DNA from: a virus
Taxonomy: Duplodnaviria; Heunggongvirae; Uroviricota; Caudoviricetes
Virus record (IMG/VR): IMGVR_UViG_2718218136_000009
Coordinates: 1-13,902 of that record
DNA length: 13,902 nucleotides
Strand: one strand, 5' to 3'
Shown: in pieces, positions 1-13,902 of the stretch
How positions within the stretch are numbered: the first letter of the stretch is position 1
Layout of the letters: each line of letters starts with the position of its first letter
The notes under the pieces: generated by a model
The model's input: the letters and a program-made list of their open reading frames with translations, nothing else
Told to the model about the DNA's origin: nothing
Databases searched by the model: none
Program-made: the position numbers and the translations under genes

Positions 1-1230
1 ATGAGCAGAGCACTTAACAAACTGAGCGATACACAGCTAAGAAAAATCAACGGCACACCAGCCCCAAAAACCACATTTCTTAATGACGGTGGAAACCTGA
101 GTATCAGACACTCCACCAGCGGCCTGTTAACCTGGTATTTCACCTACAGGGCAGGAACAGGACGCCAGGTATCACCGGAACGCCTGAAACTGGGAAATTA
201 TCCTGATCTGAGCCTGAAAGCAGCCAGGGAAAAAGCAGCACAGTGTCGCGCATGGCTGGCAGAGGGAAAAAATCCACGCCATGAGCTTAATTACTCCATA
301 CAGGAAGCACTAAAGCCGGTAACGGTGGGCGATGCGATCAGCTACTGGCTGGAAATGCACGTAAAGGAAAACCGTGTCGATTACGTCTCCCTGAAAAGCC
401 GCCTGAATAATCACGTCATACAGCATATTGGCAATATGCCACTGGATAAATGCGAGTTACGTCACTGGCTGGCCTGTTTTGACCGGATACGCAAAAAATC
501 ACCCGTAACATCTGGCCACATGATGCAGGCGTGCAAACAGGCGCTTAAGTTCTGCCGTAAACGTCGCTACGCAGTCAGTAACGTTCTGGATGATCTCAAC
601 GTGGTGGACGTTGGCAAAAAGCCGGGCATAAGCGAACGCGTGCTTAGTAACAAAGAACTGGGCGAATTATTACAGGCACTGGATAAAAAAATATTCCCAC
701 CCTACTACAGCGCACTAATCCGCCTCCTGATTGTGTTTGGCTGCCGAACCGGAGAACTGAGGCTGTCGGAGATCAGGGAGTGGGATTTTAAGGAAATGCT
801 CTGGACGGTACCGAAAGAACACAGCAAAACGAAGGTCGCCATATTCAGGCCAATACCGGAAAGCATTTTACCGTTCGTCACGCTGCTGGTGGAGCAGAAC
901 AAACACACAGGGCTATTACTCGGGGAACAGAAACAGGAAGCCAGCGTGTCGCAATACGGCAGATTCATGCACAAAAAATTAAACCATTCGCACTGGTCAC
1001 TACACGATATACGGCGCACGTTTACCACGATGCTGAACGATTTAGGCGTGGATCCGCATATTGTCGAACAACTCACCGCTCACCAGATGCCAGGGATGCA
1101 GCGAGTCTATAACCACTCCCGTTATCTCGATGCGAAACGTAACGCGCTGGATATGTGGACAGAGCGATTAGAGATACTGGCAGGTGCTCACGAAAACGTA
1201 ACCACACTGCCAATAGCCAGAGAAATATAA
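1..1230 (+). CDS. int: Tyrosine-type site-specific integrase (P4-like phage integrase family)
   Basis: 409-aa ORF starting at ATG. N-terminal arm-binding-like region (LSIRHSTSGLLTWYFTYR). Catalytic-domain motifs GCRTGEL (box I Arg), HDIRRTF (box II His-x-x-Arg) and a C-terminal Tyr region (VYNHSRY). Size typical of P4-type integrases. Confidence 0.9.
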   Translation: MSRALNKLSDTQLRKINGTPAPKTTFLNDGGNLSIRHSTSGLLTWYFTYRAGTGRQVSPERLKLGNYPDLSLKAAREKAAQCRAWLAEGKNPRHELNYSIQEALKPVTVGDAISYWLEMHVKENRVDYVSLKSRLNNHVIQHIGNMPLDKCELRHWLACFDRIRKKSPVTSGHMMQACKQALKFCRKRRYAVSNVLDDLNVVDVGKKPGISERVLSNKELGELLQALDKKIFPPYYSALIRLLIVFGCRTGELRLSEIREWDFKEMLWTVPKEHSKTKVAIFRPIPESILPFVTLLVEQNKHTGLLLGEQKQEASVSQYGRFMHKKLNHSHWSLHDIRRTFTTMLNDLGVDPHIVEQLTAHQMPGMQRVYNHSRYLDAKRNALDMWTERLEILAGAHENVTTLPIAREI

Positions 1231-1254
1231 TTTTTTTCGCGATTTTTTAGAACG

Positions 1255-1313
1255 GAAACAACGTGAAACAACGAGACACCACGACGAACAACGGCGAACA
1301 ATCTGGAACAAAC
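1255..1313. repeat. Six tandem 10-bp-phased GAACAA-core repeats between int and alpA
   Basis: Units begin at about 1255, 1265, 1275 (degenerate GACACCAC), 1285, 1295 and 1305: GGAAACAACG, TGAAACAACG, AGACACCACG, ACGAACAACG, GCGAACAATC, TGGAACAAAC. Preceded by T-tracts at 1231-1247. Confidence 0.75.
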
Positions 1314-1597
1314 TTGATTATCATCTGACTGACACCCTAAAAAGTTGATTTTCAGTCGTTTTACTGGCTTTTTGTACATTGGCGAATCACTCTTAAAAAC
1401 ATGTAAAAAAGGCGTAAAAACAGAATTTTATGCCTTTGCACCACAATGAATTAAAAGAGTTTTTATTCTCATTACCCCACTTCTGTAAAATGACCGCCGC
1501 CAGTGTTTGCCATTCCATAAACACCCTGACACAATCCGACGCACCACAACACAATAGGACACCAAATAACTCTTTAAGAAATATCAAAGGGGGAATT

Positions 1598-1786
1598 GTG
1601 TTAAGCACAGATCGCTTTATACGTGAAAAAGAATGTCAGCAACTTACAGGCCTGAGCCGCTCATGTCGGTACCGCCTGGAAAAAGCCGGACAATTCCCAT
1701 CACGGCGTAAGCTCGGCGGTCGTTCTGTTGGCTGGTCTTTATCCGAAGTTCTGGCATGGAAGGACAGCTGCGAGGCAGTTCACTAA
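1598..1786 (+). CDS. alpA: AlpA-family (excisionase-like, MerR-superfamily HTH) transcriptional regulator
   Basis: Sequence DRFIREKECQQLTGLSRSCRYRLEKAGQFPSRRKLGGRSVGWSLSEVLAWK matches the AlpA/prophage regulatory protein pattern (HTH followed by SVGW...E...W). Start chosen at in-frame GTG 1598 after SD AAAGGGGG (1586-1593), giving 62 aa. The upstream ATG at 1430 would add a low-complexity 56-aa extension with no SD. Confidence 0.8.
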   Translation: MLSTDRFIREKECQQLTGLSRSCRYRLEKAGQFPSRRKLGGRSVGWSLSEVLAWKDSCEAVH

Positions 1787-2204
1787 TCAGGCTGGCGGCA
1801 CACAGCCGCCACCCATCCACTAATACAGAGATCTAACCATGAATACTGGATATACGCCTGTACAGGGGCGGGGCTTCGTTCGGCCTGAAAACCAGAATCT
1901 GCAAAATTTCGCCGAAATTATTCCGGTTATTTCCGGCCTTATTGGCGGGAGTGAAACCAATATTGTTAACGCCAGAGCGTTGCAGATGTTTGATGATGAA
2001 AAGGGAGTAAATTTAACTTACACCCCTGACGGCAATCAGAATATGAGCATTATCTCTGAGTCAGTTTTCTACAAACTAATAAAAACAAAAAGCGCCCCGT
2101 TGCCGGAGCGCCCTTGCGAACAATTAACCTGCTGCGAAAAAAATGGATCAGTGCAGGGGAATTATATCAACCGTGTGGCGAAGCGCCACAATTGCCGGAT
2201 AACA

Positions 2205-2235
2205 GGTAAAACAAAGGCCACCCGCGACGGTGGCC
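2205..2235 (-). terminator. Rho-independent terminator for the minus-strand RHH gene
   Basis: Read on the minus strand: 7-bp GC stem GGCCACC / GGTGGCC (2216-2222 and 2229-2235) with a 6-nt loop, followed by UUUGUUUU (complement of 2208-2215). A second hairpin TGTGGCG-aag-CGCCACA lies at 2174-2190. Confidence 0.5.
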
Positions 2236-2338
2236 CCTCGACACAAGCTACACGTTATCCCCAACGCATGAGCATAGCCAACAATGCCACATTTGCGGCT
2301 GGTGGGCAATGTGATCAGTGTGCTGGCTTGCTGGTGGG

Positions 2339-2518
2339 CTATTCCTGCTCTTTGGCCTTGCGGCGCTGGCGGCGTTTGATCTCGCCACGCATGGCTGCGC
2401 TTATAAACTGCCCTGTACTTTCGCCTTCTTCTTTCACTTTTTCCATGCCTTCAATAATTTCATGGGCAATACGTGCAGTTACAGATTGTGATTTTGCATT
2501 CTTTGGACCTGTTGCCAT
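2339..2518 (-). CDS. Ribbon-helix-helix (CopG/Arc/ParD-like) DNA-binding protein, candidate repressor of the element
   Basis: 59 aa (MATGPKNAKSQSVTARIAHEIIEGMEKVKEEGESTGQFISAAMRGEIKRRQRRKAKEQE). Beta-strand-like SVTARI followed by two short helices, as in ParD/Arc, then a basic tail. Strong SD AAGGAG six nt upstream of the ATG on the minus strand (complement of 2525-2530). Only credible minus-strand gene in the window, divergent from the early operon. Confidence 0.7.
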   Translation of the reverse strand: MATGPKNAKSQSVTARIAHEIIEGMEKVKEEGESTGQFISAAMRGEIKRRQRRKAKEQE

Positions 2519-2539
2519 GTCTAACTCCTTATGTTTTTG

Positions 2540-2620
2540 GTGTAAGACAATATACACGAAAAAAAATTATTTTGAAGGATTGACGTGTAAGACACTACTG
2601 CTTTACATTGTGTCTTACAC
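2540..2620. promoter_or_regulatory. Divergent promoter region with three operator-like 11-bp sites (GTGTAAGACAC)
   Basis: GTGTAAGACAa at 2540-2550, GTGTAAGACAC at 2585-2595 and its exact reverse complement GTGTCTTACAC at 2610-2620 (11-bp inverted repeat, 14-bp spacer). Rightward -35 TTGACG (2580-2585) and -10 TACATT (2604-2609) overlap sites 2 and 3. A leftward -10 TATATT (complement of 2550-2555) lies next to site 1. Confidence 0.6.
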
Positions 2621-2717
2621 CTTGTTTATGCAAGGTGCAGAAACGACGAAACCCCGCACTGTTGGAGCAGTAACGGGGCTTCTAACCACCAACGATAGCA
2701 GAAGTATCGAGGTAGCT

Positions 2718-2924
2718 ATGTTAAATCATACCACACACCCGCAAGGGCGGGACTCGCACAACCTGAATAAATACATCTGGCGTTTTATCGCCCTGAGCAC
2801 CGCACAACCGCGCGTGATTCACATCGAGGCCACCAGCGAACAGGAAGCACGCCAGCAATCCCCGGCTGGTTGCGTGATGGTATTCGCCGCCCGTATTCGT
2901 CAGGGGGTACGCCATGTGCAATAA
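2718..2924 (+). CDS. Small early protein, tentatively Icd-like (host cell division inhibitor-like); first gene of the early operon
   Basis: 68 aa (MLNHTTHPQGRDSHNLNKYIWRFIALSTAQ...TSEQEARQQ...). SD GAGG five nt upstream of ATG 2718. The family assignment is from memory of Icd-like proteins in P4-type islands and is not verified. Confidence 0.5.
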   Translation: MLNHTTHPQGRDSHNLNKYIWRFIALSTAQPRVIHIEATSEQEARQQSPAGCVMVFAARIRQGVRHVQ

Positions 2925-3174
2925 CACCCGTCCGGACGCAGCCGCCGAAGCTATAAAAACACTGATTGATGCGCTGATTGATATTTCTGTTATCGCAGAC
3001 AAGGCGCATAAGCACGCCACCAGCGAAACAGAATATGCCGGGGCTTTCGTTCCTCACTCACTGGCTGTTATGCAACTTAGTGCTGATATGGCGCTGAATG
3101 AGGCCAAAGCCATCCTGATTGCTGATTGTGAAAATGGGGGGGGGTTATGCGTGATGATCGTTTTAATGCCCTGA
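2914..3174 (+). CDS. Hypothetical protein (86 aa)
   Basis: ATG overlaps the upstream stop (ATGTGCAATAA). SD-like GGGGG at 2903-2907. Helical-looking composition. Reads through a G9 tract at 3136-3144. Confidence 0.5.
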   Translation: MCNNTRPDAAAEAIKTLIDALIDISVIADKAHKHATSETEYAGAFVPHSLAVMQLSADMALNEAKAILIADCENGGGLCVMIVLMP

Positions 3175-3380
3175 AACAGGAATTTGATGGCGCACCGGAT
3201 GATACAGGCGATGCGTTGCTGGCTGTTAATGACCTGATAAAGGCCGCATATTTTCTTATTCATACCGCTGAATACATATCAACGGGCACAGATGTTCTTA
3301 ATATTGCGTCGGACTATGCGGAATATGTTGCAGAGGCGCGTTACAGAAGAAAATTCCCGGAGGATGTAAGCCATGGATAA
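3147..3380 (+). CDS. Hypothetical protein (77 aa)
   Basis: ATG immediately after the G9 tract, which can act as SD. Overlaps the upstream ORF by 28 nt. Operon context. Confidence 0.5.
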   Translation: MRDDRFNALKQEFDGAPDDTGDALLAVNDLIKAAYFLIHTAEYISTGTDVLNIASDYAEYVAEARYRRKFPEDVSHG

Positions 3381-3579
3381 AATCCCTTTCGATGTTCTTA
3401 TTCATTCTGAGAATGCATTAAACCGGGCACTGGAAATGAAAGCGGTATTAATTAAATTAACCGAAGTTCATGCCGAACAGGGGGATTTATTTTCTGCTTT
3501 CAGCACTCTGTTAACCCCGGTTATTGATGAATTAAACGCGGTTATGGAAATACACGACAAGACCCGCGCAGAGGAATAA
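3373..3579 (+). CDS. Hypothetical protein (68 aa)
   Basis: Start overlaps the upstream stop (ATGGATAA), indicating translational coupling. Operon context. Confidence 0.5.
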   Translation: MDKIPFDVLIHSENALNRALEMKAVLIKLTEVHAEQGDLFSAFSTLLTPVIDELNAVMEIHDKTRAEE

Positions 3580-3584
3580 AAACC

Positions 3585-3884
3585 ATGAAACAGAAAAATT
3601 CTGGCTTTACTGCCAGCGGCTCCGCTCGGCCTGAAATCCGCCCCGGCGATATTTTCCGGGATAACTACGGCGGCACGGTAACGATTAAAAGCGTGGCGGG
3701 ACGGTGTGTTACTTACCGCCGTGAAGGTTATGACTATGACTGCGTGATGCCTGTTTATCAGTTCCGCCGTGATTTTTCTCTGGTACAGGCAGCGCAACGC
3801 AGTAAGCCCACCAGCAGGGAAAAAGCACGGGAAAATATTAAGAAAATAAAAAGCATGCTCAGCGCATCCAGAGGTAAAAAATGA
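3585..3884 (+). CDS. Hypothetical protein (99 aa)
   Basis: SD GAGGAA (3571-3576) eight nt upstream of the ATG. Stop overlaps the Rep start (ATGA). Confidence 0.55.
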   Translation: MKQKNSGFTASGSARPEIRPGDIFRDNYGGTVTIKSVAGRCVTYRREGYDYDCVMPVYQFRRDFSLVQAAQRSKPTSREKARENIKKIKSMLSASRGKK

Positions 3885-5287
3885 AACTGGCACCGAACGT
3901 AAAACTGTTACCGAAAGATAAACACACTGAGGCGGTTATTTTTGCGGGTGATAATGCTCACTCCTTTGCAGAACATTACATGATTGCACAGGCCAAAAAA
4001 GCAGGCGATCCCATCCCTCCGGTTTACCTGGGCCGTTATCAGTTAAGCGAACTGGACAATTTACAGATTGTTGATGAAGGACGATACAGAGCAAAGGTCA
4101 TACGCGCCGGAAACCTGGACGATATGCAGATGCTGACCATTGCCACAAAACTGGCGATCGCAGGTGTCCGGGAAGCGCGGTTACTTTCAGAGAATTTCGA
4201 ACTACTGGAGGACTGGGGCGAGCAACTACCGCGCCTTAAAGAAACCTGGGAACGTGGGGAAAGCCTGGTCATGAATGGCGGAAAGCGAAAAATCACACTT
4301 CCCATCTCATGGGGTTCTGAGGGATTCGACGCGCAGCAAAGCTACGTAATTAAGGGGCTTATTCCGGCTGAATCATTATGCAGCACCTACGGGGCCAGCG
4401 GCTCTTATAAATCGTTCCTGGCTATTTCCTGGTCGTGCCATGTTGCCACAGGTATGGCATGGGGAGGCCGCAGGGTCAGTAAGGGCGCGGTTATCTATAT
4501 CGCTGGTGAAGGCAGCATGGGCGTAAAACGCCGCGTTAAGGCGTGGGAGATAACCCACGACAAGGTGGTTACAGATTTGTGCATCATTAACGCGCCTGTC
4601 TTCCCTGCATCGCCTGACTATGTGGAGCAGGTTATCAGAACTGCCGGACTTGTTAAGAGCAGAACGGGCGAAAATGTGCGGCTGATTGTGATAGACACGC
4701 TGGCCCGTTGCTTTGGTGGGAATGATGAAAATGATTCCCGTGATATGGGCGCATTTATCCAGGGGTGTGACGCGATAAAGCAGGCCACAGGGGCCACGGT
4801 GCTGGTGGTTCACCATTCCGGCAAGGATGAAACAAAGGGGGCGCGTGGTTCCAGCGCATTCCGTGCCGCACTGGATGCAGAGTACCGAATCAGCCGGGAA
4901 AATTCAGACGTTACAGCACTGGTGGCGGCGTGTACGAAGATGAAGGACGCAGAGGAGCCAAAAGAAAGCGCATACGACCTTAAAAGCGTGGAGGTGTTTA
5001 CCGATACAGATGGCGAAGAGATTGTGTCCATGGTGGTGATTGACGTTCCCCGCGCCCCTGCTGAACTGGAACGCATCGAGGAGGCCGGGAACAAGACGGA
5101 AAATCACACGGCTTTATGGGGTTGTATCCGATCACGTATACAGCATGGTGATAAATGCACGATCCCGTTGCTACGTGACGACATGAAAAAGCTGGGATAT
5201 GACACAAAACACCTTAAACGATGGTTAGCAAAACTGGAAAAAGACGGCGTGATTTGCGTCGATGGGGATGATGTTCACCCACTGTAA
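3881..5287 (+). CDS. RecA-like/AAA_25-type P-loop ATPase with C-terminal winged-helix region; candidate replication initiator or helicase (Rep)
   Basis: 468 aa. Walker A GASGSYKSF, Walker B LIVIDTLARC, and VLVVHHSGKD as in RepA/DnaB-C-like ATPases. SD GAGG six nt upstream. An iteron array follows the stop directly. Confidence 0.8.
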   Translation: MKLAPNVKLLPKDKHTEAVIFAGDNAHSFAEHYMIAQAKKAGDPIPPVYLGRYQLSELDNLQIVDEGRYRAKVIRAGNLDDMQMLTIATKLAIAGVREARLLSENFELLEDWGEQLPRLKETWERGESLVMNGGKRKITLPISWGSEGFDAQQSYVIKGLIPAESLCSTYGASGSYKSFLAISWSCHVATGMAWGGRRVSKGAVIYIAGEGSMGVKRRVKAWEITHDKVVTDLCIINAPVFPASPDYVEQVIRTAGLVKSRTGENVRLIVIDTLARCFGGNDENDSRDMGAFIQGCDAIKQATGATVLVVHHSGKDETKGARGSSAFRAALDAEYRISRENSDVTALVAACTKMKDAEEPKESAYDLKSVEVFTDTDGEEIVSMVVIDVPRAPAELERIEEAGNKTENHTALWGCIRSRIQHGDKCTIPLLRDDMKKLGYDTKHLKRWLAKLEKDGVICVDGDDVHPL

Positions 5288-5488
5288 AAAGTGGGCGTTA
5301 AAAGTGGGAATAGTGGGTAATTTAACCGAAATTTAACAAAATCGCCCACTTTCCCACGTGTATACATCCAAAAAAGTGGGCACTAAAAAAATACTTATGA
5401 AACAGTACGATATAAAACCACAAAATCCCAGGTGGGACGAAGTGGGAAACCATGAAAAGTGGGCAGAAAAAGTGGGCACAGGTGGGCG
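5286..5488. repeat. Iteron array (about 11 copies of A/G-GTGGG, consensus AAAGTGGGCA) with central AT-rich segment; candidate replication origin
   Basis: AGTGGG cores at 5290, 5303, 5312, 5375, 5441, 5458, 5471; GGTGGG at 5431 and 5481; inverted copies CCCACT at 5345-5350 and CCCAC at 5353-5357. AT-rich stretch 5384-5427 between the iteron groups. Position is immediately 3' of the Rep gene. Confidence 0.7.
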
Positions 5489-5489
5489 C

Positions 5490-5741
5490 ATGACAAGAAA
5501 AACCAGAGATAAGACAGCACCAAAATATAAAGCGTTAGACATGACAGAGCACGCCTTAAAGGTGGCAATCAGAACGATAGACCGCCACGCCGGGGAAGGA
5601 TACGCGAAAGCACATCCCGAACTGATAAGCGCATTCATGACCACGACGGCGGCAAACTTTGCCACGCTGACAGAACGGGAGATTGCCGAAGCGGAACAGG
5701 TGACAACCATCAACGTTAAAACCGGAGAGCATACAGCATGA
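5490..5741 (+). CDS. Hypothetical protein (83 aa from ATG 5490)
   Basis: The reading frame opens at GTG 5358 inside the iterons. ATG 5490 follows the last iteron and AGGTGGG. ATG 5398 and 5541 are alternatives. Stop overlaps the SSB start. Confidence 0.4.
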   Translation: MTRKTRDKTAPKYKALDMTEHALKVAIRTIDRHAGEGYAKAHPELISAFMTTTAANFATLTEREIAEAEQVTTINVKTGEHTA

Positions 5742-6163
5742 CAGCACAGATAGCGGCTTACGGGCGGCTGGTGGCTGACCCGCAGTTAAAGACCACCAGC
5801 AAAGGGACACAAATGGCGATGGCGAGTATGGCGGTTCCCCTGCCGTGCAGCCAGGCCGATGACGGAACGGCGACGATGTGGTTATCCGTCCTGGCGTTTG
5901 GCAGACAGGCCGACGCACTGGCAAAGCACCACAAAGGCGAACTCGTGAGCGTGGCGGGTAACATGCAGGTAAGCCAGTGGACAGGCCAGAACGGCGAAAC
6001 GCGGCAGGGCTGGCAGGTTATCGCAGACAGTGTAATCAGTGCCAGAACGGCGCGACCGGGCGGCAAAAAAGGCCAGCAGGGCCAGGCCACTGACGCACTG
6101 AACAGGGCAAAACAACAGACAGGCCAGCACGATGACCCGTACGGGGACGGGATACCGTTTTAA
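5738..6163 (+). CDS. ssb: Single-stranded DNA-binding protein (SSB-like)
   Basis: 141 aa. OB-fold-like core (AAYGRLVADPQLK..., WLSVLAFGRQADALAKHHKGELVSVAGNMQVSQWTGQNGETRQ) and acidic C-terminal tail ending DGIPF, as in the bacterial SSB D-D-D-I-P-F tip. SD GGAGAG upstream. Confidence 0.8.
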   Translation: MTAQIAAYGRLVADPQLKTTSKGTQMAMASMAVPLPCSQADDGTATMWLSVLAFGRQADALAKHHKGELVSVAGNMQVSQWTGQNGETRQGWQVIADSVISARTARPGGKKGQQGQATDALNRAKQQTGQHDDPYGDGIPF

Positions 6164-6199
6164 TTCACAACAGCGAACAGAGTAATTACAGGGGAAGGC

Positions 6200-6730
6200 A
6201 TGACAAAGATGACCATTAACCGAAAACCGAAAGGCATTTACGGCACGCCGCAGAAAATACCGCAGGCGGCACAGCAGCAGGATAAAACCACATCGGCGCA
6301 TAAAGTGATACCCGGCAATCAGAACGCACAGCAGAAACCCACAGGGGCGACAGCGTGGCGGCATATGACCAAACGCCAGCGCAAAAACCGCAGACGCGTT
6401 AACCGCCTTATTGAATTGTGGCCAGAATTATTCAGCCGGGAAGCACCGAAGCCGCTTAAGGTGGGGATATTCGACGACCTGATGCAGGATATCGCCGCCA
6501 GGGGGCTGACATTCGGGCCGGGGGCATTACGTGCGACGCTGGCATCCTATGCGCAGTCTCCGCGCTATTACCGCGCCTTAATAGCTGGTGGGGTACGCTA
6601 CGACCTGAAAGGCCAGCCATGTGGGGAAGTGACACCACAGGAACAGCAGGAGGCAGAAACGCGGCTGATGGCGCTGAATGAGAAGCACAAGCGCCAGCGC
6701 CGGGCAGCAAAGGGGGATACATGCCAGTGA
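6200..6730 (+). CDS. ProQ/FinO-family RNA-binding protein (FinO domain)
   Basis: 176 aa. Segment LFSREAPKPLKVGIFDDLMQDIAARGL...LRATLASYAQSPRYYRALIAGGVRYDLKGQPCGEVT aligns by eye with the E. coli ProQ N-terminal domain ([23 protein letters not shown]...LRSALRLYTSSWRYLYGV...RVDLDGNPCGEL). Basic, disordered N-terminal extension. ATG 6209 is an alternative start. Confidence 0.8.
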   Translation: MTKMTINRKPKGIYGTPQKIPQAAQQQDKTTSAHKVIPGNQNAQQKPTGATAWRHMTKRQRKNRRRVNRLIELWPELFSREAPKPLKVGIFDDLMQDIAARGLTFGPGALRATLASYAQSPRYYRALIAGGVRYDLKGQPCGEVTPQEQQEAETRLMALNEKHKRQRRAAKGDTCQ

Positions 6731-6969
6731 CATTTGAAGAAGTTCAGCAACATAAAAAGTTTCATGGTTTTGATGATCTGGAAACCACGACAGCAAAAAA
6801 ATATCGCCGTCTGCTTTCTTCCGATGCGTTGTTTGTTGTGGATCATCATGATTTTCTGCGCAGCTCACTGACCGGGGAAATTTTCGCAACCAACCGTGAG
6901 CAGGTGGAAGCGATGATCGAATATCTGTGGAAAATAAGACGCAGAATGCGGGATCCAGTGAAACAATAA
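6721..6969 (+). CDS. Hypothetical protein (82 aa)
   Basis: Start overlaps the ProQ/FinO stop (ATGCCAGTGA). SD AGGGGG upstream. Last gene of the early operon. Confidence 0.5.
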   Translation: MPVTFEEVQQHKKFHGFDDLETTTAKKYRRLLSSDALFVVDHHDFLRSSLTGEIFATNREQVEAMIEYLWKIRRRMRDPVKQ

Positions 6970-7024
6970 AGCGATAAAGGCCTGGATTTTTTTTCAGGTC
7001 TTTTTTTCAGGTTTTGTAAATTAT

Positions 7025-7050
7025 TTGTTCGTGGTTGTTCCAGGTTGTTC
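7025..7050. repeat. Three TTGTTC repeats at exact 10-bp phasing upstream of the capsid operon (reverse complement of the int-alpA GAACAA repeats)
   Basis: TTGTTC at 7025-7030, 7035-7040 and 7045-7050. The reverse complement cGAACAAcctgGAACAAccacGAACAA closely matches 1285-1313 (cGAACAAcggcGAACAAtctgGAACAA). Tandem TTTTTTTCAGGT repeats sit just upstream at 6987-7012. Confidence 0.7.
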
Positions 7051-7244
7051 GGTGATTCTGGCTGATGTTTACATACTGATTTTTATGTATATGTTGGCGT
7101 GTGGCACTCAGACGTGAGCCGCCACAATGCCGCCTGACCCCCTGCGCGATGCCGGGTTGATCTGCGAGATGCCGAGAGTGTCGGGCGGCGCTCCCTCCGT
7201 GTTGGTTTCACGTCCTGAATCTTAACCAATACGAGAAAACCTTC

Positions 7245-8414
7245 ATGAAGAAATTAATCGAACTCCGCCAGCAAAAAACCGCCCTGAAAAACCAGATGCG
7301 ATCCCTGCTGGAAAAAGCCGACAGTGAAAACCGCAGCCTGAACGATGACGAGGGCAAACAGTTTGATGAACTGCGTGCAAAAGCCGATTCCCTCGACACA
7401 GAAATTTCCCGCCTCGAGTCTGTGGCTGATGAAGAACGCAGCAAGCCAGGAACGGGCATCCAGAAATTATCATCTGATGAATTGCGTAACTATATCGTAA
7501 CCGGAGATGTGCGATCACTGTCCACCAGCACTGACAGCGGCAGGGATGGCGGATATACCGTAATTCCTGAGCTTGATCGCGAAGTCATGCGCCAGCTACA
7601 GGATGACAGTGTTATGCGCGTGATCGCGACCGTGAAGACCGCAAAATCAAATGAGTTTCAGAAACTGGTTTCCACTGGCGGCGCAACTGTAGGAAGAGGC
7701 ACAGAAGGCAGCGCGCGCAGCGAAACCAACACCCCGAAAATTGAACGCGTAACCATCAAGCTGAATCCGATCTACGCCTACCCGAAAACCACGCAGGAAA
7801 TCCTGGATTTTTCAGAGGTGGATATTCTGGGCTGGTTATCCTCCGAAATTGCCGACACGTTCGCCAGCACCGAAGAGGATGATTTTGTTAATGGCGACGG
7901 TAACGGCAAGCCGAAAGGATTCATGGCTTACACCCGTGCGGCGACCAGTGACAAAACCCGCGCTTTTGGCACCATTGAAAAAATGGTAGCGGCAAGTGGA
8001 ACCGCCATTACAGCGGACGAACTGATCGACATTCTCTACAAGCTGAAAGCGAAATACCGCAAAAATGCCGTCTGGGTGATGAACTCGGGCACGGCAGGGA
8101 CACTACAGAAGCTGAAAAATGAGAACGGCGATTATATCTGGCGCGACAGCCTTAAAGAAGGTGCGCCGGATATGTTGCTTGGTCGTCCTGTTTACTGCCT
8201 GGAGTCCATGCCGGACATCGGCGCAGGAAAAGCACCGCTAGCGGTTGGCGATTTCAGTCGTGGTTATTTCATCGTTGATCATGTAACAGGGATTCGCACC
8301 CGACCGGACAACATTACTGAACCCGGATTCTACAAGGTCCACACGGATAAATATCTGGGCGGTGGTGTGGTGGATTCAAACGCCATCAAAATTCTGGAAA
8401 TGAAAGCTGGCTAG
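7245..8414 (+). CDS. Phage major capsid protein, HK97 family
   Basis: 389 aa. N-terminal coiled-coil delta-domain-like region (MKKLIELRQQKTALKNQMRSLLEKADSE...LRAKADSLDTEISRLE) followed by a capsid-fold-sized body. Immediately upstream of the prohead protease and portal genes. Confidence 0.85.
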   Translation: MKKLIELRQQKTALKNQMRSLLEKADSENRSLNDDEGKQFDELRAKADSLDTEISRLESVADEERSKPGTGIQKLSSDELRNYIVTGDVRSLSTSTDSGRDGGYTVIPELDREVMRQLQDDSVMRVIATVKTAKSNEFQKLVSTGGATVGRGTEGSARSETNTPKIERVTIKLNPIYAYPKTTQEILDFSEVDILGWLSSEIADTFASTEEDDFVNGDGNGKPKGFMAYTRAATSDKTRAFGTIEKMVAASGTAITADELIDILYKLKAKYRKNAVWVMNSGTAGTLQKLKNENGDYIWRDSLKEGAPDMLLGRPVYCLESMPDIGAGKAPLAVGDFSRGYFIVDHVTGIRTRPDNITEPGFYKVHTDKYLGGGVVDSNAIKILEMKAG

Positions 8415-8426
8415 TCATGAGTAAGG

Positions 8427-8448
8427 AGGAGGCTGCGGCCTCCTTTTT
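8427..8448 (+). terminator. Rho-independent terminator or attenuator directly after the major capsid gene
   Basis: Stem AGGAGGC (8427-8433) / GCCTCCT (8438-8444), loop TGCG, then a T-run to 8448. Lies between the capsid stop (8414) and the protease start (8469). Confidence 0.6.
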
Positions 8449-8468
8449 CAGCTTTATGGAGTACACCG

Positions 8469-9029
8469 ATGAAAAACACCGATTTTGAAATCCGCACATC
8501 TGAACTGACCGCCAGCGATAAAAAACTGGTGGGTTATGCCGTTCGCTGGAACAGCCTTTCAGAAATTATCTGGGACGAATTCCGCGAACAGTTCACGCCG
8601 GGGGCTTTTGCTGACTATCTGGCGGCGGGTAATGATGTGCGCTGCCTGTATGAGCATGACTATACCCAACTGCTGGGGCGCACCAAATCCGGCACTCTGG
8701 TACTGACTGAGGATAACACCGGGTTACGTTTTGAGCTGACACCGCCGGATACCCAGCTTGGAAAAGATGTGCTTACGCTGGTGGAGCGTGGCGACATTAC
8801 AGGAATGAGCTTTGGTTTTCGCGCATTATGCGAGGAGTGGAGTATCGCGCAAAAACCGTATTTGCGTACCGTAACTGCCGCAGAACTCCGTGAAATCACG
8901 ATAACGTCGATGCCTGCTTATCCCGAATCCGGCGTGGAGATTGCCCACCGTTCGTTGTTTGCACAGCACCCTGAATTACGCCCGGCAGGAAATAATCGTC
9001 ATCGCTGGGCTGAACTGGCGGGGTTGTGA
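8469..9029 (+). CDS. Prohead maturation protease, HK97 family
   Basis: 186 aa. Motifs typical of HK97-type prohead proteases: GYAVRWNSLSE, FTPGAF, CLYEHD...LLGRTKSGTLVL, RGDITGMSFGF. SD GGAG seven nt upstream. Confidence 0.85.
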   Translation: MKNTDFEIRTSELTASDKKLVGYAVRWNSLSEIIWDEFREQFTPGAFADYLAAGNDVRCLYEHDYTQLLGRTKSGTLVLTEDNTGLRFELTPPDTQLGKDVLTLVERGDITGMSFGFRALCEEWSIAQKPYLRTVTAAELREITITSMPAYPESGVEIAHRSLFAQHPELRPAGNNRHRWAELAGL

Positions 9030-9030
9030 T

Positions 9031-10254
9031 ATGTGGTGGCCTTTTAGTCGTAAAAAAAGCGAGCTGCGTAACCTGTCCATTGATGATTTTCTGGCGCTGT
9101 CCGGCGTACCGAATACCGGAGCCGGAGAATATGTTTCTGCCGGGACGGCTGAATCATTGCCTGCTGTGATGAACGCGGTTTCTGTCATCGCTGAGGCGGT
9201 GGCCACGATGCCGTGTTATCTGTATCTGGTACGTAATGACAAGGGCAGGGAGGCGCGGGAATGGCTGGACAGTCACCCGGTCGATATTCTGCTGAATGAG
9301 CAGCCTAATTCGTGCCAGACACCTTACCAGTTTAAACGCACAATGATGCGTCACTGCCTGCTGAACGGTAACGCCTATGCGGTTATTGAGTGGGGGCGGG
9401 ACGGTCAGCCAAAATCACTTCATCCTTATGCGCCGGGGTGTGTTGTACCGGAACGCACAGGCGCACACAAATACCGCTATACCATCACCGAACCCTATAC
9501 AGGAACGGTGCGCACGTATTTACAGGAAGAAGTTCTGCATCTCCGCTATGCCTCGGATGATGGCTTTCTGGGGCGCTCCCCTGTCACGATTTGCCGTGAG
9601 GCACTTGGGCTTGGCCTTGCTCAACAGCGCCACGGAGCCAGCATTATGAAAGATGGCATGATGGCGGCAGGGATTATCACGTCAGGCGAATGGCTGGACG
9701 GCGTGAAAGGTAAACAGGCATTGGATGCTCTGGAACGCTACAAGGGGGCGAAAAATGCCGGAAAAACGCCAATCCTTGAAGGGGGCATGGATTACAAGCA
9801 ACTGGGAATGAGTAACCAGGATGCGGAATGGCTGGCCTCCCGTCGCTTCTCCATTGAAGACATTGCCCGTATGTTCAACGTATCGCCTATTTTTCTGCAG
9901 GAATACAGCAATAGCACCTACAGCAATTTCAGCGAGGCAAGCCGCGCGTTTCTGACCATGACAATGCGCCCATGGCTGGCGAACTTCGAACAGCAAATCA
10001 AGGCTGCTTTGCTGGTGGCTTCTCCCGTACCTGGTACCCGTTATCTGGTTGAGTTTGATTCAGCCGATTTACTGCGCGCCACACCTACCGAACGTTACGC
10101 CACGTATGAGAAAGGAATTAAGAACGGGATCATGAATCCGAACGAAGCCCGTGAGCGTGAGGGAATGCCGCCGCGTGAAGGTGGCGACGAGTTCAGCCAG
10201 GCATGGAAGCAGGAAGTGACAATCAGCAAGAACAGTAAGGGCGGTGACGAATGA
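9031..10254 (+). CDS. Phage portal protein, HK97 family
   Basis: 407 aa from ATG 9031, two nt after the protease stop. N-terminus MWWPFSRKKS...LSIDDFLAL and body (NAVSVIAEAVATMP, PILEGGMDYKQLGMSNQDAEWL, FSIEDIARMFNVSP) fit the portal pattern. The six-frame ORF beginning at 8941 is an upstream read-through of the frame. Confidence 0.85.
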   Translation: MWWPFSRKKSELRNLSIDDFLALSGVPNTGAGEYVSAGTAESLPAVMNAVSVIAEAVATMPCYLYLVRNDKGREAREWLDSHPVDILLNEQPNSCQTPYQFKRTMMRHCLLNGNAYAVIEWGRDGQPKSLHPYAPGCVVPERTGAHKYRYTITEPYTGTVRTYLQEEVLHLRYASDDGFLGRSPVTICREALGLGLAQQRHGASIMKDGMMAAGIITSGEWLDGVKGKQALDALERYKGAKNAGKTPILEGGMDYKQLGMSNQDAEWLASRRFSIEDIARMFNVSPIFLQEYSNSTYSNFSEASRAFLTMTMRPWLANFEQQIKAALLVASPVPGTRYLVEFDSADLLRATPTERYATYEKGIKNGIMNPNEAREREGMPPREGGDEFSQAWKQEVTISKNSKGGDE

Positions 10255-10589
10255 TAGCCGGAAATATGCGGGACCGGGTGACGATTATGACATTTACCAC
10301 ACAGCGCCTGCCGTCAGGTGCGATCCAGCAGATATGGACGGAAGGGGAAACCATCTGGGCAGAGGTCAAGGGGATCAGCGGACGGGAATTACTGACCGCA
10401 GGCGCAGAAACCGCACCTGCAACGATTCGGGTATGGGTTCGCTATCGTGGCGACATATCCGCCGCCAGTCGCCTGAAAGTGCTTACCGGCGCTTTTGCCG
10501 GGAGCACGCTTAATATCATCGGGATCCCCTTACCTGATGCGAAAAGAACCCGGCTGGAAATTCTGGCAAAGGTGGGTACAGAAAAATGA
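10251..10589 (+). CDS. Head closure / head-tail adaptor protein (gp16-like)
   Basis: 112 aa. N-terminal MRDRVTI motif and W...VKGISGRE pattern typical of head-tail joining proteins. Start overlaps the portal stop (ATGA). Confidence 0.65.
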   Translation: MIAGNMRDRVTIMTFTTQRLPSGAIQQIWTEGETIWAEVKGISGRELLTAGAETAPATIRVWVRYRGDISAASRLKVLTGAFAGSTLNIIGIPLPDAKRTRLEILAKVGTEK

Positions 10590-10882
10590 CAGCAGAAAAA
10601 ATAACCCTGGAAGAGGCCAAACTTCACTGCCGCATAGATGGTAACACAGAAGACACACTGATTCAGGCATACATAAGCGCGGCGCTGGAGGTATGCCAGA
10701 AGCATATTGGCAGGCGTTTTGATGACGGCCTGGAATTTACCCCTGCAATAAAAATTGGTTGCCTGATGTACATCTCGCAACTGTACGAGTACCGGACAAC
10801 GCTTGGCGATACCGATACAAAAGAAATTCCCCTGACGATTTCCGCGCTCTGGTCGGTTTATCGTGATGTGGGGGTGTACTGA
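10586..10882 (+). CDS. gp6-like head-tail connector protein
   Basis: 98 aa. ITLEEAKLHCRIDGNTEDTLIQAYISAA is typical of the gp6-like connector family. Start overlaps the upstream stop. SD AAGGTGGG upstream. Confidence 0.65.
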   Translation: MTAEKITLEEAKLHCRIDGNTEDTLIQAYISAALEVCQKHIGRRFDDGLEFTPAIKIGCLMYISQLYEYRTTLGDTDTKEIPLTISALWSVYRDVGVY

Positions 10883-11322
10883 TGCCATGGCAACCATTAA
10901 GGCGATGCACTGAGCCGGGCTGTAATAAGCGCGTGAAGTCCGGCAAGTGTGAAGAGCACAGGCGGGCTGCATGGCGTGCAGAGGATGCCAGACGGGGACA
11001 CCGCCGCGCACGTGGGTATTCCCGACTGTGGGACAAATACCGCGCCATGTACCTGAAAAAAAATCCGTTATGCGTGCGTTGTCTGGCTAAGGGTATTTAT
11101 ACGCCAGCTCTTGTGGTGGATCACATCATTCCCATCAATGGCGGCGGTGATGTTCTCTTCTGGCCTGAGTGGAACCACCAGGCATTGTGCCAGACGTGCC
11201 ACAACCGTAAGACGACACGGGAAGATCCAGCCACGAAAGCGAACCGTAAGGCGGGCATGTATCGCGAGCAGGAAGAACGGGCGGCACATCGTAACGACTG
11301 GATGTATGGCGATGATGACTGA
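10882..11322 (+). CDS. HNH endonuclease, phage packaging-associated
   Basis: 146 aa. Cys pairs (CTEPGC...CEEH; CVRC) and HNH core VVDHIIPINGGGD...NHQALCQTCHNRKT. ATG overlaps the upstream stop by 1 nt (TGATG). Sits directly upstream of TerS and TerL. Confidence 0.85.
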   Translation: MPWQPLRRCTEPGCNKRVKSGKCEEHRRAAWRAEDARRGHRRARGYSRLWDKYRAMYLKKNPLCVRCLAKGIYTPALVVDHIIPINGGGDVLFWPEWNHQALCQTCHNRKTTREDPATKANRKAGMYREQEERAAHRNDWMYGDDD

Positions 11323-11491
11323 ACAGGAGCAAAACAGGCTGATACGTGGACTGATAAGGCAGCGTGACTTATGGAAGACACAGGAGACAGGGCACAAAGC
11401 CAACAGGACAGAGCGCACAGAACGCACCACAGCGAAGCGATTAACCGACCGTGACCGCGAGGTCATGGAATGTTTTCGCAATCGCTGGTGA
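11306..11491 (+). CDS. Possible small ORF (61 aa) overlapping the HNH 3' end
   Basis: ATG 11306 in the +1 frame relative to HNH (MAMMTEQEQNRLIRGL...). No clear SD and no family recognised. May be non-coding. Confidence 0.25.
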   Translation: MAMMTEQEQNRLIRGLIRQRDLWKTQETGHKANRTERTERTTAKRLTDRDREVMECFRNRW

Positions 11492-11610
11492 GGCCGTCAG
11501 AGGGGGTGGGGGAGGTTTTCAGGACGAAACCGCCCCTGCCGGACACCGACCGCCTCCTCAAATTTTTGTGCACGGGAATTTTTTTGAAAATAATTGGGCG
11601 AAAAAAGAAC

Positions 11611-11967
11611 ATGGCAAGACCACCAAAAGCCCCCGCTTACCTGGATGAAATCGCGGTCAGGCAGTGGAAGGAAAAATCGCGCCAGCTTTCCGGGCGGGAA
11701 GACCTTACCCCCGCCGACTGGAGCAATCTGGAACTGTATTGTGTTAACTACTCCATATACCGCAAAGCCGTCGAAGACCTTGCGACGCGCGGGTTCAGCA
11801 TTGTTAACAGTCAGGGCAGCGAGAGCAGAAACCCCGCCCTGAGCGCAAAGGCTGACGCGGAAAGAATAATGATCAAAATGGCTTCTTTGCTGGGTTTTGA
11901 CCCGGTAAGCCGCCGCAGAAATCCACCGGAAACAGAGGAAGAGGACGAGCTTGACCGCCTGGCATGA
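11611..11967 (+). CDS. terS: Terminase small subunit (P27-family-like)
   Basis: 118 aa from ATG 11611: MARPPKAPAYLDEIAVRQWKE...LELYCVNYSIYRKAVEDL...NPALSAKADAERIMIKMASLLGFDPVSRRR, a pattern typical of P27-family TerS. The extension from ATG 11470 is low-complexity and not credited. Confidence 0.8.
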   Translation: MARPPKAPAYLDEIAVRQWKEKSRQLSGREDLTPADWSNLELYCVNYSIYRKAVEDLATRGFSIVNSQGSESRNPALSAKADAERIMIKMASLLGFDPVSRRRNPPETEEEDELDRLA

Positions 11968-13612
11968 GTACGCAGAAGGCGTAAAAAACGGCAAAATTAC
12001 GGCCTGTAAACGACTGAAACAGGCCGTTAAACGGTATTTTTATGACCTTGAAAACCCCCTTTACACGTTCGAACCGGAGGTCGTGGAGCGGTTTATTGCC
12101 TTTTCCAGGGTGTGTCCGCACGTAAAAGGCGCAATGCGTGGTAGCCCCATTGAGCTGGAGCCGTGGCAGCAGTTCGCCTTTGCGTGCATCCTGGGCTTTA
12201 AGGTTAAGGCCACCGGACGGCGCAAATACACCAGCGCATTCATTGAAGTACCGCGAAAAAATGCCAAATCCACGGTCGCCGCTATCCTGGCTAACTGGTT
12301 TCTGGTTATGGAAAACGGGCAGCAGGATATTTACACCGCCGCCGTGAGTCGTGATCAGGCGCGGATCGTGTTTGATGATGCGCGTCAGATGTGCCTTTTA
12401 TCCCGACCGTTACGAAAGCGGGTAAATATTCAGGCACACAAGGTGATACACCCGAAAACCAACAGCCTGTTAAAGCCACTGGCAGCAAAAGCGGCAACCA
12501 TTGAAGGTACAAACCCGAGTCTTGCCATTGTAGATGAATATCACCTGCACCCTGACAACGGGGTTTATTCCGCGCTTGAACTGGGAATGGGGGCGCGTCC
12601 GGAGGGGTTATTATTTGCCATCACCACATCGGGGAGCAACGTTGTTTCAGCCTGTAAACAACACTACGACTATTGCTGCCAGATACTGGATGGTGAAGAG
12701 GTGAACGAATCCATGTTCGTACTGATTTACGAGCTGGATGATGAAAGCGAGGTTGACGATCCGGCGATGTGGATAAAGGCGAATCCCAATATCGATGTTT
12801 CCGTCGATCGTGAAAAACTGGCCTCAACCATCCAGAAAGCGCGGGGTATTCCGTCGCAGTGGGTGGAAATGCTCACCAAGCGATTCAATATCTGGTGTCA
12901 GGGGGCTACGCCGTGGATGGGTAACGGTGCATGGGCGGAGTGCGCCGGAACGTTCACGGAGGCGGATTTATACGGGCAGGAGTGCTACGCGGGGCTGGAC
13001 TTATCATCAACCAGCGATATTTCCAGCGTGTGCTATGCCTTTCCGGTCGGTAAAAAGATTATGCTGGTTTCCCGTCACTATCTGCCGGAATTTCAGCTAC
13101 AGAACCCCGCCAATAAAAACCGCGCCATCTATCGCCAGTGGGTAAAGGCGGGCTGGATACGCACAACACCGGGTGACTGCATTGATTATGACCGTATCCG
13201 TGATGACATCATGGCGGATGCAGAGAATTTCAATATCAGGCTGGTGGGCTTCGATACATGGAACGCCACGCACCTGAGGACGCAGCTACAGGGCGCAGGA
13301 TTTGAGGTGGAGCCGTTCCCGCAAACATACCTTCGTTTCAGTCCGGCGGCGAAATCGTTCGAGGTTTTTGTTAACCGGAAGGTGATTGTGCATCGTGGTG
13401 ATCCGGTGCTGGCCTGGTCAATGAGTAATGTTGTGATGCAGAGTGACGCGAACGCCAATATCAAGCCGAACAAGAAAAAATCATCCAACAAGATAGACCC
13501 GAGCGTTGCGGCGCTGATGGCGTTTGGCACATTCCAGTCAGAGCATGAAGAATTTGCATTTGATATGAGTGACAGCCACAAAGAGCGGCTTGCGGCGTTT
13601 GATGGGGTATGA
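11951..13612 (+). CDS. terL: Terminase large subunit (Terminase_1-like ATPase-nuclease)
   Basis: 553 aa. First in-frame start is TTG 11951, preceded by SD GAGGAAGAGGA. Overlaps terS by 17 nt. Conserved N-terminus (AEGVKNGKITACKRLKQAVKRYFYDLEN), Walker A VPRKNAKST, Walker B LAIVDEYH. Confidence 0.9.
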   Translation: MTAWHEYAEGVKNGKITACKRLKQAVKRYFYDLENPLYTFEPEVVERFIAFSRVCPHVKGAMRGSPIELEPWQQFAFACILGFKVKATGRRKYTSAFIEVPRKNAKSTVAAILANWFLVMENGQQDIYTAAVSRDQARIVFDDARQMCLLSRPLRKRVNIQAHKVIHPKTNSLLKPLAAKAATIEGTNPSLAIVDEYHLHPDNGVYSALELGMGARPEGLLFAITTSGSNVVSACKQHYDYCCQILDGEEVNESMFVLIYELDDESEVDDPAMWIKANPNIDVSVDREKLASTIQKARGIPSQWVEMLTKRFNIWCQGATPWMGNGAWAECAGTFTEADLYGQECYAGLDLSSTSDISSVCYAFPVGKKIMLVSRHYLPEFQLQNPANKNRAIYRQWVKAGWIRTTPGDCIDYDRIRDDIMADAENFNIRLVGFDTWNATHLRTQLQGAGFEVEPFPQTYLRFSPAAKSFEVFVNRKVIVHRGDPVLAWSMSNVVMQSDANANIKPNKKKSSNKIDPSVAALMAFGTFQSEHEEFAFDMSDSHKERLAAFDGV

Positions 13613-13902
13613 CGAGAATGAGCGAAACCGAACTACTAAAAATAATCCGCCGCATTACCGGAATCAGCCAGGCAGCAGGCAAACAGGAGGCCACGCAGCC
13701 GGACAGCGTGATAGCCGAAAATTACGCGCGTGTGGTGGCTGAGGTGATGCGCCGTGATGGTATAGAGCTTAACGGCGTGGATATGCGCGACATACGAATC
13801 AGAGTTCTGGAGTTGTTGTCATATCGTCGCCGCGTGGAGATGTACCGGGAGAAAGAAAAAATTACTTACCACTGGAAGAAGCCGGAACGGTTACGGCGGT
13901 AA
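13609..13902 (+). CDS. Hypothetical protein (97 aa), last gene of the late operon
   Basis: Start overlaps the terL stop (ATGA); ATG 13618 is an alternative. No family recognised. Basic C-terminus. Confidence 0.45.
   Translation: MTRMSETELLKIIRRITGISQAAGKQEATQPDSVIAENYARVVAEVMRRDGIELNGVDMRDIRIRVLELLSYRRRVEMYREKEKITYHWKKPERLRR

Follow-up and report, generated by a model that had tools for sequence, protein, structure and literature searches.

What kind of element carries a complete HK97-type set of head and packaging genes, but no tail? This question is raised by the DNA analysed here, a stretch of 13,902 nucleotides (the window), which extends from the ATG of int to the stop codon of the last satellite ORF. 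Capsid-forming PICIs (cf-PICIs) assemble and fill small heads of their own and obtain only tails from a helper phage. Their prototype is EcCIEDL933 of E. coli O157:H7 EDL933 (Alqurainy et al. 2022/2023; He et al. 2025), in which the function of each gene has been shown by mutagenesis (10.1101/2022.09.08.507074). The initial annotation of the window proposed such a lifestyle, and we find it supported by colinearity with EcCIEDL933, by the match of the major capsid protein (MCP) to the EcCIEDL933 capsid, and by near-identical copies that are tail-less and bounded by att sites. With high confidence, we regard the window as the coding body, from int to the last ORF, of an E. coli cf-PICI of the EcCIEDL933 lineage.

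A complete cf-PICI gene set

The genes that had been named from the outset, i.e. int, alpA, a rep gene accompanied by iterons and the complete HK97-type head and packaging set, are all full length and encoded on the plus strand (Pfam); the replication protein is a RepA-type helicase, and an SSB gene is encoded beside them. The claim that the element lacks tail and lysis genes likewise holds, as searches of Pfam, PHROGs, NCBIfam and PADLOC assign none of the window ORFs to a tail, baseplate, tape-measure, holin or lysin family, and the plus strand is almost wholly taken up by assigned genes. The ‘Type A’ cfPICI core of SatelliteFinder comprises int, an alpA regulator, a replication gene, capsid, protease, portal, adaptor, connector, HNH, terS and terL (de Sousa et al., NAR 2023). 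When compared with this definition, the window contains 11 of the 11 core functions, all intact, and none of the forbidden tail and holin genes. For the replication gene, SatelliteFinder uses five primase-replicase profiles, one of which the RepA helicase of the window may match. cfPICIs occur in about 13% of Enterobacteriaceae genomes (de Sousa et al., NAR 2023), and the host of the element described here belongs to the same family.

The closest comparison is EcCIEDL933 itself (NZ_CP008957.1, 1680329-1694760). The gene order is identical from int to the last ORF, and 18 of the 23 window ORFs have homologs there (43-94% amino acid identity). Both elements are similar in size (about 14.8 kb, compared to 15.4-15.5 kb for EcCIEDL933), lack tail and lysis genes, encode an HK97-fold MCP with an extra loop, and share the HNH / small ORF / TerS (P27) / TerL layout, in which terS is preceded by conserved non-coding DNA. 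They differ in their integration sites (yifB, compared to a position between roxA and phoQ in EcCIEDL933), in their replication genes (an AAA_25 RepA helicase with AAAAGTGGG iterons, compared to a DUF927 primase-helicase), in their accessory slot (ProQ/FinO, compared to PerC) and in the minus-strand ylcI/ynfO-like gene of the window. The order of the late genes, with the capsid first and the terminase last, had been considered a possible mark of a distinct lineage, but it is the same in EcCIEDL933 and in every relative that we retrieved.

Boundaries, relatives and distribution

For the att sites and the non-coding arm on the right, which fall outside the window, we relied on relatives. Near-identical copies (L009, 99.1% identical; L004, 99.8%) reside in E. 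coli genomes inside yifB (comM), which they interrupt at codons 52-57. A search for flanking direct repeats, as suggested in the initial annotation, reveals a 16-bp att repeat around these copies, with the duplicated core ATTAT[C/A]AATAGCGGAT; between the last ORF and attR, where tail genes were also to be looked for, there are none, this interval being non-coding and only about 0.7 kb long. Similarly, the exact last ORF is followed by only non-coding DNA and then host genes in 10 of 10 contexts, and by tail genes in none of the 10. An exact copy of the whole window was not found, nor is its exact TerL protein on record; the window is a mosaic, with a left part 99.1% and a right part 99.8% identical to relatives. 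Of 5426 complete E. coli genomes, 385 (~7%) contain the packaging module with a coverage of at least 80%.

Integrase, regulators and replication module

At the left end, int (1-1230, plus strand) encodes a tyrosine integrase of 409 aa with a P4-type arm-binding N-terminus (Arm-DNA-bind_3 7e-18, Phage_integrase 5e-17), which is 86% identical to EcCIEDL933 Int; the identical protein was found only adjoining ilvL, inside yifB, in E. coli contigs. It is followed by alpA (1598-1786, plus strand; Pfam Phage_AlpA 1.5e-17), the PICI activator and excision regulator, which starts with GTG, as do its RefSeq homologs, and whose 62-aa product is 94% identical to EcCIEDL933 AlpA. In the prototype, mutation of alpA abolishes induction and transfer (10.1101/2022.09.08.507074).

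A spurious ORF of 361 aa (1839-2924, plus strand), which has no Pfam match as a whole, contains the remnant of a Bro-N domain gene (1977-2105; 50% identity over 46 aa to the intact Bro-N protein of relative L003, tblastn E=1e-7). The sole minus-strand gene of the window (2339-2518) encodes a YlcI/YnfO-family protein of 59 aa (NCBIfam NF041551 7e-19), which also matches phrog_949, a group without assigned function, and has no Pfam match even at E<=10. This gene had been proposed as an RHH-based switch and thereby as a second mark of a distinct lineage, but we could not show that its product has an RHH fold: its AF2 monomer model is a helical hairpin, and no significant Foldseek or PDB match was obtained. 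Downstream of it, a consensus scan yields two terminator-like hairpins by pattern match only (2088-2238, minus strand), with GC-rich stems of 12 bp and 10 bp followed by T runs, and the gap between this gene and the icd-like-replication operon harbors a divergent promoter-like pair by consensus pattern only (2549-2609; sigma-70 scan, 9/12 positions matched per strand). On the plus strand, where all remaining genes are encoded, an Icd-like protein of 68 aa (2718-2924; NCBIfam phage_ICD_like 6e-20, phrog_6196 1e-44; 55% identical to its EcCIEDL933 homolog) precedes three small ORFs (2914-3174, 3147-3380 and 3373-3579), which match groups of unassigned function (phrog_5146/2512/24341/2196) and have no PADLOC match.

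The replication module begins with a DUF4222 gene (3585-3884; Pfam DUF4222 1.6e-24; 71% identity to EcCIEDL933), which lies directly upstream of the replication gene, a position kept in all relatives. The latter (3881-5287; Pfam AAA_25 7.5e-43) encodes a RepA-family replicative helicase/initiator of 468 aa, whose homologs are named ‘helicase RepA family protein’ in RefSeq and whose resemblance to the EcCIEDL933 DUF927 primase is limited to the N-terminal 122 aa (45% identity). Directly 3' of the repA stop codon, 9 of the 14 AGTGGG hexamers of the window fall within 221 bp (5270-5490; binomial p about 1e-13), which confirms the reported iteron cluster as a sequence feature. With about 9-12 copies of (A)AAAGTGGG and AT-rich spacers, it marks a putative replication origin (5278-5487). 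Every relative with an AAA_25 RepA has such a cluster 3' of repA, and none of those with a DUF927 or D5_N primase has one.

Further downstream are a conserved small ORF of 83 aa (5490-5741; phrog_1231 7e-50; 88% identity to EcCIEDL933), the SSB gene (5738-6163; Pfam SSB 4e-16; 70%) and an accessory gene for a ProQ/FinO-domain protein of 176 aa (6200-6730; Pfam ProQ 4e-25, NCBIfam FinO/ProQ matches sub-threshold). The exact ProQ/FinO protein occurs in 99 blocks of a public collection, every time in the same slot, which is filled by PerC in relatives L001, L002, L013, L014, L017 and L023. Another conserved small ORF (6721-6969; 82 aa, phrog_1957 2e-36; 43% identity to EcCIEDL933) precedes the head operon.

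Head genes and the tail interface

The MCP (7245-8414; Pfam Phage_capsid 2e-71) has an HK97 fold with an N-terminal delta domain and matches PDB 9gyi, the capsid chain of the EcCIEDL933 cryo-EM structure, with E=1.7e-155. It is 64% identical to the EcCIEDL933 protein and 21% to HK97 gp5, and keeps a 13-residue insertion relative to HK97, the counterpart of the ‘connector loop’ in EcCIEDL933. Because of this 64% identity and because the region of the prototype cleavage motif differs in the window MCP (STSTDSGRDGG vs STGVPADGG), we can only infer capsid size and maturation. The prohead serine protease (8469-9029; Pfam Peptidase_S78 9e-46) is 63% identical to that of EcCIEDL933, and the portal protein of 407 aa (9031-10254; Pfam Phage_portal 6e-93) is 82% identical to that of EcCIEDL933 and 27% to HK97 gp3.

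The tail-facing head-closure protein Hc1 (10251-10589; Pfam Phage_HCP 2e-18; PDB 2kz4, 9e-35) is named ‘head-tail adaptor’ in the cf-PICI papers. It is 54% identical to its EcCIEDL933 counterpart, but 59% to HK97 gp7 and 63-69% to proteins of Hendrixvirinae (Fraca) and Klebsiella siphophages; by contrast, MCP, portal and TerL are only 21-28% identical to their HK97 counterparts. The gp6-like head-tail connector of the Ad1 type (10586-10882; Pfam Phage_connect_1 8e-12) is 68% identical to EcCIEDL933 and does not exceed 36% identity to any bona fide phage. Tail compatibility has been shown experimentally to be set by adaptor and connector (10.1101/2025.02.11.637232). Since Hc1 is far nearer to HK97-like phages (Hendrixvirinae) than the other head proteins are, the tail most likely comes from these phages, and its identity of only 54% to EcCIEDL933 implies a tail preference different from that of the prototype.

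Packaging genes and the right end

The HNH endonuclease (10882-11322; Pfam HNH 9e-10; 84% identity to EcCIEDL933) is of the type that assists HK97-like cos packaging. The small conserved ORF after it (11306-11491; 61 aa, phrog_3173 1e-28; 80%) is, as we infer from gene numbering, the positional homolog of EcCIEDL933 ‘gene 1792’, a mutant of which transfers poorly (10.1101/2022.09.08.507074). A G-rich non-coding stretch (11492-11610) then leads to terS; it is conserved, averaging 95% column identity among four elements, one of which is EcCIEDL933, and its position in HNH/TerS/TerL systems points to a putative cos site. The small terminase (TerS, P27 family; 11611-11967; 118 aa, Pfam Terminase_4 4e-23) is 88% identical to that of EcCIEDL933; an alternative, longer reading of 165 aa starts at 11470. 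The large terminase (TerL; 11951-13612; 553 aa, Pfam TerL_nuclease 2e-52 and TerL_ATPase 4e-26) reaches 93% identity, and the last conserved ORF (13609-13902; 97 aa, phrog_1561 7e-50, function unassigned) 75%.

Alternative explanations

The phage-type head and packaging genes and the degraded Bro-N fragment would also fit a defective HK97-like prophage remnant, left inert in the chromosome after deletion of its tail, lysis and immunity regions. Indeed, the element shares with HK97 and Hendrixvirinae (Escherichia phage Fraca) an S78 protease, an HK97-fold MCP, HNH-assisted cos packaging and an Hc1 of 59-63% identity. However, it has no tail, lysis or immunity genes and is only about one third as large, and identities to these phages are low for MCP (21%), portal (27-33%) and TerL (28-32%). 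In records of normal phage size, the identity of MCP and TerL never exceeds 37%, nearer ‘phage’ records being only four small ones (3.8-16.5 kb) and one Klebsiella record of 106 kb. Moreover, its gene order (capsid, protease, portal, Hc1, Ad1, HNH, TerS, TerL) differs from that of HK97-like phages (TerS, TerL, portal, protease, MCP, Ad1, Hc1), none of the 11 core genes is damaged, the PICI module (int-alpA-DUF4222-rep) forms the left half, and the same architecture of 14-15 kb is found at six or more different att sites and in hundreds of genomes. We consider this explanation largely refuted already and very improbable.

A second explanation is a classical PICI or P4-like satellite, which remodels helper capsids and redirects the helper terminase, and whose own head genes serve only to interfere. 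Classical PICIs have no MCP, portal, connector or TerL genes of their own; instead, their DNA goes into capsids of the helper, whose terminase is redirected via Rpp. The int-alpA-replication left half is indeed common to classical E. coli PICIs (EcCICFT073, EcCIED1a), which also share AlpA-dependent induction with the window element and its prototype, and parts of the window have matches in 1966 genomes, compared to only 537 for its packaging module. On the other hand, none of the ORFs scanned with Pfam and PHROGs was assigned one of the P4 functions in capsid sizing or regulation, such as psu, sid, delta or epsilon, and in the prototype, the homologs of the head genes are each needed for transfer, whereas the helper head genes are dispensable (10.1101/2022.09.08.507074). 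We give this explanation a slighter chance still than the prophage remnant.

Finally, although the Rhodobacter capsulatus gene transfer agent (GTA) provides the next-best solved MCP after EcCIEDL933 and is also among the portal matches, a host-domesticated, GTA-like head module is barely conceivable for an element that has its own integrase, AlpA, putative replication origin and conserved putative cos region and is bounded by att sites at variable positions in only about 7-10% of strains, while GTAs have tail genes and lack int and rep.

A proposed life cycle

For the window element as a cf-PICI, a life cycle can be modelled on the EcCIEDL933 prototype, except for the integration site, which is shown in the near-identical copies. 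The element would reside in yifB at the 16-bp core until a helper phage triggers alpA, leading to excision and to activation of the rightward operon. RepA, with the help of the element's SSB, would then replicate the element, starting from the iteron cluster that adjoins the 3' end of repA. The late operon would supply its own MCP, protease and portal for a small HK97-fold procapsid, probably of T=4 symmetry. A single genome (about 14.8 kb) would be packaged into it by the element's HNH, TerS and TerL, which would recognize the putative cos site that precedes terS. Once sealed by head-closure protein and gp6-like connector, the head would be joined to the tail of a helper siphophage, most likely one of the Hendrixvirinae.

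The cf-PICIs of E. coli were described in 2022-2023 and are catalogued in hundreds of genomes, and the window is an ordinary member of this family. Its distinguishing features, RepA and iterons in place of the primase, ProQ/FinO in place of PerC, and a swapped head-closure gene, represent the module shuffling already described for cf-PICIs.

Gene content and relationship to the prototype

The 13,902-bp window extends from the ATG of a tyrosine integrase gene to the stop of a small conserved ORF and is nearly all coding on its + strand. Profile searches recovered every gene named in the initial annotation. On the + strand, Pfam matches define a left module of the PICI type, with the terminal integrase (int, 1-1230), alpA (1598-1786) and the element's own replication gene, encoding an AAA_25 helicase of the RepA family (3881-5287). 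They also define a capsid set of its own, which comprises an HK97-fold major capsid protein (MCP, 7245-8414; Pfam 2e-71), an S78 prohead protease (8469-9029; 9e-46) and a portal (9031-10254; 6e-93), all three of them full length. On the same strand follow a head-completion or head-closure protein (10251-10589; Phage_HCP 2e-18; PDB 2kz4 'head-tail adaptor' 9e-35), a gp6-like connector (10586-10882; Phage_connect_1 8e-12) and the element's own packaging enzymes, namely an HNH endonuclease (10882-11322), a small terminase of the P27 family (TerS, 11611-11967) and a large terminase (TerL, 11951-13612), all identified with Pfam. An SSB was likewise found with Pfam, and further profile matches identify a YlcI/YnfO-family ORF on the - strand (2339-2518), a ProQ/FinO-domain protein (6200-6730, + strand), an Icd-like protein and a DUF4222 protein; the profile searches also covered seven small conserved ORFs of unknown function. 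No ORF of the window matches tail, baseplate, tape-measure, holin, lysin or defence families in Pfam, PHROGs, NCBIfam or PADLOC, and a PADLOC scan of the accessory ORFs returned no defence systems. Neither the window nor the right non-coding arm of L004, a locus with a near-identical copy of the element, gave an Rfam match at E<=1.

A 361-aa ORF in the interval between alpA and icd (1839-2924), which is without a family match, was rejected as a real gene: its open frame runs together a Bro-N remnant (1977-2105), sequence antisense to the ylcI-like gene, and the icd-like gene. Comparably long 'hypothetical' ORFs have been called in relatives (329 aa in locus L005, 247 aa in EcCIEDL933), and those in this interval are probably annotation artefacts.

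The initial reading of the element as a capsid-forming PICI (cf-PICI) is supported with high confidence by its comparison with EcCIEDL933, the prototype from E. coli O157:H7 EDL933, which we located at NZ_CP008957.1 1,680,329-1,694,760. The two are colinear, with homologues of 18 of the 23 window ORFs in conserved order, and a search with the window MCP hits PDB 9gyi, the EcCIEDL933 capsid chain solved by cryo-EM, with E=1.7e-155. On the amino acid level, identity to the prototype is 94% for AlpA, 93% for TerL, 88% for TerS, 86% for the integrase, 84% for HNH, 82% for the portal, 80% for the small ORF after HNH, 75% for the last ORF, 71% for DUF4222, 70% for SSB, 68% for the connector, 64% for the MCP, 63% for the protease and 54% for the head-closure protein. 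Relative to HK97 gp5, the MCP keeps the insertion that corresponds to the 'connector loop' described for the EcCIEDL933 capsid, which is T=4. Both the window (13.9 kb) and the whole element (~14.8 kb) lie within the ~10-18 kb typical of cf-PICIs; EcCIEDL933 has 15.4-15.5 kb in a T=4 capsid, and the ~14.8-kb window element would probably fill a small T=4 capsid as well.

Mutagenesis of EcCIEDL933 found each gene of the module to be required for island transfer, bar a small hypothetical gene, the loss of which severely reduced transfer; transfer did not depend on the head genes of the helper but did depend on its tail genes, and induction required alpA (10.1101/2022.09.08.507074). Experimental demonstration of helper induction via AlpA, of small capsids containing only the island and of dependence on helper tails is confined to EcCIEDL933 and a small number of other cf-PICIs.

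The differences between the two elements are swaps of whole modules. The window has a RepA helicase with iterons where the prototype has a DUF927 primase, ProQ/FinO where the prototype has PerC in the slot before the head operon, a degraded Bro-N gene and another head-closure allele. Both the ProQ/FinO and the PerC alleles are common in the pre-head slot, with ProQ/FinO and a PerC-family regulator alternating in exactly the same position, between ssb and the head operon, of otherwise similar elements; an earlier survey of phage satellites in Enterobacter cloacae had recorded both ProQ and PerC (PMC13612085).

Chromosomal boundaries

The window is without att sites, and the ends of the element were read from near-identical copies in four fetched loci: L009, which is 99.1% identical to the window over 1-11238, and L004, L020 and L024, which are 99.8% identical over 5715-13902. 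A look-up of the exact TerL protein found no record, and those of the integrase, ProQ and last-ORF proteins led only to relatives 97.7-99.8% identical to the window. In E. coli contigs, the exact integrase protein occurs only adjoining ilvL, inside yifB. Comparison with the intact K-12 yifB places the insertion at codons 52-57, with duplication of a 16-bp core, ATTAT[C/A]AATAGCGGAT. The initial annotation had expected att at a tRNA or tmRNA; it sits inside the protein gene yifB, and a tRNA/tmRNA scan found none within the window. A 24-bp and a 14-bp direct repeat near the ends of L004 were rejected as att, since the K-12 comparison puts the 16-mer core further out.

The DNA inserted in L004 measures 15.3 kb. 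Allowing for a rep-SSB region that differs in length by 0.5 kb, the whole window element would be ~14.8 kb long, with flanks taken from L004 adding ~0.17 kb at the left end and ~0.73 kb at the right end to the 13.9 kb of the window. There, the ~730 bp from the last ORF to attR contain no called gene. Tail or lysis genes downstream within the att bounds, named in the initial annotation as the observation that would speak against a satellite, were looked for in relatives and none were found, since in 10 of 10 contexts the exact last ORF is followed by no tail genes and leads only to non-coding DNA and host genes.

Just inside both element ends lies an imperfect 58-bp direct repeat (L004:3203-3260 and L004:18299-18356; also L017:30250-30307 in a further related locus), which holds GGTGTAGTTAAT twice in L004 and L017. 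These repeats are probably arm-type binding sites of the integrase rather than the att core. In the right arm beyond the window end (L004:17704-18436), there are several strong hairpins, and TAACCCGYTGAT occurs three times. Copies integrated in yifB that share this last ORF are 99.9-100% identical over the arm, and elements integrated elsewhere, EcCIEDL933 included, conserve parts of it.

Putative replication origin and packaging site

Directly 3' of the repA stop, AAAAGTGGG and close variants occur ~9-12 times within 5278-5487, separated by AT-rich spacers, and the 221 bp after repA hold 9 of the window's 14 AGTGGG hexamers (binomial p about 1e-13). An iteron cluster directly follows repA in every fetched related locus with an AAA_25 RepA, and in none of those with a DUF927 or D5_N primase in the repA position. 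The repeat cluster that the initial annotation had taken for an iteron origin is thus real; its role as the origin we infer from this distribution, which is as expected of the cognate initiator-origin pair that RepA and the iterons would form.

Between the small ORF and terS, the non-coding, G-rich stretch 11492-11610 averages 95% column identity when four elements, one of them EcCIEDL933, are aligned. We regard it as a putative cos site, and it would fit the role of a cis-acting target for HNH, TerS and TerL.

Head-closure protein and predicted tail donors

The most informative difference from EcCIEDL933 is the head-closure allele. While the MCP, portal and TerL of the window are 21-28% identical to those of HK97, its head-closure protein reaches 59% identity with HK97 gp7 and 63-69% with Hc1, the head-closure protein of Escherichia phage Fraca and several Klebsiella temperate siphophages. 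For the gp6-like connector, no close phage relative was found. Relatives whose packaging modules are otherwise 95-98% identical to that of the window diverge in precisely the interval 10212-10679, which reproduces the published swapping of adaptor and connector genes among cf-PICIs, where these genes set tail compatibility (10.1101/2025.02.11.637232). Since the tail-facing head-closure protein is HK97-like, Hendrixvirinae siphophages are the predicted tail donors, and we infer that the window element uses the tails of HK97-like phages. In HK97 and Fraca, the gp6-like connector gene Ad1 precedes Hc1, whereas in the window (10251-10882) the order is reversed, with the Hc1-type before the Ad1-type gene, an inversion shared with EcCIEDL933.

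Sister cf-PICIs in L008, and also in L003 and L007, interrupt the terL of a Fraca-like (Hendrixvirinae) prophage; for most of the packaging module, their identity to the window is 95-97%. The split TerL halves (L008:2341-3534 and L008:18034-18759) are 84-86% identical to Fraca TerL and have a 45-nt overlap. The prophages with the split terL belong to the same group whose head-closure protein resembles that of the window; a satellite that splits the terminase gene of its probable tail donor merits a separate look.

Putative regulatory region and the question of a distinct lineage

The initial annotation had suggested that a switch based on a ribbon-helix-helix (RHH) protein and an unusual late-gene order may mark a distinct lineage. 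An RHH protein should have an N-terminal β-strand followed by two helices and match an RHH family or structure. The candidate ORF (2339-2518, - strand) has YlcI/YnfO as its only family match and no Pfam match at E<=10. Its AF2 model, a monomer predicted from a single sequence (pLDDT 83), has two helices following a disordered N-terminus; Foldseek gave no match in the PDB better than E=2.8, and a phmmer search of the PDB returned nothing relevant. Given that no RHH family, structure or fold matches this ORF, the RHH switch is unproven. The ylcI-like gene is divergent from the icd-like/replication operon. In the interval separating the two, pattern scans detect promoter-like hexamers on each strand, and downstream of the ylcI-like gene they detect two hairpins that resemble terminators.

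The order 'capsid first, terminase last' is shared by EcCIEDL933 and every relative examined and is therefore the norm of the cf-PICI family; the analysis thus gives no support to the idea of a distinct lineage. One could still conceive of a functional sub-lineage, characterized by the HK97-like head closure, a ProQ/FinO RNA-chaperone gene before the capsid genes, YlcI/YnfO facing the replication operon and the RepA/iteron replicon, that would be directed at Hendrixvirinae helpers and act post-transcriptionally on gene expression of the helper or host. We consider this very improbable; if it were true, the sister insertion in the terL gene of a Hendrixvirinae prophage would let the satellite hold its helper hostage.

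Alternative identities

The element could also be regarded as a decayed prophage, but we rule against this reading. The same architecture recurs at at least six insertion sites (yifB, cspD-clpS, roxA-phoQ, upstream of thiM, near hpt and inside a prophage terL), the packaging module is covered to >=80% in 385 of 5426 complete E. coli genomes, and the gene order is unlike that of HK97-like phages. Furthermore, the MCP and TerL have at most 37% identity to any phage record of normal size, a ceiling from which four small records (3.8-16.5 kb) and one 106-kb Klebsiella record are excepted. In the phage collection, a TerL more than 60% identical to that of the window is found only in LR881103.1 (16.5 kb), OR544139.1 (15.3 kb), OR544138.1 (10.7 kb) and the 106-kb Klebsiella phage PQ569648.1, and an MCP above this level in LR881103.1, OR544139.1, PQ569648.1 and OR850982.1 (3.8 kb). 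The near-complete small records are probably cf-PICIs deposited as phages; for LR881103.1, OR544139.1 and OR544138.1, the record sizes suggest cf-PICIs from induced lysates.

A functional temperate phage, Hendrixvirinae-like and of ~40 kb, was rejected as well: Pfam and PHROGs find no tail, tape-measure, lysis or repressor/immunity genes, and the att-bounded element would span ~14.8 kb. Classical PICIs, whose capsid proteins are supplied by the helper, lack portal, connector/adaptor and TerL, all of which the window carries; in the PICI model of SatelliteFinder, portal, connector and adaptor are 'forbidden' components. A P4-like satellite would have psu, sid, delta and an alpha-type primase and use the cos and capsid of a P2 helper, whereas no window ORF was assigned to these functions in Pfam and PHROGs scans and the window has its own MCP and terminase.

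Significance

The window element is a cf-PICI of a family that is already described, structurally characterized and catalogued, and it is therefore not new. The initial annotation had recognised it as a cf-PICI from raw sequence, which makes the window a clean positive control. Descriptions of cf-PICIs date from 2022-2023, the genetics and structure of the prototype have been worked out in detail, and their module shuffling, including adaptor and connector swaps that retarget tails, is published. With near-identical elements already present in public E. coli genomes, the window adds little biologically. The one useful by-product is a concrete prediction for its head-closure allele, namely that the tails would be donated by Hendrixvirinae siphophages.

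Follow-up and report, generated by a model that had tools for sequence, protein, structure and literature searches.

What reads the run of short repeats, spaced one helical turn apart, that lies between the integrase gene and the alpA gene of this phage satellite, and does the same protein also read the copy of the motif that stands upstream of the capsid operon? The first-pass annotation of the 13,902-nucleotide stretch of DNA analysed here (the window) had proposed that one small excisionase/AlpA-like protein recognises both sites and binds them cooperatively, on the same face of the DNA. This proposal is supported by the conservation of the motif and of its phasing, by the presence of such arrays in the attachment (att) arms of related elements, by the predicted fold of AlpA, by the contents of a published alpA promoter (PalpA) fragment and by the precedent of the excisionase TorI. 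We consider it probable (about 0.65) that the arrays are cooperative AlpA binding sites serving autoactivation and activation of the capsid operon, as well as excision at the arms. AlpA is the master switch of the Gram-negative phage-inducible chromosomal islands (PICIs), the capsid-forming ones included, which are widespread among enterobacteria.

The satellite and its genes

Judged by its open reading frames (ORFs) and their Pfam matches, the whole window is a capsid-forming PICI (cf-PICI). It starts with the ATG of int and ends with a stop codon, so that its attachment sites lie outside the window. Its int-alpA module is 81-97% identical to elements found in about 860 complete E. coli genomes, EcCIEDL933 included. 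The genes needed for what follows are these:

1..1230, + strand: int, P4-type tyrosine integrase with an Arm-DNA-bind_3 domain (Pfam); partner of AlpA in recombination
1598..1786, + strand: alpA, GTG start, 62 aa, PF05930 (E=3e-18); winged-helix excisionase-like regulator and proposed binder of the arrays
3881-5287: RepA-like AAA_25 helicase gene (Pfam match)
6721-6969: small ORF of 82 aa, without a Pfam family, directly upstream of array 2
From 7245 (mcp start): head and packaging operon (ORFs and Pfam)
Also among the window ORFs, by Pfam match: a gene for a DUF4222 protein, an SSB gene and a gene for a ProQ/FinO protein

A longer AlpA frame, starting from the ATG at 1430, was considered and rejected, as relatives carry 1-nt and 10-nt indels there.

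The 361-aa ORF that follows alpA (1839-2924) has a mosaic appearance: antA/AntB or BRO-N antirepressor genes match its N-terminal part, and the Icd-like region of relatives matches its C-terminal part. Inside the same span, a YlcI/YnfO gene is annotated on the opposite strand in relatives. This ORF may not be one real gene.

Directly downstream of the RepA-like helicase gene, AAAAGTGGG(C/A) iterons, at least seven in number and found in both orientations, cluster at positions 5286-5481, and this cluster is probably the replication origin of the satellite. In L136, a relative whose Rep is different, AAAAGTGAGG repeats occupy the matching position. In L003, a PICI embedded in a helper phage, the AT-rich stretch that follows the terminase gene is bordered by three direct TTGCGGGTTAT repeats and three inverted AACCCGC ones (19640-19810); this region may be an origin or a packaging site.

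The array between int and alpA

Two features describe the repeats of this intergenic region:

1255..1314, + strand: array 1, phased GAACAA/AAACAA cores in six units of 10 bp, the third of which is degenerate; proposed as the AlpA operator for autoactivation
1286..1311, + strand: alpA-proximal core of array 1, where GAACAA is exact in three successive units 10 bp apart; the best-conserved units

From 1255 to 1314, array 1 reads GAAACAACGT GAAACAACGA GACACCACGA CGAACAACGG CGAACAATCT GGAACAAACT. The first-pass annotation had described six tandem GAACAA repeats with an exact 10-bp periodicity. The periodicity is confirmed both by the sequence, where the period is exactly 10 bp, and by TRF, which reports a period of 10, and the six phased units are indeed present; what did not hold is that all of them are exact, as GAACAA is found in three units (1286, 1296 and 1306), two others read AAACAA (one mismatch) and unit 3 is degenerate, which leaves five good units. 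The ACAA cores fall at 1258, 1268, 1288, 1298 and 1308, with a degenerate ACCA at 1278. Array 1, with its six units, and array 2, with its three, are both made of short direct repeats that recur at each helical turn and face the same side of the DNA.

Such an arrangement is rare in the window. GAACAA occurs in 11 copies, six of which belong to the two triplets of arrays 1 and 2, and these two arrays are the sole exact 10-bp-phased triples of a hexamer, of any sequence, within the 13.9 kb. Among 2000 dinucleotide-preserving shuffles, a GAACAA triple was never obtained and a triple of any hexamer was obtained in 2, and a chance origin of the phased triples is excluded. We also considered and rejected an RNA element: Rfam gave no match in the window, and as RNA array 1 folds worse than its shuffles on both strands, which fits a protein site acting at the DNA level.

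Array 1 lies 25 bp past the int stop codon (1228-1230) and 284-287 bp short of the alpA GTG (1598), in the orientation opposite to that of array 2 and of the arrays found in att arms. Its best units point toward alpA and the weaker ones toward int, and the alpA-proximal core is a possible nucleation end. Both strands were searched for a sigma70-type promoter beside the array and none that was convincing was found, the only sigma70-like matches being located at 1507-1555. The distance of about 285 bp from the alpA start, the inversion relative to the other arrays and the lack of a convincing adjacent promoter all count against array 1 being an AlpA operator.

The array upstream of the capsid operon

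The second array lies between the end of the replication and accessory genes and the start of the capsid operon, in the following setting:

6976..7007, + strand: terminator-like hairpin with a U-run, stem of 11 bp, -14 kcal/mol, z -3.7 (hairpin 6976-7003)
7025..7050, - strand: array 2, GAACAA in three exact copies at 10-bp intervals; proposed as the site from which AlpA activates the capsid/packaging operon
7068..7095, + strand: predicted sigma70-like promoter of the capsid operon, TTTACA-16-TATGTT, ahead of the mcp start at 7245

On the + strand array 2 reads TTGTTCGTGG TTGTTCCAGG TTGTTC, with TTGTTC at 7025, 7035 and 7045. According to the first-pass annotation, nearly the same 28-bp module as in array 1 recurs here in inverted form. 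The cores, their phase and the inversion were found as described, whereas the resemblance does not extend to the whole sequence: the spacers of the two arrays differ, and in register they share about 22 of 30 positions by hand count.

The hairpin is predicted to end the upstream replication/accessory operon just ahead of array 2. Its version in relatives has a cleaner predicted stem, GGCCCGGA/TCCGGGCC, which amounts to compensatory changes, and an equivalent terminator is predicted in EcCIEDL933 too. TRF also reported a 13-bp 'direct repeat', TTTTTTTCAGGTC, in this region, which is in part the 3' arm of the 6976-7007 hairpin.

From the end of array 2 to the predicted -35 there are 17 bp. In the EDL933 lineage, a comparable TTTACC-16-TATTCT, which scores under the threshold of the promoter tool, stands at a similar distance from the array. 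Array 2 is thus found after a terminator and before a promoter-like site, at similar distances, in two capsid lineages that otherwise have unrelated leaders. It may be the site of a class I activator, for which binding at about -55 to -95, on one face and upstream of a weak -35, is expected; the -35 in question belongs to the predicted sigma70-like promoter (7068-7095), and the layout is similar in the second lineage. The two lineages (99% and about 64% capsid identity) have in common the block TTTTGTAAATTAT-TTGTTCGTGG-TTGTTCCAsG-TTGTTC, downstream of which the leaders are unrelated, and homologues of the 82-aa ORF always adjoin array 2 in both of them.

The leader of about 150 nt that runs from the predicted promoter to the capsid start (7100-7244) is GC-rich and remains near-invariant where the capsid genes are only 69% identical, and the unrelated leader of the EDL933 lineage has a similar length. 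No Rfam match was found for 7100-7244, which could be a structured regulatory leader.

Conservation of the arrays among related elements

To avoid circularity, the loci used for conservation were retrieved by protein or flanking similarity and not by DNA pattern. For the region upstream of alpA, we collected 80 IMG/VR loci through AlpA, by a search of viral contigs with a three-sequence AlpA alignment, and these gave 50 unique upstream regions with an AlpA at least 90% identical; an AlpA search of genome contigs gave 3 loci only. The periodicity is kept in 49 of the 50 unique regions, which have at least three ACAA cores at exact 10-bp spacing (at least five in 41 regions and three in 8, the last one having two), when shuffles reached at most 2 phased cores. 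In an alignment of upstream regions of relatives, the cores are invariant (the columns over the 1286..1311 cores) and the spacers drift, which is a phylogenetic footprint. Eight upstream regions with an AlpA below 90% identity showed no phased run, the longest being a single core. Elements with an AlpA 57-66% identical keep the arm and capsid arrays and have upstream of alpA only a 2-unit site, about 115 bp away; the long array upstream of alpA is therefore lineage-specific and not a universal requirement.

For the region upstream of the capsid gene, the same pattern-independent set gave 14 unique regions, in which an exact TTGTTC triple is present in 11 and at least three units with at most one mismatch in 13, at 220-245 bp ahead of the capsid start codon. 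Array 2 is retained with three AlpA lineages. L003, whose integrase is 39% identical and has other arm motifs, keeps array 2 base for base, and its second AlpA, a paralogue, has a similar helix (TGLSRSRRWVLE compared with TGLSRSCRYRLE). In EcCIEDL933 (L130) the array upstream of alpA (17297-17333) and the one upstream of the capsid gene (23555-23580) have both spacers and cores in common, TTGTTCGTGGTTGTTCCAC(A/G)TTGTT, which points either to a recent copying event from one site to the other or to a constraint on the spacer bases.

Some limits of the motif also emerged. About 85 unrelated loci, some of them in giant-virus bins, also came out of a pattern scan of IMG/VR for GAACAA triples, so that the GAACAA-triple pattern alone is not PICI-specific. 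No phased arrays were found in CP4-57 of K-12, a more distant AlpA system, and no TTGTTC arrays in EcCIMP1 (L212), whose AlpA is divergent. EcCIMP1 carries TCTACTAAAGT twice in its left arm and once just past the int stop (19050-19060, 20373-20383 and 20436-20446), the copy past int occupying the relative position of array 1. This is a weak parallel, which hints that the architecture may be general while the motif differs.

Attachment arms and the doubled motif

As the attachment sites of the window's satellite lie outside it, we turned to relatives. The element of E. coli KSC1031 (L001) has an int 98% and an AlpA 97% identical to those of the window. Comparison with the empty K-12 site (L002) placed its crossover core, ATTAT(T/A)AATATCGTGA, in the mcaS-smrA intergenic region, with copies at about 15816-15831 and 26249-26264 and the core about 170 bp upstream of the int ATG. 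A 26-bp direct repeat that flanks this element, CGGTGTAGTTAATGGTGTAGTTAATT, was rejected as att core, as the alignment with the empty K-12 site puts it inside both arms. Related integrases have their attachment sites at roxA/phoQ (EcCIEDL933) and cspD/clpS (L004).

The left arm of L001 reads TTGTTCC-AGC-TTGTTCC-ACG-TTGTACC-CCC-TTGTGCA, followed by GGTGTAGTTAAT twice and then by the int ATG, and its right arm reads TTGTTCC-GCA-TTGTTGC, followed by the doubled GGTGTAGTTAAT. The doubled motif is present in both arms, co-oriented, at 15955-15978 and 26161-26184. The same layout, in which two to four TTGTTC units stand directly 5' of a doubled motif, is found in EcCIEDL933, in a Shigella element (L005), in L004 and in many IMG/VR loci. 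In relatives, copies of the array motif thus occur in the att arms beside candidate integrase arm-type sites. The first-pass annotation had concluded from position that array 1 is not a simple attL arm, and within the window this holds; just outside it, both att arms do contain the motif, as seen in relatives.

The doubled motif changes with the integrase: it is GGTGTAGTTAAT where the integrase is 76-98% identical to that of the window, TGTGTGGTCAGT at 67% and GTGTATTGC at 39%. This last form was described by Williams and colleagues in helper-embedded PICIs and suggested to be integrase arm sites (PMC10111431). The TTGTTC array, on the other hand, is unchanged across integrase lineages A and B. 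Since the doubled motif tracks the integrase lineage and the TTGTTC array stays constant, we assign the doubled motif to Int, as its likely arm-type sites, and the array to another protein, which is better conserved. At the arm sites, covariation cannot fully separate Int from AlpA, whose genes are linked. The window integrase's own candidate arm sites, the doubled GGTGTAGTTAAT, fall outside the window.

AlpA and its promoter region

The satellite encodes a cognate small protein of the winged-helix excisionase type, AlpA, which is the sole excisionase-like protein beside int. Its AlphaFold model (pLDDT 88.5) is a MerR-like winged helix with the GIsul2 excisionase 8C3T as best PDB match (TM 0.79/0.85) and further matches to RdfS, TorI and BldC. 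The window AlpA is 100% identical to the L116/L071-type AlpA, the type matched by the published EcCICFT073 primers. Fillol-Salom et al. reported that AlpA of EcCICFT073 activates its own promoter, leaving Pint unchanged, that it is needed for excision, replication, transfer and induction, and that helper phages switch on alpA (PMC6092414).

The primers of the PalpA-lacZ plasmid pJP2038 map to positions 1198-1218 (one mismatch) and 1635-1655 of the window, so that the AlpA-responsive fragment (window 1198-1655, 457 bp) contains the whole of array 1. Array 1 consequently lies inside a region known to respond to AlpA, and may be the responsive element within it. The published lack of an AlpA effect on Pint, set beside the arrays found upstream of int in relatives, counts against reading these arrays as AlpA sites. 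In the literature that we searched, we found no paper defining a PICI AlpA site, and no EMSA or footprint.

Alternative readers of the arrays

The arrays could instead be read by a protein from outside the satellite, either a helper-phage excisionase of the TorI/Xis type or a winged-helix response regulator of the host. Transcription of alpA does depend on the helper phage (PMC6092414), the helper still induces alpA-lux in an EcCIMP1 delta-alpA mutant and excisionase cross-talk between PICI and helper has been shown (PMC11773190). The TorI sites (GTTCG, 10-bp period) resemble the TTGTTCG/C units, and host winged-helix response regulators also bind phased direct repeats. However, the arrays in the att arms sit beside the element's own candidate Int sites, which is the position of a cognate excisionase, the long array upstream of alpA tracks the lineage of AlpA or of the int-alpA module, and EcCIMP1, the very case with TorI-type helper cross-talk, is devoid of TTGTTC arrays. 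The known helpers of EcCICFT073 (lambda and phi80) encode different Xis proteins, and host response regulators such as ArcA or PhoP have boxes that differ from the arrays in their cores and in their period, which is 11 bp. Both points count against an outside reader, which we regard as unlikely and as most plausible for the first burst of alpA expression. It is also conceivable, at rather long odds, that array 1 is the induction sensor long looked for in Gram-negative PICIs. Excisionases of the TorI/Xis type from an induced helper prophage, winged-helix proteins that read GTTC-type repeats spaced by 10 bp, would bind it and fire a first burst of alpA before AlpA takes over these sites, in which case the satellite would read helper excision directly. 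A division of labour between two satellite proteins, with AlpA at array 1 and at the att arms and a separate late activator at array 2, for example the product of the 82-aa ORF, could account for the homologues of this ORF that stand directly upstream of array 2 in both capsid lineages, for its lack of a Pfam family and for the retention of array 2 with three AlpA lineages. We find it distinctly improbable: it is unparsimonious that unrelated proteins should have in common an identical hexamer, the 10-bp phasing and three units, the two arrays of EcCIEDL933 have even their spacers in common, and in classical PICIs such as L001 the motif stands at three sites in the absence of the 82-aa ORF.

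Two further readings invoke the enzymes of integration and replication. A recombinase arm-type array, the alternative raised by the first-pass annotation, would make the repeats sites for the N-terminal domain of the integrase, and Int does have an Arm-DNA-bind_3 domain, just as TTGTTC arrays are present in both att arms of relatives. Arm-type sites are expected within a few hundred bp of the core, whereas the window arrays lie about 1.3 kb and 7 kb from the necessary position of the att core; it is a different motif, the doubled one, that covaries with the integrase lineage and was earlier proposed as arm site (PMC10111431), no such covariation being seen for TTGTTC. Furthermore, L003 keeps array 2 despite an integrase that is 39% identical and other arm motifs, so that array 2 survives integrase replacement, and a search for the doubled motif near both window arrays found none. 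This alternative is accordingly disfavoured, and very unlikely in our judgement. As for iterons bound by the satellite Rep, origins typically contain phased direct repeats close to AT-rich DNA, and array 2 is located downstream of the replication module. Yet the arrays persist with three unrelated replication proteins (AAA_25 RepA-like in the window, DUF927 primases in L130 and L003, and a primase family protein in L004), they are not adjacent to an initiator gene, and the window has its own cluster, with AAAAGTGGGC about seven times at 5286-5481, right after rep, where PICI origins have been reported (PMC10111431). Because the arrays do not covary with Rep, the iteron reading is effectively refuted.

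AlpA as the proposed reader

With AlpA as the reader of the arrays, the preferred explanation, monomers would bind head-to-tail, one per helical turn, along one face of the DNA. The sequence of events would begin with the published step in which the helper phage raises alpA transcription (PMC6092414). AlpA would then load cooperatively on array 1 and boost its own promoter region; autoactivation is published, and array 1 is the site that we propose for it. Here AlpA might act by bending or wrapping the DNA, by counter-silencing of the AT-rich region or by control of a leftward transcript. On array 2, it would occupy positions at about -55, -65 and -75 relative to the weak sigma70-type promoter that follows the terminator and could act as an upstream activator, switching on the capsid/packaging operon. 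At the att arms, AlpA bound to the arrays directly 5' of the doubled candidate Int sites would shape the excisive intasome, as the architecture of the arms and the published requirement of AlpA for excision suggest. One small protein would in this way couple excision, self-amplification and late gene expression.

The presence of the motif at four places, namely both att arms, the region upstream of alpA and the promoter of the capsid operon, provides a testable wiring diagram with the exact bases to mutate. The motif also offers a simple signature for the annotation of PICI ends and late promoters, and it allows the candidate arm sites of the integrase (the doubled motif) to be told apart from the candidate sites of the excisionase.

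Comparison with known systems

The AlpA of Pseudomonas aeruginosa has the name and the positive regulation in common with the 62-aa PF05930 protein studied here. One monomer of it binds GGGACG between -35 and -10 and rides RNA polymerase (PMC9371919). We rejected this antiterminator as an analogy, as this Q-like protein is larger and uses one GGGACG site within the promoter instead of phased arrays.

Lambda Xis (on X1-X1.5-X2), RdfS and BldC are winged-helix proteins whose monomers polymerise head-to-tail, one per turn of DNA, and the class formed by RdfS, BldC, Cox and Vis binds direct repeats one helical turn apart at att sites and promoters (PMC11963761). Lambda Xis acts on one arm only, whereas the satellite arrays are in both arms and at two promoters, and RdfS has no clear consensus motif, whereas the core of the satellite arrays is sharp. 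Apl of phage 186 binds cooperatively to direct repeats that recur at each helical turn, both at att and in a promoter region (PMC7498355), and P2 Cox binds multiple direct repeats one turn apart at att and in a promoter region and activates the P4 promoter PLL (PMC3936717). Cox and Apl belong to another protein family, outside PF05930, and their promoter sites control the lysis-lysogeny switch, unlike the window arrays, which are proposed to serve autoactivation and the capsid operon.

TorI of KplE1 (CPS-53 attL, E. coli K-12; an identical protein is a phage Xis) is, like AlpA, a small winged-helix excisionase, and it binds short direct repeats. Its sites are GTTCG, GATCG and GTCCG, three of which are spaced by 10 bp and adjoin the -35 of PintS, beside Int arm sites (PMC2951348); in K-12 the sequence of these KplE1 sites is acaGTTCGtcatgGTTCGcttcaGATCGTTGACA. 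The TTGTTC(G/C) units of the window arrays agree with these sites in the core GTTC(G/C) and in the period. TorI also has a dual purpose, as it directs recombination and regulates transcription, repressing PintS where AlpA is reported to activate. The TorI sites have been described in an att arm, whereas array 2 stands at the predicted promoter of structural genes. TorI is only 26% identical to AlpA and lies outside PF05930, so that the resemblance is one of mechanism and not of family.

The P4 protein Vis is, like AlpA, a PF05930-type protein of a satellite. In work attributed to Polo et al. 1996 and Cali et al. 2004, Vis is said also to regulate the P4 late promoters PLL and Psid, which would be the same logic of an excisionase with a second role in the control of morphogenesis genes. 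In sequence, Vis and PICI AlpA are only remotely related, and P4, unlike a cf-PICI, has no capsid operon of its own. That an excisionase can double as a transcription factor through helically phased repeats is already known from Cox, Apl, Vis and TorI. What appears to be new is the putative PICI AlpA site itself, its occurrence in the two arms, directly next to each doubled Int motif, and its proposed use at the promoter of a satellite capsid operon.

Follow-up and report, generated by a model that had tools for sequence, protein, structure and literature searches.

Which protein, if any, keeps a Gram-negative phage satellite silent while it is integrated in the chromosome of its host? The 2018 paper describing the prototype island EcCICFT073 called a global repressor in Gram-negative islands "unclear"; AlpA is an activator and not a repressor, alpA is turned on by helper phages, AlpA is required for induction, and when over-expressed alone it induces EcCICFT073 (Fillol-Salom et al., PMC6092414). 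The question is raised anew by a 13,902-nt stretch of viral DNA (IMG/VR record IMGVR_UViG_2718218136_000009, positions 1 to 13,902; hereafter the window), where a first-pass annotation had proposed that the only minus-strand gene encodes a ribbon-helix-helix (RHH) protein acting as autoregulated master repressor of the early operon. That annotation had also remarked that an RHH repressor alongside AlpA is not the textbook arrangement of Gram-negative phage-inducible chromosomal islands (PICIs), which agrees with the published account and with our literature search, in which no RHH regulator was found to be described in Gram-negative islands.

The Window Is a Capsid-Forming Phage-Inducible Chromosomal Island

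From its ORFs, their domains, and an annotated E. coli element of 95% identity, the window qualifies as a capsid-forming PICI (cf-PICI; definition as in 10.1101/2022.09.08.507074). It encodes an integrase, AlpA, a replication gene, and its own capsid, protease, portal, connector, HNH, TerS, and TerL proteins, tail and lysis genes are absent, and the same genes are annotated in the E. coli relative. The integrase gene (positions 1-1230) is followed by alpA (1598-1786, plus strand; Phage_AlpA domain, Pfam PF05930, E 1.5e-17), the start of which was set by homology to the 62-aa annotated proteins of relatives, within an ORF that is open from 1430. To the right of the minus-strand gene, with which alpA is convergent, a rightward operon is headed by the gene for a 68-aa Icd-like protein (2718-2924, plus strand; NCBIfam NF033153, E 6e-20; PHROG 6196). 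Next in gene order come a DUF4222 protein, an AAA_25/RepA helicase (3881-5287), SSB, and a ProQ/FinO-domain protein (6200-6730, plus strand; Pfam E 4e-25), after which lie the genes for the HK97-type capsid, protease, portal, connector, HNH, TerS, and TerL.

Several smaller features were recorded around alpA. The gene is preceded by a promoter-like TTGCCA-17-CACAAT with an upstream TG (1507-1535, plus strand), which also occurs in EcCICFT073 (L086 6435-6463). Directly 3′ of the alpA stop codon is a GC-rich hairpin without a T-run (1793-1811, plus strand), with a near-identical counterpart behind alpA of the O157:H7 island (L084). At the start of the interval from alpA to the minus-strand gene is an apparently truncated Bro-N-type reading frame (1839-2090, plus strand), where relatives have a complete Bro-N or AntA gene. 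The Rfam int-alpA RNA motif (RF02996) was found between int and alpA in loci L003, L009, L010, L035, L047, and L059; in the window it was not detected at E ≤ 1, and an Rfam scan of the whole stretch returned no family at that threshold.

The Sole Minus-Strand Gene Encodes a Predicted RHH Protein

In keeping with the first-pass annotation, the window has a single minus-strand coding sequence, which encodes 59 aa (2339-2518, minus strand; ATG at 2518, stop at 2339) and is likewise the sole minus-strand CDS of the annotated 95%-identical E. coli element. This gene, hereafter the RHH gene, has a Shine-Dalgarno sequence, AAGGAG, 6 nt upstream of its ATG (2525-2530, minus strand; read directly). An alternative GTG start at 2557, giving 72 aa, is unused by the homologues, all of which start MATG. 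About 100 nt past the stop codon lies an intrinsic-terminator-like hairpin with a T-run (2213-2238, minus strand), and a second leftward terminator-like hairpin follows at 2088-2115 (minus strand). No credible ORF was found between the RHH stop codon and the first of these (2338-2213), which, as a terminator-like element, implies that the RHH gene is monocistronic.

The RHH fold anticipated in the first-pass annotation was recovered by AlphaFold2 from a 52-homologue alignment (pLDDT 91.6). The model, a single-chain prediction, comprises an extended N-terminus, a helix at residues 19-28, a GEST turn, and a helix at residues 35-58, that is, a beta-alpha-alpha fold of about 45 residues as in RHH proteins. 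The protein can thus be divided into a beta-strand at residues ~9-17 (KSQSVTARI), of which residues 12-17 alternate between polar and hydrophobic, as would suit a dimeric antiparallel ribbon, helix A (19-28), and helix B (35-58), which is preceded by a turn of the RHH G-x-S/T type (G32-E33-S34-T35, residues 32-35). N7, S10, R16, E33, S34, F38, E46, R50, and R52 are invariant across the 52 homologues and T35 is nearly so, while other residues between them vary. Helix B ends in a conserved basic tail, EIKRRQRRK. As EIKRRQR(R/K)K (residues 46-59; 2339-2380), the tail is the best-conserved part of the protein in every specificity class (see below), and it stretches helix B well past the usual RHH length; it could contact flanking DNA, mediate dimer-dimer contacts, or serve as a docking site for an inducer.

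The protein scores 67.6 bits with NCBIfam NF041551 (YlcI/YnfO), for which the cutoff is 30, and the match (E 7e-19) spans all 42 profile positions. The 127 homologues that we found are spread across Enterobacterales, their RefSeq names agree with membership in the YlcI/YnfO family, and two PHROG families without assigned function also match. Curated RHH families did not: the protein has no Pfam match at E ≤ 0.1, and so none to Arc, RHH_1, or CopG, and its similarity to P22 Arc is not significant (no match to the Pfam Arc model; hhalign probability 14%). Neither phmmer nor a profile hmmsearch retrieved anything relevant from PDB sequences, and tblastn against 50,697 phage records gave no match. 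Membership in the RHH superfamily is accordingly assigned by predicted fold, not by a curated sequence model. Pfam PF13132 (DUF3950) matches K-12 YlcI (E 1.9e-20) but not the RHH protein, and the satellite-type proteins therefore form a separate subfamily. A literature search retrieved no described function for YlcI, YnfO, or DUF3950.

Three Repeats Lie at the Core Elements of Predicted Divergent Promoters

Between the RHH start codon and the next plus-strand ATG (at 2718, corrected from 2719) lies a gap of 199 bp, the region of roughly 200 bp in which three copies of an 11-mer had originally been noted. At one mismatch or fewer, GTGTAAGACAC has exactly three matches in the window, compared with 0.16 expected, and none of 200 shuffles reached three. 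All three stand on promoter-like sequence matches, designated P_L and P_R, and all three lie, with the RHH gene, less than 100 bp apart. Site 1, the putative operator O_L (GTGTAAGACAA, 10/11; 2540-2550, plus strand), overlaps the -10 and start region of leftward P_L (2549-2576, minus strand; -35 TTCAAA at 2576-2571, 16-nt spacer, -10 TATATT at 2554-2549), which bears out the earlier placement of one copy beside the promoter of the RHH gene itself; the last base of this site is off consensus because it also belongs to the -10 hexamer. Site 2, O_R1 (GTGTAAGACAC, perfect; 2585-2595, plus strand), is located in the spacer of rightward P_R (2580-2609, plus strand; -35 TTGACG at 2580-2585, 18-nt spacer, -10 TACATT at 2604-2609) and shares the last base of the -35 hexamer. 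Site 3, O_R2 (GTGTAAGACAC, perfect; 2610-2620, minus strand), begins right after the P_R -10 and covers the expected start site. Separated by 14 nt, O_R1 and O_R2 make up a perfect 11-bp inverted repeat at the rightward -10 and start, exactly as first described. Being near-consensus, P_R would be strongly active if unrepressed, and the Icd-like, DUF4222, RepA-helicase, SSB, and downstream genes would be under its control.

The Layout Is Conserved across Enterobacterales

Scanning one genome per species, we recovered 80 loci encoding RHH relatives in Enterobacterales. Their plan is near-universal: measured from the start codon, site 1 begins at 24 nt and the rightward -35 (TTGA) at 64 nt. A conserved TATACT-type hexamer on the opposite strand adjoins site 1, and their overlap accounts for a last base that is invariably off consensus at this site; site 2 shares the last base of the rightward -35 and runs into the spacer. 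A rightward -35 of the form TTGAnn is present in 77 of 77 unique loci, with a -10 TAnnnT at the correct spacing in 75 of these; the leftward -10 is kept in ~70 of the 77, and the leftward -35 is poorly conserved. Site 3 follows site 2 after 11, 12, 14, or 24 nt and starts at -2 to +11 relative to the end of the rightward -10. Its orientation is direct in some loci and inverted in others, which fits the binding of one dimer per pseudo-symmetric site. In 51-55 of 82 loci, the gene order int, alpA, leftward RHH gene, operators, and rightward Icd-like gene could be detected. Of 5,426 complete E. coli genomes, at least 812 contain a DNA-level relative, in up to four copies each.

Operator Class Tracks Residues of the Beta-Strand

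The sites of all these loci share the form GTG-N5-CAC, and their central 5 bp fall into ~15 classes, including TAAGA, TATTT, CGATT, GCTGA, GGCCA, and GAATC as well as GTGTT, GGTGC, TCCGA, TTCAA, GCATT, and GAACA. Within a locus, one and the same class is found at all three sites. Class maps almost one-to-one onto residues 10-16 of the beta-strand: SQSVTAR is paired with TAAGA, SQMTTVR with TATTT, SQQLNAR with CGATT, SKKLEAR with GCTGA, SQ(S/A)LK(S/A)R with GGCCA, and SLQVSVR with GTGTT. When used to recognize pairs of loci of the same operator class, residues 10-16 gave an AUC of 0.97, column 14 alone 0.95, column 12 0.90, and the remainder of the RHH protein 0.93, figures that are inflated by shared inheritance since the gene and its operators are adjacent. 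The control AUCs were 0.57 for rightward-flank DNA and 0.65 for AlpA identity; several pairs of loci combine identical AlpA with different operator classes, and similar Xenorhabdus Icd-like proteins adjoin at least seven classes. Column 14 differs in 94%, and column 12 in 60%, of the different-class pairs whose residues 17-50 are at least 70% identical; in same-class pairs whose identity elsewhere does not exceed 70%, column 14 is the same in 80% and column 12 in 69%. Positions 5 and 8 of the N-terminal arm also contribute to operator class. In a profile alignment to Arc, which is weak, residues 12, 14, and 16 fall opposite Q9, N11, and R13 of Arc, its base-contacting residues in the Arc-operator structure.

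Repeated sites on core promoter elements thus co-vary with the putative DNA-reading residues of the protein encoded beside them, the pattern of a repressor with its cognate operators, and it is supported by these comparisons that the 11-mers behave as operators of the RHH protein. Specificity appears to be set mainly by two residues, 12 and 14. Replacement of S12/T14 by K12/E14, together with Q11K, would be expected to move preference from GTGTAAGACAC to GTGGCTGACAC.

With the mapping of strand to class established, we turned to four loci that were not part of the first set, and the operator class of all four was that expected from the beta-strand. EcCICFT073 has the strand SQALKAR and the class GGCCA, with GTGGGCCACAC present twice and GTGGGGGACAG once. 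In Edwardsiella (P0056), SQTIAAR is accompanied by TT(C/T)AA operators, and in Serratia (P0043), SQSVTAR by TAAGA operators, with site 3 inverted as in the window. The fourth, P0083 (L087 1201-1380, E. coli CP028739.1), is a naturally occurring chimera that joins an N-terminal half of the SKKLEAR type to a C-terminal half with the same sequence as in the CFT073 protein. It has GCTGA operators, which match the N-terminal half, indicating that specificity follows residues 1 to ~34.

Thirteen genomes hold two to four RHH loci each (L004/L024/L052/L058, L022/L046/L063/L064, and 11 others). None of the 25 within-genome pairs shares a class, compared with 3.6 expected from a genus-restricted permutation (P ~0.01), a comparison to be read with the caveat that draft assemblies can collapse identical repeats and so hide same-class co-resident pairs. 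The distribution looks like heteroimmunity between co-resident satellites.

A Structured Leader Follows the Rightward Promoter

The 5′ leader of the P_R transcript (2618-2713, plus strand) is predicted to be structured (fold z-score -2.9). It comprises a 5′ hairpin (2618-2637), a conserved bipartite hairpin (2648-2682), a near-invariant linker (CUUCUAACCAC, 2678-2688) that overlaps the 3′ end of the bipartite hairpin, and a hairpin beside the ribosome-binding site of the Icd-like gene (2688-2713). Compensatory changes were found in 12 of 14 predicted leader pairs across 29 loci. Rfam has no family matching the leader in 18 related loci, and the leader is therefore not a detectable C4/IsrK/CI-type immunity RNA; the complement of the linker was not found elsewhere in the window. 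Given a conserved structured leader, control may be partly post-transcriptional, as a second layer. The ProQ/FinO domain encoded downstream has an RNA chaperone fold, possibly of interest beside this conserved structured RNA.

The Prototype Island Carries the Same Module

The same RHH gene and three-operator module is present in EcCICFT073 (L086 7474-7653; NC_004431.1 1380473-1380652), where P_R has 10 of 12 consensus matches. The RHH gene of this island bears the tag C_RS30120, far out of sequence with its neighbors (C_RS069xx), suggesting a later re-annotation that would explain the omission of the gene from discussion. EcCICFT073 also has a second small leftward ORF between the RHH gene and the terminator (57 aa, basic; L086 7243-7416), and the terminator after this ORF is conserved with 2088-2115 of the window.

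The O157:H7 island at the roxA site (L084), which matches the published description of the prototype cf-PICI (EcCIEDL933 being a candidate identity), has no YlcI-type gene. In the same slot is an unannotated 57-aa ORF (L084 4300-4473, minus strand) with weak similarity to Arc (E 0.04) and YlcI (E 0.001), adjoining two copies of CATGGTAATTACC (L084 4468-4515). Its product is encoded on at least 1000 contigs and is named hypothetical every time. The comparison points to a conserved slot for a small leftward repressor that is filled by different proteins.

Discussion

As an explanation of the whole locus, we favor with reasonable confidence an RHH repressor that acts at O_L, O_R1, and O_R2, silencing P_R and regulating its own synthesis, and from site position and co-variation it is likely that the RHH protein binds the 11-bp sites and represses P_R. 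An RHH dimer would insert its two-stranded beta-ribbon into the major groove of each GTG-N5-CAC site, with the invariant Arg16 of both subunits probably recognizing the symmetric GTG/CAC flanks; the variable residues 12 and 14, helped to some extent by the N-terminal arm, would read the central 5 bp. With O_R1 (in the -35/-10 spacer) and O_R2 (at the start site) occupied, RNA polymerase would be blocked at P_R, and in the integrated state the Icd-like/replication operon would stay off, as probably would the packaging genes that follow it. At O_L, slightly imperfect and presumably weaker, occupancy of the gene's own -10 would limit RHH synthesis (negative autoregulation). The RHH gene and its three operators would thereby make up a self-contained specificity cassette between conserved alpA and Icd-like flanks, existing in at least 15 specificities, and since each cassette has its own specificity, co-resident satellites would not cross-repress.

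Induction, which needs AlpA, probably overrides this switch through rightward transcription from the alpA promoter, which would cross the RHH gene in antisense and continue into the operon. The terminators predicted between the two genes, at 2238-2213 and 2115-2088, are both leftward; with alpA and the RHH gene convergent and no rightward terminator predicted on the way, we hypothesize that AlpA-activated transcription could reach the operon. The first-pass proposal of an autoregulated master repressor finds support in each respect that sequence analysis can address. An autoregulated repressor agrees with the layout of ~80 loci and with the co-variation, repression and autoregulation themselves being deduced from the positions of the sites. 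The word "master" may overstate its role, because AlpA over-expression alone induces EcCICFT073, which carries the module, and the RHH protein is therefore not dominant over AlpA.

That dependence on AlpA also fits a reading in which the RHH protein does bind the sites but fine-tunes expression or controls copy number, like CopG on the rep promoter, or shuts the operon off after induction, while silence in the integrated state would be due chiefly to the lack of AlpA and to the structured leader. Such a role would suit an activator that is both needed for induction and sufficient when over-expressed in a module-carrying island, a P_R operon that encodes replication proteins, a leader RNA conserved with covariation, and cf-PICIs that are reported to make capsids without an inducing phage. 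We nevertheless consider it rather unlikely: the operators lie on the core elements of a near-consensus promoter that would be constitutive if unrepressed, and both the diversification of classes and the lack of a shared class in all 25 within-genome pairs point to an immunity-type function.

It is much less probable that the 11-mers are bound by another factor, be it the Icd-like protein, AlpA, or a host protein, and that the RHH protein has its role elsewhere. PHROG 6196 and 1743, to which the Icd-like protein relates, are labelled "transcriptional repressor", and AlpA is a known DNA-binding regulator of Gram-negative islands. However, operator class is nearly independent of both the right flank and AlpA identity, identical AlpA proteins occur with different classes, and similar Xenorhabdus Icd-like proteins stand beside many; the AUC controls led us to reject both as binders of the 11-mers. 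A host factor, for its part, cannot explain locus-specific cores that agree at all three sites. Very improbable, too, is an RHH protein that serves as the antitoxin of a toxin-antitoxin pair or as a partition/centromere-binding protein, with the repeats as its autoregulatory or centromere sites. No ORF separates the RHH gene from its terminator, of the three sites only one is on the RHH gene's own promoter, the other two being on that of the divergent operon, and a Pfam/NCBIfam scan of nine other proteins in the window gave no toxin-like match. The identity of a type II antitoxin was rejected, there being no co-transcribed toxin gene beside the RHH gene.

Systems in which an RHH repressor acts on repeated operators at divergent promoters are well known. 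The closest in mechanism is the immI region of P22, with the RHH repressors Mnt and Arc and the divergent P_mnt and P_ant, along with omega and CopG. Unlike immI, the module described here has one protein and three sites, lacks a downstream antirepressor gene within the window, belongs to a satellite rather than a phage, and has diversified into many specificity classes. Omega (pSM19035) and CopG (pMV158) are RHH repressors of replication or copy-number genes. Their sites are 7-bp heptads in long arrays and a single 13-bp element, respectively, whereas here three 11-bp GTG-N5-CAC sites are spaced apart, and they are encoded by the first gene of the operon that they regulate, whereas the RHH gene is divergent and monocistronic.

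In proposed role, an island repressor at a divergent region beside int, the RHH protein resembles Stl/Rpr of Gram-positive PICIs (SaPIs), which are much larger proteins of a different fold class. With its 59 aa, its gene opposite to int, and an AlpA activator beside it, the likeness is one of function only. Stl/Rpr are transcribed co-directionally with int, prevent expression of the excision, replication, and packaging genes as long as no helper phage is active, and are lifted by binding a helper-phage protein (PMC6092414). Related in sequence are K-12 YlcI (DLP12) and YnfO (Qin), members of the same NF041551 family (37.6 bits for YlcI, against 67.6 for the RHH protein) that share an R-x-P strand followed by two helices. 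K-12 ylcI (L082 6252-6446) is divergent from nohD, a terminase small subunit homologue, across the DLP12 cos region, and no GTG-N5-CAC triple site is found upstream of it, so the lambdoid YlcI/YnfO proteins may differ in their job from the satellite subfamily.

What is new is a likely function for a YlcI/YnfO-type protein, a likely satellite repressor, and a diversified, orthogonal set of repressors and operators. Gram-negative phage-inducible islands carry virulence, resistance, and anti-phage defense genes between bacteria; the founding paper left the existence of a repressor open, and of their regulators only the activator AlpA had been studied. A concrete candidate is now at hand, in that the missing repressor of Gram-negative phage satellites is likely a YlcI/YnfO-type RHH protein, which assigns a likely function to part of an uncharacterised family and makes the module of real interest to the satellite field. 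Naturally orthogonal pairs of a 59-residue repressor and an 11-bp operator could be of use in studies of protein-DNA recognition and in synthetic circuits. More tentatively, and with the odds still against it, the cassette may be the immunity determinant of these islands, with at least 15 orthogonal pairs, a readable code at residues 12 and 14, and the point at which helper phages act. If this is true, immunity cassettes would let several satellites coexist in one cell, the helper phage would act either directly on the RHH protein or through AlpA-driven antisense read-through, and the gap open since the 2018 description of Gram-negative islands would close.

Follow-up and report, generated by a model that had tools for sequence, protein, structure and literature searches.

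For one Gram-negative PICI, EcCICFT073, the rep-ori replicon has been tested experimentally (Fillol-Salom et al., 2018, PMC6092414). A thermosensitive plasmid carrying the cloned rep-ori of this element persisted at the restrictive temperature, whereas no colonies were obtained with the rep mutant, and maintenance of the plasmid with the ori deletion was significantly poorer (PMC6092414). In SaPIs, iterons of five or six nucleotides are recognised by the C-terminal winged helix of Rep, a self-loading helicase (Qiao et al., 2022, PMC9371898); the SaPI ori consists of 6–12 iterons directly after rep, with an AT-rich centre (PMC9371898). The satellite P4 was also compared with PICIs (PMC6092414).

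The DNA analysed here is a stretch of 13,902 nucleotides, hereafter the window. It encodes, all on one strand, an integrase, AlpA, a DUF4222 protein, Rep, SSB, HK97 capsid, protease, portal, head closure and connector proteins, HNH, TerS and TerL; Pfam matches were obtained for the integrase, AlpA, AAA_25, SSB and Phage_capsid. The window was 95% identical to an annotated island in yifB of strain PEC148, whose annotation includes every packaging gene and none for tail or lysis. These features agree with the definition of cf-PICIs in bioRxiv 10.1101/2025.02.11.637232, and the element in the window is a capsid-forming PICI (cf-PICI) of E. coli.

EcCICFT073 shares with the window the host species and the gene order (DUF4222, rep, iteron field, small gene, ssb). 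Its origin is likewise located immediately 3' of rep, with two iteron sets around an AT-rich stretch; this field of 289 bp is syntenic with that of the window, and the N-terminal 130 aa of the two Reps are homologous (45% identity). In contrast, the Rep core of EcCICFT073 is of SF3 type (D5_N, DUF5906, Pox_D5) and that of the window is RecA-type (AAA_25), the iterons (GGTAGAYA vs. AAGTGGG) are unrelated, and a full module for capsid and packaging is found only in the window. SaPIs are similar to the window in the Rep domains (N-terminal domain, ATPase and C-terminal winged helix, the last one predicted in the window) as well as in short iterons downstream of rep, an AT-rich centre and opposed iterons. 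Cognate Rep-ori specificity is a property of SaPIs; residue-base covariation (see below) suggests a counterpart in the window. SaPIs differ in their Gram-positive host (Staphylococcus aureus) and have no detectable sequence relationship to the window; their Reps are SF3/AAA+ proteins with 3'-5' polarity and demonstrated self-loading, whereas the core of the window Rep is RecA-type (RepA/SF4-like).

The repeat field downstream of rep

On both strands of positions 5278–5486, 12 copies of the core GTGGG were found, nine of them direct (5291, 5304, 5313, 5376, 5432, 5442, 5459, 5472, 5482) and three inverted (5278, 5345, 5353). At the rate observed outside this stretch 0.42 copies are expected (Poisson P ~4e-14), and the biggest GTGGG cluster in 300 first-order Markov simulations contained 5 copies. 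In the whole window, RGTGGG occurred 29 times on both strands compared to 13.5 ± 3.5 in shuffles, none of 200 shuffles reaching 29, and 11 of the 29 copies were located in 5278–5486. No second GTGGG cluster was found in the window.

The copy at 5278, which sits within the last Rep codons, was considered as a twelfth iteron and rejected: it remains GTGGG in relatives with GTGAG iterons and is thus coding sequence. Without it, the iteron field (5286–5489) contains 11 cores, nine direct and two inverted. These are the numbers given by a sequence-only reading made earlier, which described about eleven copies of A/G-GTGGG; one inverted copy reads CGTGGG instead. This reading also had the field begin on the stop codon of rep; indeed, AAAAAGTGGGC as the first unit begins at 5286, within the TAA at 5285–5287. 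The AT-rich segment that it saw splitting the field, given as 44 bp, was recomputed as 45 bp. The repeat unit consists of an invariant 5-bp core and an A-rich lead of ~4 nt, and the spacing within sets is irregular (8–17 bp). The plus strand of the field is rich in A and G (82 and 50 of 204, respectively). Of all 45-mers in the 13.9-kb window, 5383–5427 is the least stable (top 0.01%). A second AT-rich spacer and a 38-bp palindrome, both absent from the sequence-only reading, were also recognised (Table 1).

Table 1. Coordinates of rep, the repeat field and the downstream genes in the window
Feature	Position	Strand	Characteristics
Rep, 468 aa	3881–5287	+	N-terminal domain, aa 1–130; RepA-like core, aa 146–386; winged helix, aa ~407–468
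Rep C-terminal winged-helix domain (predicted), putative iteron reader	5099–5284	+	AlphaFold2 model, Foldseek
His444 codon CAC, residue that is a candidate for setting the specificity at iteron base 4	5210–5212	+	Covariation
Left iteron set	5286–5317	+	Three direct copies (cores 5291, 5304, 5313), the first overlapping the Rep stop
AT-rich spacer 1	5318–5343		26 bp, 81% A+T; AATTTAAC twice, 11 bp apart
Imperfect 38-bp palindrome	5344–5381		Inverted cores 5345 and 5353, centre TGTATACA at 5359–5366, direct core 5376
AT-rich tract, candidate DNA unwinding element	5384–5428		45 bp, 76% A+T
Right iteron set	5429–5489	+	Five direct copies (cores 5432, 5442, 5459, 5472, 5482)
83-aa gene, PHROG 1231	5490–5741	+	E 6.8e-50, positions 1–82 of 83
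Satellite SSB, likely replication accessory	5738–6163	+	Pfam SSB, E 4e-16

The field was located immediately 3' of rep in seven aligned E. coli relatives and in 27 mapped loci from several genera. Across genera the layout comprises a direct set, an inverted pair centred on TGTATACA, the AT-rich tract and a direct set; position, orientation and number of the copies are kept and the spacers diverge. The left set keeps its position in all relatives, and the AT-rich tract occupies the equivalent of 5384–5428 in most of them. An inverted iteron followed by 24–26 nt with a central TGTATAYA/TATATA and a direct iteron was present in ~68 of 81 loci, representing all four iteron types. The last iteron, AGGTGGG, is at the same time Shine-Dalgarno-like with respect to the ATG at 5490; in every aligned relative it precedes the annotated start at a short distance, and in loci L004–L007 it directly abuts this start. 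Locus L007, from strain ML775, has a natural deletion of 83 bp.

Within the iteron field, no DnaA boxes, IHF sites or GATC cluster were found, and the DnaA box TTWTNCACA was absent from 5100–5700. One terminator-like hairpin on the minus strand was within shuffle expectation. The sole Rfam match in 5000–5800 (E up to 1), Antizyme_FSE, was rejected as a chance match (18 bits vs. a gathering threshold of 40, E 0.51).

The 83-aa product encoded next to the field was 82% identical to its counterpart in EcCICFT073, and homology to elements with other Rep types restarts at window positions 5480–5498; the gene marks the right edge of the rep-ori cassette. In homologous loci annotated by NCBI, the downstream gene starts at the equivalent of 5490. 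These annotations, together with the full-length PHROG match from 5490, ruled out the upstream starts at 5358 (GTG) and 5398 (ATG) and support 5490 as the start, in line with the sequence-only reading, which had expected it at 5490 or later. The ssb gene occupies the same position in relatives and in EcCICFT073.

Rep and the covariation of residue 444 with the iterons

The helicase core of Rep matched Pfam PF13481 (AAA_25, E 7.5e-43) and RSF1010 RepA (1g8y, E 3.9e-5). Over its full length Rep matched PHROG 2850, and its counterparts in homologous loci are annotated as 'helicase RepA family protein'. No primase domain was found in Rep, and none was identified in the window. The C-terminal part was modelled by AlphaFold2 with pLDDT of 83–91, and its elements follow in the order helix, short strand, helix, helix and beta hairpin. 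The best Foldseek matches were winged-helix DNA binders (DtxR/IdeR, LexA, Fur, DnaD-N and the MCM8 WH), with a probability of 0.96–1.0, a TM of ~0.55 and E of just 0.03–0.15; the E values are weak (0.03 or worse), in keeping with what a domain of 60 residues would give. The model supports a predicted winged helix at the C-terminus of Rep. His444 is located directly before or at the start of the predicted recognition helix.

Covariation was analysed in 72 loci from many Enterobacterales, including Escherichia, Xenorhabdus, Pectobacterium, Pantoea, Serratia, Morganella and Kosakonia, plus one Oceanospirillaceae genome. The residue in column 444 corresponded to the fourth base of the iteron core as follows: His to G in 13 loci, Lys to G in 25, Asn to A in 26 and Ser to C in 8. 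Of the 340 Rep alignment columns, column 444 alone predicted the base fully (normalised mutual information 1.0). A held-out set of 61 non-identical virome loci from IMG/VR, examined afterwards, contained 36 loci with His and G and 24 with Asn and A, with zero exceptions; the absence of exceptions refers to loci with a clear repeat field. On the trees, the switch between Asn and other residues at this position occurred 4–5 times. Among the seven aligned E. coli loci, four had the core GTGGG at nearly every copy and three had GTGAG, and the copies within one locus all change together between lineages. Non-cognate copies are present in the distal right set of some loci, so not every iteron copy need be functional.

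Pairing of Asn with A, and of His or Lys with G, is standard when proteins recognise DNA. The data suggest that a single amino acid of Rep, residue 444, reads a single base of the iteron. Since the C-terminus of Rep physically adjoins the iterons, the covariation may partly reflect co-inheritance of one DNA segment; the concerted change of copies and the occurrence of the same pairing on different domain backgrounds argue against pure linkage. Three other candidates for the iteron reader were considered and rejected. The DUF4222 protein is identical (WP_000770163.1) in one GTGAG and one GTGGG locus. The 83-aa protein, which is conserved whatever the Rep and iteron type and for this reason is not the reader, and the Rep N-terminal domain are both common to the window and EcCICFT073, whose iterons are unrelated.

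Origin function and alternative explanations

We consider it highly probable that the segment 5286–5489 is the vegetative replication origin of this cf-PICI, recognised by the Rep encoded directly upstream. A candidate origin recognised by Rep had been proposed by the sequence-only reading, and it was backed by the synteny, the concerted iteron change, the residue-base covariation, the conserved architecture and the stability minimum. Iteron sets around an AT-rich centre, the arrangement described for PICI and SaPI origins (PMC6092414, PMC9371898), are present in the window. The Rep-dependent origin very probably belongs to this known type and would be of an ordinary kind.

A different role for Rep recognition would be that of a regulator: the repeats could be operators through which Rep controls the downstream genes (the 83-aa gene, ssb and later ones) or rep itself, with the origin located elsewhere. 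In iteron plasmids, inverted iteron-like repeats act as operators; here the last iteron, which in all relatives immediately precedes the ATG corresponding to 5490, shares bases with the Shine-Dalgarno-like sequence, and the covariation as such points to recognition by Rep and not to origin function. However, no sigma-70-like promoter was found in 5000–5800, and 11 sites flanking the least stable 45-mer of the window exceed the needs of an operator. The window has no second GTGGG cluster that could serve as the origin instead, and in EcCICFT073 loss of the ori 3' of rep significantly impaired plasmid maintenance relative to the intact construct. We regard operators without origin function as unlikely; a dual role as operator and origin is possible and would not contradict the assignment as an origin.

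It is very improbable that the repeats form a packaging (pac/cos) or recombination site read by TerS or another DNA-binding protein. cf-PICIs package their own DNA specifically and some pac sites hold short repeat arrays, which speaks for such a site, but the repeat type tracks the Rep residue rather than the packaging module. Loci L004 and L007 have the same iteron type beside different TerS and capsid proteins, L002 has it beside a protease-capsid fusion, and the field moves together with the 3' part of rep as one cassette with the right edge at 5480–5498. That the cluster is functionless, being a purine-rich repeat arisen by chance or slippage, or an array of host-factor sites, is scarcely credible. 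The A- and G-richness of the plus strand somewhat raises the odds of GTGGG-like words, yet the cluster far exceeds both the local rate (P ~4e-14) and the simulations (maximum 5 vs. 12). Such a reading is contradicted by the comparative data, as the arrangement of copies is conserved across genera despite diverging spacers, and the cores differ between elements in the same species, tracking the Rep residue of each element, which a host factor could not account for.

For the origin reading, we infer Rep binding, melting, self-loading and origin activity as follows. Rep would be a RepA-like hexameric helicase with a C-terminal winged helix reading the short iteron AAAAGTGGGC/A, in which the fourth base of the core GTGGG may be read by His444, where the recognition helix starts. 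After induction of the satellite by a helper phage, Rep units would occupy the inverted pair around TGTATACA together with the direct sets on either side. Melting would follow at the TATA-like centre and/or the adjoining 45-bp AT-rich tract, the Rep helicase would load itself without a separate loader, and the satellite SSB with the host priming and polymerase machinery would complete replication.

Relation to other replicons and implications

RepA of RSF1010 (IncQ) is a 5'-3' helicase, while the iterons of this plasmid, built of 20-bp units, are bound by a separate protein, RepC, and RepB' is the primase. The homologous helicase core and direct iterons beside an AT-rich stretch are common to RSF1010 and the window; unlike RSF1010, the window has a predicted winged helix fused to the helicase and 5-bp cores at a spacing of 8–17 bp. 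No plasmid replication-protein family was detected in the ten window ORFs scanned against Pfam, and neither RepC nor RepB' is listed in the PEC148 annotation, which covers the remaining ORFs. The alpha protein of P4 combines a primase, an SF3 helicase and a C-terminal winged helix binding short repeats, and it needs both ori and crr. P4 is an enterobacterial phage satellite too, and its initiator is a helicase with a C-terminal winged helix (predicted in the window), but it has two repeat regions and a primase domain vs. the single cluster in the window. A P4-type origin was also sought: a single octamer, TGTTCACC, occurs at 5272 inside rep, at chance level, and is absent from relatives.

Classical iteron plasmids (pPS10, RK2, F, R6K, P1) have 17–22 bp iterons and DnaA boxes, and their WH1-WH2 initiators of Rep_3 type recruit host DnaB via DnaA and DnaC. 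Direct repeats next to an AT-rich element and an own initiator (putatively bound to the repeats in the window) are shared features. In the window, however, the initiator is itself a helicase, Pfam assigns AAA_25 only and not Rep_3, and the field lacks DnaA boxes and IHF sites, so that it departs from the classical oriV of these plasmids. The sequence-only reading had called the layout that of a classical satellite and plasmid origin; the closest layout is that of PICI and SaPI origins, with a helicase initiator, rather than that of iteron plasmids.

The locus suggests a RepA-like helicase acting as its own initiator. Tentatively, and with some doubt, we propose that a RecA-type (RepA/SF4-like) Rep may recognise its own origin and load there via the fused winged helix, that residue 444 (His/Lys/Asn/Ser) may set the iteron type (GTGGG/GTGAG/GTGCG), and that the dyad with the TATATA-like centre may be an assembly site for two hexamers in head-to-head orientation. 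If so, Rep would be the SF4-like counterpart of the self-loading SF3 initiators of SaPIs, SV40 and papillomaviruses. One amino acid change with a concerted iteron change would then create mutually orthogonal replicons, and several satellites could share one cell without replication cross-talk. The rule of a single residue and a single base, which could explain separate replication of co-resident satellites, predicts that a swap of His444 and Asn should swap origin preference; the 204-bp fragment with its cognate Rep offers an experimental handle. The general picture of PICI replication would be unchanged.

The rep-3' region was present in 983 of 5,426 complete genomes, and the assignment would give a position to the origin of a satellite replicon that is very common in E. 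coli. As an indirect hint at autonomous replication, a 16,971-bp circular record from K. pneumoniae (CP018459.1), deposited as a plasmid, represents this kind of element and agrees with the window in Rep family and origin layout.

A repeat cluster at the 3' end of rep

The intergenic region following rep is crowded with direct and inverted copies of a GTGGG repeat. The units listed in the sequence-only reading were present as described in the sequence of 5280–5500. RGTGGG occurs 29 times in the window (both strands) vs. 13.5 ± 3.5 times in dinucleotide-preserving shuffles; the stretch 5278–5486 accounts for 11 of these copies. Counted as the bare GTGGG core, the repeats in this 210-bp stretch number 12, against 0.42 expected at the rate seen elsewhere in the window (Poisson P ~4e-14), and in 300 Markov simulations the densest 210-bp cluster contained at most five. 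Chance was therefore rejected as an explanation. The consensus unit consists of an A-rich lead (~4 nt), GTGGG, and then C or A; the A-run that opens the first unit contains the TAA stop codon of rep (5285–5287).

The AT-rich segment 5384–5428 (45 bp, 76% A+T) almost exactly matches the least stable 45-mer of the entire 13.9-kb window, 5383–5427, as estimated from nearest-neighbour energies. Two further elements were not part of the sequence-only reading: a second AT-rich spacer at 5318–5343 (81% A+T, two copies of AATTTAAC) and a 38-bp imperfect palindrome at 5344–5381, comprising the inverted cores at 5345 and 5353 and the direct core at 5376. The palindrome centre coincides exactly with that of the perfect palindrome TGTATACA at 5359–5366.

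Features of the window and of the iteron field
Feature	Position	Strand	Remarks
Integrase	1–1230	+
AlpA	1430–1786	+
DUF4222	3585–3884	+
Rep	3881–5287	+	PF13481 AAA_25
Direct GTGGG cores (9)	5291, 5304, 5313, 5376, 5432, 5442, 5459, 5472, 5482	+
Inverted GTGGG cores (3)	5278, 5345, 5353	inverted
Left set	5286–5317		27 loci: 2–4 direct copies from the rep stop or just before it, then spacer
Dyad	5344–5381		27 loci: inverted copy, 24–26 nt, direct copy
AT-rich tract	5384–5428		27 loci: ~45–50 nt, usually AT-rich
Right set	5429–5489		27 loci: 3–5 direct copies, ending at the start of the next gene
83-aa gene	5490–5741	+
SSB	5738–6163	+
ProQ/FinO-domain protein	6200–6730	+	Pfam E 4e-25
HK97-type capsid	7245–8414	+

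The core at 5278, inside rep, stays GTGGG in loci of the GTGAG type; it is therefore coding sequence and was rejected as an iteron. The last Rep codons also contain one exact copy (5272–5279) of the P4 type I iteron octamer TGTTCACC, the sole copy in the window, with ~0.4 expected by chance; the relatives lack it. It was judged a chance occurrence, and a P4-like origin was rejected.

The proposed start of the downstream gene at 5490 agrees with NCBI annotation of homologous loci, which begins the gene at the equivalent position, and the product matches PHROG 1231 over positions 1–82 of 83. Within 5479–5492, the last iteron, AGGTGGG, is also the Shine-Dalgarno-like sequence of this gene. The final iteron of the aligned relatives likewise sits close before the annotated start and, in the E. 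coli loci L004–L007, abuts it. Rep binding could also affect expression of the gene.

Covariation of Rep residue 444 with the iteron core

Alignment of the intergenic region from seven E. coli loci revealed one layout but two cores: almost all copies read GTGGG in four of the loci and GTGAG in the other three. Spacers drift independently while the cores change in concert; the repeats are therefore probably read by one factor that changed with them. The six Rep proteins differ very little within the C-terminal 70 residues, and the only position there splitting them by type is 444, which is His in GTGGG loci and Asn in GTGAG loci.

The wider sample comprised 80 loci from species-representative genomes, including Xenorhabdus, Pectobacterium, Pantoea, Serratia, Morganella, Kosakonia, Erwinia, Dickeya, and two Oceanospirillales. 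Counting k-mers de novo within 260 bp downstream of each rep stop sorted the repeats into four types, which follow the residue aligned with His444. In the 72 loci with at least four repeat copies, His corresponded to GTGGG (13/13), Lys to GTGGG(GGA) (25/25), Asn to GTGAG (26/26), and Ser to GTGCG (8/8). Nine further loci with the same Rep family were excluded for want of a clear field, as no single GTGNG core reached four copies there; none of them is a counter-example. Among 340 C-terminal alignment columns, only residue 444 had a normalised mutual information of 1.0, the next best columns being hypervariable (≤0.92), and within the E. coli group it was the only meaningful column dividing the two types. 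In neighbour-joining trees, whether built from the helicase core or from the masked C-terminal domain, the residue switched between Asn and non-Asn 4–5 times, the base switching each time. In a held-out set of 80 IMG/VR loci, 61 of them non-identical, His paired with G in 36 (a weak field adds one more) and Asn with A in 24, without exception. Asn–adenine and His/Lys–guanine are standard amino acid–base contacts.

An AlphaFold2 model of Rep residues 385–468, built from a 26-sequence alignment, had pLDDT values of 83–91 from residue 21 onward and the order helix, short strand, helix, helix, beta hairpin. The best Foldseek matches were the winged-helix DNA-binding domains of DtxR/IdeR (including DNA complexes), LexA, Fur, DnaD-N, MCM8 (WH domain), and histone H1 (probability 0.96–1.0, TM ~0.55, but weak E-values of 0.03–0.15). 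The C-terminal domain is thus likely, though not proven, to be a winged helix. In the model, His444 (model residue 60) directly precedes the third helix (61–70), at the predicted N-cap position of the recognition helix.

Conserved architecture and relation to a tested origin

The order of parts was constant across the 27 mapped loci, whatever the iteron type. The centre of the inverted pair reads TGTATAYA, CATATATA, or similar in ~68 of 81 loci and in all four types. The AT-rich tract varies more than the dyad, falling below 75% A+T in some Pantoea and Kluyvera loci. The same centre pattern, with CTGTATACA, occurs in a Klebsiella pneumoniae element of the Ser/GTGCG type, CP018459.1 (pKp_Goe_795-4; 16,971 bp, circular), deposited as a non-mobilizable plasmid. 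This record resembles a capsid-forming PICI, with an integrase, a Ser-type Rep of the same family, GTGCGGC iterons, capsid, and terminase. A further 3.4-kb gene in the record, annotated as tail tape measure protein, is unexpected in such elements.

Three IMG/VR loci (L140, L146, L150; 230 bp after the rep stop) encode an Asn-type Rep and have GTGAG in the left set and dyad, with GTGGG in two or three distal right copies. This looks like recombination inside the right iteron set. Because GTGGG copies in these loci are limited to the distal right set, the left set and dyad appear to be the constrained core. In E. coli O103 ML775 (L007:1635–1788), a natural 83-bp deletion, aligned to window 5384–5466, has taken out the AT-rich tract together with the first iterons of the right set. 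Both ends of the deletion fall within direct 18-nt units AAAAAGTGGGGAG(T/C)AAAA, and the Rep, WP_000833625.1, has the same sequence as in the undeleted L004. This locus is, in effect, a ready-made origin deletion mutant.

The rep-ori segment of EcCICFT073, a Gram-negative PICI, was shown to sustain a thermosensitive plasmid; no colonies grew with the rep mutant, and maintenance of the plasmid was significantly poorer once ori was deleted (Fillol-Salom et al., PMC6092414). EcCICFT073 shares the gene order of the window (DUF4222, rep, intergenic field, small gene, ssb); its field spans 289 bp, and the small gene after it is 82% identical to that of the window. The field, however, is crowded with a different repeat, GGTAGAYA/CTGTCTACC. 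Only the first 130 Rep residues are common (45% identity): the remainder in EcCICFT073 is an SF3-type helicase (D5_N, DUF5906, Pox_D5), whereas the window has a RecA-type core related to RSF1010 RepA (1g8y, E 3.9e-5). Homology to elements with other Rep types restarts at window 5480–5498, the end of the iteron field. Helicase core, C-terminal domain, and iteron field thus form one exchangeable cassette between the conserved Rep N-terminal domain and the conserved downstream gene.

This N-terminal domain (~130 aa; window 3881–4270; EcCICFT073 L088:4493–4885) has no Pfam match and heads three different helicase cores: AAA_25 in the window, D5_N/DUF5906 in EcCICFT073, and a DUF927 protein in a plasmid hit, the 16-kb K. 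pneumoniae record CP069874.1 (59% identity across aa 1–132). The domain may be a docking site for a partner that all these replicons share.

Other candidate readers of the iterons were rejected. The same DUF4222 sequence, WP_000770163.1, occurs in GTGAG locus L003 and GTGGG locus L004; EcCICFT073, whose iterons are unrelated, shares both the 83-aa downstream protein and the N-terminal domain of Rep; and a host factor cannot account for differing cores among elements in one species.

Function of the field and the element carrying it

The proposal that the iterons and AT-rich region downstream of rep are a candidate origin is supported by the position in EcCICFT073, the concerted change of the repeats, and the residue-444 covariation; the field is very probably an origin of the known PICI/SaPI kind. 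The overlap of the last iteron with the Shine-Dalgarno-like AGGTGGG ahead of ATG 5490 makes an additional operator role possible. As a sole function, an operator fits poorly with so many sites, with their position flanking the stability minimum, and with the reduced maintenance of the EcCICFT073 ori-deletion plasmid (PMC6092414). A packaging site is unlikely, as the type of repeat tracks Rep rather than the packaging module. Structured RNA, a promoter or terminator, and DnaA or IHF sites were checked and rejected.

For such an origin, we infer that Rep hexamers or their precursors would bind the dyad and flanking sets through the winged helix, open the duplex at the TATA-like centre, the neighbouring AT tract, or both, and then close around single strands as a helicase that needs no separate loader. 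Opened DNA would be stabilised by the SSB of the satellite. Pfam and PHROG searches found no primase domain, so priming would be left to host DnaG or another factor. The scheme follows the SaPI model (PMC9371898), with a helicase core that belongs to another superfamily. Features that may be new are the perfect rule linking one residue to one base, the conservation of the dyad and its TATATA-like centre, and an initiator-helicase with a RepA-like rather than SF3 core; the exact iteron may already be displayed in a figure of several E. coli PICI iterons.

All long ORFs of the window are on the + strand. An island inserted in yifB of E. coli PEC148 matches 92% of the length of the window at 95% identity; its annotated downstream genes are prohead protease, portal, head closure, connector, HNH, TerS, and TerL, and the annotation lists neither tail nor lysis genes. 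This combined gene content matches the published criteria for capsid-forming PICIs (bioRxiv 10.1101/2022.09.08.507074). Relatives of the rep-3' region were present in 983 of 5,426 complete E. coli genomes.

A 361-aa ORF at 1839–2924 (+) has no Pfam match; its C-terminal 90 aa match families of phage repressors (PHROG 6196, E 6.5e-54), and weak similarity to the anti-repressor Ant is seen over a short N-terminal stretch. PEC148, the closest relative, has no annotated gene of this size at the corresponding place, which is occupied by a short HTH regulator and a YlcI/YnfO gene. After ssb, the window encodes a protein of the ProQ/FinO RNA chaperone family, where the relatives and EcCICFT073 have a PerC-family regulator.

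Follow-up and report, generated by a model that had tools for sequence, protein, structure and literature searches.

What does the gene of an RNA chaperone do in a phage satellite, and on whose RNAs would its product act? Among bacterial RNA chaperones, the FinO-domain proteins form the third major class. To our knowledge, the characterised FinO-domain proteins of mobile elements (FinO, FopA and PcnR) are all plasmid-borne, and each controls its own element. In this study, we analysed an open reading frame (ORF) of 176 amino acids at 6200..6730 on the plus strand of a 13,902-nt stretch of viral DNA (positions 1 to 13,902 of IMG/VR record IMGVR_UViG_2718218136_000009, hereafter the window). A first-pass annotation had read a FinO/ProQ domain signature in this ORF by eye, had placed the gene in the replication module of a satellite, and had named two candidate RNA partners in cis, a non-coding stretch at 1787-2236 and the late-operon leader at 7100-7244.

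Pfam and PHROG searches assigned int, alpA, a divergent ylcI/ynfO-like gene, an icd-like gene, DUF4222, a RepA-family AAA_25 helicase and ssb, and late genes in the order HK97-type capsid, protease, portal, head-completion protein, connector, HNH, TerS and TerL. Such a gene set defines a capsid-forming PICI (bioRxiv 10.1101/2022.09.08.507074), and by gene content the element is an Escherichia-type capsid-forming PICI (cf-PICI), so that the satellite context stands, also in view of the relatives. The window stops at 13902, just past terL, and the absence of tail genes is taken from the relatives L001 and L006 (comparison loci are designated L001 to L010). E. coli relatives are ~14 kb long with host genes on both sides and have the gene order of the window; the element is located within yifB in strain PEC148 and between rcnR and thiM in strain 702/18. 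The early operon reads icd-like gene, small ORFs, DUF4222, RepA-family helicase, phrog_1231, ssb, FinO gene and phrog_1957, and the ORFs from ~2720 to 6969 overlap or almost abut. Judged only from this spacing and these overlaps, the FinO gene is probably the penultimate gene of the operon, which is presumed to be AlpA-dependent. As described before, the FinO gene directly follows ssb and precedes the capsid operon (from 7245); the phrog_1957 ORF lies between the FinO gene and this operon. The FinO ORF has an ATG start with a Shine-Dalgarno sequence, GGGGAAGG, just 5' of it, and its stop codon is overlapped by the phrog_1957 start by 10 nt. The phrog_1957 ORF is kept with or without the FinO gene and was found in L001, L002 and L006. 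The features that matter for the argument are:

2580..6969, plus strand: early operon (ORF overlaps and short gaps, a promoter-like site at 2580-2609, annotation of relatives)
5738..6163, plus strand: ssb, left flank of the cassette slot (Pfam SSB, 59 bits; protein 95-99% identical in L001, L002 and L006)
6164..6710, plus strand: exchangeable cassette (blastn against L001 and L006)
6200..6730, plus strand: FinO-domain protein gene (Pfam PF04352, PDB sequence matches, AlphaFold2 model with Foldseek, dN/dS of 0.10-0.30)
6464..6598, plus strand: codons of the predicted RNA 3'-end pocket and N-cap, G89, G106-P107-G108, R111, R122, Y123 and R133 (RocC and ProQ alignments, contacts from PMC9674577)
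6721..6969, plus strand: small conserved ORF phrog_1957, right flank of the slot (PHROG match, 1.6e-36)

Several other parts of the element were compared among the loci. The DUF4222 stop overlaps the rep start in an ATGA at 3881-3884. The rep gene is swapped among similar satellites (window 3585-5287, L002 5931-8338, L006 5358-7471), the types being a RepA-family helicase, a DUF927 primase and a DNA primase family protein; DUF4222 lies immediately 5' in each variant, its stop overlapping the rep start, which suggests a conserved translational coupling of DUF4222 and rep. In the late region, a head-completion/head-closure gene at 10251-10589 (Pfam Phage_HCP; variable segment 10213-10678) is present in the window and L001; L002 and L006 have no counterpart, and their connector gene directly follows the portal gene. 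cf-PICIs need docking onto helper-phage tails, and the presence of Phage_HCP may affect which tails are usable. A 60-nt segment at 13623-13683, within the last ORF (13609-13902, no Pfam family), is common to the window and the classical PICI-like loci L007 and L008; these loci have next to no other sequence in common with the late region of the window.

The identity of the protein was addressed by profile, structure and fold searches. A Pfam profile search with the FinO ORF matched the ProQ/FinO family PF04352 at E=4.1e-25 and 88.3 bits (gathering cutoff 27 bits), spanning residues 64-168 and profile positions 5-108 of 109 (104 of the 109 positions). With the protein as query, solved structures were matched by sequence for the ProQ N-terminal domain (NTD; 5nb9, 8e-13) and FinO (1dvo, 7e-11), and further for NMB1681 (3mw6), Lpp1663 (6s10) and RocC (7rgt/7rgu). 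The AlphaFold2 (AF2) model, built on an input alignment of 49 homologs, has a pLDDT of 76-94 across residues 50-170, with helices at 58-73, 90-101, 107-118 and 121-129, a long helix at 146-171 and a beta-hairpin at 132-143; disorder is predicted for residues 1-49. When the model was compared with the PDB by Foldseek, the best 26 matches were exclusively FinO-domain structures, of FinO, NMB1681, RocC and Lpp1663, and the next match had E=2; the top TM-score (target-normalised) was 0.82, to RocC, with an rmsd of ~2.3 A. By domain and modelled fold, ORF 6200-6730 encodes a genuine FinO/ProQ-type RNA-binding protein. The signature seen by eye is upheld by all four lines (Pfam, solved-structure sequence search, AF2 and Foldseek), and the peptides quoted for it are all found, PLKVGIFDDL at residues 85-94, LRATLASYAQSPRYYRAL at 110-127 and RYDLKGQPCGEV at 133-144.

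Residues 1-57 of the protein form an N-terminal region that is basic and disordered; the FinO domain takes up residues ~58-145, and residues 146-176 make up a long C-terminal helix that ends in a basic tail. The N-terminal region is Q-rich, has a net charge of +8 over residues 1-57 and carries two motifs conserved in the clade, TINRKPxGIY and (P)WRHMTKRQRKNRRR. A ProQ-type linker or Tudor-like C-terminal domain is absent from the 176-aa protein in both the AF2 model and the profile match. The NCBIfam equivalog model for ProQ (NF003434) scored 59.6 bits against a cutoff of 127, with profile positions 6-117 of 205 matched, and the FinO model (NF010317) 66.4 bits against a cutoff of 136. The FinO model thus scores slightly higher than the ProQ model (66 versus 60 bits), but the protein stays far under both cutoffs, and a ProQ-like architecture is not what was found.

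Among the known systems, FinO of F-like plasmids (1dvo) shares the fold, with a best Foldseek match at E=1.2e-6 (rmsd 2.2 A, 30% identity), as well as the basic N-terminal extension, the domain, the C-terminal helix and the lack of a second domain, and both proteins are encoded on mobile elements. However, the two are only ~35% identical, the satellite gene resides on chromosomal islands and satellites whereas FinO resides on a conjugative plasmid, the N-cap serine of FinO is a glycine in the satellite protein, and the satellite has no finP/traJ-type partner. Classification as FinO proper, that is, a gene of the tra region of an F-like plasmid with finP/traJ, failed, all E. coli copies being chromosomal. 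The NTD of E. coli ProQ is the best solved-structure sequence match, but ProQ has the linker and second domain that the satellite protein lacks, and it is a core chromosomal global regulator whereas the satellite gene is optional island cargo. The RocC-RocR structure (7rgu) superimposes on the satellite protein model with TM-scores of 0.74-0.82 and an rmsd of ~2.4 A; RocC differs in its long C-terminal region and in having a single sRNA as its dedicated partner.

The residues that would touch RNA were located by alignment. In the structure of RocC with the RocR terminator, Gly52, Tyr87 and Arg97 form the pocket for the 3'-terminal nucleotide, and the helical N-cap Ser70/Lys71/Lys73/Arg75 contacts three consecutive hairpin phosphates (PMC9674577). 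In the HMMER alignment, the pocket residues correspond to G89, Y123 and R133 of the satellite protein; across the 49 homologs, Y123 and R133 never vary, and the conservation of G89 is at least 90%. The N-cap helix begins at the matching place (107-118 in the AF2 model) and R75 is kept as R111, but S70, K71 and K73 are replaced by G106, P107 and A109. Likewise, R32, K35, G37, D41, R58, R69, Y70, R80 and D82 of ProQ align with K84, K87, G89, D93, R111, R122, Y123, R133 and D135, whereas K54 and R62 have no equivalent (P107 and A115). From these alignments, the 3'-end clamp appears to be intact and the hairpin-reading edge to be unlike that of all characterised members, and with the altered N-cap the choice of RNA or the recognition of the hairpin may differ. 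Pairwise dN/dS of the whole gene against six homologous copies, which diverge up to dS ~1.2, is 0.10-0.30; by part, it is 0.09-0.18 in the FinO domain and 0.24-0.44 in the N-terminal region. Because of the whole-gene dN/dS of 0.10-0.30, the gene is under purifying selection and is functional, no relic.

Is the gene part of the replication module, as was first thought? In blastn comparison with L001, homology stops at 6163, the ssb stop codon, and restarts at 6711, 10 nt before the next ORF; in comparison with L006, it stops at 6162 and restarts at 6705. The right joint falls within the terminal ~20 nt of the FinO ORF, so that the final six codons and the stop codon of this ORF belong to the conserved flank. 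In L001, the closest relative (flanks 93-98% identical), a PerC-family regulator stands in place of the FinO gene, and in L006, a complete cf-PICI, the slot is empty and ssb is directly followed by the phrog_1957 ORF. When the slot states were counted by junction-spanning queries in 5,426 complete E. coli genomes, a FinO-domain gene was found in 43 genomes with both flanks required and in up to 83 otherwise, PerC in 33 and an empty slot in 44, and the three states are comparable in frequency. Instead of an integral part of the replication module, the FinO gene is, by its sharp borders and its replacement or absence in relatives, an optional and swappable single-gene accessory cassette, not a core replication gene. 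PerC is treated as an accessory gene in the PICI literature, too (PMC11773190). A second variable hotspot lies just 3' of the slot, at window positions 6985-7012. Here, a hypothetical gene of 507 nt on the minus strand separates the phrog_1957 ORF from the capsid promoter region in L002 (9842-10348) and L006 (8727-9233). This gene is missing from the window and L001; T-rich sequence at 6975-7010 marks the joint.

In cf-PICIs, the slot holds FinO, PerC or neither. In contrast, FinO and PerC genes stand in tandem after the replication genes in L007 (9011-9825), L008 (9001-9803) and L009 (9001-9797), PerC immediately downstream. These tandem islands, of E. coli 52F4, E. ruysiae and E. albertii, are classical PICI-like and capsid-free within 9 kb downstream. 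PerC-family proteins (e.g. EcCIMP1_025) thus share the slot with the FinO-domain protein but belong to an unrelated protein family and act on transcription, not on RNA. Because the two genes co-occur in tandem, the arrangement argues that FinO and PerC are not simple functional substitutes.

DNA homologous to the FinO gene was detected in 1,092 of the 5,426 complete E. coli genomes and was chromosomal in all of them; roughly one E. coli genome in five has a copy of this island clade. In a representative library of 1.84 billion proteins, the clade comprises only 9 clusters at E<=1e-30 and therefore appears to be narrow. RefSeq already labels it 'ProQ/FINO family protein'. A phage genome collection gave only 7 distant matches at 35-39% identity (Shewanella, Sodalis, Aeromonas and Cronobacter phages), and a typical phage gene was rejected on this basis. 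A plasmid collection gave essentially canonical FinO alone, and with FinO at ~35% identity over the domain as the closest plasmid protein, a recent plasmid origin was likewise rejected. A scan of species-representative genomes gave 9 loci, too few for statistics. The gene accompanies at least three types of replication protein (RepA helicase, DUF927 primase and other primases) and lies directly after the replication module in the window, L002, L007, L008, L009 and L010, across genera; a 49%-identical homolog in a Serratia oryzae island is again found after replication genes. CP4-57/PAI-type islands hold copies of 65-67% amino acid identity that stand alone, the surrounding 9 kb containing no PICI replication module. 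By sequence comparison, the clade is confined to enterobacterial chromosomal islands and has the altered N-cap. In the PAI/CP4-57-type islands L003 (7547-9360) and L005 (2343-9515), nucleoid-associated silencers (an H-NS family protein and Hha/YmoA) are encoded near the FinO-domain homolog, and YagK/YfjJ/inovirus-Gp2-family proteins are also among its neighbours; the silencers and the YagK/YfjJ/inovirus-Gp2-family proteins may form a recurring regulatory cargo set of such islands. A ProQ/FinO-like gene has been named as PICI cargo in a 2026 paper (PMC13612085), and episomal, capsid-forming satellite-plasmids of Vibrio carry one beside repA and parA (PMC13230959). For functional studies of PICI- or satellite-borne FinO proteins, our literature search gave annotation-level mentions only.

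Eight FinO-positive and two FinO-negative loci were compared by sequence. The gene itself (6191-6693) is the only DNA of the window that is present in at least four positive and in none of the negative loci, and no other co-inherited cis DNA was found among the ten loci at the sequence level.

With a probability of about 0.6, we favour the reading that the FinO gene, an optional accessory cassette in distal position in the early operon, encodes a trans-acting RNA-binding protein for terminator hairpins on RNAs encoded elsewhere. Upon induction by the helper phage, the satellite early operon would be switched on and the FinO protein made, expression being judged from gene spacing. With RocC, FinO and ProQ as models, the protein would clamp the base of an intrinsic-terminator hairpin and the 3' U-tail through the G89/Y123/R133 pocket and R111, and the basic disordered N-terminal region and the basic C-terminal helix could add RNA contacts. 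The bound RNA would be stabilised or would pair more readily with a partner. As no partner is inherited together with the FinO gene, the target RNAs would most likely be encoded elsewhere, be it by the host, by the helper phage or by other mobile elements. In this view, the gene would be satellite cargo that acts post-transcriptionally, like the PerC gene found in its place or next to it, rather than a gene with a core function in replication or packaging. The trans-acting part of this reading draws mainly on the negative comparison of ten loci, which a partner conserved in structure only would escape. Against it, the gene is repeatedly found right after replication genes, even in Serratia at 49% identity, and the Vibrio genes adjoin repA and parA, both of which would fit a replication-linked role. 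Against the terminator clamp, the N-cap changes from Ser to Gly106 and from the flanking lysines to Pro107 and Ala109 suggest that hairpin contacts may differ.

The main rival to the trans-acting cargo reading, possible if unlikely, is modulation of satellite replication or copy number in the manner of PcnR and FopA. The target of the protein would then be a stem-loop or an antisense RNA in the DUF4222-rep leader, and its binding would tune Rep synthesis after induction. PcnR, a FinO-family protein of IncI2 plasmids, binds a stem-loop in the repR leader, represses RepA and is non-essential (PMC8053102), and FopA acts together with Inc RNA on repZ (PMC9977716). Likened by their descriptions, PcnR (IncI2) and FopA (IncI1) are small mobile-element FinO-domain proteins and non-essential modulators, and the satellite gene likewise adjoins replication genes, directly following the replication module in the window and five of the other loci. 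The Vibrio satellites pair their ProQ/FinO-like gene with repA and parA, and the ATGA overlap would couple the translation of rep to that of the upstream ORF DUF4222, loosely as in repR-repA. However, PcnR and FopA have a leader stem-loop or antisense RNA as partner, and no cis element tracks with the satellite gene among the ten loci. L001 has the same RepA (96% amino acid identity) and DUF4222 without a FinO gene, which speaks against the PcnR/FopA type; the gene is found with at least three different replication proteins, and close homologs occur in islands without a replication module. Moreover, a promoter and terminator scan of the window gave counts not above those of shuffled sequence (24 terminator-like matches versus 18.4 +/- 4.4, no excess) and no convincing antisense promoter and terminator pair in the replication leader; the only strong terminators are those at 2238-2213 and 2115-2088.

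Improbable in our view is an inhibition of plasmid fertility or an interference with other elements, in which the protein would take the place of plasmid FinO on FinP/RepX-type antisense RNAs or bind RNAs of helper or competitor phages, to the gain of the satellite or its host. The repression of conjugation by FinO-FinP is a family precedent, and RocRp and RepX RNAs cross between elements and use the FinO-domain protein of another element (PMC9977716). The slightly higher score with the NCBIfam FinO model and the slot, an accessory position in PICIs, also fit. But plasmid FinO is only ~35% identical over the domain, neither the FinO protein nor its neighbours nor the alternative PerC matched a PADLOC defence model, and there is no link to F-like plasmids or to a particular helper phage.

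Still less probable is the proposal of the first-pass annotation, a dedicated regulator of the satellite life cycle that acts on the cis RNAs of 1787-2236 or of the late leader 7100-7244. The first region is not plainly non-coding, as had been assumed, but holds a decayed BRO-N gene fragment and two minus-strand intrinsic terminators. One of them (2238-2213, 10 bp stem) follows the ylcI/ynfO-like gene; the other (2115-2088, 12 bp stem, long U-tract) lies 3' of a perfect TATAAT (2166-2161) and could end a minus-strand small RNA of ~75 nt, with a predicted fold of -28.5 kcal/mol and z = -2.4. Both hairpins have A/U pairs at their base, as is typical of ProQ ligands (PMC12001967), and the late leader is moderately structured (z = -2.0). 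In contrast, the other terminator region has an unremarkable fold (z = -0.6), the fold analysis of the late leader revealed no hairpin followed by a U-tract and no terminator-type 3' end, and an Rfam search of the whole window at E<=1 gave no match, be it a C4/CI-type or another known RNA. Both regions exist without the FinO gene. In FinO-less L001, the late leader (6970-7244) is conserved at 99% and the 2078-2165 element at 94% identity, and in FinO-less L006 the leader is conserved at 94% identity, whereas both are absent from the four FinO-positive islands L003-L005 and L007. The terminator region 2088-2238 is 92-94% identical in L001 and L002 and partly kept in L008 of E. ruysiae.

The protein-coding content of the same stretch was followed up separately. 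A BRO-N domain in ORF 1839-2099 was rejected, as there was no Pfam match at E<=0.01. The BRO-N protein of L002 shows 53% identity over a stretch of 43 residues (residues 42-81 of the 361-aa ORF), and 1839-2099 looks like a decayed antirepressor-type gene fragment. The 361-aa ORF at 1839-2924 on the plus strand was rejected as a real gene, since it lies antisense to the ylcI/ynfO-like gene and spans the divergent promoter region; it is almost certainly spurious, and RefSeq annotates nothing in the homologous stretch of L001.

That the gene is a decaying passenger without function is barely credible: some copies are frameshifted or truncated (L004 and partial proteins) and the slot can be empty, but selection is purifying across copies of considerable divergence, the key RNA-contact residues are invariant, and the gene is kept despite the genome limit set by the small satellite capsid.

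Of the results presented here, the domain call was already known from RefSeq. New are the borders of the cassette, the three slot states, the recurrent FinO-PerC tandem, an island-restricted clade with an altered N-cap, and the evidence against a cis-linked partner RNA. The outcome is the correct annotation of an accessory gene and no new mechanism. Because FinO, PerC and empty variants of near-identical satellites exist in nature, the function of the gene, and with it the benefit of an RNA chaperone to a satellite, is directly testable. A more far-reaching version of the trans-acting reading, which we regard as rather doubtful, is that the island FinO clade is a satellite RNA effector that reprograms host or helper-phage transcripts at induction, or that competes with chromosomal ProQ for RNA 3' ends. 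By stabilising or silencing certain RNAs with terminators, such an effector might promote the production of the tails and host functions on which the capsid-forming satellite depends. If this were true, post-transcriptional hijacking would constitute a new layer of the conflict between satellite, helper phage and host.

Follow-up and report, generated by a model that had tools for sequence, protein, structure and literature searches.

Gene content of the satellite

The window, by which we mean the whole stretch of 13,902 nucleotides that was analyzed, is, judging from its gene content, a capsid-forming PICI satellite (cf-PICI). Pfam annotation recovered int, alpA, a replication module, and genes for the capsid, protease, portal, connectors, HNH, TerS, and TerL, and it returned no tail or lysis genes in the window. 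The cf-PICI family, including such a gene content, has been described previously (bioRxiv 10.1101/2022.09.08.507074). The genes referred to below are as follows.

1 to 1230, plus strand: tyrosine integrase gene (int), with an N-terminal Arm-DNA-bind_3 domain (Pfam)
1598 to 1786, plus strand: alpA, encoding a 62-amino-acid winged-helix protein (PF05930, E = 3e-18)
3585 to 3884: DUF4222 protein (Pfam)
3881 to 5287: replication protein of the AAA_25/RepA type (Pfam)
5738 to 6163: SSB (Pfam)
6200 to 6730: ProQ/FinO-domain protein (Pfam)
6721 to 6969: orf82, a member of PHROG 1957, where no function is assigned; its stop codon is at 6969
7245 to 8414, plus strand: major capsid protein gene (PF05065, E = 2e-71)
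7245 onward: late genes, encoding an HK97-type capsid, prohead protease, portal, head completion protein, connector, HNH, TerS, and TerL (Pfam)

The major capsid gene heads the late operon, which carries both capsid and packaging functions. The late region occurs in 155 of 5426 complete E. coli genomes, and the int-alpA region occurs in 341. The window opens at the ATG of int, and the att arms lie outside it; the full element of the window is seen in locus L243.

Phased repeat arrays in the window

Two arrays of short repeats, one ahead of the capsid gene and one between int and alpA, are the subject of this analysis.

7025 to 7051, plus strand: late array, three phased repeats (TTGTTCG, TTGTTCC, and TTGTTCG) at 10-bp spacing
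1256 to 1311, minus strand: int-alpA array, six 10-bp units (three of TTGTTC, one of TGGTGT, and two of TTGTTT)

The first-pass annotation of this DNA had noted TTGTTC three times at exact 10-bp spacing about 200 bp upstream of the capsid start, and this was confirmed: the hexamers lie at 7025-7030, 7035-7040, and 7045-7050 on the plus strand, 195 to 220 bp 5' of the capsid ATG at 7245. The second array adjoins the stop codon of int, with alpA about 290 bp downstream; its minus-strand TTGTTC hexamers are at 1311-1306, 1301-1296, and 1291-1286, and TGGTGT, TTGTTT, and TTGTTT then continue in phase to 1256. Together, the two arrays form a 28-nt inverted repeat with 79% complementarity. The hexamers agree fully, but the 4-nt spacers do not, and the earlier statement that one matches the reverse complement of the other "almost base for base" therefore goes slightly too far.

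As a word, TTGTTC is not overrepresented in the window (11 copies, with 9.9 expected). A scan for triplets of near-identical hexamers at 10- to 11-bp spacing recovered the late and int-alpA arrays as the only two clusters in the 13.9 kb. Of 1500 first-order Markov simulations, 4 produced an exact hexamer in three copies spaced by 10 bp (mean, 0.0027 arrays per sequence), and none of the 1500 simulated sequences contained two such arrays; the phased arrangement of both arrays is far from chance. Among five E. coli variants of the int-alpA array (81 to 97% identity), 25 of 36 core positions were invariant, compared with 6 of 24 spacer positions (Fisher P value = 0.0013), a pattern that points to selection acting on the hexamer cores of this array, with the spacers free of it.

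The late promoter and its leader

The late array is embedded in a compact control region, which occupies the space between orf82 and the capsid gene.

6976 to 7007, plus strand: intrinsic terminator with an 11-bp stem, a U6 loop, and a U-run (-14.6 kcal/mol, z = -3.4)
7014 to 7021, plus strand: TTGTAAAT box, conserved more strongly than any other part of the late promoter
7068 to 7095, plus strand: sigma70-like late promoter, with a -35 element TTTACA (7068-7073), a 16-nt spacer, and a -10 element TATGTT (7090-7095)
7101 to 7244, plus strand: structured 5' leader of the capsid operon, comprising a P1 hairpin (7101-7125), a variable P2, and GGUUUCACGUC

Located between the orf82 stop codon and the box, the terminator, on the basis of its predicted energy, closes the early operon. 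The box lies 11 bp 5' of the first repeat and may itself be a fourth, 5'-most unit (GTAA). In the leader, GGUUUCACGUC is complementary to the apex of P1; a search of the whole window against Rfam, leader included, gave no match (E <= 1).

It had earlier been thought that no strong sigma70 promoter was evident here. We arrived at the opposite view, as TTTACA and TATGTT, 16 nt apart, match the consensus at 9 of 12 positions and stand at a fixed distance from the repeats in relatives. Transcription is predicted to start near 7102, which would center the three units at about -74.5, -64.5, and -54.5 and put the box near -85. The 3' end of the repeats is 17 bp short of the -35 element, with no overlap. 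Relative to this predicted start, the region thus has the elements of a class I upstream site, namely, a -10/-35 promoter preceded by sites beyond -40 on one face of the helix, and the position of the array is typical of upstream activator sites. We consider it very probable that the late promoter uses the repeats as a functional upstream site.

The geometry at the int-alpA array is different. The two arrays point in opposite directions with respect to the gene that follows each, and the int-alpA array lies about 200 bp 5' of the best predicted alpA promoter; the two sites therefore cannot share one geometry. Inspection by eye of the minus strand past the int-alpA array for a promoter with the late-promoter geometry gave only a weak TTCTAA-17-TATATT (1252-1224), which is out of register.

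Several other candidates were considered for this region. The dyad TGT-N12-ACA of the P2/P4 Ogr/Delta type is absent from 6900-7244, its four matches in the window lying elsewhere. A sigma54 promoter in the leader (TGGCAC, found by eye) was rejected, as the GC at -12 is absent and the GG is lost in variants. A role for the array as a cos/pac site for TerS was likewise rejected, since it goes against the gene order and similar arrays occur in the att arms; the gap between the HNH gene and terS (11322-11470) is the expected cos position in HK97-like modules. Finally, orf82 was rejected as a late regulator, having no Pfam domain and only its PHROG 1957 assignment and being missing from many elements that carry the box.

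Conservation of the layout in relatives

We fetched 80 loci encoding relatives of the capsid protein at 59 to 76% identity. The succession of terminator, box, repeats, and promoter is found again in Enterobacterales, Xenorhabdus/Photorhabdus, and some Pasteurellaceae, and two bacterial orders share the layout of terminator, promoter, and leader. Among 20 unique Enterobacterales promoters, the box hardly varies, and three KTWC units follow at +13, +23, and +33 from the start of the box, with their conserved C at +16, +26, and +36, i.e., at a strict 10-bp spacing. The distances from the box start to the -35 element (+54) and to the -10 element (+76) are fixed in relatives. A pattern scan of IMG/VR yielded 43 more loci in which the box is followed by a capsid gene, representing 23 unique promoters, all in the same register, which is therefore fixed in more than 40 promoters (20 from Enterobacterales and 23 from IMG/VR).

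There is also a second promoter class (class B), in which a GC hairpin with a T-run occupies the position of the -35 element. With the -35 element replaced in this way, class B promoters should therefore need activation. The type of array is independent of host genus, as can be seen by comparing L016/L017 with L018/L025 in Serratia and L008 with L009 in Kosakonia.

Putative excisionase and integrase sites in the att arms

Similar repeats are found in the att arms next to int. In L243, TTGTTCCAGCTTGTTCCACGTTGTAC lies just 5' of int (P' arm, 8316-8350), and EcCICFT073 and L083 carry phased TTGTT(C/T) triplets in both att arms, in each case beside a tandem pair of GGTGTAGTTAAT. The layout 5' of int is constant in relatives, with phased TGTTC-like triplets followed by a tandem pair that is specific to the integrase type and then by int itself, and the att-arm triplets are preceded by a box-like TTGCAAT or TTGTGAT at the same distance as in the late promoter. 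The tandem pairs are as follows.

GGTGTAGTTAAT: EcCICFT073 type
TGTGTATTGCA: L001 type
TGTATAAACA: L005, L007, and L013
GGTGTAGTC: L003, L009, L010, and L018
GGTGTATCAA: L011 and L012
GGTATCCTATA: L004, L014, L016, and L017
TAGTAATAC: Testudinibacter

On the basis of position and of the analogy with KplE1, the tandem pairs can be assigned as integrase arm sites and the phased triplets as excisionase sites. In KplE1, a prophage of E. coli K-12, the TorI sites, established by mutation, are GTTCG, GATCG, and GTCCG, with one three-site block adjoining the -35 element of PintS, and the arm sites of IntS have a different, TAAA-containing motif (PMC2951348). The TorI block of MG1655 reads acaGTTCGtcatgGTTCGcttcaGATCGTTGACA, with 10-bp spacing, and the units of the window to be compared with it are tTGTTCG, tTGTTCC, and tTGTTCG.

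AlpA as a predicted excisionase

The AlpA protein of the window is 100% identical to that of EcCICFT073, and the int-alpA spacer, array included, is about 90% identical to its counterpart there. AlpA belongs to PHROG 2790, annotated as "excisionase and transcriptional regulator." The best PDB matches of its AF2 model (pLDDT, 87.8) are excisionases, namely, 8c3t (TM 0.83/0.90), RdfS, Pukovnik Xis, and TorI (TM about 0.6), with further matches to MerR-type winged helices; from this predicted structure, AlpA is a small winged-helix protein with the excisionase fold. A literature search for a paper describing PDB entry 8c3t found none. In sequence, the similarity of AlpA to TorI is marginal (pairwise E value, 7e-5; hhalign probability, 18%); for this pair, the comparison of folds was more informative than the hhalign profile.

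In EcCICFT073, AlpA activates its own promoter region, leaves Pint unchanged, and alone triggers excision and replication (PMC6092414), and mutation of alpA abolishes cf-PICI induction (bioRxiv 10.1101/2022.09.08.507074). The AlpA of a Vibrio satellite, modeled as TorI-like, is both necessary and sufficient for excision (PMC10803314). The published autoactivation needs a site somewhere in the int-alpA spacer. In the literature searched, including the EcCICFT073 and cf-PICI studies just cited, we found neither an AlpA binding site nor a promoter of the cf-PICI capsid operon. The P. aeruginosa AlpA antiterminator was rejected as a model, as it is a far larger protein acting at a single GGGACG site between the -35 and -10 elements (PMC9371919).

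Comparison with known dual-function excisionases

Excisionases bind head to tail on direct repeats one turn apart and require at least three adjacent sites, and those of 186 (Apl), P2 (Cox), and P4 (Vis) also use att-like repeats to regulate promoters far from att (PMC7498355). Both arrays of the window consist of at least three direct repeats one helical turn (10 to 11 bp) apart. The likeness to Apl, Cox, and Vis, proteins compared here by their descriptions, lies in one-turn direct repeats at att and at distant promoters and in cooperative binding to at least three adjacent sites; unlike the window array, whose target would be the structural-gene operon of a satellite and whose predicted effect is activation, they act on the lysis-lysogeny switch or on early promoters, mostly as repressors. 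Cox does activate the P4 promoter PLL.

Close parallels come from TorI and attL of KplE1 (CPS-53), where a GTTCG core recurs in three sites at 10 bp beside a promoter, binding is by a small winged-helix protein, and a separate repeat serves as the integrase arm site. IntS also has the Arm-DNA-bind_3/Phage_int_M/Phage_integrase architecture of the window integrase. In contrast to the window arrays, of which one is at about -55 to -85 of the capsid promoter, 5.7 kb from int, and the other is downstream of int, the TorI sites abut the -35 element of PintS, repress it, and are known only in attL. The X1-X1.5-X2 micro-filament of lambda Xis is similar in having three head-to-tail winged-helix monomers on sites about 10 bp apart, with the DNA bent (PMC7498355), but Xis acts only at att. 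AlpA of EcCICFT073/EcCIEDL933, the master activator of Gram-negative PICIs, is another close comparison, the EcCICFT073 protein being identical in sequence, activating its own promoter region, and being needed for induction; unlike the window, EcCICFT073, a classical PICI, has no such array ahead of its late genes. By analogy, the array could be a new instance of the dual-function-excisionase principle known from Apl, Cox, Vis, and TorI, a proposition that we regard as evenly balanced.

A candidate AlpA operator at the late promoter

As the best explanation, we propose that the late repeats are an excisionase-type operator that is bound by AlpA and activates the late promoter. We regard this full proposal as about as likely as not, with the AlpA of the island itself as the most likely binder of the late repeats. 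The TTGTAAAT box would probably join the three TTGTTC(G/C) repeats in a phased operator whose units recur once per helical turn, of the kind that small winged-helix recombination directionality factors (excisionases) bind cooperatively, head to tail. This operator, at about -55 to -85, would serve a moderate sigma70-like promoter from which the capsid and packaging operon would be started. Binding of AlpA to the inverted, six-unit int-alpA array would account for its published autoactivation, and excision would be directed by its binding to the similar att-arm triplets. When the helper causes AlpA to rise, excision, further AlpA synthesis, and capsid and packaging expression would in this way be set off together. 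We infer AlpA binding, activation rather than repression, and the transcription start.

The idea that one regulator might serve both the integrase region and the head genes had been raised in the first-pass annotation. By analogy with the excisionases above, it fits the phased repeats, the att-arm triplets, and the identity of AlpA and is to that extent supported; the occurrence of the late array with other AlpA alleles counts against it.

Tests of covariation between arrays and regulators

In favor of AlpA as the reader of the late array, late arrays aligned better to the int-flanking arrays of their own element (mean local score, 9.52) than to those of others (8.60; permutation P value = 0.0005; shuffled control, 8.43 ± 0.19), in covariation tests (permutation and Fisher) that treated elements as independent and ignored their relatedness; a cruder test based on shared 6-mers between late and int-flanking arrays was not significant (P value = 0.06). 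In the Testudinibacter elements L068 and L034, where int lies directly 5' of the late promoter and alpA lies 3' of the packaging genes, the att-arm array TTGTTCGTAGCTTGTCGT recurs almost unchanged as the late array TTGTTCGTAGCCTATCGT. Two cf-PICI late modules whose capsids are only 64% identical, in both of which AlpA is identical or 93.5% identical, share an island of about 40 nt, comprising the box and the array, that is about 95% identical, and their core promoters and leaders are unalignable.

On the other side, the late array also occurs with other AlpA alleles. The late region is 100% identical in L001/H1, but it is accompanied there by a different integrase and two other AlpA-like genes; L001 has no second strict TTGTTC array, and its arm does hold CTTGTTCGTCG. 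L172 combines a window-type array with a 40%-identical AlpA, and L086 has a late array identical to that of the window with another early module and AlpA allele. Among 17 genome loci, regulator class was associated with array class, HTH_17 regulators going with TAC-type units (Fisher P value = 0.001, with the loci again counted as independent), but the link fails on 31 IMG/VR loci, in which both AlpA-ext regulators (13) and HTH_17 regulators (5) accompany TAC-type arrays. An array ahead of the late genes is absent from elements with an identical AlpA and other late modules (classical PICIs and the ClpP-capsid fusion type L240), and AlpA can therefore run the PICI cycle without a late array.

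Conservation is far higher in the TTGTAAAT box than in the AlpA-like proteins, which diverge fast, and this contrast hints at a second, conserved factor. Either the specificity of these filament-forming proteins is relaxed, as has been described for excisionases generally in the paper on 186 Apl (PMC7498355), or a different, more conserved factor reads the box and units.

Alternative readings of the late array

The second of these options would have the late array bound by a protein other than AlpA, either a host response regulator of the OmpR/PhoB type or a conserved protein encoded by the element or the helper. The site could then activate or repress, and its likeness to the int-alpA array would reflect a shared sequence taste of separate proteins. 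OmpR/PhoB-type regulators recognize direct repeats spaced by one turn; the half-site of ArcA is TGTTA, repeated at 11 bp, and TorR boxes read CTGTTCATAT. The box and first unit together (TGTAAATTATTTGTTC) agree with the ArcA consensus at 12 of 16 positions, and the near invariance of the box from E. coli to Pasteurellaceae while regulators diverge, along with the pairing of one late array with different AlpA alleles and HTH_17-type regulators, would be natural for such a factor. Against a host protein of this kind, the units vary between elements inside one host genus, which a fixed host factor would disfavor, their spacing is strictly 10 bp rather than 11, and similar triplets occupy the att arms exactly where the TorI sites were mapped. 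As for a protein of the element itself, orf82 is right 5' of the late promoter in many, though not all, relatives, but it is absent from Xenorhabdus, Pasteurellaceae, and several Enterobacterales that keep the box and has no match to a DNA-binding domain. Overall, we consider a binder other than AlpA somewhat unlikely.

The first option, relaxed specificity, leads to a broader and more speculative extension of the AlpA proposal, which we think is unlikely to hold in full. The box-plus-repeat segment of about 40 bp could be a portable enhancer, derived from an att arm and answering excisionase-type proteins, with the leader RNA as a second checkpoint on capsid synthesis. An HK97-like capsid module could then be plugged in behind almost any AlpA-family or HTH_17 early module, and it is the relaxed specificity of filament-forming proteins that would make such module swapping possible. 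The unannotated, covarying leader RNA (7101-7244) would possibly be read by the ProQ/FinO-like protein encoded just 5'.

AlpA might also bind the late array without activating it, acting as a repressor or insulator or only bending the DNA, with activation coming, for example, from the helper phage or the leader. There is precedent in TorI, which represses at PintS, and in Apl, which represses at pR/pL, most characterized excisionase-promoter interactions being repressive (PMC2951348; PMC7498355). The conserved, structured leader could hold the real switch, and the promoter itself comes with fair -35 and -10 elements. Yet the repeats stop 17 bp short of the -35 element, whereas the TorI sites abut it; class B relatives carry a hairpin and T-run at -35; and the genetics show AlpA to act positively on the whole cycle. 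This reading therefore seems to us quite improbable.

That the two TTGTTC clusters form a split replication element resembling P4 ori/crr and bound by the island's replication protein, the other suggestion of the first-pass annotation, is extremely improbable and was abandoned: the TGTTC core named in that annotation is all that is common to the P4 type I iterons, and some Pasteurellaceae relatives do carry AGTGTTCACT three times 5' of the late region, but the window has a separate cluster in which at least eight iterons of the form (A)GTGGG(C/A), facing both ways, surround an AT-rich stretch (5288-5490) directly 3' of the replication gene, the usual position of a PICI origin, and relatives have their own, different iterons at the same place. 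Unlike P4 ori/crr in arrangement, the late array accompanies replication proteins of three unrelated kinds (the AAA_25/RepA type of the window, a DUF927 protein in L001/L086, and the primase of L085), keeps a fixed register with the -35 and -10 elements, and has similar counterparts in the att arms.

Implications for capsid-forming satellites

cf-PICIs have been described only recently, and a map of candidate AlpA sites, together with a promoter for the capsid operon, is newly offered here. The candidate sites fall into three classes, located in the att arms, in the int-alpA spacer, and at the late promoter. If the proposal is true, it would supply a defined promoter and operator for the engineering of PICI-based delivery vehicles. 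If AlpA does bind all three classes, a single protein induced by the helper would set the timing of excision, of its own amplification, and of capsid production, which would explain how a capsid-building satellite keeps its capsids silent until a helper phage is present.

Transcription boundary and leader of the capsid operon

Two early genes, an intrinsic terminator and a structured leader surround the late promoter of the island.

Features flanking the late promoter (window coordinates)
6200-6730, ProQ/FinO-domain protein (PF04352, E = 4e-25)
6721-6969, the next gene, 82-aa protein of PHROG 1957, function unassigned in PHROG
6976-7007, intrinsic terminator with an 11-bp stem, U6 loop and U-run (-14.6 kcal/mol, z = -3.4)
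within 7101-7244, leader hairpin P1, GUGGC-A-CUCA-GACG-UGAG-CC-GCCAC

The ProQ/FinO-domain protein takes the slot held by PerC in related islands, and the PHROG 1957 protein is kept directly 5' of the late promoter in many, though not all, capsid-forming PICIs. The terminator, which was not picked up by the consensus terminator scan, lies between the final early gene and the conserved late-promoter box (7014-7021). Class B relatives have instead a GC hairpin and T-run between the -10 element and the repeats, occupying the -35 position.

The leader 5' of the capsid operon (7101-7244) is structured and conserved, and it has no match in Rfam. The apex of P1 is complementary to the leader segment GGUUUCACGUC, whose GGUUUC is predicted to be able to pair with GAAA(A)CC across the ribosome-binding site. 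P2 is a long, variable hairpin with both-side changes in seven of eight pairs (15 loci). Three-way covariation in the leader (A-U/U-A to C-G/G-C) was observed in the related loci L002, L017, and L025, possibly as one single event.

Exchange of late modules

The islands L001 and L086 (E. coli 181.1, PEC240) carry the capsid module of the window and are inserted within a prophage terminase large-subunit gene; they are apparently helper-embedded PICIs like those reported in PMC10111431. Compared with the window, their recombination breakpoint falls at the box, at window position 7012 (hit H16). A third kind of late module occurs in L240, an island with the identical AlpA, where a 638-aa ClpP-protease/capsid fusion (15497-17619 of that locus) replaces the HK97-type or lambda gpE-type genes, and no TTGTTC array was found upstream of the fusion gene.

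Other repeats in the islands

A tandem repeat pair lies immediately 5' of int and recurs at the island's other end. The pair differs by integrase type (GGTGTAGTTAAT, TGTGTATTGCA, and TGTATAAACA, among others), and these int-flanking pairs are probably integrase arm-type sites.

Copies of the tandem pair, examples from two of the related loci that have it (coordinates of each locus)
L082, 9855-9880 and 21074-21097
L001, 920-945 and 16120-16145

The annotated int start of L001 (845) reads through the arm with the tandem pair; translation of this gene probably begins at the ATG at 960 instead.

Five Pasteurellaceae relatives have a perfect 10-bp tandem in three copies, AGTGTTCACT (L071, L073, L075, L066, and L076; AGTATTCACA in L076), which is partly palindromic with the preceding GTGAACACT and is placed farther 5' of the late promoter (in L071 and L073 at roughly -243 to -218 relative to the capsid ATG). 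Its core is that of the P4 iterons as quoted in the first-pass annotation.

Directly 3' of the replication gene, the window has an origin-like region (5288-5490). Its (A)GTGGG(C/A) iterons, at least eight of them, occur in both orientations on either side of an AT-rich stretch (~5385-5425). The overlapping ORF at 5358-5741 is probably not a gene.

Possible control elements of alpA and alpA-like genes

About 40 nt 5' of an N-terminally extended AlpA-like gene (92-94 aa), a hairpin of the form CCCTCAC-aaaaacaattaaaca-GTGAGGG or CCTCCAC...GTGGAGG is conserved in L019, L020, L028, and other Xenorhabdus loci and in L012, L013, L015, and L025. The hairpin ends 4 nt from the ATG, and because the Shine-Dalgarno sequence is inside its 3' arm, it may gate translation of the AlpA-like gene that follows. 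Within the int-alpA spacer, the segment directly after the int-alpA array (1312-1355) has just 70% identity among E. coli variants; conservation among these variants is highest at 1370-1420, TTTTT(G/A)TACA(T/C)TGGCGAATCACTCTTAAAAA.ATGTAAAAAAGGCGTAAAA, which could be the point where a helper-phage signal acts on alpA.
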